Part shown: positions 1 to 40,030 of the stretch, in pieces
Numbering within the stretch: position 1 is the first letter of the stretch
Layout of the letters: each line of letters opens with the position of its first letter
Origin: Nitrospirota bacterium
GTDB taxonomy: Bacteria; JACPQY01
NCBI GenBank assembly: GCA_016180645.1
Contig: JACPAV010000012.1
Coordinates: 62,001-102,030, forward strand
DNA length: 40,030 bases
Direction of reading: 5' to 3'
Position numbers and translations under genes: made by a program
Notes under the pieces: model-generated
Databases searched by the model: none
What the model saw: the letters and a program-made list of their open reading frames with translations, nothing else
What the model was told of the DNA's origin: nothing

Positions 1-1
1 G

Positions 2-955
2 GCCGATGCTGCCCCACGTGGTTTGGCCTGCGACCACGGTTCGACTCAGGCTCCCTGCTTGGTATCCCGTGGCCACGGCGGTGACGGTGTAGTCGCCGGG
101 GGACAACGAAAATGTATATACGCCGTTCAGATCCGATTGCGAGGAGACGTTGGAGATCAACGTTACGTCCGCATTGGGAATGCGAGCACCCGTTCCCAGG
201 GATGAGTCGTAAATCATGCCCGTCAATGTTCCCGTGGATGGCGGCGGCGGGGGTGGCGGGTCGTCGGGTGGCGGTGGAGTGACCGCCGAAGGGTCGTAGT
301 CGGCCATTCCGTAGTGATTCTGAATCCCGTGCAGGTGGGCTCGCGCCGCCTCCTGTCTCTTGGCGGGATCGTTCAGGTAGACGAAATCTCCTGCATTCGA
401 AACAAAGGCCAACTCGTGCAACTCCGCAGGCATGGCCGTTTCGCGGAGGACGTGAAAGTTGGCCGTCAGATTGCCGCGGTCGCGCAACGGCCAATGCTTC
501 ATGGCCTCGGCGTGAACGTCGTTGCGGAGCCGGGCCCCCGTGCCGCCTTCGGAATAGGAGAAGGTGGAGATGCCGTTCGCGGAAGGATCGGAGAAACTGT
601 TGGTATGGATGGAAAGGAAACGATCCGCGCCGATGGAGTTGGCGTAGTCCGTCCTCGAAGAGAGGCTGACGAAGACGTCCGTCTCCCTCGTCATGGTGAC
701 CTGCCAGTCGCCGCCGCCGCGGGTGTCGTCCGTGTCGCTCTTCAGGAGATCCCGGAAGCGTTCGGAGACATCGAGATTGATGAGTGCCTCTTTCAACCCG
801 TTCGATACGGCGCCCGGGTCCGTTCCGCCGTGCCCGGCGTCTATGACGACTTTGGGCGAAGCCGCCCAGGCTTGGTTGGTGAGGAGTGAGGTATGAGGGG
901 TGAGTAGAAAGACCAGGAACGAGGAACCAGGAACCAGGAACCGGCGGAGGATCAT
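2..955 (-). CDS. N-acetylmuramoyl-L-alanine amidase (Amidase_3) + Pro linker + carboxypeptidase-regulatory-like beta domain; 3' end runs off the window
   Basis: Not in the ORF track; translated by hand from ATG 955 (ATGA overlap with the upstream stop): signal peptide, then VVIDAGHGGTDPGA..LKEA..MTRETD..FLSIHTNS..FHVLRETAMPAELHELAF, PPPP linker, TGTLTGMIYD. No stop before the window edge. Confidence 0.92.
   Translation of the reverse strand, partial: MILRRFLVPGSSFLVFLLTPHTSLLTNQAWAASPKVVIDAGHGGTDPGAVSNGLKEALINLDVSERFRDLLKSDTDDTRGGGDWQVTMTRETDVFVSLSSRTDYANSIGADRFLSIHTNSFSDPSANGISTFSYSEGGTGARLRNDVHAEAMKHWPLRDRGNLTANFHVLRETAMPAELHELAFVSNAGDFVYLNDPAKRQEAARAHLHGIQNHYGMADYDPSAVTPPPPDDPPPPPPPSTGTLTGMIYDSSLGTGARIPNADVTLISNVSSQSDLNGVYTFSLSPGDYTVTAVATGYQAGSLSRTVVAGQTTWGSIG
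880..942. repeat. Two adjacent 7-mer tandem arrays inside the amidase signal-peptide codons
   Basis: TGAGGAG/TGAGGTA/TGAGGGG/TGAGTAG (880-907) and ACCAGGA/ACGAGGA/ACCAGGA/ACCAGGA/ACC (912-942). Confidence 0.8.
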
Positions 956-1764
956 TTGGAAACCAGGTCGCCCACGTAGATGACGCCCTCGGCGTCAAAG
1001 ACCAGTGCCTTCATATCGGGTGAAGGCGCCGGTCGCTGCTCGAGCCGGTCTTTCGTGAACGTGAGCCGGATGCGGCCGAGTTTTTTCAGGTCCTGTACGA
1101 ACAGGTCGGCGGAGAGGAGGTTCCTCCCATCGTCCGTCGATACGTCGAAGAAGACCAAATCGGAATCCGGCGAGAAGGCCGGGTGATTGCCTCGACCCAG
1201 GTTCAGCGTCCGGCCCGATGCCGGTTCATGAACGAAGAGGCCCGAGGCCAGCCCTTGGTACAGTACTTTGGATCCATCAGGCGAGAGCATCGGCGCGAAG
1301 AACTTGTCACCGCCCCGAGTGATCTGAATCGCAGGTGTCTTTGCTTGAATTATGAAGATTTCGTCCGATTCGGCGTAGACCTCCGTGCCGCCGCTCCGCG
1401 AGGGCGCCCGGAAAGTGGGAATCGTATGTAACGCGTTTCCCTGGAGGTCGATGGCGCGCAGCTTCTCGCTGCCCGCCCCGGGGAAGGATGTGATGAGGGC
1501 GCGGCTGTCGTTCGACCAGATCGGGCGGAACCCGGCCCAAGGGTCGCTCGTGAGTTGACTCAGTGTCCCTCCCGCGAGCGGCGCGACAAACAGGCCCCTG
1601 TATTTGAAGCCGGAGAAGGCGATTTGTTGGGCGTCGGGCGACCACGACGCGGCCATGTACTCGCCGCGAGCGAACTCCCGGATGTTGGATATCGAAATCG
1701 AATCCGCCCAACTTGCGGTGGCGGCTACGAAAACGCTTGCGAGGAGCCGAACCAACGTTTTCAT
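952..1764 (-). CDS. Secreted TolB-like (PD40 repeat) beta-propeller protein
   Basis: Signal peptide from MKTLVR (ATG 1764); repeats WSPDAQQIAF, WSNDSRAL, LSPDGSKVLY, FSPDSDLVFF, PSPDMKALVF. Confidence 0.85.
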   Translation of the reverse strand: MKTLVRLLASVFVAATASWADSISISNIREFARGEYMAASWSPDAQQIAFSGFKYRGLFVAPLAGGTLSQLTSDPWAGFRPIWSNDSRALITSFPGAGSEKLRAIDLQGNALHTIPTFRAPSRSGGTEVYAESDEIFIIQAKTPAIQITRGGDKFFAPMLSPDGSKVLYQGLASGLFVHEPASGRTLNLGRGNHPAFSPDSDLVFFDVSTDDGRNLLSADLFVQDLKKLGRIRLTFTKDRLEQRPAPSPDMKALVFDAEGVIYVGDLVSK

Positions 1765-1872
1765 CTTGGACTGTGGAGGAGCAACTGAGATGCCAACTTT
1801 GATAGACAAGTAATTTCAATGCATTAAGAGCAACCCTTTCAAAGTGAGATTTCAGATTGAAAGGATCGTCCC

Positions 1873-2517
1873 CTAATCGGGACGTTTGCATCTCTCCAGC
1901 CACAAGCGAGCGTTTGACTCCACCTTCCCGCCCTCGATGGCACCGGCGATGGAGCAGACCATGGCGGGACGGGCAGCTAACACGGAGTCAAGGCTCTGAA
2001 AAGTGATCCCGCCGAGCGCAACCACCGGCAACCTGACCGTGCCCACCGCTTCGCGAAGGGCTTCAACGCCTGTTACGGGGTCGGGGTTGGGCTTGCTGCG
2101 AGTGGCGAAGACGGGACCGAACCCGATGTAATCGACCGGATCGCCGAGCGCCATTCTCGCCTGGCGCAGGTTGTGCGTGGACAGTCCGATCACGGCCTTC
2201 GGCCCCAAGATCTCTCTTGCCTCGGCCGGCGGCAGGTCGTCTTGTCCCACGTGCACGCCTTCGGCCCCCACGTCCCTCGCGATTTCCACGAAGTCGTTGA
2301 TGATGAAAAGACGGTCGCGAGGAATCAGCGGCCGGATCTCTTGAGCGATCTTCCTCGCATCGTGCTCCTCCAGACCCTTCATTCGAAGCTGGATGATCGG
2401 GCAGCCCGCGCGAACGTAGGCCTCGGCGATTTCCCGGAAGGAAAGTGAAGGATCGGGATACGGATCGATAATGGCGTAGAACCCGCGGAGGGGCGGCCGG
2501 GAAGGGGCGGGGGGCAT
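1873..2517 (-). CDS. thiE: Thiamine-phosphate synthase
   Basis: IQLRMK, FIIND, GVHVGQDD, IGLSTH, GPVFATRSK, VALGGI motifs. Confidence 0.93.
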   Translation of the reverse strand: MPPAPSRPPLRGFYAIIDPYPDPSLSFREIAEAYVRAGCPIIQLRMKGLEEHDARKIAQEIRPLIPRDRLFIINDFVEIARDVGAEGVHVGQDDLPPAEAREILGPKAVIGLSTHNLRQARMALGDPVDYIGFGPVFATRSKPNPDPVTGVEALREAVGTVRLPVVALGGITFQSLDSVLAARPAMVCSIAGAIEGGKVESNARLWLERCKRPD

Positions 2518-2520
2518 GGC

Positions 2521-3255
2521 TCAGGAGCGCAACAGCCGGACGCCGCCCATCATCACCAGACCCGCCAGGAAGAGAAAGATATGGAGGGCGCGGGAATCCT
2601 TGGCCTCATGAATTTCGGGGATGAGGTCGGAGATGCCGATGTGGAGGAAGATACCGCCTGAGAAGGCCAGAAGCGCCGGGAGCAGGGCTGCACCCGCGAG
2701 ATCCGAGGGGATCCCTGCGGCTACGGCGCCGAGGGGGATCATCGCCACGAACAGGAGGTTTGTCCACACGACCTTCGTCCAAGTGAAGTGCTCGCGCAGG
2801 AGGAGGCTCGTGAGCGAAAAAGCCTGCGGTGCATGGTGGGCCAGAATCCCCAGGAAGACGGCAAAACCGAGGCCCGTGGCGGGCAGCATCATGCTGGAGC
2901 CGAGGGCCAGACCGTCCGAGAAGGAATGGATCGAGAGGCCGACGAAGGCGGGGTAGCCCAGCACGTGCGTTTCACAATCGGGCTCCTCGCACGGATGCAC
3001 CATGAAGAACCTCTCCAGGACGTAGATCAGACTGAAGCCGGCAATGAAGAACAGTCCGGCCTTGGCCGCGAGCGAGTCAAACACTTCGGGTACGATATGG
3101 AAGAAGGTGAGTCCGAGAAAAACGCCCGCGCTCAGGCTCAGGCTTCGGGTTCGCCATCGCGTGCCGGGTCTCCGCCGGAGGAGTGCGAGACCCATGGCCA
3201 CGGAGATCATGATGAGGATCGTGTAGAGGGAAAGGCGGGCCAATGAGAGGGACAT
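2521..3255 (-). CDS. ZIP family (ZupT-like) divalent metal transporter
   Basis: About 8 hydrophobic helices; SAGVFL..HIVPE, His/Cys loop HPCEEPDCETH, HSFSDG, AHHAPQ, DLIPE. ATG 3255 follows GGGAG. Confidence 0.88.
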   Translation of the reverse strand: MSLSLARLSLYTILIMISVAMGLALLRRRPGTRWRTRSLSLSAGVFLGLTFFHIVPEVFDSLAAKAGLFFIAGFSLIYVLERFFMVHPCEEPDCETHVLGYPAFVGLSIHSFSDGLALGSSMMLPATGLGFAVFLGILAHHAPQAFSLTSLLLREHFTWTKVVWTNLLFVAMIPLGAVAAGIPSDLAGAALLPALLAFSGGIFLHIGISDLIPEIHEAKDSRALHIFLFLAGLVMMGGVRLLRS

Positions 3256-3621
3256 GCGTCTCCCATTATGAAGTTTGATCGCTTCGGCGTCCACTCACCC
3301 GCTTTGTATTCCGATGCCCGGGACCCTGCCCTCTTTTTGGAGAAGACAGCCGGACGCCAAAATGGTGTATTTCGGATTTGCCGGTTGGGGCCTTGCGAGA
3401 ATGGTTAGGGCTGGTTTCCCCTCGCGGATCACTCTCGGAGAGCAGCTCAGATCGGTAATTCTTCACCGCGTCGTCCGGTCCTCCGAATCTCGCCATGCCC
3501 TTCGCAATCCATCGTGGGCCGTCATCCGCCCGCGGCACCTGGGCACACGCCAAGGTATTGATACGCGTCATGGAGGACGGCGTTCCGGCCTGATATCGTG
3601 CATTCAAAGAAGGAGGCCTCG

Positions 3622-4053
3622 ATGGTTCGACACGTCTTCCTCGGAGTGATCCTCTCCGCGTTCCTGATCCCGGTCCTTCCCTCAGTGGCGCGTGCCGCCG
3701 GAGGGAAAGACCTTTTCCTCGAAAAGAAATGCGACAAGTGCCACTCCGTTGCGTCCGAAAAGATTGAGAAACAGGTGAACAAGAAAACGGGAAAGAAAAA
3801 GAAGGGACCCGACCTGTCGGGCGTGGGCCTCGACCATGATGCGGACTGGCTGACGAAGTTTGTGAAGAAGGAAATCGAAGCCGAGTCCGTTTACGACAAG
3901 ACCAAGAAAGTGAAGCACAAAAAGAAGTTCAAAGGGACGGACGCCGATCTGAAGTCGCTCGTCCAGTATTTGGCCGGTTTGAAGACGAAGGTGGAAGTCA
4001 AAGAAGAAGCCGGAGGGGAAGAGGACGAGGAGGAAGGCGAGGAGAAAGACTGA
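3622..4053 (+). CDS. Secreted monoheme cytochrome c with Lys-rich core and acidic tail
   Basis: RBS AAGGAGG, signal peptide, CDKCH, GPDLSGVG motif, C-terminal helix LVQYLAGL. Confidence 0.9.
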   Translation: MVRHVFLGVILSAFLIPVLPSVARAAGGKDLFLEKKCDKCHSVASEKIEKQVNKKTGKKKKGPDLSGVGLDHDADWLTKFVKKEIEAESVYDKTKKVKHKKKFKGTDADLKSLVQYLAGLKTKVEVKEEAGGEEDEEEGEEKD

Positions 4054-4069
4054 CCCGCTTCTTACTATA

Positions 4070-4108
4070 GAGGCTAAGCCTCGATAGCTACTATCGAGGC
4101 TTAGCCTC
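4070..4108. repeat. Perfect 18-bp inverted repeat whose arms are themselves palindromic
   Basis: GAGGCTAAGCCTCGATAG-cta-CTATCGAGGCTTAGCCTC, 16 nt after the cytochrome c stop codon. Confidence 0.85.
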
Positions 4109-4157
4109 GAAGACCAGAGACGACCCTCCCTGGAGGATGGGGGGGAGGAGGTGACAC

Positions 4158-5375
4158 GTGATGAGTTGGGGAATCATCTTGGTGTTCGCCTTGGGGGCGC
4201 ATGGATCCGGTTCATTCGAACTCAGCCGGGAGTGTACGGAGTGCCACACCGGCATCTACGGTTCAGACTGGAGCGGCTCCATGCACGCCCGCTCCTACAC
4301 AGATCCGCTTTTCCAAAACCAATTCAAAGAGGTCTCCAAGCCCGAGGAACGCCGGATCTGTTTGGGTTGTCACGCCCCGCTTGCCATCTACGATCGTGAT
4401 CCGCAACTCACGAAGGCCACGACACGCGAGGGAGTGAGCTGCGATTTCTGTCACACCGTCTCCGCACTCCTGCCGATCGCCTTCGATCAACCCCTGCGAT
4501 TCGTCCTCGCGCCGGGCGAGGTCAAGCGGGGGCCCTTCAGCGCGGGGGAGATGATCGAGAAAGGCCACAAGAACGAACGATCGTCCCTCTTCAGGGACTC
4601 GGCCTTCTGCGCGGGATGTCACGAGGTCGTCAACCGGCTGGGCCTTCACGTCATGAGTACCTTCAGCGAGTGGAGCCAGAGCGTCTATGCGGCCCAGCGG
4701 ATCGCCTGCCAGAACTGCCATCTGCCGCAAGACATCCGGTTCCCGACGGTGGACCCCTCCACGGCCGTGACTCCCCGATCCGCCACCTCCCACTCCATGC
4801 TCGGGGGACACTCGGCGCTCCAGCTCCGCGGCGCGGGAATGCTGGCTCTAAGGGCGTACGTCATCGGCTCGGTGGTCGACGTATCGGTGGACGTCACGAA
4901 CGTCGAGGCCGGTCACTTCCTGCCGACCGGATTGCCGTCCCGCAAAGTGGTCCTCAAGGTGGGGCTGTTCGACGAGAAGGAAGCCATGATTCAGGAAAAA
5001 GAGATTGAGTACAAACGGGTGTTGGGCGATACGCAAGGCCGACCCATTCCATCCGGCAAAATCCTGGACCTCTTCCTGAATTCATCGAGCGTCGTTTCCG
5101 ATACCCGAATTCCTCCAAAGGAAACTCGCCAGGAGCGAATTCGATTTGAGACCTCGCGATTTCGGCGGCCCCGCGTAGCCGTGGCGACCCTGGAATACCG
5201 GCTCGAGCCCGGACCCCCCGATCGGCCGTTCCCACCGCTTCGGTTGGCCGAGCAAAGGATGGACCTCCCGCTGCGGCCCGCCGCGGGCCGGTACTACATG
5301 CTGGCCCTCTTTGTCCTGGCCCTCGCCGGGGCCCTCTGGTTCATGGCCCGGCGGCGCACCGAAGGGAGCGGGTAG
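4158..5375 (+). CDS. Pentaheme c-type cytochrome (c554-like) with C-terminal membrane anchor
   Basis: CTECH, CLGCH, CDFCH, CAGCH, CQNCH; WSGSMHA and GHFLPTG motifs; C-terminal TM helix followed by RRR. Confidence 0.9.
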   Translation: MMSWGIILVFALGAHGSGSFELSRECTECHTGIYGSDWSGSMHARSYTDPLFQNQFKEVSKPEERRICLGCHAPLAIYDRDPQLTKATTREGVSCDFCHTVSALLPIAFDQPLRFVLAPGEVKRGPFSAGEMIEKGHKNERSSLFRDSAFCAGCHEVVNRLGLHVMSTFSEWSQSVYAAQRIACQNCHLPQDIRFPTVDPSTAVTPRSATSHSMLGGHSALQLRGAGMLALRAYVIGSVVDVSVDVTNVEAGHFLPTGLPSRKVVLKVGLFDEKEAMIQEKEIEYKRVLGDTQGRPIPSGKILDLFLNSSSVVSDTRIPPKETRQERIRFETSRFRRPRVAVATLEYRLEPGPPDRPFPPLRLAEQRMDLPLRPAAGRYYMLALFVLALAGALWFMARRRTEGSG

Positions 5376-5455
5376 CCTCCACCCGCGCGGGCCCCGATGC
5401 GGAACCGCTCAGTATTGATTGACAGCCGTGGGCCCAGGCGGAAGAATGCCGCTCC

Positions 5456-7987
5456 ATGACCCTCCCTGATGGTTCACGATGCGCTTGGATTCTTGCCTGG
5501 ATCGTTTGTGGTGTGGCCGGATGCAACAAGAATACGAATGACCCGCGTCTGGTCGGCCCGCTGGCGCCGACCGAAACGCGCGCCGGAGAAATCCGATCCG
5601 CCAAGGAGCTTCTGTCCGGCCCAAAGGCCGAAGGCAGGCTCGGCGACTACAAATTGATCAACGAACGTGTTTCGTTTGTCGTCGAGGGGGCGCGACCGTC
5701 ATCCGGTTATCTCGCCTACGGGGGCCTCGTCGTCGACGCGGTTCGCGAGGGGCAGGGAGGGGGATCGGGTCAGGACTCCTTCGAGGAGGCGGGGCCCGTG
5801 ATCAATCTTCAGGCGTTCCGTGGGGAGAAGGTGGAGATTGTGAATCCAGGAGGTTCGGGAATACCGGCGGTGATCAAGGTGAGGGGAAGCCTGGCGCCGG
5901 TCCCGATCGTGGCGGATCTATTTCCTCTGCAATTGGCGACGGGCGCCGCCGCGATCACCTACACCCTCGAACCGGGGGCCTCGGACCTGCGCATGGACTT
6001 GGAAATTACGAACTCGGGATCCCAGTCGGTGTCCTTTCAGGTCGGAGCCATGTTTCTGTTCGGGGACTATGTGAAAAGGTTCGTTCCCGGAGTGGGGTTC
6101 GACAGCGCCCAGTTCGGTGGGCGCACGGTCGATCTCTTCGGCGGGGTCGGGCGGGATGTGTCCTATGGTTGGGCATCCGAGACGGAAGACACCAAGATCG
6201 CCATCAACATTCTGGATGTGTTTGTTACGATCGGTGAGCCCGTGTCCGTTGCGCCCGGCGCTTCCCTGAGCCTGACTCGACGTCTCGTCGTGGCCGGCGG
6301 CACGGTGGAAGAACTGCTTGAAGCGAGGGATCTCGCGCTTGGCCGGAGTCGGCCCCGGGGCATCGTTGAAGGTCGGATTGTCGGGCTGACTGCCGAAGAT
6401 CTCGCTCACACAGAGGTTCACGTGTTGAGCGAACGCGAAGAGGGCGAGGAACTCCTGACGCAGGGGAGGCCGGATGGCAACGGACGCTTCCACTTCGCCG
6501 TGCAGCCCGGACCGGTCCGCCTCGTTACGGTGGCCCCCGGCCGTCCAAAGAAAATTGTGGACCTGGAGGTGAAGGAGGGCGTTTCCGCACTGGGCGATCT
6601 GAGTTTGCCTGCGCGAGGCGGGCTCTCGTTTGAAGTATCTGATGAAACGGCCCCGCTTCCCTCAAAACTGACCATCGAATCTCAGGGCGAAGATCCTGAT
6701 CCACCGAAGGCGATCCTCGGCGAGCCGCCGAGGCCGGAGGACACCATCCGACTCGTGTTCTCCCACTCCGGTTCTGGAGAAGTGGCGTTGCCGCCGGGCG
6801 CCTACCGTGTCACCGCATCACGGGGCGTTGAGTATACAATCGATTCTCAAGTCTTGACCGTTCCAGCCGATGGAACCGTGTCGTTCCGCGGGGCGCTCAG
6901 CAAGGTGGTCGATACGGGCGAATACCGGTCCGGAGATTTCCATATCCATGCGCTTCCGAGCCCGGACAGCGAGGACCTCCTGGAGATGAAAGTGCAGGCC
7001 TTTGCGGCGGAGGGGCTACAGATCGCCGTATCCACCGACCACGACCGGCTGACGAACTACGCGCCTGCCGTCGCCTTGCTCGGTCTCGACCGATGGTTGA
7101 CCACGTTCATCGGCGACGAAATTTCAACAAACATCAAAGGCCACTTCAACGCCTTCCCGCTCGCCCTTCAGCCGATGGCGCGGAACTCCGGCGCCGTGGA
7201 CTGGTTCGGGCTCACGGTTCCCGCGATCGTCGAATTGGCGAGGAAAGCGAACTCGGGCGATGAGCTTGTGCAGATGAATCATCCTCGCGGCAGCTCGGCC
7301 TATTTCAATTACATCGAGTTCGATCCCGCAGCCGGCGAATCCAGGAACGCCGCTGAATTCACGACCCAGTTCGACACCATCGAAGTGTTCAACGGCAAGC
7401 GGAAGTCAGACACCCCCAAGGTATTGCAGGATTGGTACTCGCTGCTCAACCGCGGCGTCTTCATCCCGGCCGTGGGGAATTCCGATTCGCACACGGCGGC
7501 GCAAAAGCAGGAGGTTGGCTATCCGAGGACCTACATTCGCTTCCCCGGTGTGAGTTCCCTTTCGGAGATCGACAAGGCCGGGCTGATGAAGCGGATTCGC
7601 GCCGGCGATGTCACCGTGTGCGGCGGTCCGTTCGTGACGATCGAAGCCGGGGACGTGTCGATGGGTTCAACCGTGAAGGCCGTGGACGGCGCCGTCGAAA
7701 TCCGCGTGCGGGTTCAGGCTCCGCCCTGGATGGATGTGGATACCGTGAAACTCATCGTGAATGGGAGGGAGACTTCGGAGCTTTCCTTTCCGTTGCCTTC
7801 GAGTGGTGACGTTGTCAGGCTCGACAAGATGGTCACGGTGCGGGTGGCTACCGATGCCTGGGTTGTTGAGGTTGCTGAAGGCGACGGCGATCTGGGGCCT
7901 GTGGTTCTCGGCACCAACGCCCTGTCGTTCACCAACCCTATTTTCATCGATGCCGACGGCAACGGCGTCTTCGATCCGCCGCGCTGA
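5456..7987 (+). CDS. Lipoprotein with beta-sandwich domains and a C-terminal PHP-like (CehA/McbA-type) metallohydrolase
   Basis: Lipobox VAGC; GDFHIH, STDHD, GDEIST..GHFN, NHPR, GNSDSH metal-binding motifs. Confidence 0.82.
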   Translation: MTLPDGSRCAWILAWIVCGVAGCNKNTNDPRLVGPLAPTETRAGEIRSAKELLSGPKAEGRLGDYKLINERVSFVVEGARPSSGYLAYGGLVVDAVREGQGGGSGQDSFEEAGPVINLQAFRGEKVEIVNPGGSGIPAVIKVRGSLAPVPIVADLFPLQLATGAAAITYTLEPGASDLRMDLEITNSGSQSVSFQVGAMFLFGDYVKRFVPGVGFDSAQFGGRTVDLFGGVGRDVSYGWASETEDTKIAINILDVFVTIGEPVSVAPGASLSLTRRLVVAGGTVEELLEARDLALGRSRPRGIVEGRIVGLTAEDLAHTEVHVLSEREEGEELLTQGRPDGNGRFHFAVQPGPVRLVTVAPGRPKKIVDLEVKEGVSALGDLSLPARGGLSFEVSDETAPLPSKLTIESQGEDPDPPKAILGEPPRPEDTIRLVFSHSGSGEVALPPGAYRVTASRGVEYTIDSQVLTVPADGTVSFRGALSKVVDTGEYRSGDFHIHALPSPDSEDLLEMKVQAFAAEGLQIAVSTDHDRLTNYAPAVALLGLDRWLTTFIGDEISTNIKGHFNAFPLALQPMARNSGAVDWFGLTVPAIVELARKANSGDELVQMNHPRGSSAYFNYIEFDPAAGESRNAAEFTTQFDTIEVFNGKRKSDTPKVLQDWYSLLNRGVFIPAVGNSDSHTAAQKQEVGYPRTYIRFPGVSSLSEIDKAGLMKRIRAGDVTVCGGPFVTIEAGDVSMGSTVKAVDGAVEIRVRVQAPPWMDVDTVKLIVNGRETSELSFPLPSSGDVVRLDKMVTVRVATDAWVVEVAEGDGDLGPVVLGTNALSFTNPIFIDADGNGVFDPPR

Positions 7988-8322
7988 GCGGTTCCTCGAT
8001 GGCTTCCTGGTGGTGAAATGGCAAGTGTCCCGTCATGTGCGGTTCCATTTCCGCATCACCACGGTTTTCAATCAAGACCCGAGAGATGTGAGATCTTGAG
8101 GGGAAGGCTCCTCGGGGGCAGGCTCTCCCTCTAGGCAGCAGAACAGAAGTCCTTGGAGATGCTCACCGCGGTTCGCGGAGCCTGACACGTCTTCGAGTGC
8201 GGCCTCGGCTCCGAATGCCTTCAGAGCCGGGCGGCAGCGAGGCTCCGCTGCGGATAGGGAGGTTTGTCGCAGAGCGTTTAGGCTCTACACGTAGATGTGC
8301 GCAATGAGTATTGTGTGCATTC

Positions 8323-10653
8323 CTAGGAGATGTCCGGGAGACGGGGGGGCTGGAGCACTGATTTCTCCACTTCACGCGAGGCGCTGCTCGCGACCGCCCG
8401 CGGGAGACTGAACCAGAAAGTCGATCCGACATCCTTTTCGCTGCTCACTCCCACTCGGCCCCCATGTTTTTCGATGACCTCTTTGACGAAAGCCAGACCG
8501 AGGCCTGTCCCCTTGCTTGTGCGATGTTGGGAGGAGGAGGCGCGATAGAACTTCTGGAACAGCTTGGTGAGTTCCTGATCGTCCATTCCGTAGCCCTGAT
8601 CGATTACAGAGACGGTGAGACCCTCCTTCGCCGTTGCGAGCTTGACGCGGACCTCCCGGTCGTTCGGGCTGTACTCGATGGCATTCGACACGAGATTTGT
8701 CACCACCTGGCTGAGCAGATCGCCGTCCACGTTAACGGTATTGTCACCCGGAGAAACGTCCAGGGCCAGGTGGATGGATTTCTCGGTGGCCCGGGGCCGG
8801 AAGCCCATGATGCATTGTTCGAGGAGTCCGGCGATGTTCCGTGGGGCCAGTTGCAACTCCTGCCGGCCGGACTCGATGCGGGAGACGTCCAGGAAAGAGT
8901 CGATCAGGCGTCTGAGCCGTGCGACATGGTCGAGGATCAGGTTGGTTTGTTTTTCCGCCTGGGGATCTTCGGATAGGCGATCCTGGAGAATTTCAGCGTA
9001 GGTCTGAATTACGGTCAGGGGCGCCCTCATTTCATGGGACATGAAGTGGACAACCTCCGTCTTACGGCGATTGAGCTCGGCCAGATGTGAGACATCCGTG
9101 AATACGAACACGCAGGCAAGAAGAATCTGTTCCCGGTCCCAGACGCCCGCCGCCGTCAATCGTACGGTCCGGAGAGGTGCCTGAATCTCTGCCTGGACCT
9201 CGTAGTGGCCGCGGAGCGTGGCAATCGCTTGCAAAGCAGCGTGGGTCGCATCTTTCTCCCAGCCCAGGCGCGCCTGGAGGATTTCCCAGATGCTTTCCTC
9301 CGGCATGTGTCCGTTGACAACGATGCCCAGATACTCTTTTGAGAGCGGGTTCAGGAAAATGATTCGTCCCAACGGGTCGGTGACCACGATGGCGGCACCC
9401 GCCTCGTTCAGCACGGTTCGAAGCATTTCCTGGGTTGAGAGCACATTGTCTGTTGCCGCGCCCAACGATTCAAACAATTTCGTGAGGTAGGGTCCATTCA
9501 ACGCTTTCATCTGGGCATCCTCACCCAAATGAGCCGCCCGAAGGATGTGTCCCTGGCGCGCGCCGACATCGCGCATTTTCCGAACTGCGGATGCCATGCG
9601 CTCGTGGAGTGGGTCTGGCGTCTGACCCGACGGGACATCACCCAGGGCCGAAGCCATAAGCATGGATGTATACCGCTTGCCAAGGGCTTCCAGGTCGGCG
9701 GGATCATCCGGAAGCCGGAGAAAATTGGAGTTCTCCGTCAGGGTGAGTATCCCGCCGCTGATCTGCGAGACACTGGATTCCAGATTGTGCCACATCAGCT
9801 CAAAGGCGCCCGTCAGCTCCGCGATCTCATCGGCGGATCGGCGGGTGTGAGATAGTTCGGCCATCCCCAGCCCGAGCCGGCGAATCCGTTCGGTCAAGGT
9901 TCGAAGAGGCCGGGAAAACCTTGAGGAGAAGAAGGCGACCAAGGAGGTTCCCGCGATAAGAACGATCAGGGTCAGGGCGAGAAGGGTGAGCGTCGACCGA
10001 TGGAGGGTGTTGGCGACCCGCTCCTCCGAAACGTCGACCTCAATCCGTCCGATGGGGGTCTTGTCGTGCAGAATGGGAGCGGATACGTGGAGGGCATGGA
10101 TGCCGGAAGGCGTAGCATAGCGCGCCAGTGAAGGTTGGCCGGAGACCACCCGTGGGAGTGTGAGACCTGGCGGGAGCCGGTACAAAGTGTTTTCGCCGGC
10201 CGAATAGGGAACAAGGATCCTCCCGTCCGCCTGAACGACATTGAGGCTGAGGATGTCCAGATTTTGGCGGGACACCAAGTCGGCCACAACGCTGTCGAGA
10301 GCCAGGCGCAGATCGTGAGAAGGAAGCAGGACCACCTCATGACTCTGGATGGCGATCTGGTTGGTCATCGCGAGAACTCCCTCAAGATACAATCTCCTGA
10401 AATTGGTTCGTTCCCTCAGTGTGCTGACGCCTCCAATGATGGCGACCGTGGCGATGATGACGCACCCGAAGACATAGATCAGCTTCTTCCGAACAGACAA
10501 GCCTGAGGGTCGGGAGCCATCCACTTCAGCCACTCTCCGGAAGGTTCCGAACAATGGGCGTCGAACGCTTCGACCGGATCCGTCCGGCGTGTCGGCCTGT
10601 CCGGCGGGAAGAGTCGTGAATCCTGAATGCGAGGCGTTAGCGGGAGGTGGCAT
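8323..10653 (-). CDS. Membrane sensor histidine kinase (2 TM, HAMP, PAS, HisKA, HATPase; PhoR/WalK-like)
   Basis: SHEMRAPL H-box, NLVSNAI N-box, DQGYGM, FQKFYR, GTGLGL. Confidence 0.93.
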   Translation of the reverse strand: MPPPANASHSGFTTLPAGQADTPDGSGRSVRRPLFGTFRRVAEVDGSRPSGLSVRKKLIYVFGCVIIATVAIIGGVSTLRERTNFRRLYLEGVLAMTNQIAIQSHEVVLLPSHDLRLALDSVVADLVSRQNLDILSLNVVQADGRILVPYSAGENTLYRLPPGLTLPRVVSGQPSLARYATPSGIHALHVSAPILHDKTPIGRIEVDVSEERVANTLHRSTLTLLALTLIVLIAGTSLVAFFSSRFSRPLRTLTERIRRLGLGMAELSHTRRSADEIAELTGAFELMWHNLESSVSQISGGILTLTENSNFLRLPDDPADLEALGKRYTSMLMASALGDVPSGQTPDPLHERMASAVRKMRDVGARQGHILRAAHLGEDAQMKALNGPYLTKLFESLGAATDNVLSTQEMLRTVLNEAGAAIVVTDPLGRIIFLNPLSKEYLGIVVNGHMPEESIWEILQARLGWEKDATHAALQAIATLRGHYEVQAEIQAPLRTVRLTAAGVWDREQILLACVFVFTDVSHLAELNRRKTEVVHFMSHEMRAPLTVIQTYAEILQDRLSEDPQAEKQTNLILDHVARLRRLIDSFLDVSRIESGRQELQLAPRNIAGLLEQCIMGFRPRATEKSIHLALDVSPGDNTVNVDGDLLSQVVTNLVSNAIEYSPNDREVRVKLATAKEGLTVSVIDQGYGMDDQELTKLFQKFYRASSSQHRTSKGTGLGLAFVKEVIEKHGGRVGVSSEKDVGSTFWFSLPRAVASSASREVEKSVLQPPRLPDIS

Positions 10654-12433
10654 CGATCGATTCCAGTCGGCGGGAAATGGATTCCGCGTTCTCCAGGAAG
10701 GTTCTCATCTCGGCATCGTCGGGTGCGTGCTGCAGACCTCGTCGCCAGAAAAGGGCTGCCTGGCGGTAGTTCCGGGATCGAAAGGATTCGAGGCCCAAGT
10801 AGCGGTAGGCCCGGCTCAGGGAGAGTCGCGTGAACGAGTGTCCTGGGAGCTCTCTGAGCAGGGCCTCCCAGGTTGTGATGGCGGCGCTATACTGGTGCTC
10901 CTCATACTGTCGCCTGCCCATCTCAAAACGCCTTGACTGCTCGGGCGAGATCAGGGGTTCCGAAGCGGGTTCCGGTTCCGGGACGATGACCGGTTCCCTG
11001 GGCGGAGCCACAGCCCTCACCGGCAGGGCTTTGGGCACGGCAGGGGGCGGGGATTGAACATGGGGCGGCGCGGGAGGCTCGGCAGGTTCCGGTTCTTCAG
11101 CGATCTGTTCCGGGGCGGCCGGGATCGGCTGGACGACCGGCCTCGCGAGCACCTCCTTCAGATCGATGGCCTTGAGCGAGGCTTGGGATGCGAGAATCCA
11201 GGCGTCCTCGTAATGCTTCGACTGTGTGGCGGTGCGGGCCTCCTCGAAACTCCGCCTTGCCTCTTCGAACCGTTCGGGCTCGCGCTGTTCGGCGCCCAAC
11301 TCCCAGACCGCCCCGAGTAACGTTCCGGCCTGGTTCAGCGCCTGTTCGACGAATTTCATCGAGGTATCTTCCACCGTCGACTGCACGAGTTGCTCCCGCA
11401 CCGTCGTATCCTGTTCGATGCGGCGCGAGTACAGGATGTCGGGCCCGGTCTGTCGGACAGGCGGTCCGAACTTGTATCCGAGCGCGAGACGGTGCTCAGC
11501 CGAAACCGGATTCTGGAGGGTGAAGCTGTAATCCACGGAAATGATTCCCAACGAGAGACCGGCTCCCGTCGAATAGACGGTTCGGTCGGGGCTCAAGGCG
11601 CTGCCGCCTCTGAACGAGAGGGTATATCCATTCGAAATCGACGGGGCGGATCCGTCCGGCCCCGTGGCGAGCCATGACGACCAGGAACTCCAGGCGTATT
11701 CGAGGCCGAGTCGGAGTCCGGGCTTTGAACGGATGGGCACGAATCCATCCAGCCCAAGCGCAACATCACCGGCCAGAATCGGAAGGTCGCGTCGAAGCAG
11801 CTTGTAGCCGAGTCCCACGTTGGCCTGGGTGGGAAGCTGGGAGTTCCGCTTTCCCTCCCGAACGCCGGGGCCCAGATTGAGGATGGAAGCCCCGATTTGA
11901 AGATTCTGGACGGGCACTCTGTACACCGCGCCCAAGTCAGCGGCGGCGCCGATGGATCGCGTGTCGAAGACCTGCTGTTGAAAGGCTTTCAGGAAGGCGC
12001 CCACGCTTGTGGAGGGCCCCATATCCCGGCCGAATCGGCCGATGACGACACTGCGGGTTTCCCGTCCAGATCCCTGAGTCTTGGAATCCCCCGTGGTGAG
12101 GGAAAAACTCCCTAGATCCTCATAGTAGGCAAACAGGCCGATCGTGCCTTGCGATGAAAGGCCATGGTTGTACTCCATGCATCCGGCGTGCCCGCCTGAA
12201 CTGGGCTGAAGGTAGCAAAAAGCGCCAACCTTGCTCACGACCATCGCCAGCGCCGCCGGATTCTGAGCTGCGGAGGAGTAGTCATCGGCTAGCCCGGAGA
12301 CCGCGCGGCCCATGGCCACCGTTCGCGGATGGTCCAGGGCGTTGAGAAACCCCGGGCCCGTGGCTCTTGCGCCCTGTGCGCGGCCGGCGCCAAAAATGAG
12401 GATCAGGGCCAGCCAGCGACGGGTGGACCGCAT
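10637..12433 (-). CDS. PorV/PorQ-like outer-membrane barrel fused to a helical domain, Pro linker and TPR-like C-terminus
   Basis: RTVAMGRAVSGLADDYSSAAQNPAAL, AADLGAVY, GASILNLG, LRLGLEY, VDYSF..HRLALGYKFG; C-terminal TPR-like helices. Confidence 0.78.
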   Translation of the reverse strand: MRSTRRWLALILIFGAGRAQGARATGPGFLNALDHPRTVAMGRAVSGLADDYSSAAQNPAALAMVVSKVGAFCYLQPSSGGHAGCMEYNHGLSSQGTIGLFAYYEDLGSFSLTTGDSKTQGSGRETRSVVIGRFGRDMGPSTSVGAFLKAFQQQVFDTRSIGAAADLGAVYRVPVQNLQIGASILNLGPGVREGKRNSQLPTQANVGLGYKLLRRDLPILAGDVALGLDGFVPIRSKPGLRLGLEYAWSSWSSWLATGPDGSAPSISNGYTLSFRGGSALSPDRTVYSTGAGLSLGIISVDYSFTLQNPVSAEHRLALGYKFGPPVRQTGPDILYSRRIEQDTTVREQLVQSTVEDTSMKFVEQALNQAGTLLGAVWELGAEQREPERFEEARRSFEEARTATQSKHYEDAWILASQASLKAIDLKEVLARPVVQPIPAAPEQIAEEPEPAEPPAPPHVQSPPPAVPKALPVRAVAPPREPVIVPEPEPASEPLISPEQSRRFEMGRRQYEEHQYSAAITTWEALLRELPGHSFTRLSLSRAYRYLGLESFRSRNYRQAALFWRRGLQHAPDDAEMRTFLENAESISRRLESIDATSR

Positions 12434-15400
12434 TTACAGGGCTTGGCCGATCGACACCAGCCGGTCGAGCAGCCACCGAATGGACCGGATCAGCGCAGGC
12501 TTGTCCTTCAGCCGCCGGACCAGGCGGGGAGACCACTGGTAGTAGCGCCCAATGAACCACCTGCCTGGGGAAGTCCTAGAGAGAGTGGAATCGCGGAAAC
12601 GTTTCAGCGCGAGAACATTTGGATGGAAAGGATTTCCATAGACGGTTGTGGCCACGAAACAGCCCTTGTCCTGCGAATGAATGACCATGTCAATGGATTT
12701 CCGATAGTCCTGGGTGGTGAATACCCCCCGATATCGCCCGATACCCAACATTTTTCCGCGTTGATCCTTTCCGTCCCAATCAACGGACTGGGGGCCAGCC
12801 GGCCGATTGGAGTCTTGGAACACCGTGCGAACCGGCTCGCTCGTGGAATCGTAGATGATGAGTGAGGCGGGGCCGGCCGTGGCGAGGTTGAAGCGGATCG
12901 TGGTGGATCCCAGGCGGGGATCGAAGGGATTGGGGAAACTTTGAAACAACCGGTTTTCCGGCAGGGCCAGATACTGGATGTCCACGCCGCCGGCCAGGGT
13001 CAGGCTCTCCTCCGCCACCGTTGCATGCAGGGTGAGGGACTGTTCCTCAAACGAGTAGGCATTCACCTCTGCGGTGCCGGTGCTGTCGCTCATCCGCTCC
13101 GGGGGCTCGATAACCAGGGTCGAGGATTGCGGCGTGAAAAACTGGATCGTCTTTCCTTCAACAGGGTTGCCGTACGCGTCTCGAATGTAGGCCATCACCC
13201 GTACGGGCGTTTCACCATCGGCCACCGACGATACCGGATCGGCGGCAAGAATGGAGAGTCGGCCGTCCGCGATGCACGCCGCGCCATTGATGGAGAAATT
13301 GAGGGGACTGCCCGCCAGCCCTGTACGAATGGCCTGTAAGATCGTTCGACCGGCGCGCTGGCCGATTACCACCTTCACCCGGGCCATGCCGTCCGGTCCG
13401 GAATTGACGAGATCCGTGGCAATCTGGGTGGTGGGATCCGAGCCCGGAGGCAGGGAGAATGCTACGGAGACGCCCTCCACCCCCACGCCCAGTCCATCCG
13501 TAACCTTCGTTTCGAGGGTCGTTTCGCTTCCCACACAACCCTGGAGAATTCCATCGCTCGAATGAAAACTCATCCGATCCGCGATGTTCACGAGGATACC
13601 GAACGCCTGGCTCCGAATCGTACGGGCGGGACCGGTGTTCTTTCCTTCTTGAGCACTATTGGCTCGGATCACCATGGCGTAGTCGCTCCCGGCCGCAAAC
13701 TCCGGGGCCGCGGAGTCCCAGCGCGCCTCAAAGGTACCCGGACGTTCGCGAACGGTTCGTATGCCGGCCATGCCCACGGGCATGTTTCCTTTTACGATTT
13801 CAAGGGTTGGTTCCTGCGTCAGTGTGTTCACCTGGGTACCGTCGGGCCGGGTCACGGTGAAGATCATTCTCGCGATCGATCCTCTGGAGATATCGTCAGG
13901 TTGGTCCGCGATGTCGAGGATCAGATCCGTATTGATCTGGTGTGGCGCTTCCAGGGAGAACAGCGGAAAGGAGCCTTTGACGGCCACGCCATCCCCAAGG
14001 CGCAAATCCCCCTTTTGCTCGATAGAGGCTTTCAGGAGCTCACCCGAGTTGGCCTTGTCACTGACATCAACGGCCACGAAGAAGACGCGATCGCTGCCGG
14101 GACCAATGGCAACGTCGGTGAAAAGGAATTCCTTTTTCGCAGACCTGAACGGTCCGGGCTCACCAATCTCCGGATCGCCATTCGGACCCGAGGCGAACTT
14201 CTGATTCCCGTCATCCACAAAGAGGTGAACCGTGGAAACGGATGAATCATTCGAATTGAGGCTTGTCACCGTCATTCCTTTTACCACCTGGCTATTCTCC
14301 CCCGCGTTGTGAACAAGGATCGCGAGGACCGGCACGTGCTTGCTTCCGGCCGGGACAACCCGGAAATCGACGGGCAGGGATCCCCAGAAGAGAGAACGCG
14401 CGGTCACGGTGAAAGCCCCCGAGGTCAGCGTCGCATCGGGTCCCCGAAGTCCGGATCGCGTTCCGGAATCGCTGGCCACCCGAAGGGTGTAATCGGTACC
14501 CGAGGCTTGTGTGGGCGGGACAGACCATGTCGCTTTGTAGCGCCCCTCGGCGGCATTCACGGTGCTCCAACTCGCGGAGCCGACGTTCCGCTCTTCTTTG
14601 AACACGAGCACGGTAGGGGATCGGTCGAACTGTTGCACGGGTGCTGAATCGAACCCCCGACGAATTGTAAATTCCATCCAGGCGTCATCTCCGATGGCGG
14701 CCGCAGCCGGCTGGGCCTCGGCCTTGAAACTGAGGCTTGTATCGATGCTGAAGGTGGCCGTGGAATGGGACGTGGTCGGGCCTACATTCCCCGCGCTGCC
14801 GGCCGAATCCGCCATGACCCTGAGCACATAATCCGGACCCTTGGTCTGGAAGTCGGGAATCACCCAACTGATCCGATACTTCCCTTCACCCGGCTTGACC
14901 ACGTCCCATGCGCCTGCCGCCATTTCCTGGCTTCCCTTGTAAATCTTGACCTTGGGAAGCGGATCGAAAGAGGCGACGGGGCCGCCGTCCGAATATTGAA
15001 CCTGGAGATCACACCCCACGGTGTCCCGGGCGGTCCCAGCCTTGGGCTGGTTCAGCAGGGTGAATCGGAGTGATGTATCGACGGAGAAATCGGCCGAGGC
15101 CAGTTCGGCGTTTGTTCCCTTGTTGCCGGCGGCTTTGGCCACACCGGCAAAAAGCGCGATATTGTAGTTTGGCGACGTCGCTTGGAAGTCGGGGATCTTC
15201 CAAGTGGCGCGGTATCGGCCGAGAGAGGAATCGAACACGGACCAATTGGGAACGGCAACGTTCGTAATGCCCAGCCGAACATTCAGAGTGGGTGTGGCAT
15301 CGAGCGTAGGAACCGCCGTGCCATCCGAAAAGGTCACGGCATATTCCGCAACCACCGTGTCGCCCGCCTTTTGGGGCAACGGCTGTTTGACGATCGAAAA

Positions 15401-18280
15401 CGTAAGTTGCGTGTCCACGGTGAAGCTATTGGAAGCCAGTCCGGTAGCCGGGCCGAAATTGCCGCCCGCCGATCCGGATGATGCCGTCAACAGAAAACTG
15501 TAGTTGCTGGACGTCGCCTGGAAATCGGGCACCACCCACGTCGCGCGGTAAGTGCCGAGCGCGGTGTTGAGGGGAGACCAGGCGGCTGTTGCGACTTCGG
15601 TCCCGCCCTCTCTCACGCTTACCACGGGGGCCACTCCGAAATTGGTGACGGCGGTCCCGTCGGAGTATTCCGCCCTGTAATCCGCAGACACCGTTTCACG
15701 GGCCTTCGCCCGGCCGGGCTGGGCCGTCAGGACCAGGGTGAGGGTGGGATTGACCAGATGCCCGCTGTCCACCCCCGTTCCCAGCGAGCTCAGAGGAAAG
15801 GAGCCGGACATGCTGTAAGGACCTTGGGCGAGATCGGCTGCGACGTCGATCTTCGCATTCAGCCGCGCGCCGGCCGTGGCCGTTCCGGAAAGATCGAATG
15901 CGACAAACAACTGCCGTGTGCCGCCGTTCCTCGCAATGATGAGGTTCAACCCGCTGAACGTGTAGGTCCCGCCCGCAAAGGCACCCGCATTCCCAATTTC
16001 CGAATCCGTTGCCGGCGTGAATTGGCCGTCTCCCGTATCGACAAAAAGGTGTACCGTGGTGATGTCGGAATCGGCGCCGTTCACGCGCGTAACTTTCACG
16101 CTGTTCAGAACCTGATCATTCGCAATATTATTGTTCGTGCCCGACAGAGCCAACACCGGAATCTGAGTTTTGCCCCTCGGTTGCGACTGGGAGGCGAGGA
16201 GTTGGCGCATCCATGCCACCGCCTGTGTCGCTCCGCCGGATATCGCGAATGTGCTCGTGGCCTGATCGGTCGCGGGACCGGCATTGCCCAGAGCCCTCGC
16301 GACTGCGGCTTGAATGTGAAAATCATAGTCGCTCCCAGAGAAGGCCCCAAGGGGAACCACCCAGGACGCCCGATACTGACCCGTGAGCACATTGAGCACG
16401 GACCACACCGTGGTGGCTTGAAAGACCCCTCCCTTCCGGACCGTGACGGTGGGAAGGGTGGAGAAGTTCGTAACGGGAGCACCGCCGGAGAAAGTGACCT
16501 GAAAATCCGCGAAAATAGTGTCCCCTGCATTCCCGTTGGCGGGCGGCACGGTGTTGACGAAGGTGAGGGTGGTGTCCACGGTGAAGCCGTCGGAGGCCAG
16601 TCCGGTGGCCGGCCCGGCATTGCCGCCGGCCGATCCCGATGAGGCTGTTACGAGGAAATCATAGTCGCTGGATGTCGTCTGGAAGTCGGGCACCACCCAG
16701 GTGACGCGGTAGGTGCCAAGTGCGGCGTTGATGGAAGACCAGACGGCCGTTGCGACTCCGGTCCCTCCCTCTCTCACGCCCACCACAGGCGCCACGCCGA
16801 AATTGGTGACGACGGTCCCGTCGGAGTATTCCGCCCTGTAGTCCGCAGACACCGTTTCACGGGCTTTCGCGCCACCGGGCTGGGCCGTCGGAATCAGGCT
16901 GATGGTTGGATCGACGAGATGCCCGCTGTCCACCCCCGTTCCGAGCGAGCTCAGGGGAAACGCGCCGGACACCGTGTAAGGATTCTGGACAAGATCACCT
17001 GCGATGTCGACCTTCGCGTTCAGTCGCGCGCCGGCCGCGGCCGAACCTGAAACGTCGAAAGCGACAAACAACTGTTGTGTGCCGCCGTTTCTTGCAATGA
17101 CGAGGTTCAGCCCGCTGAACGTGTAAGTCCCGCCCACGAACGCACCCGCGGTGCCGATTTCCAGGTCCGTCGCCGGAGTGAATTGCCCGTCGTTGCTGTC
17201 GACAAAAAGGTGTACCGAGGTGATGTCGGAATCGGCTCCGTTCACGCGCGTAACTTTCACGCTGTTCAGAACCTGGTCGTCTACAGCATTGTTGTTGATG
17301 CCCCACAGGACCAGCACAGGAACTTGAACCTTGCTCCTCGGTTGGGACTGGGCGGAGAGAAGTTGGCGTATCCACGTCACCGATTGCGTCGCGCCGCCGG
17401 ATACCGTGAATGCGCTCGAGGCCTGATTCGTCCCGGGTCCGGAATTGCCCAGCGCATTCCCGGTAAGGGCCTGAATGTCAAAATCATAGTCGCTCCCCGC
17501 GGATGCCCCGGCCGGTACGGTCCAGGACGCCCGATACTGTCCCGTCTCCGCATTGAGGGTGGACCAAACCGCGTTGGCCTGGAATGCGCCTCCCTTCCGC
17601 GTCGTGACGGTCGGGAGGGTGGAGAAGCCCGTGACCAGAGAACCATCAGAGTAAGTGACCTGGAAATCGGTGAATGCAAGATCCCCGGCGTTGCAGTTGG
17701 CGGGGGGCACGGTGTTGGCGAAGGTAAGGGCACTGCTTACAAGGTGGCCGTTGGAAGCGGTTGTCCCGAGCGAGCTCATGGGAAAGGCGCCCAGAACCGA
17801 TCCCGATTCGCTCACATCGGAAGAGGCGTTCAAGGATGCGCTTAGGCGGGCGCCATCGATGGCTGCCGTTGAAACGTCCACCGTAACCCAGAAATACCTG
17901 GTTGTATTTTTCGTGAGCGATACGCTCAGACTCGAGAATGTCTTTTTCCCGCTGGAGAACGGCCCGGCCGTGCCGATTTGCGTGTCGGTGCCCGGCTCAA
18001 AGACTCCGCTGGCATTCGCATCCACCCAAAGCCGGGCGCTGGAGATGTCCGTGTCGGCGCCGTTGACACGCGTAAGGGTCAGGCCATTCAGGGTGTTCGT
18101 CGAGTTGTTCTGGGTGGCTTTGAGTTCAAGGACTTTCACGGTGGTTTTGCCTCGTGGGAGCGTCTGGGCCGTCACCGCGCCGGCGGACCAAGTCGTGCTG
18201 GAGTAGGATTTTCCCGGCAGTGCGGCCAGCCAGACCAGTCCCAGCGCGAGAAGGGTGAGGCGAGTGAAGACGGCCCGCAT
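12434..18280 (-). CDS. Large secreted repeat surface protein (Ig-like repeats, two Big_1-like domains, FlgD-Ig domain, CFI-box-CTERM)
   Basis: Signal peptide from MRAVF (ATG 18280, 4 nt after the upstream stop); Ser/Thr/Gly-rich beta repeats; RDAYGNPVEG; FPNPF..IYDSTSEPVRTV..WDGKD; GCFVATTVYG..LKRFRD..GRWFIGRYYQWSP. Confidence 0.85.
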   Translation of the reverse strand: MRAVFTRLTLLALGLVWLAALPGKSYSSTTWSAGAVTAQTLPRGKTTVKVLELKATQNNSTNTLNGLTLTRVNGADTDISSARLWVDANASGVFEPGTDTQIGTAGPFSSGKKTFSSLSVSLTKNTTRYFWVTVDVSTAAIDGARLSASLNASSDVSESGSVLGAFPMSSLGTTASNGHLVSSALTFANTVPPANCNAGDLAFTDFQVTYSDGSLVTGFSTLPTVTTRKGGAFQANAVWSTLNAETGQYRASWTVPAGASAGSDYDFDIQALTGNALGNSGPGTNQASSAFTVSGGATQSVTWIRQLLSAQSQPRSKVQVPVLVLWGINNNAVDDQVLNSVKVTRVNGADSDITSVHLFVDSNDGQFTPATDLEIGTAGAFVGGTYTFSGLNLVIARNGGTQQLFVAFDVSGSAAAGARLNAKVDIAGDLVQNPYTVSGAFPLSSLGTGVDSGHLVDPTISLIPTAQPGGAKARETVSADYRAEYSDGTVVTNFGVAPVVGVREGGTGVATAVWSSINAALGTYRVTWVVPDFQTTSSDYDFLVTASSGSAGGNAGPATGLASDGFTVDTTLTFVNTVPPANGNAGDTIFADFQVTFSGGAPVTNFSTLPTVTVRKGGVFQATTVWSVLNVLTGQYRASWVVPLGAFSGSDYDFHIQAAVARALGNAGPATDQATSTFAISGGATQAVAWMRQLLASQSQPRGKTQIPVLALSGTNNNIANDQVLNSVKVTRVNGADSDITTVHLFVDTGDGQFTPATDSEIGNAGAFAGGTYTFSGLNLIIARNGGTRQLFVAFDLSGTATAGARLNAKIDVAADLAQGPYSMSGSFPLSSLGTGVDSGHLVNPTLTLVLTAQPGRAKARETVSADYRAEYSDGTAVTNFGVAPVVSVREGGTEVATAAWSPLNTALGTYRATWVVPDFQATSSNYSFLLTASSGSAGGNFGPATGLASNSFTVDTQLTFSIVKQPLPQKAGDTVVAEYAVTFSDGTAVPTLDATPTLNVRLGITNVAVPNWSVFDSSLGRYRATWKIPDFQATSPNYNIALFAGVAKAAGNKGTNAELASADFSVDTSLRFTLLNQPKAGTARDTVGCDLQVQYSDGGPVASFDPLPKVKIYKGSQEMAAGAWDVVKPGEGKYRISWVIPDFQTKGPDYVLRVMADSAGSAGNVGPTTSHSTATFSIDTSLSFKAEAQPAAAAIGDDAWMEFTIRRGFDSAPVQQFDRSPTVLVFKEERNVGSASWSTVNAAEGRYKATWSVPPTQASGTDYTLRVASDSGTRSGLRGPDATLTSGAFTVTARSLFWGSLPVDFRVVPAGSKHVPVLAILVHNAGENSQVVKGMTVTSLNSNDSSVSTVHLFVDDGNQKFASGPNGDPEIGEPGPFRSAKKEFLFTDVAIGPGSDRVFFVAVDVSDKANSGELLKASIEQKGDLRLGDGVAVKGSFPLFSLEAPHQINTDLILDIADQPDDISRGSIARMIFTVTRPDGTQVNTLTQEPTLEIVKGNMPVGMAGIRTVRERPGTFEARWDSAAPEFAAGSDYAMVIRANSAQEGKNTGPARTIRSQAFGILVNIADRMSFHSSDGILQGCVGSETTLETKVTDGLGVGVEGVSVAFSLPPGSDPTTQIATDLVNSGPDGMARVKVVIGQRAGRTILQAIRTGLAGSPLNFSINGAACIADGRLSILAADPVSSVADGETPVRVMAYIRDAYGNPVEGKTIQFFTPQSSTLVIEPPERMSDSTGTAEVNAYSFEEQSLTLHATVAEESLTLAGGVDIQYLALPENRLFQSFPNPFDPRLGSTTIRFNLATAGPASLIIYDSTSEPVRTVFQDSNRPAGPQSVDWDGKDQRGKMLGIGRYRGVFTTQDYRKSIDMVIHSQDKGCFVATTVYGNPFHPNVLALKRFRDSTLSRTSPGRWFIGRYYQWSPRLVRRLKDKPALIRSIRWLLDRLVSIGQAL
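15411..17732. repeat. Intragenic tandem duplication, two copies with a 1161-bp (387-aa) period
   Basis: Matching DNA anchors at 15411/16572, 16040/17201 and 16546/17707; boundaries approximate. Confidence 0.88.
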
Positions 18281-18284
18281 GAAT

Positions 18285-20459
18285 CTAGCCCTGGAGCGCC
18301 TTCTGTTTGGATTCGAAGTATTGGGCGACGTGCTTTGCATCCATCGGTTGGCTGAAGAGGTAGCCCTGCCCGTAACGGCAGCCGAGACATTTCAGGCGAC
18401 GAAGCTGCTCCGCCGTCTCCACGCCCTCGGCCACCACATCCATGCACAGGCTGGTCGCGAGGACGCAGATGGTCTTGATGACCTCCGAACTTTCTTCATC
18501 GATGCCGAGCCGTTTGACAAACGTTCGGTCCACTTTCAGGGCGTTGAAATTGAATCGATGGAGGTAGCTCAGGGACGAATACCCCGTTCCGAAGTCGTCG
18601 ATCACCAACTGGATGCCTCGATCCTTGAGCTGAAGCAGGATGGCGGTGACGGCCACCGTGTCTCCCGTGGTCACACTTTCGCTTATCTCAAGGCGGAGGG
18701 AGCGCGGGTCCAGCTGGGTATCCCGGAGGATGCGGTCGATCCGGGCAACAAGATCGATCTTGGCGATTCGCTTGCCTGAAAGTTTGACGCTGATGGTGAA
18801 GGAAGGGGGAAGCTTGAATTTCAATTGCCACTCCCGCATCTGGCGGCAGGCATGGTCCAGCATCCAGAAGCTGATGGGGGTGATCAGGCCTGTCTCCTCC
18901 GCAATCGGGAGGAATTCTCCAGGCAGGATCACTTTGCCGCTGGGGTGTTTCCACCGCAGAAGGCACTCGAGTCCGATGTCCTTCCCTGATTCCAGGTCTA
19001 CAATGGTCTGGTAATCCGCGGCCAGTTGGCCGCGATCGACGGCTTTTCGAAGGTCCACCTCGAGGTTCAGCTTGGCCACGGCCCAGGACCGCATTTCGAG
19101 GTCGAAGATCTCATGCCGCGCGCCGCCGTCCGCCTTTGCCCGATACATGGCGGTATCCGCATCGCGAAGCATCTCGTGAGCGCCGGTATACCCGGTGGTA
19201 CTGATCGCAACCCCAATAGATGCCGAGGTCTGCACTTCATGCTTGCCGAGCTCGAAGGGGCGGGCAATCTCCTGCTGAATCCGTTGCACGATACGCAGGG
19301 CACCGACTGCATCTTTTACGTCGTCCAGCAACACGGCAAATTCATCCCCGCCAAACCGTGTGACGGCGTCGCCCGGTCGGAGGCAGGCTTCGAGCCGGCG
19401 GGCCGCCTCGACCAGAAGAAGATCGCCGACGGGATGCCCCAGGCTGTCGTTGATGAACTTGAAGCGGTCAAGGTCGATAAACAGGACGGCCAGGGCGTAT
19501 TCCGGGTTGCGATGGGTTCGAGCCAAGAGCCGCTCGACCCGGTCGAGGAACAGCGCGCGATTCGGTAGACCCGTAAGGGTGTCGTGCATTCGGCGTTTGC
19601 TGACGTCGCTCACCGATCCAGCCATGCGATGAGGGGAACCGTCACTGCCCAACACGCCGAGACCGCGGTTCAGGACCCAGCGGTAGGTCCCGTCCCGGTG
19701 CAACATGCGATATTCCTCCTCAAAGGTAAGCTGGGTTCCCTTGGTGACGGCATCCACCGCGCTTCTGACCGTGAAGATGTCATTCGGATGGACCCGGCTG
19801 AACCATTCGTCGGGCTTATTCTCGAGTTCCGTCTCCCCGTAGCCGATCATGGCCTTCCAACGAGGGGAGAACTGAATCAGATTCGTCGTGAGATCCCATT
19901 CCCACAAGCCGTCGTTGGCCGCCTGAACGGCAAGGGAATAGACGGGATGCTCCGCCACCTCAGGTTTCTGGACGAGTGCGGCGAGGAGTTGTCGGCCACC
20001 GATGGTGACCCGGGTGAGACGGACGGTGACGGGAATGGGCTCCCCGTCGTGTTTCATTCCATGCAACGCGATTCTTCGCCCGAGCAATCCCCAGGTCGTC
20101 CGCCCGAATTCCACGGGATCAACGGGGATCCTGAAGCCATTGTCTCCCACAAGGAATTTGCCCAGAGGGCGGCCCAGGAAGGCATGCGCAGGCAGGCCCC
20201 ACATGGTTTCGATTTCCCGATTCAGCATGAGGATCGTTCCGGCGGAATCCGCCGTGAAAATGCCTTCGCCGATGCCATCCAAAATCGCCCGTATGTCGGG
20301 CATGGAATCGAAAGCATCCGCGGGATTGCCGTGACCCTTCGGACCAAACTTGCGGTCTGTGGCAGAAGCCGTCCGAACCGGTCCCTCCGCGCTCTGGACT
20401 CCTTCATCGAAAGGGCCGGCCGGGAATGTCCCTTCCGCCATCGTTCCACTTCCCTTCAT
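18285..20459 (-). CDS. PAS-PAS-GGDEF-EAL c-di-GMP enzyme
   Basis: HDTLTGLPNR, DLDRFK, RPGD I-site + GGDEF; ECLLRW, DDFGTGYSS, EGVET. Confidence 0.94.
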   Translation of the reverse strand: MKGSGTMAEGTFPAGPFDEGVQSAEGPVRTASATDRKFGPKGHGNPADAFDSMPDIRAILDGIGEGIFTADSAGTILMLNREIETMWGLPAHAFLGRPLGKFLVGDNGFRIPVDPVEFGRTTWGLLGRRIALHGMKHDGEPIPVTVRLTRVTIGGRQLLAALVQKPEVAEHPVYSLAVQAANDGLWEWDLTTNLIQFSPRWKAMIGYGETELENKPDEWFSRVHPNDIFTVRSAVDAVTKGTQLTFEEEYRMLHRDGTYRWVLNRGLGVLGSDGSPHRMAGSVSDVSKRRMHDTLTGLPNRALFLDRVERLLARTHRNPEYALAVLFIDLDRFKFINDSLGHPVGDLLLVEAARRLEACLRPGDAVTRFGGDEFAVLLDDVKDAVGALRIVQRIQQEIARPFELGKHEVQTSASIGVAISTTGYTGAHEMLRDADTAMYRAKADGGARHEIFDLEMRSWAVAKLNLEVDLRKAVDRGQLAADYQTIVDLESGKDIGLECLLRWKHPSGKVILPGEFLPIAEETGLITPISFWMLDHACRQMREWQLKFKLPPSFTISVKLSGKRIAKIDLVARIDRILRDTQLDPRSLRLEISESVTTGDTVAVTAILLQLKDRGIQLVIDDFGTGYSSLSYLHRFNFNALKVDRTFVKRLGIDEESSEVIKTICVLATSLCMDVVAEGVETAEQLRRLKCLGCRYGQGYLFSQPMDAKHVAQYFESKQKALQG

Positions 20460-21568
20460 AGCGCCACCTCAACGACGTGCATCGGAGACTCATGGGCACT
20501 CCGAGTGGTGGAATTCTCCTTCAGGTCGGCCGCTTCCAGCACGGCCCGGAATTCATCCAGCAGGCGCCGGTCTCTCCATCCCTTGTCGGCTTCCGCCACC
20601 AAGATCCCAAAGGCGTCCTCGTGGGAAAGCGCTTTCCGGTAGACGCGTCCGCTGGTGATCGCGTCGTAAATATCCGCAATGGTGACAATGCGGGCTTCGA
20701 TCGAGATGGCGTTATCGGACAGACCCTGGGGATAACCCGACCCATCCAGACGCTCGTGGTGGGCGAGCACGACCGGAACCGCTCCCCTCAGTGAGTTCAT
20801 CTGACCGATGAGGTCCCGGCCCATCAAGGGATGTTGCTGGATTTCCTTATACTCGGCCGGGGTCAGGGGTCCGGGTTTCAGGAGGATGCTGTCGCGGATG
20901 GAAATCTTGCCCAGGTCGTGGAGGAGGGCGCCTCTGCGGATGCTCCTCTGCGCAGTGTCCGGAAGTCCCACCCGTTTGGCAAGCCGGCTCGCCAGTTCAG
21001 ACACCCGTTCGCTGTGCCGCGCGGTGTACGCGTCGCGCGCATCAATGCTTCTGGCGAGTGAAATGATGACTTGCTCGGCTTGATCGAGATCGTCCGTGAA
21101 GAACTTCAACTGAATCAGCGAACGCACACGGGCGATCAGTTCCACGGAGGAGAAAGGCTTGGAGAGGAAGTCCGTGGCTCCGGATTCGATGGCATGGATC
21201 TTATCCCTGCGCGTTCCCGCTCCGGTGAGCATGATGATGGGGAGGAGGCGGGTTCGGGGATCCGACCGAAGCTCAACAACGACGTCATTTCCGGAACGGT
21301 CGGGAAGATGGAGGTCCAATAGGATGAGATCCGGTGGGGAACCACGTACGTAGCGCAGCGCGCCTTCCACAGTGCCCTCTTCATGGATCGAGAATCCAAG
21401 GGGCCTGAGCAATTCACATACGGCGGTGCGGATTTCGATGTCGTCGTCAACGACGAGCAGCCGGCCGACTGGATTTCCGGGAGGGGAAGGGCCCTCCGCT
21501 GATGCTGATGAATTCATTGTACGTCTCCGATTCGTGGCTTCAATGGGCGAAGCCTTCCTGTTTCGCAT
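20456..21568 (-). CDS. REC + HD-GYP phosphodiesterase (RpfG-like)
   Basis: VVDDD, LLDLHLP and KP receiver motifs; HSERV, HDLGK, HHERLDGSGYP. Confidence 0.94.
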   Translation of the reverse strand: MRNRKASPIEATNRRRTMNSSASAEGPSPPGNPVGRLLVVDDDIEIRTAVCELLRPLGFSIHEEGTVEGALRYVRGSPPDLILLDLHLPDRSGNDVVVELRSDPRTRLLPIIMLTGAGTRRDKIHAIESGATDFLSKPFSSVELIARVRSLIQLKFFTDDLDQAEQVIISLARSIDARDAYTARHSERVSELASRLAKRVGLPDTAQRSIRRGALLHDLGKISIRDSILLKPGPLTPAEYKEIQQHPLMGRDLIGQMNSLRGAVPVVLAHHERLDGSGYPQGLSDNAISIEARIVTIADIYDAITSGRVYRKALSHEDAFGILVAEADKGWRDRRLLDEFRAVLEAADLKENSTTRSAHESPMHVVEVAL

Positions 21569-21990
21569 AGCTCCATTTTCTTTTCCTCAAGGCGTTCCCA
21601 TCCATGCCCCTCCGTTCATGCCTTGACGGATAGACCACTACAGACTGATAGGAATGAACGGGTTGCGCGGAAATCGAAAGCGAGGCGGTACTAGATATCG
21701 CTTACGCGATGATCGGCCAAAACTGCGTCCATAGAATCCTCCATGATTCATTGGGGATCGCCACGGTCGCCATTTTTCCGGCACACATATGTGCGATCCC
21801 TTTACACAGCCCCCCTGTGTATTTTTCTTATACCAATAAAGACCAGGAATGTCAACATTTACCCCACAAAAAAAACAGCTATTCTTATCCAATTTATTCT
21901 GCTCGTCTCGGTGCGGCCGGCCGATCCCATGTGCAGGGCTGCGCGGTCGCAATTCGTGGTTGTCCATCGGGTCGAAAGATAGCAGTGCAC

Positions 21991-22030
21991 CATCACGCGC
22001 AAGTCACGCAGATGTCACGCCTGAGTCAAT
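21991..22030 (+). promoter_or_regulatory. Pho-box-like array: four half-sites with an exact 11-bp period
   Basis: TCACGC at 21993, 22004 and 22015, TCAAT at 22026; upstream of a PhoB/OmpR-family gene. Confidence 0.6.
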
Positions 22031-22194
22031 TCTTTCATCTGTCTGAAATTTTCGACGAGGGCAGCGGATACCCAGTTTCGCCCCCAAGAAGACAGTTGGG
22101 TGCACGGGAGGATCTCAGGACTCGGCCTCCGGGTACGCAAACCCGAGGTCCTCCCCTGCTTGAAACCTCCGACGGGAATCCATACCATGTGCGA

Positions 22195-22872
22195 ATGACG
22201 CAAACCATTCTTGTCGTCGACGACGACCCCAATATCCAGAGAATTCTGCAATACACTCTGAGCCAGGCGGGGTTCCATGTGAAGCCGGCCTTGGAGGCGC
22301 GTCGGGCGCTCGACTATGCGCGTGCCAAGGCGCCGGATCTGGTCGTTCTCGATATCCAACTGCCGGACCTTTCCGGAATTGAAGTGTGCAGGCTGCTCAA
22401 AGAGGATCCTCGCACGAGGGAGATTCCAATCATCATGCTGACGGTTCGGGGCGGGGAGTCGGACAAGGTGTCGGCCTTCGAGACCGGCAGCGAAGACTAC
22501 ATGACCAAACCTTTCAGCACGAAAGAACTCCTCCTGCGCGTGCGGGCCCTGCTGCAACGATCCGGAAAGCCCGAAGCCCTCCGGACTCTTCAGGCCGGTG
22601 AACTGACGATGGACCTCGCAGGTCACCGGGCCGAACTGAAGGGCAAACCAATCGAGTTGACGGCCGTCGAATTCCGCCTCCTAGCGCATCTTGTCCAGAA
22701 TCCGGGCGTGGTGATCGAAAGGGACATGCTGCTTGATCGTGTATGGGGCATCGAGGCGGAAATCGACACGCGTACGGTTGACACCCATGTCTGGCGCTTG
22801 AGAAACAAACTGGGGCCACTCGGTCGCAACATCCAAACCGTCCGGAATGTAGGTTACCGCTTCTCGATCTAG
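22195..22872 (+). CDS. OmpR/PhoB-family response regulator
   Basis: MTQTILVVDDD, LDIQLP, KPFS, RTVDTHVWRLRNKL, TVRNVGYRF; true start is ATG 22195. Confidence 0.93.
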   Translation: MTQTILVVDDDPNIQRILQYTLSQAGFHVKPALEARRALDYARAKAPDLVVLDIQLPDLSGIEVCRLLKEDPRTREIPIIMLTVRGGESDKVSAFETGSEDYMTKPFSTKELLLRVRALLQRSGKPEALRTLQAGELTMDLAGHRAELKGKPIELTAVEFRLLAHLVQNPGVVIERDMLLDRVWGIEAEIDTRTVDTHVWRLRNKLGPLGRNIQTVRNVGYRFSI

Positions 22873-23086
22873 TGCACCGTGCAGGAGAATTTGGCGACTT
22901 GCATGCACGATGCTGCCCTGTGAAGGAATGCTGGAGGGGGTAATGAGGTCGGTCGTCATGGCCGTCATGCCAATCACGATCCATGAAAATCGCTTGGGAG
23001 ATGCAGGAGAGGGAGGAACGTTACTAGGAAGATAGATTCTTGAGGTATGCGGGCAACGGCTTCAGGCAAGGGAATTGGAACATTTG

Positions 23087-23450
23087 TTAGGAGAAGAGGT
23101 CACGGAATATCTTGATTGTGTCCCGAGTGTCACGAGCCGTGAGCCTGCCTAATCGGGTGATCACGAGTCCCTTCGACACCGTCGCGATCTTTGCAAGCCG
23201 AACCGTGGAGGGCAAGGGCAATCCTGCTTCATCCGAATCTTGCAACGGATGGTCTCCCGGACCCGGTTTCTCTCTTCTGGCCACTTTCGAGGTGATCTGG
23301 GCAGTCACAAGGTCCGGCAGCGCTTCAATCTTCCTCGCGCGGCTGAGAACCAAGGCCGGGCGTTTCTTGGAGGCGGTTGGGTCGTCGAAAGGGAAGGGGA
23401 CGAGGACAACGTCACCGGGTCGGTAGCGCGCGCTGAGGCGGTGGCTTCAA
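23087..23450 (-). pseudogene. PemK/MazF-family toxin lacking an in-frame start at its 5' end
   Basis: The frame reads YRPGDVVLVPFPFDDPTASKKRPALVLS..AQITSK..GLPLPSTVRLAKIATV but hits TGA at 23447-23449 upstream. TTG at 23450 is one base out of frame, across a GCGCGCGC run (23426-23433). Confidence 0.75.
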
Positions 23451-23535
23451 GAGGCCTTGGAGAACTCGGCCCAGTTGGCGCAGCATCCCGGTTCGGGGTC
23501 GGGGCATTCCTGCGTGAAGAACCTGGCGCGCAACC

Positions 23536-24984
23536 TCACGAGCCATCCGTCTCCCAACCATTCTGTCGCACGAGTTGTTTCACCCGCGCCGCGATCTCCT
23601 CGCGGATCCGGCGGACCTCCGCAAGGGGACGACCCTTCGGGTCCTGGATGGCCCAGTCTTCGACTTTCGCGCCGGGGATCAACGGGCATTCTTCCCCGCA
23701 ACCCATCGTAATAAGCCACGAAGCGCCTTTTGAAAGTTCCACGGTCAACCGCCGCGGTTGCATTCGGCTTGCGTCCATGCCGACCTCCTTCAGGACCTCG
23801 ACGACTTCCGGATGAACCCGCTCCGCCGGGCGAGTCCCAGCCGACAGGGCCCGCGCCTTTCCCGGATCCGCCAGCAAATTGAATATCGCCGAGGCCATCT
23901 GTGAGCGTCCCGCGTTGTGGACGCAGGCGAAGATCACCTTCGTTGCAAAGAACCTCCGCCGGAATGCCAGCGACACGTTCACCAATGCCATGAGAACGGG
24001 CACTTCGACCAGGGGACCGATCACGGCGGCAAAGGCGGCGCCGGAATCGATTCCAAAGACCGCGACCGCGACCGCGATGGCCAGCTCGAAGTTGTTGCTC
24101 GCCGCCGTGAATGAGAGCGTGGCCGTCTTCGGGTAGTCCACCCCGATCTTCCGGCCCATCCAGAAGGAGACCAGGAACATCGCGACGAAGTAGATCAGCA
24201 ACGGCGCCGCGATCCGCAGGACATCGAGCGGAAGTTTCACGATGAGTTCGCCCTTCAAGCTGAACATCACCAGGATCGTGAAGAGAAGCGCGACCAGCGT
24301 GATGGGGCTGACCCTGGGGATGAACCGTGTCTCGTACCAAGTCCTGCCCTTGGCCTTCACCAGGACGAAGCGCGTGAACATGCCGGCGAGGAACGGGATC
24401 CCGAGGTAGATGAAGACGCTCTCCGCAATTTGCCCCATCCCGATCTCGACGACGCTTCCGCTCAGGCCGAAGAGCGGCGGCAGGACGGTGATGAAGAGGT
24501 AGGCGTAAACCGAGTAGAAAAGCACCTGGAAAATGGAGTTGAAGGCGACAAGACCCGCAGCGTATTCGGTGTCGCCCTTCGCAAGGTCGTTCCATACGAT
24601 GACCATGGCGATGCAGCGGGCCAGGCCGATCATGATGAGGCCGACCATGTACTCGGGGTGGCCGCGCAGGAAGAGGATCGCCAGGAAGAACATCAGGATC
24701 GGCCCGACGATCCAGTTCTGCGCGAGCGAGAGCCCAAGGACCTTCCCATCGCGGAAAACATCGCCCAGCTCTTCGTACTTCACCTTGGCCAGCGGTGGGT
24801 ACATCATCAGGATCATTCCGATGGCGATGGGGATGTTCGTCGTGCCGCTCTGGAAGCGGTTGACGAACGCCTCGGCGCCGGGGATGGCGTAGCCCACGCC
24901 GACTCCCGCCGCCATGGCCAGAAAGATCCACAGGGTGAGGTAACGATCCAGGAAGGAAAGCCGGCGGAGTGAAGTCACGGTCAA
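23536..24984 (-). CDS. acr3: ACR3 arsenite efflux permease fused to an LMWP-type arsenate reductase (ArsC)
   Basis: [47 protein letters not shown], followed directly by [25 protein letters not shown]. Start taken as TTG 24984 after GAGAGGG (alternative ATG 25014). Confidence 0.93.
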
Positions 24985-25004
24985 AGTTCCCTCTCGACCT
25001 GATG

Positions 25005-25364
25005 TCACCGACATGCGGCCGGTCCCATCGTCTTCCGCAGACGCAGCAGTTTCCTCACGAGGCGATCGTCGATGCGCGGCGACCGGGTCAAGGCCTGGAG
25101 AAGACGTCCGCGTTCGGGCTCGTCTTGAGGACGCAAACGATAACGCATCCAAGTCCCCTCCCGGCGGACCTCCACCAGCCCGGCGCCGCGGAGCACGGCG
25201 AGGTGGCGCGACACGTTGGGTTGGGAAGTCTCCAGGGCTGCCTGGAGATGGCAAACGCAAAGTTCGCCGTGGGAGAGGAGCGCTACGATCTGGAGTCGTG
25301 TTTCATCTCCGAGAGCCCTGAAGAGCTCCGCGAGCGATCGGGACCTTTGCTCGATGCGGATCAC
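25005..25364 (-). CDS. arsR: ArsR/SmtB repressor, As(III)-sensing type
   Basis: [30 protein letters not shown]. Confidence 0.92.
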
Positions 25365-25372
25365 TATATGTG

Positions 25373-25402
25373 TATATTCGCATTTAGGAATATAAGTGTC
25401 AA
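25373..25402 (-). promoter_or_regulatory. Sigma70 promoter of the ars operon with an overlapping inverted-repeat operator
   Basis: TTGACA (25402-25397)-17 nt-GAATAT on the minus strand; IR TATATTC-N8-GAATATA (25373-25394); the GTG start lies about 10 nt downstream. Confidence 0.7.
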
Positions 25403-25471
25403 GACCACGGATCCTTGGCTCGAAGATAGGCGCCCTTTCACAGGCCCGTGGCCGGGGTTGATAATCATCCT

Positions 25472-25627
25472 ATGGGACCAATTCGGTTGGGGATCCAGAT
25501 CGACGGCCGCCGATGCTGGACGCTGTTCGACTCCGGCGCGCGGAACACGTACGTGGTTGTCGATGCGGCAGGGGGATTGCCCCGACGGGTTATCTTCCAG
25601 GTGTGTATGAGAGGGGTTGTAGTGTGA
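25472..25627 (+). pseudogene. 51-aa N-terminal fragment of a retropepsin-like aspartic protease
   Basis: MGPIRLGIQIDGRRCWTLFDSGARNTYVV.. carries the hydrophobic-D(S/T)GA motif; about half the normal domain length. Confidence 0.55.
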
Positions 25628-25664
25628 AGGCGGAGGGGGTGGACCGTGGGACGACGGGAACGCC

Positions 25665-27569
25665 CTATTCCGTGTCCTCGTCCTCTTCCGGCAGGAAGCC
25701 CTTGGAGAAGTCGCCGGGTTCGTGGCATTCGCGGCAGGCCTCGTGAGAGATGGTGACCGGGCCGCGCGATCCGACGGTGTGGCACACGGTGCACATTTTC
25801 TCCTTCGGATAGTCTTCCTTGAGTTCCTCGAAGTGATCGCCGTGCACAAACATTTCTGAGGAGAACTTCACTTCCACTTCCACGCCCTCCATGTTCTTAT
25901 GGCAGGAGAGGCACGATCGGCCCGCGGCGCGGGTTTCCTCATGGTGGCAGGTGTGGCAACTGTCGGCCGGGACCTTCGCCTTCGGCGGATGGTCGCCGGG
26001 ATGGCACAAGGTACAGGCCGTTGCTTCTTTGACGTGGACGTCGTGCCGCATCTTCTTACCGGCCGCTTCGACGAATTCCGCCCCTTCAAGTCCGCCATGG
26101 CAGACGACGGTGCAGTTCTCCTGGTCGAACGACCGGGGGAGGGCGACCGGGAACGTGAAGCCGGCCAGTGAGGCCACCATTTTCAGATCCTCAGCGCCCT
26201 TCTTGAGAAGATCCACCGAGTAGAACGGGTTGTGGATGGGCTTGGCCATCCGGACGAGTCGGGCGTTGGATTCGGCGCGCTTGATCAGGTTGTGGATCTT
26301 CCGCCCCTTCGGTCCATTCAATTTCGCCGTTTTCTGTCGAGATTTTTCCACCCCAATCAGAACCGTCGAAATCATGTTCTCCACCACCGGAGTCATGTGC
26401 CGGTCGAACCGCTTGAACTCATTTTCGTGGCACGAGGCGCAGGAGAGTGTGCCGGCCACCTTGGTCTGGCCCTCCCAGACCGCCTCGGATCGGGAGTGCT
26501 TCGGGATGACGTGGCACCCGGCGCAACTGATGCCCACGATGGCCATCGGATCCGGGCGGGCTTTCACGCCTTCACCGCCGATGCCGAGATACAAGTCCCG
26601 CGGCGGGTTGTGCATGTACTCATGGCAGCTCTGGCACTGCTGGTTCTGCGTTTCCGCCAAGTGCTTGTTGAACTCGTGCTTGATGGGATCGTGGCAACTC
26701 TCGCACTCGATCTTGTGCACGGACGTATGTTCGATGTGCATCTCGTCCACATTCCCGGCTTTCTCCAGTTTCTCCGGCTCGTTGTGGCAGTTGAAACAGC
26801 GGCGGCTGTCCGTCCGTCCGTCGCCGCTCACGACATCCGCGTGGCACCGGGTGCACTCGATATTCCGTTTCACGAAATCCTTGTGCTCGGCTTTGAAGCC
26901 CGCCGCTTCGATGGTCTTGTCGGGCGGACCGTGGCAGACGCCGCACTTCCCCAGTTTGGAGTCCTGGGCGATCTTTTGCTTTTCATGCAGGTGGCAGAGA
27001 AAGCAGGTGCCCTCGGTCACCTGGACGTGCGACCCGATCACCATCTGCGAGTGGCAACTGGTGCAGCGGAGCTTCATCCCCCGGCGCATCTCCGTGAGGT
27101 GCGGCTTGTGGTCGAAATGGATCTCTCGATCTTTGATCTTCCAGGTGACTTTGCTCTTCAGGAGCCGTGTCTCATGGCAGCCGCTGCGAAGGCACGAGGC
27201 ATCGCTGATCTCGGCGAACGGCTTGCTCGTGTAGGTGTGGGTGACGTAGGAGACGAGCTGTTTGAGCGCCTTCCACTTTCCGCGCATCTCATTCAGCGCA
27301 CCCGGTTCGAAGTGGCATTCGACGCAGTAGATGTCCTTGTGGCTGGAGTGTTTCCACGATTCGACGTAGGGCTCCATGAAATGGCAGGAATTGCAGAAAG
27401 TGGGGGTCACCGAGAACTTGTAGCCCGCGACCAGCGCGGCAAAAAGCGCGATGAAGATGAGTCCGGCCAGGCTTCCGACCCGGATCGCAATTCCCACCGG
27501 GTCCTTCCGGCTGAATCCCGTCAGCCAGCCGATATAGCGACGTAATCTGCTCTTCCACGCTTCAACCAT
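25665..27569 (-). CDS. Membrane-anchored multiheme cytochrome c with a NapC/NirT-like N-terminus
   Basis: N-terminal TM helix, TPTFCNSCHFM..W..SSH..CVECH; 16 CxxCH plus CLRSGCH and CTVVCH. Confidence 0.92.
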   Translation of the reverse strand: MVEAWKSRLRRYIGWLTGFSRKDPVGIAIRVGSLAGLIFIALFAALVAGYKFSVTPTFCNSCHFMEPYVESWKHSSHKDIYCVECHFEPGALNEMRGKWKALKQLVSYVTHTYTSKPFAEISDASCLRSGCHETRLLKSKVTWKIKDREIHFDHKPHLTEMRRGMKLRCTSCHSQMVIGSHVQVTEGTCFLCHLHEKQKIAQDSKLGKCGVCHGPPDKTIEAAGFKAEHKDFVKRNIECTRCHADVVSGDGRTDSRRCFNCHNEPEKLEKAGNVDEMHIEHTSVHKIECESCHDPIKHEFNKHLAETQNQQCQSCHEYMHNPPRDLYLGIGGEGVKARPDPMAIVGISCAGCHVIPKHSRSEAVWEGQTKVAGTLSCASCHENEFKRFDRHMTPVVENMISTVLIGVEKSRQKTAKLNGPKGRKIHNLIKRAESNARLVRMAKPIHNPFYSVDLLKKGAEDLKMVASLAGFTFPVALPRSFDQENCTVVCHGGLEGAEFVEAAGKKMRHDVHVKEATACTLCHPGDHPPKAKVPADSCHTCHHEETRAAGRSCLSCHKNMEGVEVEVKFSSEMFVHGDHFEELKEDYPKEKMCTVCHTVGSRGPVTISHEACRECHEPGDFSKGFLPEEDEDTE

Positions 27570-27587
27570 TTTCCGAAACTCCTCCGT

Positions 27588-29705
27588 TCAGAAAAACAAT
27601 CCTATGGCAATCCCTGCCATGATCGCCGCGCCGAGGGTGAGGGCGATGAGACCGATGACGCGCGCCCTGCGGATTTCGTCAGGCGTCGGCGGCGCCACCA
27701 ACACATCGCCAGGAATCCCCCCTTCCGTCAGCCGGGCGTACTCCACCGGTCGCTCCGCCTTCAGCCGTTCCAAGGAAATCTTTCCGGTGAAGATCGTGTC
27801 ATCCATCGGGAAAACGTCCGGCCTGAGATGGGCAACAAAATAGTGGAAGAGAACCACGTAAGACACGGCCAGGAACGCTTCATACGTGTGGACCACTTGG
27901 GCCGCGTTGATGACCCATCCCGGCATGAACCGCGTGGCCACTTCCGGAAACCAAAGGACAAGCCCGGAGAGTGTGATGACCGGCACGCCCCAGAGTTCCG
28001 CGAGGTATTCGATCTTCTCCCAGTAGGCCCACCGGTCCAGCGCCGGGGCCGGGCCGCGGTAAACGAACCACTTGAGATTCGCCCGGAAGTCCTCCAGGTC
28101 TTTGAGTCTTGGAACCATGGATTGCCATCCCCACAGAATGCCCCAGTCCTTCCTCCGGAAGAGGCGGTTGGCCAGATAGACGAAGTGAACAAGGGTGTAG
28201 ACGACCGAAATTACGGCTGAGGCGCGGTGGATCCATCGCATCGTCTCGATGCCTCCGAGCACCAGCGTGACGAACTGCGCCCACGCCGTCCCGCTGAACT
28301 TGATGGAGAAGCCCGTTAGGGCCAGCGTGAGGAAGCTGACGATCATCGCGCCATGGACCCAGCGATGCACGCGGTTGAATCGGACGACGTAGTGCGTGGC
28401 CGGCCTCGATTGATCGGCGTCGAATTCCCCTCTCCAATGTCCAATCCATGCTCGTTGCGCCCACAGGAGGTAATGGATTGCGAAAAATCCCAGCGTCCCC
28501 GAAACGAGAACGACGAAGAAGAGCCATACCCAGTGGACATAGCGGTTCGCCTCGGGACTGGAGGGGACGGAGTGGGGGTCGTAAGTGATATAGGAGGCCG
28601 TCACCTTCTCGTGGCATTCACCGCAGGTCTTCTGAAGATTCGCCGGGTGGATGGAGGATCGCGGATCGTCGGCCGGGAGATTGTGATGGGGGGTGTGGCA
28701 ATCCGAACATTTCGCGGTGGCGACGTAGCCGAGCGAATACATCTGGCCGTGGACGTTGTCCTTGAACGTCGGGGCCTCGTCCTCGTGGCACTCTCCGCAT
28801 TCCTTGGCGATGCCGAGCTGAAACTTCCGGCTCGCCGGTTCCTGGATTCCGTGGGCGGTGTGGCAGGTAATGCAGACGGGTCCCGAATCGTCGTGGTCCG
28901 CCCACAGTTCCCCGTGCGCGCTCTCCTTGAAGGTCGTCAGGATTTTCTCGTGGCATCCGGCGCAGGTCACCGGCACGTTCCAGGGATGGACTTTCGAGTG
29001 TTCGTCGTCTTTGCTGAAAATCGCATGGTTTCCGTGGCAATCCGTGCATACGGCGGAAACGAGGAGGCCGCTGACTTCCACGCCCCGGCCGTGAACGCTT
29101 TTCCGATAGCGCTGGATGAAGGAGGGCTTGGGCAGTTCGTGTCCCTCGGTGAGGGCTTCGTCTTCGTGACATTTGGCGCAGGTGTCGGCCAGATTGAAGC
29201 GATTGATTTTGGAATCGTGATCCTTGTCCGGGTAGATGTCGTGCTCGCCGTGACAACTCGAACACGTCGGCGCCTCTTCGTCGCCGTCCCGCGCCGCCTC
29301 CGCGTGGACGCTTTGGTCATAGTCCTTCGCCGATTTCTTGTGGCAGGCGACGCAGTTGACCGCATCGAGCGTGACGTCCTCTTCGTCGTGATCGTCCTTT
29401 ACCTCGGCATCCCCATGGCACTTGATGCAGGTCTGTTTCTTGTGGACGGAGCGTTTGAGGACCGCGGTGTCGACGGTGGGCTCCTCTTCCGCGTGGCATT
29501 CGAGGCAGTCTCGGTCGGATGACCAAGCGGCGCCCGCCAATAATAAGAGCGGGACGAGCGTCAAGAGGACGCGCTGGATCCCCTTCGTCGTAGCGCCCGG
29601 TTTTACACCGGGCGTTGAACCGTCCGGCATGAAGCCGGACGCTACGAGGAAACCGGTGGCACGAACAACCATAGGAAACATCGGGCGGGATAGGGCGCGA
29701 CGCAC
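27588..29705 (-). CDS. Multiheme cytochrome c fused to a cytochrome b membrane domain (CbcL-like)
   Basis: 11 CxxCH, then RFNRVHRWVH..LALTG, WIHR, YWEKIEY, VHTYEAFLA..HYFVAH; start codon uncertain. Confidence 0.9.
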   Translation of the reverse strand: MRRALSRPMFPMVVRATGFLVASGFMPDGSTPGVKPGATTKGIQRVLLTLVPLLLLAGAAWSSDRDCLECHAEEEPTVDTAVLKRSVHKKQTCIKCHGDAEVKDDHDEEDVTLDAVNCVACHKKSAKDYDQSVHAEAARDGDEEAPTCSSCHGEHDIYPDKDHDSKINRFNLADTCAKCHEDEALTEGHELPKPSFIQRYRKSVHGRGVEVSGLLVSAVCTDCHGNHAIFSKDDEHSKVHPWNVPVTCAGCHEKILTTFKESAHGELWADHDDSGPVCITCHTAHGIQEPASRKFQLGIAKECGECHEDEAPTFKDNVHGQMYSLGYVATAKCSDCHTPHHNLPADDPRSSIHPANLQKTCGECHEKVTASYITYDPHSVPSSPEANRYVHWVWLFFVVLVSGTLGFFAIHYLLWAQRAWIGHWRGEFDADQSRPATHYVVRFNRVHRWVHGAMIVSFLTLALTGFSIKFSGTAWAQFVTLVLGGIETMRWIHRASAVISVVYTLVHFVYLANRLFRRKDWGILWGWQSMVPRLKDLEDFRANLKWFVYRGPAPALDRWAYWEKIEYLAELWGVPVITLSGLVLWFPEVATRFMPGWVINAAQVVHTYEAFLAVSYVVLFHYFVAHLRPDVFPMDDTIFTGKISLERLKAERPVEYARLTEGGIPGDVLVAPPTPDEIRRARVIGLIALTLGAAIMAGIAIGLFF
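29590..29645. repeat. GTAG REP doublet inside the 5' part of the CbcL-like ORF
   Basis: GTAGCGCCCGGTTTTACACCGGGCG-ttgaac-CGTCCGGCATGAAGCCGGACGCTAC. Confidence 0.82.
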
Positions 29706-29715
29706 TCCAGCGGCG

Positions 29716-30966
29716 TCACTTCCTTCGCCACCGGCGGATCAGGCCCACCGCGAGGAGGGCGCTGACGACGAACAACCCTCCGACGGTCACACCGATCAAG
29801 AGAAAAACCACGGCCGGGCTTTCCGGTTTCTTGAGGATCACGCGTTCGGTGAACCGGACGGAACCCTCGACGAGCGCTCTTAGTTCCTCGAGTTGCACTT
29901 GAACGCGTGTGACATCCAGCGAATGGGTGGCTCGCAGGACCTTGAGCCTCGCCTCACGCACCCTTCCGGATTCGCCTTCGAGGAACCGAACGGCTTCCGG
30001 TTTGCCCCGGTGTTGTTCCAGTGCCTTGTCGAACCGCGCACCGAGGGCCTCGGCCTCATCGGCCGATGTCTGAAGATCTTTCGCCAGCCGGAGGACCTTT
30101 TCCTCGTCTTCGTCGTGGCACGATTGGCAATTGCCCTCCTGGTCGCCGTTCCCCGTAAAGAGCCCCGCGGGCGGGATGGTGTTCTTGTGGTTGCCGTGGC
30201 AGTCCGTGCATTCGGGCTCGTCGAATTGGATGAGCGCGGCGCGGTGTTCGCTTTCACGCAGGTATCGCGCGACCTCACGGTGGCAGCTCCCGCAGACCAT
30301 GGGGACTTGCGAAACCTCGGCCGGCCGCGCGCCGTGGGTGCCGTGGCAATCCACGCACACGGGAACATCATCGGCCTTCGGGGAGGCGCGCTTGCCGAAG
30401 AGGATCTCGCCGTGGATTCCCTCCTTGTACTCTTCGACCTGATCCGTGTGCCCTTTGTAGGGTTTCATCTTCTTCGCGTTGGAGTGGCATTCGCCGCACA
30501 TGTCGGGGACGTTCATCTTGAAAACACGGGACTTCGGATTGTCCTTCGAAACGATATCGTGGACTCCGTGACAGGAGGTGCAGATGGCCACGCGCGTATC
30601 CCCCTTGGCGAGGAGTTCTCCATGGCGGCTGGTGCGGTACTCGGAAAGGACGTGGGTGTCCACCCGATAGAACTTCATCCGGCGGATGTCCTCGTGGCAT
30701 TCGCCGCACATCCGCACGGCTTCCGCGCGGGTGAATTTGCCCTTGAAACCCTTGGATGCGGCGTGGCCGGCCTTTTCGTCCTTCGCCCGATGATCGCCCC
30801 CGTGGCATCCGCTGCAACTTACGTCCGAGTCGAAATGGATACCGGCCCGGTGTTCGATGTTGGCTTTCGGAGTGGCTGTGTCGTGGCAGGTGAGGCACTC
30901 ATCCGGCCCCCCGGGATCGGGCGACAGCAACAGCGAAAACAGGACTACACCGGTCCATGATGCCAT
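29716..30966 (-). CDS. Nonaheme cytochrome c with a C-terminal membrane anchor
   Basis: Signal peptide, 9 CxxCH, helical stalk, TM helix followed by RRWRRK; RBS GGAGG. Confidence 0.92.
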   Translation of the reverse strand: MASWTGVVLFSLLLSPDPGGPDECLTCHDTATPKANIEHRAGIHFDSDVSCSGCHGGDHRAKDEKAGHAASKGFKGKFTRAEAVRMCGECHEDIRRMKFYRVDTHVLSEYRTSRHGELLAKGDTRVAICTSCHGVHDIVSKDNPKSRVFKMNVPDMCGECHSNAKKMKPYKGHTDQVEEYKEGIHGEILFGKRASPKADDVPVCVDCHGTHGARPAEVSQVPMVCGSCHREVARYLRESEHRAALIQFDEPECTDCHGNHKNTIPPAGLFTGNGDQEGNCQSCHDEDEEKVLRLAKDLQTSADEAEALGARFDKALEQHRGKPEAVRFLEGESGRVREARLKVLRATHSLDVTRVQVQLEELRALVEGSVRFTERVILKKPESPAVVFLLIGVTVGGLFVVSALLAVGLIRRWRRK

Positions 30967-31139
30967 AAGCTATTCCTCCAGTTTGTGTCGACAGACGTGT
31001 CCGGGCAAGAATGGGCACTTCCAAATCACTGCTGGGCAAGGGTAGCTTTCATCCTCGATTTCCACACTGACTTTGGTCAACCCGAAACAGGACTTAGGAT
31101 CCGTTTGAAAACCCCATCATTGCCGGGGCGCATCTCTTG

Positions 31140-31262
31140 GTAGGCGCACCCCCATGCCGAGGACGGTATGGGGCCATGAGATGTCGCCGTGCCACGGATG
31201 GCACGGCATGTCACATGGCCTTTAGGGTGCGTTTTCGGACGCAGGCTAAAGCCTGCGGCTAC
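31140..31262. repeat. GTAG REP doublet; the left REP is interrupted by the 67-bp element
   Basis: GTAGGCGCACCC[insert+CC]TTTAGGGTGCG ... CGCAGGCTAAAGCCTGCGGCTAC. Confidence 0.82.
31152..31218 (+). mobile_element. 67-bp structured miniature insertion element, copy A
   Basis: CCATG...CATGG ends, flanked by CC on both sides; 53/67 identical to copy B without gaps; removing it restores a perfect REP hairpin. Confidence 0.75.
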
Positions 31263-31452
31263 CGGTCCAGTGCGTTTTCAAACGAGGCCTGGTGCGGATT
31301 CGAGGCAATCTCATAGCCCCGCTGGAAAGACGATCTTTTCCTTGATGGCCGTCATCACACGGGTTTTCAGGCTTTGGCATAGTGCTGCACAAATGCGTCA
31401 GCAGTGCCACTGCTCTGATTCGATATCGCACGCACATTCCATGCGTGAATAC

Positions 31453-31508
31453 GTAGGGGAGGGTGTCTACACCCTCCCAATCGGGAGCATCTGAAGATGC
31501 TCCCCCAC
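31453..31508. repeat. GTAG/GTGG REP doublet upstream of the molybdoenzyme RBS
   Basis: GTAGGGGAGGGTGTCTACACCCTCCC-aatc-GGGAGCATCTGAAGATGCTCCCCCAC. Confidence 0.85.
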
Positions 31509-31534
31509 GAACACGTAGAAACGAGGAGGTTCGC

Positions 31535-34204
31535 ATGAAGCAACAGATAACCCGAAGAGATTTCATGGCGACAACCGCCGCCGGCTTGGGCAGTTTCCTC
31601 GTTCTGGAAACCCTTCAGAGTTGCGACGGTGGCGGGAAAAAGGAAGAAATCTGGAAGACACCCCCGGACCTTCACGCCGCCTACCCGATCGAGTTCACGG
31701 AGGAGACGAAGTACACGAGCTGCTGGATCGGCAAACAGGATTGCGGGATGACGGCGCGCGTTCTCACGCAAACGATCGGGGACCGGGAAGTCAAGAGGAT
31801 CGTCAAGTTCGAAGGAAATCCTGACAACCCACGAAACAACGGCACGCTCTGTCCGAAGGGTTTCGCGCAGCTTCAGGGTATCTACGACTACAACCGCGTG
31901 AAAACCCCCCTCAAGCGAACCAATGCCAAGGGAGAAGCCGGCGCGTTCGTCCAGATCAGTTGGGACGAGGCCCTGAACACCGTGGCGGACAAGCTGAAAG
32001 CCGCCAAGAGCGCCTCTTCCTATGTCTTGTGGCAGAAAGGGCGGAGCAAGTCGGAGCCTCTGTATGACGGCGCGTTCATCAATGCGATGAAGGAGGCGGG
32101 CTACAAGAATTACAAGATCGGCCACGGGGCCTACTGCTCGGATAGCGGCTATCGCGCGGCGGAGTATACGATCGGCTACCATGGCGTGTACCACCCCGAT
32201 TTCAAGAACACCAAGTACCTCCTCTCCTGGGGATGGAACCTCACGAGCGCCGGCGGGAACAAGTTCTGCTTCATCACGTGGCCGCAGGAATTCGTGAAAG
32301 CCCGGGCCAACGGAATGAAGGTGGTGGCGCTCGATCCGTTCCGCCGGGGAACCGGCCCGCACGCGGACGAGTGGATCCCCAACAAGCCGGGCACGGACCT
32401 CGCCTTCTTCCTCGGCCTCCAGCACTACCTCGTCACGAACGGCCACCTGGACAAGGACTATCTCAAGACCTACACCAACGCCCCGTACCTCGTGAAAGAC
32501 GATGGCACGGTGGCGAAGGTTACGACCACCGCCTCTGACGGCACCCAGACGTCGAAGGAATTGGTCTGGGACACGAAAACGAGCGCGGCCGTCGCCTACG
32601 ACACCGCGGGCATCGACCCAGTGCTCGACGGCTCCTACACGGTGGACGGCGCAACCGTCAAGCCCGCCCTTGAAAGGATGAAAGACCACCTGACGGGCAA
32701 GGGCTACACACCCGCATGGGCGGACTCCACCTGCGATATCCCTTCTGGGACCGTTGAGCGCGTGGCCAGGGAATTGGCGTCCAACGCGAACATCGGCGGG
32801 ACGACCACGATAGACGGCATCACCCTCCCCCTTCGCCCCTCCGCGATGATGGCCTACCATGTGACCCAGCAGGAACTTGGGATGCCCGCCGGCCGCGCGG
32901 CCATCATGGTGTTCATGCTCCTGGGCGCCGTGGGCGTGCCGGGGGGAACCCAAATAGACATCGGAGCGACGGCCCTGCATGAGAACTACAAGAAATTGGA
33001 CGAAGCCGGCATCAAGGACGGCCCCTACAACTGGGATCTCAGCGGCAGCAAGTTCTTCCCCATCAAGACCACGAATCCATCCTTCCTGGCAAACATCTGG
33101 CTTAACCCGTCCAAGTACGGTGTGAACGAGGCGACGCTCCCGAAGGTCGCGATCTTCCACATGAACAACGGCGCCGTGTCGTTCGCGGACAGCAAGACGA
33201 TTCGAGAGGCGTGGAAGAGGATCGAGTTCGTGGTGGACATCAACCCGTGGCTCTCCGATACGGCGAGTCTCTTTGCGGACGTCATCCTACCCGCGGCCAC
33301 CATCGAGAAATACGAGGGACCGGGCAGCGGCAAGGCGCTCTATGAGAAGGCCGATTCCCTCCGAATGCCCCCGATCCCGGCGCTGTGGGAGTCCCGCGGC
33401 GAGATGGAGATCTACATCGACATCGCCGACCGGGCCGGGTTCCTCACGGGCGACAAGGGCCTTGTCGCACAGCTCAACAAGGAGCTGTCGCTCTCGGGCA
33501 ACAAGATGGATGTGAGCTCCAAACCCACCGTGCGGGACATGTTCGATCGCTGGGCGAAGGACAAGCTCGGCAAGGCGGACGGCATCGCCTACCTTGAGCA
33601 GCACGGCAACACCGGGCGCAAGGCGATCTCGGCGAAAGACGCCTATCCCGCCGCCCAAAGCTATGCGGGAGCGAAGCACCGCCTGTACGGCGAGTCGCTC
33701 CTCAAGTACCAGACCACGATGAAGGGAAAAGGCGTGGAAGCGATCTACTACCAGGACTACACGGCGTTCCCCACGTGGAGGGCGCCGACGATGTATTCCT
33801 CGCCGGGCACGTATGATCTTCACTTGATCAGTTACAAGAAGATCGAGCACAAGCAGAGCCGGTCGAGCTTCGTGCCCTTGCTCGCCGAGCTCGCGCCCAA
33901 ACAGGGTCTGGTCATCAATTCCGCAACGGCGAAGGCGAAAGGCATTGCCGAGGGTGATGCCGTGACCGTGACCAGCCACAATGCCGTTACGGGCGAGACG
34001 CGGTCGATCAGGACCGCCGCCCGCCTCGTCGAGAGTATCCGCCCGGACACGGTGGCCCTGTCGCACCATTACGGGATAACGACGCACCCCAACGCGAAGG
34101 ACCAGGGGCCCACGCCAAACGAGCTCTTCTTCACGAGCGAGGGCTACGTCCAGTGCACGATGGATGCGTCCTTCCAGGTGAAGGTCGGCGTCTCCAAAGC
34201 GTAA
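31535..34204 (+). CDS. Tat-exported lipoprotein DMSO-reductase-family molybdopterin catalytic subunit, Arr/Arx-like
   Basis: RBS GAGGAGG; ITRRDFM twin-arginine, LQSC lipobox; CWIGKQDC..GTLCPKG; ISWDEAL; KGRSK; GHGAYCSD; KPGTDLA; SDTASLFADVILPAA; IRPDTV. Confidence 0.9.
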   Translation: MKQQITRRDFMATTAAGLGSFLVLETLQSCDGGGKKEEIWKTPPDLHAAYPIEFTEETKYTSCWIGKQDCGMTARVLTQTIGDREVKRIVKFEGNPDNPRNNGTLCPKGFAQLQGIYDYNRVKTPLKRTNAKGEAGAFVQISWDEALNTVADKLKAAKSASSYVLWQKGRSKSEPLYDGAFINAMKEAGYKNYKIGHGAYCSDSGYRAAEYTIGYHGVYHPDFKNTKYLLSWGWNLTSAGGNKFCFITWPQEFVKARANGMKVVALDPFRRGTGPHADEWIPNKPGTDLAFFLGLQHYLVTNGHLDKDYLKTYTNAPYLVKDDGTVAKVTTTASDGTQTSKELVWDTKTSAAVAYDTAGIDPVLDGSYTVDGATVKPALERMKDHLTGKGYTPAWADSTCDIPSGTVERVARELASNANIGGTTTIDGITLPLRPSAMMAYHVTQQELGMPAGRAAIMVFMLLGAVGVPGGTQIDIGATALHENYKKLDEAGIKDGPYNWDLSGSKFFPIKTTNPSFLANIWLNPSKYGVNEATLPKVAIFHMNNGAVSFADSKTIREAWKRIEFVVDINPWLSDTASLFADVILPAATIEKYEGPGSGKALYEKADSLRMPPIPALWESRGEMEIYIDIADRAGFLTGDKGLVAQLNKELSLSGNKMDVSSKPTVRDMFDRWAKDKLGKADGIAYLEQHGNTGRKAISAKDAYPAAQSYAGAKHRLYGESLLKYQTTMKGKGVEAIYYQDYTAFPTWRAPTMYSSPGTYDLHLISYKKIEHKQSRSSFVPLLAELAPKQGLVINSATAKAKGIAEGDAVTVTSHNAVTGETRSIRTAARLVESIRPDTVALSHHYGITTHPNAKDQGPTPNELFFTSEGYVQCTMDASFQVKVGVSKA

Positions 34205-34218
34205 GGAGGTAACGAACC

Positions 34219-35034
34219 ATGGCACGATACGGAATGGTCATCGATCTCTCAAAATGCATGGGCTGCCGCGCCTGTATGGAGGCGTGCAAGACGGAGAACG
34301 GAACGCCCCTCGGCCACTTCTTCATGTACACGTTCCGATGGGAAGAGGGAACGTATCCGAGTTCCACGATCCGTTTTCTGCCTCGCCCGTGCAACCATTG
34401 CGACAACCCGCCCTGCGTGAAGGCCTGCCCCTACGATGCGCGGATCAAGTGGAAGGGCGGGCTCGTTCTCACCGACGTGGACAATTGCCGCGGCGTGCGT
34501 TACTGCGAACAGGCCTGTCCCTATGGCGTGAACTATTTCAACGCCAAGAAGCCCGAGGAGAACTACGGGCTTGATTACGGCCACGCGGACCTTGCAAGCA
34601 CCACCGGTGGCGCCGTCCCGCCGTATTGGAAACCGGAACTGGAGAAGGCGTACTCCTGGGACGAGGATCCCAAGAAAAAAATAGAACGGCGCGTGGCAGG
34701 CGCGGGACACCGCGAGAACACCGTCGGGAAATGCACCTTCTGCGTCCACCGTCTGGAGAACGGCATCACGAAAACGGCCTGCCAACAGGCCTGCCCCGTC
34801 GGTGCGATCATCTTCGGCGATCTGGACGACGCCGGCAGCGACGTGGCCAAGGCCTTGGCCTCGCGCAAATCGGAAACGTTCCGCCTCAAGGACGTGGCCC
34901 AGACCGAGCCCAAGGTCTACTTCATCGGCAAAGCCCCGGCCGCCGCGGCTCACCTCATTGAGCAGATTCCCATTCCGGCCGACGTTCAGAAACTGGGCAA
35001 GACCGAATACGAAGGGGGTACGATCCCCTGGTAA
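34219..35034 (+). CDS. Four-cluster Fe-S subunit (DmsB/ArrB-like)
   Basis: RBS AAGGAGG; MARYGMVIDLSKCMGCRACMEAC, CNHCDNPPCVKAC, CRGVRYCEQAC, KCTFC..ACQQAC. Confidence 0.93.
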   Translation: MARYGMVIDLSKCMGCRACMEACKTENGTPLGHFFMYTFRWEEGTYPSSTIRFLPRPCNHCDNPPCVKACPYDARIKWKGGLVLTDVDNCRGVRYCEQACPYGVNYFNAKKPEENYGLDYGHADLASTTGGAVPPYWKPELEKAYSWDEDPKKKIERRVAGAGHRENTVGKCTFCVHRLENGITKTACQQACPVGAIIFGDLDDAGSDVAKALASRKSETFRLKDVAQTEPKVYFIGKAPAAAAHLIEQIPIPADVQKLGKTEYEGGTIPW

Positions 35035-35100
35035 CAAGCCCACCCCCACGGGGATCCTCCCCCACGAGGGGCCATTCCTTCGTAGAAAGCGAAGCATCCC

Positions 35101-35226
35101 GTAGGGGAGCAGCTTTAGCTGCTCCCCAGAAGGGAGGACCCCGTGCCACGGAGGGCACGGGGCCATGCAATGTCGCCGCGCCAGGGGTGGCGCGGCATGG
35201 AACATGGCCTGAAGGTTCCCCCCTAC
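35101..35226. repeat. GTAG REP doublet; the right REP is interrupted by the 67-bp element
   Basis: GTAGGGGAGCAGCTTTAGCTGCTCCCC..GGGAGGACC[insert+CC]TGAAGGTTCCCCCCTAC; 57 bp without the insert. Confidence 0.82.
35141..35207 (+). mobile_element. 67-bp structured miniature insertion element, copy B
   Basis: CCGTG...CATGG ends, flanked by CC on both sides; same length and fold as copy A. Confidence 0.75.
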
Positions 35227-35933
35227 ACCGCCAAACCGCCTATCGTTTCTTCGCCGGCCTGCTTCTCTACCCCGAGCCCGACCGCATCGAGCACCTGAAA
35301 GCCGCCGCCCGGTGGCTGGCGGAGGGTGACGCCGTAAATCGTGAACCCGTGAACCAGAGCCGAGGAATCGGCAAACGGACGGACGGGATCACGGGATCAC
35401 GGGATCACGGGATCACGCAAGCCGTCCTCTCCCTCAACGGCGACCTCCAGGACGGAGGAAGTGCCGCGGGAGGGCGGGAGCCCGGAGCAGCCAATCTCGC
35501 CGACCTGCAATCCGACTACGTCCGCTTCTTCCGCTCCAGCCGCCATGACTTCTGCTACCCGTACGAGGGAGCCTACGTGGATCCGGAGATGAGCGCGGCT
35601 CTCTCGTTCCGGCTGGAGTCCGAATACGCCCAAGTCGGCGTCCAACTCTCCGTCAAGGATTTCCCCGACCACGCGGCCACGGAACTTGAGTTCATGTCCT
35701 ATCTCTGCGGACTTGAAGCGCGGGCGGCGATGGAAGGGTACGGAGATGCCGTGGCCGGCTGGCGCCGCCGGGAGCAGATTTTCCTGCGTGACCACCTGGG
35801 CAGATGGTTCCCCCAGTTCGCCCGTCGAGTGGGCGAAACGTCCAGGGGATTCTACCGCGGCGTCTGCGCCGGGGCGGCCGACTTCATTGCCTCCGACAAG
35901 ACCTGCCTGGAAAGGCTGACCCCCGTCATGTAA
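35187..35933 (+). CDS. TorD/DmsD-family molybdoenzyme chaperone
   Basis: YRFFAGLLLYP, DYVRFF, PYEGAY, PDHAATELEFMSYL, FLRDHLGRW. Start uncertain: the frame is open back to CTG 35028. Confidence 0.88.
   Translation: MARHGTWPEGSPLHRQTAYRFFAGLLLYPEPDRIEHLKAAARWLAEGDAVNREPVNQSRGIGKRTDGITGSRDHGITQAVLSLNGDLQDGGSAAGGREPGAANLADLQSDYVRFFRSSRHDFCYPYEGAYVDPEMSAALSFRLESEYAQVGVQLSVKDFPDHAATELEFMSYLCGLEARAAMEGYGDAVAGWRRREQIFLRDHLGRWFPQFARRVGETSRGFYRGVCAGAADFIASDKTCLERLTPVM
35383..35417. repeat. (ACGGGATC)x4 perfect tandem repeat inside the torD-like gene
   Basis: Units start at 35383, 35391, 35399 and 35407, followed by a partial ACG. Confidence 0.9.
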
Positions 35934-35949
35934 CCCCCACGGGGGAGCT

Positions 35950-36915
35950 GTGAACATCCGCTCCGCCGTGTCCAAAGGCGCCTGGGTGCTCGTCGGAGGC
36001 ATCGCCCTGACCGCGGGCTTTCTCGCCGTGGAAAGCTGGTGGTCCGCGCGGGAGGGGAGTAGACCCTTCGATATCCGCACGGGGTCGGACAACGTTCTCA
36101 AGGCGGATAGCCCTGTCCATCCGCTGAGAATCGCCATCGCGCCCGTCCTTTCGGTCAATCGGACAATCGAGGGATACCAGTCCATTGCGGACTACCTCTC
36201 ATACCGTCTGGCCGGCCCGGTCCGACTCGTCCAGCGGAAAACCTACGGCGAAGTCAACGAACTCCTTCGCCATGGGACGGTCCAGGCCGCCATCATCTGC
36301 ACCGGCGCCTACATCCAGGCTCAGGCGGACAGGGTCCCTCTCGACGCCATTGCCGTTCCGATCTACACGGACGGGCCGGTGTACTATTCCTTCATCATCG
36401 TGCGCGCGGAGGATGCCGCTCGCACGATGACCGATCTGAAGGGGCGCTCGTTTGCCTTCAGCGACCCGCTTTCTTTGAGCGGCCACTACTACGCCCTCTC
36501 CATGCTGTTGGATAGGGGAGTCAATCCCGGGGAATACTTTTCCGGGACGACGTTCACCTACAGTCACGACGGCAGCATCAAGGCCGTGGTGGATGGAATC
36601 GCGGACGGAGCCGCCGTGGACAGCCTCGTCTATGACTACGAAGTTCGCCACAACCCGGCCCTTGCTAGGTCGCTCCGGATCGTCCACCGTTCTCCGCCGT
36701 TCGGCTCGTCGCCCGTGGTGGTACCGAGGGCTCTCGAGCCGCCTCTCCGAGCCCATCTTCAGAAGGCATTTCTGAACATGGCCGATTCCAAGCTGGGAAG
36801 GGATACGCTCGATTCGCTCGCCATCCGGCGTTTCGAGGCCCCGCCGCCCGGACTATACGATTCCGCCGAGAACATCATTCGCAAAGTCGATCGCTACCTC
36901 CAGGGCCACCGGTAG
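35950..36915 (+). CDS. PhnD-fold periplasmic oxyanion-binding sensor (AioX/ArxX/ArrT-like)
   Basis: N-terminal TM; LVQRKTYGEVNELL, AAIICTGAY, YYSFIIV, FAFSDPLSLSG, TYSHDGSIKAV..DGAAVDSLVY; lies upstream of a kinase/regulator pair with no ABC genes in the window. Confidence 0.85.
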   Translation: MNIRSAVSKGAWVLVGGIALTAGFLAVESWWSAREGSRPFDIRTGSDNVLKADSPVHPLRIAIAPVLSVNRTIEGYQSIADYLSYRLAGPVRLVQRKTYGEVNELLRHGTVQAAIICTGAYIQAQADRVPLDAIAVPIYTDGPVYYSFIIVRAEDAARTMTDLKGRSFAFSDPLSLSGHYYALSMLLDRGVNPGEYFSGTTFTYSHDGSIKAVVDGIADGAAVDSLVYDYEVRHNPALARSLRIVHRSPPFGSSPVVVPRALEPPLRAHLQKAFLNMADSKLGRDTLDSLAIRRFEAPPPGLYDSAENIIRKVDRYLQGHR

Positions 36916-36920
36916 GTGCC

Positions 36921-38339
36921 ATGTTCGCCCGGCTCGTGCGCCGACCCCTCAAGCTTCGGACGAGAATTTCGGCATCGTTTGTCATCCTTCTAGCCATCTG
37001 CGTCGGGTTTCTGGCCATCTCACTCGGGTACCTCGTTTCAAAATCTTCCCTCGGTTTCTACCGTGAGAGGGGCGTCCACATCACGAGCGCCCTCGCCGCG
37101 CAGGCCGGCCCGTTGGTCTACTATGAAGATCTGACGGGGCTGGCCAATCTCCTCCAGTCGCAAATGAAGGCGATCCCGGACATCCGGTATATCGCCGTGC
37201 TGGAGCCGGATGGTCGCCCCATTTGGAGCACGTTCCCGTCGGGACTGCCGGCCGATCTCCTCGCCGTGCCGCACGAAACGAAGAGAAGTTCCGAAGTGTC
37301 GGCGCGGATCGTTCGCATGGCTGAAAAATTGCTCTATGACTATGAAGTTCGGAAGGGTCAGGTGGTCGTCCGGATCGGTATGACGCTCTCCCCTGTACAA
37401 GCCCTCAACCATGCGATCGTGATTTCCGCGGTGTGGATCGGATGCGGCTGCATCCTTGCGGCGGTGCTCCTGGCGCTGTACATCAGCCGCCCCTTGGAGG
37501 CCCTCAGCTCGGCCATTGAACGGGCCGTCGTCCTCGATCGTCGCACGGGAGGCGGAGAGGGGGTTAAAGATACTCTGGAAACCTCCGCCATAGCGGGACA
37601 CTTCCATGATCTCATGGCTCGATTGGAGGAACGAACCAAGCAGCTCGACGCCGCGAAGAAGCTCGCGTATCTCGGCGAGGTCTCGGCCACGATAGCCCAC
37701 GAGGTCAACAACCCCCTCGGTGTTCTGGCTATGAACTCCGAGTTTCTGGAAGATCGGGCGCGTTCGGGAGAATTGACCCCTGATGCGGCGCGGGAGGTCG
37801 CCCGATTGAGGATCGCGTCCAGGCGGGCCACGTTGGCCGTACAGAAATTTCTCCAGTTCGCGCGGTACACGACGGCGGGCGGCCTCCGGCCGCGACCGGC
37901 CAAACTTCCCACAATGGTCCAGGAGTGTGTGGAACTGCTGGGGGACAAGATCCATCTTGCCCGATGCGTCATCCGCACAGATATTCCGTCCAACCTCCCG
38001 CCGGTCATGTGCGACGGCCAGGGCCTCCAGCAGGTCCTGTTCAACTTCTTGACCAACGCCGTGGACGCGAGTCCGGAGGGGGGGGAGATCGTCGTTCGCG
38101 CGTCGCTTGACGGTGATGGCCTTCATCTGCAAGTCTCGGATCAAGGAAAGGGAATGAGTGAGGACGAATTGAATCGCGCGACGGAACCGTTTTTTACGAC
38201 CAAGGAGGAAGGTTTGGGCCTGGGTCTGGCCATCTCGCATTCCATCGTGCGTGCCCATGGGGGAACGTTGGAGTTGCGGAGCGAGGCCGGCAAGGGCACG
38301 ACTGCCACGGTGATTCTGCCCACCAAGGGGCTTGCCTGA
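36921..38339 (+). CDS. Membrane sensor histidine kinase (NtrB-type; AioS/ArrS position)
   Basis: 2 TM; AHEVNNPL, NFLTNAVDA, DQGKGM, EPFFTTK, GLGLGL. Confidence 0.92.
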   Translation: MFARLVRRPLKLRTRISASFVILLAICVGFLAISLGYLVSKSSLGFYRERGVHITSALAAQAGPLVYYEDLTGLANLLQSQMKAIPDIRYIAVLEPDGRPIWSTFPSGLPADLLAVPHETKRSSEVSARIVRMAEKLLYDYEVRKGQVVVRIGMTLSPVQALNHAIVISAVWIGCGCILAAVLLALYISRPLEALSSAIERAVVLDRRTGGGEGVKDTLETSAIAGHFHDLMARLEERTKQLDAAKKLAYLGEVSATIAHEVNNPLGVLAMNSEFLEDRARSGELTPDAAREVARLRIASRRATLAVQKFLQFARYTTAGGLRPRPAKLPTMVQECVELLGDKIHLARCVIRTDIPSNLPPVMCDGQGLQQVLFNFLTNAVDASPEGGEIVVRASLDGDGLHLQVSDQGKGMSEDELNRATEPFFTTKEEGLGLGLAISHSIVRAHGGTLELRSEAGKGTTATVILPTKGLA

Positions 38340-38364
38340 GTGCTGTTCCTGAGATCTCCGAAAC

Positions 38365-38421
38365 GTAGGGGAGCATCTTCAGATGCTCCCGCCTTGGGAG
38401 GGTCAAAAGACCCTCCCCTAC
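38365..38421. repeat. GTAG REP doublet (57 bp)
   Basis: GTAGGGGAGCATCTTCAGATGCTCCC-gcctt-GGGAGGGTCAAAAGACCCTCCCCTAC. Confidence 0.88.
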
Positions 38422-38467
38422 AAGAACATGCCGGGACGACACCGCCCTGGGAATCCCTCTAGGTCCG

Positions 38468-39805
38468 ATGGAAATCGATTCCCACGCGAAGATCCTCGTC
38501 GTCGAAGACGATCAAGCCATGCAGGAAACTTGCCGCCAGGCCCTCGGGAAGGTCGGTTACGAGACGGTCGGGGCGACGTCCCCCAGAGAGGCGGAGCCGA
38601 TTCTGCTCAAGGAAGACATCGATCTCGTGGTGACGGACCTGAAGATGCCTCATGGAGGCGGCCAAGAGGTTCTCCGCACCGCCCGGAAGATTTCACCGCA
38701 CCTTCCCGTCATCCTCATTACCGCCTATCCTTCCGTCCAATCCGCCGTGGACATGTTCAAGCGCGGCCTGGCGGACTACCTCACCAAGCCGTTTACCGTG
38801 GACCAACTCCGGCAATCGGTCCGCGCGGCGTTGCAAACCGGCCACGCGAGGGATCGATCGGAGTTGCTGCGGCAAGTCGGCCCGTCGGATTGGGAGGCGC
38901 CGGGGCTCGTGGGCGCCTCCGCGAGGGCGCGGGCTCTGCTCGCAGAAATCCGCCGCGTTGCAGCGGCGGAAGCGCACGTTCTTGTTTCAGGTGAAGCAGG
39001 CGCGGGACGAGAGGCTGTCGCGCGCGCCATCCACCGCTTCTCGGCCCGATCCGTGGGACCCTTTGTCGTGCTTCACTGCGCCTCGATCGAGGATTTTCCG
39101 GCGGCGGAGAGTCGGAAGGGCGGATGGGCGGGGGCCTTGGAGCAGGCATCGAGAGGCAGCCTCTTCCTGGATGAGGTGGGCGATCTACCTCGCGAGTTCC
39201 AGCCGAAACTGCTCGGCCTGGGTGTGGCGCGCGGAGGGAAGATCGCCGGGTCCACCGATGCGAGGGTTCTGGCCGCAACGTTCAAGGATCTACGCGAGGA
39301 AGTGCGGGCAGGCCGATTCAGGGAGGATGCCTACTATCATCTCGCCGGACTCGACATCCATGTCCCGCCGCTTCGCGAACGTCTTGAAGACGTGCCCGCC
39401 ATTGCCGTCGCGATTCTCGATCGAATGCCCGGCAGGGGGGAATCGCCCGAGATCGCCGGATTCGCGGAGGAGGCATTGGAACGGCTCTCGACGTATGCGT
39501 GGCCCGGCAACCTGCGGGAACTGGAGAACACGATCCGCAAGGCGGTGGCCCGAGCCGAAGGGCCGCTGATCAAGGCGGAGGATCTTGATCTGGGTGGATC
39601 GCTTTCCGCTGCCTCCAAGAAGGGCGCAACCGAGAAAGCCTCTCCCCGCGACCTGGCCGTCGGCGAATACGAAAGGAAATACATCACCTCCGCTCTTTCG
39701 GACCACGACGGCAACATCAGTCACACCGCGATCGCTCTCGGCGTCCATCGCACCACCCTCCAGCGGCTCATGAAGAAGCACGGCATCACCGGCTCCGGCC
39801 GGTAG
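38468..39805 (+). CDS. NtrC-family REC-AAA+-Fis HTH regulator with a degenerate AAA+ domain
   Basis: VVEDD, TDLKMP, KPF; GEAGAGRE, LFLDEVG, GRFREDAYY, WPGNLRELEN, ALGVHRTTL; no GAFTGA. Confidence 0.92.
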   Translation: MEIDSHAKILVVEDDQAMQETCRQALGKVGYETVGATSPREAEPILLKEDIDLVVTDLKMPHGGGQEVLRTARKISPHLPVILITAYPSVQSAVDMFKRGLADYLTKPFTVDQLRQSVRAALQTGHARDRSELLRQVGPSDWEAPGLVGASARARALLAEIRRVAAAEAHVLVSGEAGAGREAVARAIHRFSARSVGPFVVLHCASIEDFPAAESRKGGWAGALEQASRGSLFLDEVGDLPREFQPKLLGLGVARGGKIAGSTDARVLAATFKDLREEVRAGRFREDAYYHLAGLDIHVPPLRERLEDVPAIAVAILDRMPGRGESPEIAGFAEEALERLSTYAWPGNLRELENTIRKAVARAEGPLIKAEDLDLGGSLSAASKKGATEKASPRDLAVGEYERKYITSALSDHDGNISHTAIALGVHRTTLQRLMKKHGITGSGR

Positions 39806-39829
39806 TGCCGCAGCCTCTTCTTGGTCCCT

Positions 39830-39886
39830 GTAGGGGAGGGGTCTATCCCCCTCCCGTAGGGGGGAGCCCGCAAAGGGCTCCCCTAC
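39830..39886. repeat. GTAG REP doublet (57 bp)
   Basis: GTAGGGGAGGGGTCTATCCCCCTCCC..GGGAGCCCGCAAAGGGCTCCCCTAC, 24 nt after the regulator stop codon. Confidence 0.82.
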
Positions 39887-39985
39887 GGCCTCAGCTCGAC
39901 TTTTGCCATTCTTCCATGCTGTGTGAACATCGCTCAGAATCTCGCTCGGATGGGAAGGTATCTTCAGACACCGCTCAAGCGATTC

Positions 39986-40030
39986 GTAGGGGAGCATCTT
40001 CAGATGCTCCCTCTTGTCGGGAGGGTCTGA
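39986..40030. repeat. GTAG REP doublet cut by the window end
   Basis: GTAGGGGAGCATCTTCAGATGCTCCC (identical to 38365-38390), then the start of a partner arm, GGGAGGGTCTGA. Confidence 0.85.

Follow-up and report, generated by a model that had tools for sequence, protein, structure and literature searches.

The window analysed here, a stretch of 40,030 nucleotides taken as a whole, carries two divergently oriented gene sets, with arsR, acr3-arsC, and three multihaem cytochrome genes (cyt1, cyt2, and cyt3) on the minus strand and the genes A-B-D-X-S-R, separated by small gaps, on the plus strand. The first-pass annotation had listed arsR, acr3-arsC, three multihaem cytochromes, and a divergent A-B-TorD set with an X-S-R trio, and profile searches recovered all twelve of its genes in place with strong family matches. 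The contig ends where the window ends, 225 nt past R, and our view of the genes downstream of R stops there. The island comes from a groundwater bacterium. Its features are:

23536..25014, minus strand: acr3-arsC fusion (listed as an ORF at 23536-25260; probable start Met83 at 25014)
25005..25364, minus strand: arsR, ArsR/SmtB repressor (PF01022, 62.5 bits)
25665..27569, minus strand: cyt1, membrane-anchored NrfH/NapC-type multihaem cytochrome
27588..29705, minus strand: cyt2, 11 CXXCH motifs and a C-terminal multi-helix cytochrome b-like domain
29716..30966, minus strand: cyt3, 9 CXXCH motifs and a C-terminal membrane helix (residues 386-404)
30967..31534, no strand: intergenic region from which the cytochrome operon and the A operon diverge, 568 nt
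31535..34204, plus strand: A, catalytic Mo/W-bisPGD subunit (PF00384, 102 bits; PF01568, 42 bits)
34219..35034, plus strand: B, four-cluster iron-sulfur electron-transfer subunit without a signal peptide of its own
35187..35933, plus strand: D, TorD/NarJ-type maturation chaperone (PF02613, 73.7 bits)
35950..36915, plus strand: X, predicted periplasmic sensor that binds oxyanions, AioX/ArrX/ArxX subfamily (PF12974, 186 bits)
36921..38339, plus strand: S, membrane histidine kinase (two membrane helices, HisKA, HATPase_c)
38468..39805, plus strand: R, NtrC-class sigma54-dependent response regulator (PF00072, 87.7 bits; PF00158, 105.9 bits; PF02954, Fis HTH, 35.1 bits)

The acr3-arsC product joins an ACR3 arsenite efflux permease (TIGR00832, 458.6 bits; cut-off 282.8) to an arsenate reductase of the low-molecular-weight-phosphatase type (LMWPc, PF01451, 60.8 bits, residues 442-563), and the probable start of the gene overlaps the end of arsR, whose product contains the sequence ELCVCHL. 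Both genes lie downstream of the cytochrome operon on the same strand. A ribosome-binding site (GAGGAGG) precedes A, and the intergenic region holds two -24/-12-like elements, one on the plus strand at 31375-31389 with its spacing one base short and one on the minus strand at 31409-31394; a scan for this pattern gave 14 matches where 13.6 were expected by chance, so the elements alone are no evidence. Searches for promoters and regulator sites found nothing linking the cytochrome operon with the A operon.

The three cytochromes contain 36 canonical CXXCH motifs and two variant motifs in total, in agreement with the chain of about 38 haems described in the first-pass annotation. The product of cyt1 has 16 CXXCH, one CX3CH, and one CX4CH motif, an N-terminal membrane helix (residues 31-49), and four times the length of NrfH. 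It belongs to the NapC/NirT/NrfH group by PF03264 (27.8 bits, cut-off 24.1), scores under the cut-off of the NrfH model TIGR03153 (47.8 bits), and has NrfH (2j7a, E 5.6e-7) as its best PDB match; we regard it as a candidate quinol dehydrogenase. The membrane helices of cyt2 fall within residues 392-701, a region matching Ni_hydr_CYTB at 27.6 bits, slightly under the cut-off of 30.1. A split pair consisting of a 13-haem protein and a cytochrome b at an independent locus (L020) is 39-40% identical to cyt2, and there the separate b subunit scores 31.5 bits, over the same cut-off. Judged by its architecture, cyt2 may be of the type of CbcL, in which a multihaem periplasmic domain is fused to a dihaem cytochrome b membrane domain. 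The third protein, cyt3, matches Paired_CXXCH_1 at 56.7 bits.

Subunit A is a member of the Mo/W-bisPGD (DMSO reductase) superfamily, with PF00384, PF01568, and PF04879 all above their cut-offs, and is of the Cys-ligated kind, its ligand Cys201 being invariant in the alignment. The motif for its first iron-sulfur cluster (FS0) contains three cysteines only, with Gly in place of the second. Its N-terminus (MKQQITRRDF...LETLQSC) combines a Tat motif with a lipobox-like Cys, the pattern of a Tat-exported lipoprotein, although Gln at position -2 is atypical. The first-pass annotation had presented this as a special feature, a view that found no support: a Cys occupies the lipobox place in all nine rows of the subclade of A and in several other molybdoenzymes of the genome. 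A bears the signature of its family, here CWIGKQDC, WQKGRSK, and GHGAYCSD. The predicted model (pLDDT 85) matched the folds of ArrA, PcrA, and PsrA, with ArrA (6cz7) the best match at TM 0.66/0.72. In a MAFFT alignment, A retains the ArrA His and Mo-ligand Cys and also the Gly-Arg of arsenic enzymes as QKGRSK, an equivalence that is alignment-dependent, the pair being shifted by two residues in a pairwise HMMER alignment with ArrA; other ArrA contact residues are changed (Tyr166 to Ser, Ser190 to Gly, and Lys198 to Tyr). An excerpt of PMC12949373 describes the Gly-Arg as present in all arsenic enzymes and absent from true Ttr.

A database search returned 2484 relatives of A at E <= 0.001. By its sequence, A is a member of a large unnamed and uncharacterised Mo-bisPGD family with the signature CWIGKQ[DE]C plus WQKGRSK, distributed among Chloroflexi, Methylomirabilota, Armatimonadota, Nitrospinota, several archaeal groups, and others, with source names that include Methylomirabilota, Nitrospinota, Thaumarchaeota, and Burkholderiales. 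We found no characterisation of this family in print; its tree position fits a sentence in PMC10100899 (2023) on a lineage, compared by description only, to which that paper ascribes no function. In our tree the family, within its wider clade, was sister to the Ttr-like (Ttr-model) clade.

The earlier description of A as Arr/Arx-like was not supported. The ArrA active-site motif consists of (R/K)GRY at 163-166 (ANA-3 numbering) with H189, C193, and K198 (PMC13685797); A has KGRS at the place of (R/K)GRY and scores 116.5 bits with the ArrA model NF041714, for which the cut-off is 1600. The ArxA motif XGRGWG, exemplified by FGRGWG at locus L095, is likewise absent, with QKGRSK in its place. The phylogeny placed A outside Arr/Arx, and an AU test rejected the joining of the family and its sister with six ArrA-model hits (p 1.77e-5), the Arr/Arx references in the tree having been set by HMM score and motif only, with none over the curated cut-off. 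Other assignments were rejected as well. For true TtrA the score was 43.3 bits against a cut-off of 1750 (NF011567), and the Gly-Arg is present. PhsA was the best NCBIfam match of A, at 175 bits against a cut-off of 694 (NF012032), and the Psr/Phs rows form a separate starred clade (98); all NCBIfam matches of A were far under their cut-offs. The PSR-1-type Ttr-like arsenate reductases, represented by peptides derived from published ttrA primers rather than by the PSR-1 sequence itself, also form a distinct starred clade; these peptides occurred in the L101-L106 group, and KNNQFVY was found in 0 of 132 family proteins with two substitutions allowed. In the genome, we found no AioA match over the family cut-off and no ArrA-model match at E <= 1e-100.

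The best NCBIfam match of subunit B was ArrB (184 bits, cut-off 450), with DsrO and TtrB also matching well, and its best PDB match was ArrB (6cz7_B) at 159.9 bits over the full length, with PsrB at 140; B is presumably exported jointly with A. For X, the PDB matches were ArrX (180.6 bits), AioX (112.8), and PtxB (63.1), with no ArxX among the comparisons. Among proteins of solved structure, ArrA, ArrB, and ArrX come nearest to A, B, and X, respectively. All seven pocket residues listed for the AioX subfamily in an excerpt of PMC5908839 (Y88, C106, Y131, S161, S163, H192, and D210) are present in X, PhnD having Gly at position 106. The same excerpt reports binding tests with ten oxyanions, antimonite, selenate, tetrathionate, and thiosulfate among them, in which arsenite or arsenate was the only ligand of AioX, ArxX, and ArrX, apart from weak binding of phosphate by ArrX. 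We predict from its sequence that X, a member of the AioX/ArrX/ArxX subfamily, binds an arsenic oxyanion. The seven residues were also complete in 26 of 26 further X proteins; one of these is encoded next to a canonical RGRY ArrA (L150), and two are encoded next to Ttr-like enzymes of the PSR-1 type. An X-S-R trio also lies beside another unnamed clade without the Gly-Arg (G002), so the sensor alone is no proof of arsenic.

Gene neighbourhoods strengthened the metalloid link that the first-pass annotation had drawn, which now refers to arsenic and rests on the nearness of X to ArrX, its complete pocket with the Cys, and the recurrence of ars genes beside relatives of A. Four independent loci have ars genes adjoining family members: the window; L007, with arsR, A-B-D, and then an acr3 gene whose product is 74% identical to that of the window; L010, with an acr3-arsC fusion immediately upstream of the family A gene; and a plasmid of Natronorubrum, a haloarchaeal sister, with LMWP, arsR, A-B-NrfD-D, and then arsD and arsA. 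Within the DNA examined, acr3 was present in only 2 of 82 related loci, and the association of homologues with ars genes is to this extent partial, holding at a minority of loci. An X gene with a kinase and a regulator occurred in 20 of the 30 unique loci having at least 4 kb upstream of A.

A gene for NrfD follows B in 39 of 52 evaluable unique loci. ORFs with at least two haem motifs were found in 8 of the 13 NrfD-less loci and in none of the 39 NrfD loci, counts drawn from loci that are phylogenetically non-independent. We found no NrfD gene in the window, in agreement with the first-pass statement that the operon has no NrfD-type anchor, and the four NrfD genes of the genome lie on other contigs beside other molybdoenzymes. 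The mutual exclusion of NrfD and c-type cytochromes in the family suggests that the cytochromes plausibly replace the anchor, and the independent locus L020 repeats the NapC-like and CbcL-like set, with its 13-haem protein, cytochrome b, and NapC/NirT-like cytochrome beside A-B-D and no NrfD. The closest relative with context (L005, 61% identity) has an 18-haem cytochrome, and another relative (G086) encodes a trihaem c7-like protein after D. L007, which belongs to the subclade of A, lacks cytochrome genes in the 10 kb flanking it on each side.

Taken together, the sensor, the ars neighbours, and the cytochromes that appear to replace the anchor make it probable that the enzyme respires arsenic and is of a new kind. 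We give an even chance to the reading that the region is one arsenic-responsive respiratory island in which AB reduces arsenate and is wired to the quinone pool through the cytochromes. A and B would form a Tat-exported periplasmic molybdenum/iron-sulfur oxidoreductase, probably anchored on the outside of the membrane through lipidation of the lipobox Cys in A. X would detect an arsenic oxyanion in the periplasm, and kinase S would relay the signal to R, a sigma54 activator that would switch the operon on. In this subclade without NrfD, cyt1 and cyt2 in the membrane and the nine-haem cyt3 would carry electrons between the quinone pool and B, with B and the cytochromes in putative physical contact. 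The reaction would most likely be that of arsenate to arsenite, as in Shewanella ArrAB with CymA, and ArsR, Acr3, and ArsC would handle arsenic entering the cell. Arsenic is assigned as substrate by association, and for the direction we infer arsenate reduction, which is slightly favoured. What remains of the first-pass interpretation is the arsenic link and the cytochromes in the role of the anchor; the likeness to Arr/Arx and the special status of the Tat lipoprotein do not.

Among the closest known systems is ArrAB of Shewanella sp. ANA-3, also a periplasmic Tat-exported heterodimer with a B subunit lacking a signal peptide, no NrfD, a quinone link through a NapC/NirT-type cytochrome (there CymA), and adjoining ars genes. 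The A subunit of the window is only about 20% identical to ArrA, has KGRS for RGRY and Gly for the second Cys of FS0, lies outside the Arr/Arx clade, and bears a putative lipobox anchor, and its neighbours are three large cytochromes with 36-38 haem motifs, whereas CymA is a single tetrahaem cytochrome. The Ttr-like arsenate reductases (the Anaeromyxobacter sp. PSR-1 type, the Melioribacter 'TtrA' with ArrTSR, and the Pyrobaculum enzyme) share with A an arsenic island of the same make-up, the Gly-Arg, and a neighbouring position in the tree, but they are about 1050-1090 residues long, have a normal CxxCxxxC, usually follow the order B-NrfD-A, and form a separate clade. One such locus (L156) contains X, a kinase, a sigma54 regulator, B, NrfD, A, acr3, ArsP, arsR, and a 13-haem cytochrome, and the published description of the Melioribacter island (PMC5492636) matches this layout. 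The trio of the window, with its AioX-type-pocket protein, membrane kinase, and regulator beside a molybdoenzyme, resembles aioXSR, arxXSR, and arrXSR as presented in an excerpt of Badilla et al. (2018; PMC5908839), but it lies in one operon with D, downstream of it. Elsewhere in the family, a LuxR/NarL-type regulator with a HisKA_3 kinase, an ArrR-like arrangement, predominates, whereas in the window the regulator is of the sigma54 type.

The enzyme, wired in the same way, could also run in reverse, as an anaerobic or microaerobic arsenite oxidase delivering electrons from As(III) through B and the cytochromes to the quinone pool or to a terminal reductase or oxidase. R belongs to the sigma54 class, as AioR and ArxR do, Chrysiogenes ArrR being of the FixJ/CitB type (excerpt of PMC5908839), but a sigma54 regulator also accompanies X and S at L150, the locus of a canonical RGRY ArrA, so regulator class does not discriminate. 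The motif of A is unlike the RGRY of ArrA, yet the GRGWG of ArxA is missing too. NrfD-less relatives carry a small dihaem cytochrome gene between B and D, a dihaem cytochrome being the usual acceptor type for periplasmic oxidases, and some family sources are named after aerobic or nitrate-respiring lineages. However, X is nearer to arsenate-binding ArrX than to arsenite-binding AioX, with ArxX outside the comparison, and NrfH/NapC-type and CbcL-type cytochromes, the types of cyt1 and putatively of cyt2, are known as quinol oxidisers feeding periplasmic or extracellular acceptors. We consider this direction unlikely here.

It also seems improbable that AB acts on another substrate, such as tetrathionate, thiosulfate, polysulfide, selenate/selenite, or antimonate, with the ars genes adjacent by chance or for cross-protection. 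The top rank of PhsA among the matches of A and the good matches of B to DsrO and TtrB would fit this explanation, but every NCBIfam score of A is far below its cut-off. The tree joins the wider clade with the Ttr-model clade as sisters, but an excerpt of PMC12949373 reports the neighbouring PSR-1-type Ttr-like enzymes as arsenate reductases that do not reduce tetrathionate. The low frequency of ars genes and the X-linked clade without Gly-Arg also agree with another substrate, as does the reported action of ArrAB and AioAB on antimony too (excerpt of PMC11521347); against these points, the sensors whose pocket X keeps bound only arsenic oxyanions, bar weak phosphate binding, in the excerpt of PMC5908839, and ars genes recur at four independent members, the haloarchaeal sister among them. 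That the cytochromes are an independent module (for example for extracellular electron transfer) adjacent by chance, with AB using an unseen partner, is very unlikely, for although the genome is cytochrome-rich with two further cytochrome genes at 3598-5375, the scans did not link the two operons, L007 lacks cytochromes nearby, and the contig end conceals genes past R, the family-wide exclusivity, the recurrence of the set in L020, and the divergence of the cytochrome operon from A over 568 nt with arsR and acr3-arsC next on its strand all argue against it.

Beyond the arsenate-reducing island proposed for the window, we tentatively suggest, with slightly less than even confidence, that the family represents one more lineage of arsenic-oxyanion oxidoreductases, spread worldwide and standing apart from Aio, Arr/Arx, and the Ttr-like enzymes, in which the first iron-sulfur cluster is unusual in having three cysteines and NrfD and cytochrome modules are interchangeable; part of the family may work as arsenite oxidases. 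The family is a natural experiment in coupling a single catalytic module to one of two partners, an anchor with a quinone site or a chain of cytochromes, and its three-cysteine iron-sulfur motif is another puzzle for enzymology. The marker genes arrA, arxA, and aioA are used to follow the release of arsenic into groundwater, and the Ttr-like enzymes already escape them according to an excerpt of PMC11462812. If the family turns over arsenic, it would add a widespread group, with thousands of relatives in the databases, from uncultured phyla of soil, sediment, and groundwater and supply a signature ready for its detection, and surveys based on arrA, arxA, and aioA would leave a considerable share of arsenic redox cycling in the environment uncounted.

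The island of ars, cytochrome and molybdoenzyme genes is real, and domain searches together with motif counts bore out the gene content that the first-pass annotation had claimed for it, haem count included. The window covers the final 40 kb of a 102 kb contig (source genome 4.7 Mb, 97% complete), and the components of the island are, in window positions:

23536 to about 25014, minus strand: acr3-arsC fusion
25005-25364, minus strand: arsR
25665-27569, minus strand: cyt1, multihaem cytochrome with an NrfH/NapC-like N-terminus and a membrane helix
27588-29705, minus strand: cyt2, multihaem cytochrome with 11 CXXCH motifs and a cytochrome b-like membrane domain
29716-30966, minus strand: cyt3, multihaem cytochrome with 9 CXXCH motifs and a C-terminal membrane helix
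31535-39805, plus strand: A-B-D-X-S-R, divergent from the cytochrome genes, with short gaps

A, B and D are the Mo-bisPGD catalytic subunit, the FeS subunit and a TorD-like chaperone, and X, S and R are a binding protein, a kinase and a regulator. The spacer between the divergent operons measures 568 nt, the cytochrome trio is tightly packed and separated from the ars pair by a 300-nt gap, and the contig stops 225 nt past R. The haem motifs of cyt1 comprise 16 CXXCH, one CX3CH and one CX4CH. The N-terminus of A (MKQQITRRDF...LETLQSC) contains a Tat motif and, after it, a lipobox-like Cys, and B has no signal peptide. The operon had been described as lacking NrfD, and indeed no NrfD gene was found anywhere in the window; the source genome has four, all on other contigs and adjoining other molybdoenzymes.

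The same genome holds 13 Mo-bisPGD paralogues (contigs C28, C3, C32, C30, C15, C58 and C5, with six on C28), and lipid-anchored molybdoenzymes look like a habit of the organism because several of these also start with a Tat motif and then a lipobox-like Cys. As to quinone type, MqnA had no match in this 97% complete genome, and MenD and the Ubi hydroxylases scored under their cut-offs. The lineage is sparsely sampled, since only one other species representative shares its family rank and the remaining relatives offered were related at domain level. Upstream of the island, monohaem and multihaem cytochrome genes lie at 3598-5375, and the spans 12434-18340 and 18285-22872 include a Big_1-domain protein of 1968 residues, a PAS-GGDEF-EAL protein and a PhoB-like regulator; a further gene upstream encodes a response regulator whose top match was a c-di-GMP phosphodiesterase model, under its cut-off. 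Within the divergent spacer, 31375-31409 holds two facing -24/-12-like elements 20 nt apart, the plus-strand one with a spacing one base below consensus, but these carry no evidential weight because the sigma54 pattern matched at chance level across the window (14 matches against 13.6 expected). The sigma70 and terminator scans of the window likewise gave matches at chance level only.

The family of A is large, and our literature search found no published characterisation of it; its position in our tree fits a lineage described in PMC10100899, which may be the same one. A fell far under the cut-off of every curated model (PhsA 175 bits, cut-off 694; ArrA 116, cut-off 1600; TtrA 43, cut-off 1750), and the closest solved chains by sequence were ArrA (103 bits), PsrA (92) and FdnG (90). 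In its confidently predicted structure (pLDDT 85, pTM 0.88) the modelled fold was most like that of ArrA (TM 0.66/0.72, 20% identity), and PcrA and PsrA ranked just below. Among 8000 scored candidates in the protein database, 2484 relatives were recovered at E <= 0.001, the best 120 of them at 50-67% identity; those with names were labelled only 'molybdopterin-dependent oxidoreductase'. Their sources included Methylomirabilota, Chloroflexi (Dehalococcoidia among them), Armatimonadota, Nitrospinota, Actinomycetota, Burkholderiales, Thaumarchaeota, Thermoplasmata and others. The ESM Atlas returned only generic 'molybdopterin oxidoreductase' clusters. In a separate listing of cluster members, organism names were limited to two 'Deltaproteobacteria bacterium' MAG fragments.

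An alignment of 30 of the best 120 relatives revealed an invariant signature in three parts: TTCWIGKQ[DE]CG followed by LCPKG, WQKGRSK, and GHGxxCSDxGYR, the last of which holds the Cys molybdenum ligand. In A the first FeS-cluster motif spans residues 63-106 (C-W-I-G-K-Q-[DE]-C ... C-P-K-G). Where the usual CxxCxxxC has its second Cys, 30/30 aligned members and a Natronorubrum plasmid protein have Gly, whereas all other clades of our tree keep CxxCxxxC. The first cluster of the family could be a 3Fe-4S cluster, or a 4Fe-4S cluster with a non-Cys ligand.

References for that tree were drawn from 400 sampled genomes with curated models and were defined by model score or motif, not as named proteins: 6 genomes for the ArrA model at E <= 1e-100 (five with RGRY and one with GRGWG, thus Arx-like), 20 for the TtrA model and 8 for the PhsA model, 3 of these above cut-off. 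The tree (IQ-TREE quick search, SH-aLRT support) contained 64 of the 81 collected rows; the 17 left outside were seven family rows, L020 (a locus with family-related A genes), four of a '300-bit' group, four from the Ttr-model set and one from the Phs-model set. The family formed a single clade of 17 rows (support 100) whose sister was the Natronorubrum protein (support 100), obtained from a plasmid search for Arr, Ttr and Psr references in which nearly all rows were generically annotated. Together with two other unnamed groups these made a 28-row clade (support 100) whose sister group was the Ttr-model clade (support 92, not starred), and Arr/Arx and Psr/Phs formed separate starred clades. 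A topology uniting the family exclusively with Arr/Arx was rejected by the AU test (p 1.77e-5), and the first-pass description of A as Arr/Arx-like is not supported. Two other identities were ruled out. The antimonite oxidase NaoABC is described, in the accessible part of its source, as NapA-like with a Rieske subunit. For the PSR-1 'TtrA homologue', the evidence came from the tree and from the published Anaeromyxobacter 'ttrA' primer peptides: the peptides occur in the L101-L106 subclade of the Ttr-model clade, and KNNQFVY was found in 0/132 family proteins, which argues that the family is not the PSR-1-type Ttr-like arsenate reductase.

The usual family operon runs X, kinase (sCache, HAMP, HisKA_3), LuxR-type regulator, A-B-NrfD-D, FlpD-domain polyferredoxin and FmdE. 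The polyferredoxin is about 520 residues long, has an FlpD/MvhD-like domain and follows D in 34 of the 47 unique loci with D (for example L014, L002 and L089) and is often followed by the FmdE-like zinc-finger protein; both are absent from the window operon. NrfD follows B in 39 of 52 evaluable unique loci and is absent from 13. ORFs carrying two or more haem motifs were present in 8 of these 13 as against 0 of the 39 with NrfD (Fisher p 1.7e-6, a value that overstates the evidence because the loci are themselves related); a laxer count of haem ORFs gave 10/11. Among the NrfD-less loci, L005 (A 61% identical to ours) has an 18-haem cytochrome, several have small dihaem ORFs between B and D, and G086 has a trihaem c7-like gene 3' of D. 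Three cytochrome genes adjoin A-B-D in L020, encoding a 13-haem protein, a cytochrome b and a NapC/NirT-like protein; the haem and b parts are 39-40% identical to cyt2. The earlier idea that cytochromes take the place of the anchor thus gained support both from the counts and from its recurrence in L020. The window A sits in a 9-row subclade (support 100) with a lipobox-like Cys in 9/9 rows, and we concluded from these sequences that this subclade would have exchanged its anchor subunit for cytochromes and a lipid tether, of which the window is the most elaborate version. Two irregular A genes were also seen: L020 carries two family-related copies in tandem (6348-8741 and 9854-12433), the first without its own B, and a family A gene in G250 (L162/L142, C2:6646-9167) has two TGA and one TAG in its first ~280 codons and could be a pseudogene or misassembled.

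Among solved proteins, X was closest to the arsenate-binding ArrX of Chrysiogenes (180.6 bits), followed by AioX (112.8) and PtxB (63.1). The accessible text of Badilla et al. (PMC5908839) gives the AioX/ArrX subfamily pocket as Tyr88, Cys106, Tyr131, Ser161, Ser163, His192 and Asp210, with the Cys absent from PhnD, and reports that three tested sensors bound only arsenite or arsenate among ten oxyanions, ArrX binding phosphate weakly besides. All of these residues are kept in the window X and in 26/26 other collected X proteins; in a tree of the 27, the window X lay on a long unresolved branch that assigns it neither to the ArrX-like nor to the family type. Related loci were collected with an alignment-based metagenome scan; of 72 unique ones, 30 extend 4 kb or more upstream of A, and X, kinase and regulator occurred in 20 of these. 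Ars genes, whose linkage to homologues the first-pass annotation had left to a neighbourhood survey, recur beside relatives: L007 has arsR, A-B-D and acr3 in order (acr3 74% identical to ours), L010 has an acr3-arsC fusion immediately upstream of A, and the Natronorubrum locus runs LMWP phosphatase, MFS transporter, mobA, arsR, A-B-NrfD-TorD, FeS protein, arsD and arsA. Furthermore, in the multiple alignment a Gly-Arg of the family and its haloarchaeal sister aligns with that of Arr, Arx and the Ttr-like arsenate reductases, with a two-residue shift against ArrA in pairwise alignment; the accessible part of PMC12949373 describes Gly-Arg as a pair that every arsenic enzyme keeps and true Ttr lacks. 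Against the arsenic link, acr3 was present in only 2/82 related loci, and a second unnamed Mo-bisPGD clade (L164 in G002, L163 in G159), which carries HGHGKY and an ordinary CxxCxxxC but lacks Gly-Arg, likewise encodes an X-type binding protein, a kinase and a sigma54 regulator adjoining A-B. An acr3 beside a PSR-1-type Ttr-like enzyme (L158 in G055, 3225-5136) is 83% identical to that of the window; the two acr3 genes are far closer than the respective molybdoenzymes, which may reflect exchange of ars cassettes.

The window S and R are of a different class from the family norm, but regulator class is uninformative on direction because X and a sigma54 regulator adjoin both a canonical RGRY ArrA (L150) and a PSR-1-type enzyme (L156). 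Other members of the family may oxidise arsenite, which would suit both their dihaem partners and the range of taxa in which the family occurs. For the window enzyme, whose substrate and direction we infer, we lean towards arsenate reduction, based on the NrfH/NapC- and CbcL-type cytochromes and on an X nearer to ArrX, and the island makes a coherent whole as an arsenic-sensing respiratory module.

Follow-up and report, generated by a model that had tools for sequence, protein, structure and literature searches.

The genome of an uncultured groundwater bacterium of the Nitrospirota carries 80 to 82 copies of a non-coding element of 67 bp that is nearly always flanked by CC on both sides. Most of its copies lie at the tip of a different palindromic repeat, or close to it. 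Two of these copies are found in the window, the stretch of 40,030 nucleotides that was analysed, and the observation made there is confirmed as real and far beyond chance. The reading that we prefer, tentatively, is that of a non-autonomous mobile element which may have moved in the manner of IS607, by an exchange that depends on orientation and takes place at a 2-bp core, and which would later have been copied with the REP sequences hosting it.

The window copies and the family to which they belong

Both window copies lie on the plus strand (copy 1 at 31152..31218, copy 2 at 35141..35207) and, as recorded in an earlier note on this DNA, they are exactly 67 bp long, align without gaps at 53/67 identical positions, begin with CC(A/G)TG, end with CATGG and have CC at either side. 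On the plus strand, these flanks (the two copies of a duplicated target dinucleotide) occupy 31150..31151 and 31219..31220 for copy 1, and 35139..35140 and 35208..35209 for copy 2. Copy 1 splits a type-B REP (31140..31231, plus strand, GTAGGCGCACCC / TTTAGGGTGCG) at the junction of its 5' arm and loop, this REP forming a doublet with an uninterrupted type-A partner on the minus strand (31240..31263, GCAGGCTAAAGCCTGCGGCTACC when read on the plus strand). Copy 2 interrupts the second hairpin (GGGAGGACC^TGAAGGTTCCCCC) of a REP doublet of the GTAGGGG type (35101..35226) that is located in a molybdoenzyme operon, between a 4Fe-4S subunit gene and a chaperone-like gene, where the element is in the sense orientation. 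Removal of the element and one CC restores a REP hairpin at either site, GTAGGCGCACCC-TTTA-GGGTGCG at the first and GGGAGGACC-TGAA-GGTTCCCCCCTAC at the second, the latter being a slightly degenerate type-C REP copy. The interrupted doublet thereby shrinks from 126 bp to 57 bp (126 = 57 + 69), the length of two intact doublets of the same kind nearby (38365..38421 and 39830..39886), which are paralogous empty forms. As the window copies occupy REPs of two types, they go back to no fewer than two insertions; the two independent insertions proposed in the earlier note hold to this extent, but not necessarily at these loci. No gene for a mobilizing enzyme lies within the window.

The ends of the element are constant (5'-CC[A/G/T]TGCC ... 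CATGG-3') and its interior is made of hairpins: X1 at element positions 1-20, and a long hairpin at positions 23-67 that contains an inner hairpin, X2, at 35-56. X1 and X2 are both CC...GG-closed with GGA loops, and lie on the same strand in direct rather than inverted orientation, with up to 19/20 identical positions. Their helices covary (pair 3-18 is AU in 10 and GC in 8 sequences, pair 39-52 is CG in 14 and UA in 7), and a G-T pair present in 13/22 sequences exists on the plus strand only. Covariation together with a one-strand G-T pair points to a single-stranded form, which a double-strand serine recombinase would not require. Terminal inverted repeats are not maintained: the termini match over 5 bp only (CCATG/CATGG), and the variable position 3 has its covarying partner within X1, at position 18, rather than at the right end. 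Folded with its host stem, the plus strand of each window copy gives a three-way junction (copy 1, -61.5 kcal/mol, z -7.4; copy 2, -57.8 kcal/mol, z -4.5); since insertion is mostly at or near a hairpin tip, the host stem persists as the outer stem of such a junction.

An iterated nhmmer search retrieved 80 matches in the source genome, 59 of them full-length and exactly 67 bp, and a covariance model retrieved 82, along with 71 in G001, the sole other genome of the same GTDB phylum (84% complete). One copy was found in an unrelated MAG. In the window, no Rfam family matched at its gathering score, the best overlapping match reaching 15.6 bits where 70 is the gathering score. Constant boundaries, CC flanks, paralogous empty sites and the lack of an Rfam match all agree with the inserting element that the earlier note had envisaged. 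Every empty site cited here is paralogous, no orthologous (locus-specific) empty allele having been seen; no polymorphic locus was seen in Logan contigs, which break at repeats, and neither assembly holds a longer element with the same ends.

Insertion sites and flanking dinucleotides

Between them, the two genomes provide 93 sites, which sort into 29 host-site classes with only CC^T in common: C is found at -2, -1, +1 and +2 in 26/29, 28/29, 26/29 and 28/29 classes and T at +3 in 23/29, with no preference at -3 and no conservation elsewhere. Per flank position, the CC is present at 89-92 of the 93 sites; among full-length copies of the source genome it is found on the left in 56/59 and on the right in 55/59. 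GG never occurs at either side of these copies (0/59), the CC being always on the plus strand of the element, and in type-A REPs, where it is the opposite strand that carries CC, the element runs in the reverse direction with respect to GTAG. Palindromes other than REPs also serve as hosts, as do the hairpins of sister elements and, in a few cases, places without a hairpin. Sites outside REPs account for 15/59 full-length source copies (uninterrupted look-alikes exist for 4/15) and, in G001, for at least 9 of 29 host-site classes, each with a precise 2-bp repeat. Insertion into pre-existing hairpins with a 2-bp flanking repeat, as the earlier note had it, thus stands, but the CC^TnnAGG target is reduced to CC^T, and REPs are not the target as such. 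The preference for hairpin tips may itself be partly an effect of survival, since the random control sites include coding DNA.

Three copies carry matched flanks other than CC, namely TC/TC at C8:46527 and C18:122517 and CA/CA at locus L154 of G001, the sister copies of which have an uninterrupted GGGCATGG. The 2-bp duplication is therefore real. Extra-CC scars, as left by imprecise excision, were seen in 0/164, 0/46 and 1/245 REPs. Two sister families have flanks of their own: in the small samples at hand, TA/TA is found at 4/5 copies of E2 (66-67 bp) and CA/CA at 2/2 copies of E3 (64 bp). As an nhmmer profile seeded with the sister families alone recovers the 67-bp family, all three are homologous. 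They also nest in one another, copies of the 67-bp element being found in sister elements and sister copies in the 67-bp element, where the single TA or CA of the consensus becomes duplicated. One of the sisters sits in the anticodon loop of a tRNA-Arg.

A 2-bp duplication, a length of 67 bp, a lack of coding capacity and the copy number are all traits of a MITE, and the flanks could be a true target-site duplication made by a DDE transposase cutting its target with a 2-bp stagger, for which IS630/Tc1 (at TA) and IS30 are precedents. The duplication does copy the content of the target (TC/TC, CA/CA), the TA/TA of one sister family resembles that of IS630-type elements, and G001 has two DDE_3 matches. 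Such an ordinary MITE nevertheless seems rather improbable here. CC is not palindromic and the element always lies on the CC strand; the target logo is one-sided (T at +3, nothing at -3), which is not expected of a two-fold symmetric transpososome; and a separate enzyme would be needed for each of the three related families, given their three dinucleotides. None of the DDE families tested is common to the source genome and G001 (DDE_3 0/2, rve 3/0, DDE_Tnp_1 0/2), and extra-CC scars are almost absent. A classical MITE also shares its terminal inverted repeats with an autonomous IS and inserts in either orientation at a symmetric target, whereas this element does neither, with no terminal inverted repeats maintained and position 3 covarying with 18 instead of the right end.

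The earlier note had linked the element to the IS110 family. A miniature IS110/IS1111 derivative would be moved in trans by a DEDD recombinase with its guide RNA, and each genome does hold one gene of the family (the source gene scoring 246.9 bits against NF033542). Passages of PMC1525189 and PMC5896051 describe IS1111-type insertion into REPs, and one in PMC11187229 attributes to IS1111-type elements one copy of the apparent duplication and subterminal inverted repeats of 11-13 bp whose extensions are unequal (7 and 3 bp). Read on the minus strand, the element has the repeats CCATGCC / GGCATGG, extended by 7 and 2 bp; this likeness (inverted repeats of 7-11 bp) also follows simply from the presence of two similar hairpins. 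The link is not supported by the comparison of 29 unrelated CC^T targets with the single RNA-selected site per IS110/IS1111 element described in the same part of PMC11187229. Three families with three cores cannot match one guide, 67 bp is too short to encode a guide RNA, and the IS110 loci (L008, L009, L010 and L071) have no element-like ends nearby; the genes are single-copy and resemble each other by only about 70% over short stretches. We consider an IS110 origin very unlikely.

Candidate enzymes and mechanism

Same-strand hairpins call to mind the palindrome-associated elements derived from IS200/IS605, which lack inverted terminal repeats and likewise have similar hairpins on one strand at their ends. 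Were the element moved as a single strand, by "peel and paste", the Y1 (HUH) enzyme responsible would be a RAYT or a TnpA of the IS200/IS605 kind. The true element would then be 69 nt long, the 3' CC being counted with the 67, and would have entered single-stranded DNA on the 3' side of a CC without any duplication, with the two hairpins as its left and right ends. The near-identity (up to 19/20), direct orientation and common GGA loop of these hairpins argue for this mode, as do the covariation, the G-T pair on the plus strand only, and the life of the element among REPs, which are Y1 substrates. Y1_Tnp is moreover found in both genomes (7 matches in the source, 8 in G001), being one of only two such among the seven transposase families tested. 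In IS608, a guide segment lies 5' of the left hairpin, but X1 begins at base one and leaves no space for one. The Y1 genes are flanked by other repeats, not by element-type hairpins, the nearest element copy being 1.7 kb away, and orientation is not biased with respect to local GC skew (34/58, p = 0.24), an unverified proxy for replication direction. Each of the three copies with matched non-CC flanks would also need a coincident change at both sides, because the right dinucleotide would travel with the element. Compared with IS200/IS605-type elements, this one has a real 2-bp duplication, conserves only CC^T in place of a target motif of 4-5 nt, shows no strand bias and has no TnpA/TnpB partner. 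Transposition by a Y1 enzyme is therefore a possibility to which we give little weight.

Tn4451 and Tn5397, with their GA core, are similar to the IS607 family, with which our preferred reading associates the element. As described in the relevant passages of PMC6188088, IS607 inserts only at GG, has GG termini and shows no other target preference; it lacks terminal inverted repeats and has subterminal repeats. Judged by that account, the element resembles IS607/IS1535 in its single fixed dinucleotide, the same at both junctions (GG being CC on the other strand), in its repeated subterminal sites without terminal inverted repeats, and in having almost no added target preference. It differs in being geneless and only 67 bp long, in having covarying hairpins as its sites, in the enrichment of hairpin-tip targets and in its rare matched non-CC flanks. 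Small IS607-type TnpA and TnpB were found in neither genome. The PF00239 resolvase domain has two matches in the source genome, neither of them IS607-like (a large serine recombinase and a match within a very long frame), and none in G001, which is 84% complete; no partner recombinase was identified in either assembly.

Under this preferred reading, a first step would be a conservative, orientation-specific exchange at the 2-bp core, of the kind that IS607-family serine transposons carry out at GG. The element would bring one core dinucleotide along, probably as a circle with the joint CATGG-CC-CCATG, and this dinucleotide would have to meet an identical one in the target. Recognition of the two sites, hairpins or palindromes, would fall to a recombinase acting in trans. 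The sister families, homologous and each with its own dinucleotide, speak in favour of a core travelling with the element. Neither a circle junction nor a head-to-tail sequence occurs in the assembly. Copies with matched TC/TC or CA/CA flanks do not sit easily with strict core matching, in which TC would not be a suitable target for a CC donor, and are more simply accommodated by staggered-cut duplication.

An undescribed hairpin-to-hairpin reaction, common to a self-nesting superfamily made up of the 67-bp element and its sisters with TA and CA, seems unlikely. The substrate would be a folded circle of about 69 nt, perhaps single-stranded, identified by its own CC...GG-closed hairpins and joined into the tip of an extruded hairpin at the 2-nt core carried by the element, the enzyme being a Y1/RAYT-like protein or an unknown recombinase.

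Probable spread with REP sequences

Whatever the mode of insertion, most REP-borne copies probably did not arise by fresh insertion. In the source genome, type-A REPs are empty in 118 cases and filled in 29, type-B REPs (the type at site 1, strict pattern) are uninterrupted in 76 and interrupted in 10, and type-C REPs (the type at site 2) in 44 and 4. The subtype of an element goes with the type of its host REP (A 29, B 11, C 4, other 15), and the same A subtype is present in G001, where no fewer than 12 nearly identical copies of 64 bp lie in type-B REPs. Within REP classes, copies have a mean pairwise identity of 0.90-0.98, as opposed to 0.845 among copies elsewhere. Two RAYT genes (100.5 and 88 bits, against an NCBIfam cut-off of 80) are flanked by REPs of types C and A/B. 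As the element subtype follows REP type, most REP-borne copies probably amplified as a composite of REP and element, spreading with the REP by way of the two resident RAYT genes. In our preferred reading this would be the second step, the composite being copied by the REP machinery and accounting for most of today's copies.

Carried to its extreme, this association could mean that the element is not independently mobile, being either a REP whose loop has expanded or a gene for a structured RNA, spread only with REPs or by recombination; its strong fold and the sense orientation of copy 2 in an operon would suit such an origin. It is hardly plausible in view of the copies outside REPs in both genomes, with their precise 2-bp repeats, the copies nested in sister elements, the copy in an unrelated MAG and the absence of an Rfam match at the gathering score. 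Of the overall interpretation in the earlier note, a multi-copy, non-coding, sharp-ended inserting element is retained; REPs as the target and the IS110 link are not, and many of the REP-borne insertions are probably not independent.

IS1397 is a REP-targeting insertion sequence. Others mentioned in passages of PMC1525189 and PMC5896051 are IS1111, found in the REP of QMITE2, and ISPpu9/10, ISPa11 and ISPsy8; as portrayed there, they are like the element in being mobile and landing in REPs or palindromic repeats in a fixed orientation. These are autonomous, about 1-1.5 kb long and have one target each, whereas the element is geneless, 67 bp long and has many targets. The small dispersed repeats of cyanobacteria, which Elhai et al. 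in 2008 reportedly found to be 21-27 nt long and apparently inserting into other repeats or hairpins, are likewise very small, but shorter and from another phylum. REPINs and their RAYTs offer another parallel, these being short, GC-rich hairpins repeated from dozens to hundreds of times; the RAYT genes here are flanked by their own REPs, and the composite appears to spread in the manner of a REP. The element nevertheless has no GTAG in its consensus, and thus no GTAG head, is not beside any Y1 gene, sits inside REPs with a 2-bp repeat and occurs outside them too.

The element would thus be a parasite of a parasite, inserted in the tips of hairpin repeats and then copied along with its host repeats. 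If the hairpin-to-hairpin reaction were true, landing would spare the REP stem, and the element would be a hyperparasite riding on REPIN/RAYT amplification.

The repeat family and its predicted fold

Both 67-bp stretches that the earlier note had picked out in the window, copy 1 at 31152-31218 and copy 2 at 35141-35207, are as it described them: they align without gaps at 53/67 identical positions, begin with CC(A/G)TG, end with CATGG and have CC on either side. Once the element and one CC are taken out a REP hairpin is regained at both sites, and the interrupted doublet at 35101-35226 measures 126 bp (57 + 69), intact doublets of 57 bp lying at 38365-38421 and 39830-39886. Copy 1 separates a multihaem cytochrome gene from one for a molybdopterin oxidoreductase; copy 2 is within the operon of the latter, between the gene for the 4Fe-4S subunit and a chaperone-like gene.

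Iterated nhmmer searches of the source genome (4.72 Mb, 65 contigs, 60.8% G+C; the window is C60:62001-102030) yielded 80 matches, 59 of them full length at exactly 67 bp and comprising 49 distinct sequences, the remainder being variants of 59-66 bp, three split copies and a few fragments. The left flank of the 59 full-length copies is CC in 56 and TC in three, the right flank CC in 55, TC in three and CT in one, and GG flanks none of the 59 on either side.

In an alignment of 22 diverse copies 40 columns are invariant, and the structure, retained in 96.4% of cells, consists of a first hairpin (X1, positions 1-20), a helix of 23-27 with 63-67 and an inner hairpin (X2, positions 35-56). Double changes are seen at pair 3-18 (AU in 10 copies, GC in 8, unpaired in 4) and at pair 39-52 (CG in 14, UA in 7), and pair 5-16, which is G-U in 13 of the 22 sequences, pairs on the plus strand only. 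X1 and X2 are up to 19/20 alike, in the same orientation and with the same GGA loop. Together with the host stem, the plus strand of each window copy is predicted to fold into a three-way junction, at -61.5 kcal/mol (z -7.4) for copy 1 and -57.8 kcal/mol (z -4.5) for copy 2; their minus strands fold well too (z -5.4 and -6.6). The comparison with Rfam that the earlier note had called for gave no match at gathering score anywhere in the window and chance-level matches only in 31000-35400, the sole match overlapping a copy scoring 15.6 bits where the gathering score is 70.

Variant forms also occur. The second genome carrying the element (G001) has a 76-bp version with an extra small hairpin (TCCGCCGCGGCGGA) in the X2 loop (loci L152, L153, L154 and L060) and a further one of 64 bp with a shortened X2. 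X1 is found alone, as 20 bp with the rest of the element absent, on two contigs of the source genome (C23:9941-9960 and C46:16992-17011; C-numbers denote its contigs throughout), the former at the tip of a host hairpin.

Insertion sites, flanking duplication and carriage on REPs

The 93 full-length sites examined (59 in the source genome and 34 in the second genome) fall into 29 host-site classes if sites are kept apart whenever over 5 of the 24 flanking positions differ. C occupies positions -2, -1, +1 and +2 in 26, 28, 26 and 28 of the 29 classes, and T occupies +3 in 23. As only the CC flanks and this T are conserved across classes, no further position being so, the target is CC^T on the plus strand of the element (^ marks the insertion point). 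Hosts comprise three types of REP, A (GCGGGC-TGAA-GCC^CGC then GGCTACC), B (GTAGNCGCACCC^TTTA-GGGTGCG) and C (GGGAGGACC^TGAA-GGTCCTCCC), plus many other palindromic repeats. In type A, where the REP has its GTAG on the opposite strand, the element is inverted along with it, while in type C the element is found in both REP orientations; element orientation therefore tracks the strand of the CC and not the REP.

When the empty sites of the 59 source-genome copies were rebuilt and folded, 17 had the insertion point exactly at the edge of the loop, 24 (type A) had it three nucleotides along the 3' arm, and the remaining 18 had it 1-11 nt away from a loop. Among non-redundant sites, 9/20 lie no more than 3 nt from a hairpin loop (hairpins of 5 bp or more), versus 208/1500 CC^T sites drawn at random from the genome (odds ratio 5.1, p = 0.0008), an enrichment in which targeting and survival are inseparable because the random control includes coding DNA.

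The 2-bp flanking repeat is a real duplication. Matched flanks other than CC are present in three copies: two with TC/TC (C8:46527 and C18:122517), in a host repeat type common to both, and one with CA/CA in the second genome (L154), which splits GGGCATGG, uninterrupted in sister copies. A single flank is altered in five others (TC/CC twice, CC/TC, CC/CT and CC/AC). Empty and filled REPs number 118 and 29 for type A, 76 and 10 for type B, and 44 and 4 for type C, the empty ones being paralogous; uninterrupted look-alikes, likewise paralogous, exist for 4 of 15 non-REP sites. An orthologous empty site was sought through a DnaE-like gene, whose ortholog was not found in the second genome. REPs with an extra CC number 0/164, 0/46 and 1/245, a near-absence that fits either precise excision or no excision. 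Head-to-tail or circle-like element junctions were not encountered in the assembly. The window region is present in four DNA runs from a single study, as Logan contigs stopping at repeats; the joints and loose ends of those contigs derive from paralogous REPs, and the contigs yielded neither a locus-specific empty allele nor a circle junction.

Element subtype tracks the type of the host REP. The 29 source-genome copies in type A REPs mostly have A22 and CA/TG at 39-40 and 51-52, the 11 in type B have T39/A52 and GA at 8-9, and the four in type C have G3/C18 and AG at 43-44, whereas the 15 copies elsewhere are diverse; pairwise identity averages 0.904, 0.909 and 0.975 within A, B and C, versus 0.845 among the others. 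The type A subtype recurs in type A REPs of the second genome, where type B REPs hold at least 12 near-identical copies of 64 bp. Two source-genome genes (156 and 157 aa) pass the NCBIfam cut-off for REP-associated tyrosine transposases (RAYTs; 100.5 and 88 bits versus 80), one flanked by type C REPs and the other by type A/B REPs. Insertion at the tip would leave the stem and head of the REP usable, so the composite of REP and element is probably copied as a REP, and most REP-borne copies are therefore probably secondary.

Sister families and the mode of movement

The three split copies proved to be full 67-bp elements with another element inside, belonging to one of two related families. E2 (66-67 bp, CCTGGCC...CCGCTG) is found at C21:24882, C21:25419 and C60:60440, the last a short way outside the window, with nested copies at C32:34940 and C5:34388; E3 (64 bp, CCAGCCAAGG...GCACGG) is found at C20:85015 and nested at C18:142527. 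Both are homologous to the 67-bp family, as an nhmmer profile built from six E2/E3 copies alone recovers the whole of it. Flanks are TA/TA in four of five E2 copies (TG/TA in the remaining one) and CA/CA in both E3 copies, and in the nested copies these too are duplications, since the uninterrupted consensus of the host element has a single TA or CA there.

The 66-bp E2 copy at C21:24882, flanked by TA/TA, interrupts a tRNA-Arg(ACG) gene within its anticodon loop (U33-A34). ARAGORN reads the interrupted region (C21:24836-24978) as a tRNA whose position 37 carries a 68-nt intron and, after removal of E2 and one TA, as an intact 75-nt tRNA-Arg. Intact copies of this gene are at C3:73605 and C29:67035, and in the paralogous C29 array an uninterrupted tRNA-Arg gene adjoins the same tRNA-His. 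The two paralogous arrays (C21:21779-25649 and C29:62471-67783) hold tens of tRNA genes, besides a dispersed set, and some of the calls are odd (tRNA-Stop(TTA) and tRNA-Asn(ATT), for example); the ARAGORN total with introns allowed is 126 tRNA genes, of which many are doubtful.

Downstream of an IS110 gene on C10 (L008:2846-3008) lies a repeat of another kind, about 115-165 bp long, whose copies are 75-82% alike; its look-alikes are on at least 10 contigs, including C60:26174-26249.

The 67-bp repeat is very probably an insertion element mobilised in trans, with a 2-bp duplication at CC^T. The source and second genomes were searched for seven transposase families (counts in that order): Y1_Tnp (7 and 8 matches), IS110 DEDD (3, one of them a full gene, and 1), Resolvase (2 and 0), TnpB (0 and 0), DDE_3 (0 and 2), rve (3 and 0) and DDE_Tnp_1 (0 and 2). 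Longer copies with the same ends and an enzyme gene, which the earlier note had proposed looking for, are absent from both assemblies. MAGs often lack insertion sequences that occur in many copies.

A symmetric DDE transpososome is argued against by the non-palindromic dinucleotide, the strict strand rule and the one-sided target logo, as well as by the existence of three related families with three different dinucleotides; DDE_3, rve and DDE_Tnp_1 each occur in one genome of the two only. Y1 'peel and paste', with the right-hand dinucleotide travelling with the element, is opposed by the real duplications at TC and CA sites and, more weakly, by the lack of a replication-strand (skew) bias in element orientation (34/58). 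In neither genome does element-type sequence bound the Y1 or IS110 loci, Y1 genes bearing other flanking repeats. Long Y1 proteins (240-360 aa) are encoded at C48:52212-54576 and four other source-genome loci and at eight loci in the second genome; they score about 71 bits against the RAYT cut-off of 80, have a weak DnaA-C-like helix-turn-helix, and each gene is bracketed by its own inverted repeat of 15-25 bp. As for a guide-RNA recombinase of the IS110/IS1111 kind, the link to IS110 raised earlier was not borne out: IS110 loci have no element-like ends, and the 29 targets and the 67-bp size, set against PMC11187229, argue against it.

Exchange over a 2-bp core common to element and target is the best fit, a tentative choice held at somewhat less than even odds. 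Such exchange is documented for IS607, for which PMC6188088 describes GG at target and termini, subterminal repeats, a lack of inverted repeats and no target preference beyond this. Joining the element ends would give CATGG-CC-CCATG, a palindrome of 12 bp around the core. Three observations count against core exchange: no such enzyme is present in the assemblies, an IS607-type TnpA being found neither in the source genome nor in the 84%-complete second genome; the matched TC/TC and CA/CA copies are unexpected under strict core matching; and the helix covariation hints at a single-stranded form. No single known chemistry fits cleanly the combination of a real 2-bp duplication, a strict strand rule, ends that are not inverted and paired hairpins on the same strand. 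The enzyme, if found, could prove to be a serine or DEDD recombinase with the element as a very small substrate, or a Y1 enzyme performing a new reaction.

Distribution and significance

A covariance model built from the 22 diverse copies matched 82 loci in the source genome and 71 in the second, which alone shares the GTDB family, class and phylum of the source genome; a domain-wide sample of 99 further genomes gave no match. When every GTDB species genome was scanned with a pattern, 50 loci came up, of which 13 hold a full element, 12 of them in one groundwater Nitrospirae bacterium MAG that is probably the second genome itself. The other 37 were chance matches in which the element is absent. 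A metagenome scan returned 28 loci with no real copy among them (two weak model matches, 25-27 bits). The thirteenth full element is the single copy in the whole genome of a Planctomycetota MAG from the same campaign (L098 / L122), inside a 164-bp block 98.2% identical to C17:209172-209334. This shared block is a composite in which the 67-bp element (C17:209245) occupies the GGA loop of hairpin X2 in an E2-like element. Because the block is near-identical and the surrounding genes are unrelated, either it was transferred between organisms or the contig is foreign to the Planctomycetota bin.

Two long source-genome frames, one DnaE-like and one MacB-like, are lengthened in frame by the element. 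The 1215-codon DnaE-like frame (L172, C17:146784-150428, outside the window) holds a type A REP and the element free of stops, the element making up residues 642-664 between the DNA_pol3_alpha and finger domains; a C25 paralog lacks about 56 residues at that place. A 982-codon frame (L173, C44:85170-88115, also outside the window) contains the same composite in frame within the linker that joins its ABC ATPase and MacB/FtsX permease domains, and there the element makes up residues 520-542. A practical effect is that assemblies are broken by these elements.

REPs and REPINs are the commonest repeats of bacterial genomes. Full-size insertion sequences that target REPs (PMC1525189, PMC5896051) and REPIN/RAYT systems (PMC3116915) are known. 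In the open-access literature we found neither a gene-less element shorter than 70 bp that enters REP tips and is carried by REPs nor an element with family-specific 2-bp flanks. We class it with the small non-autonomous elements of bacteria, a known kind. To our knowledge, a gene-less 67-bp element landing in hairpin tips has no prior description. The features that we consider notable are that every sister family has its own 2-bp flank, and that the host stem survives insertion, the element then probably being copied as part of the REP.
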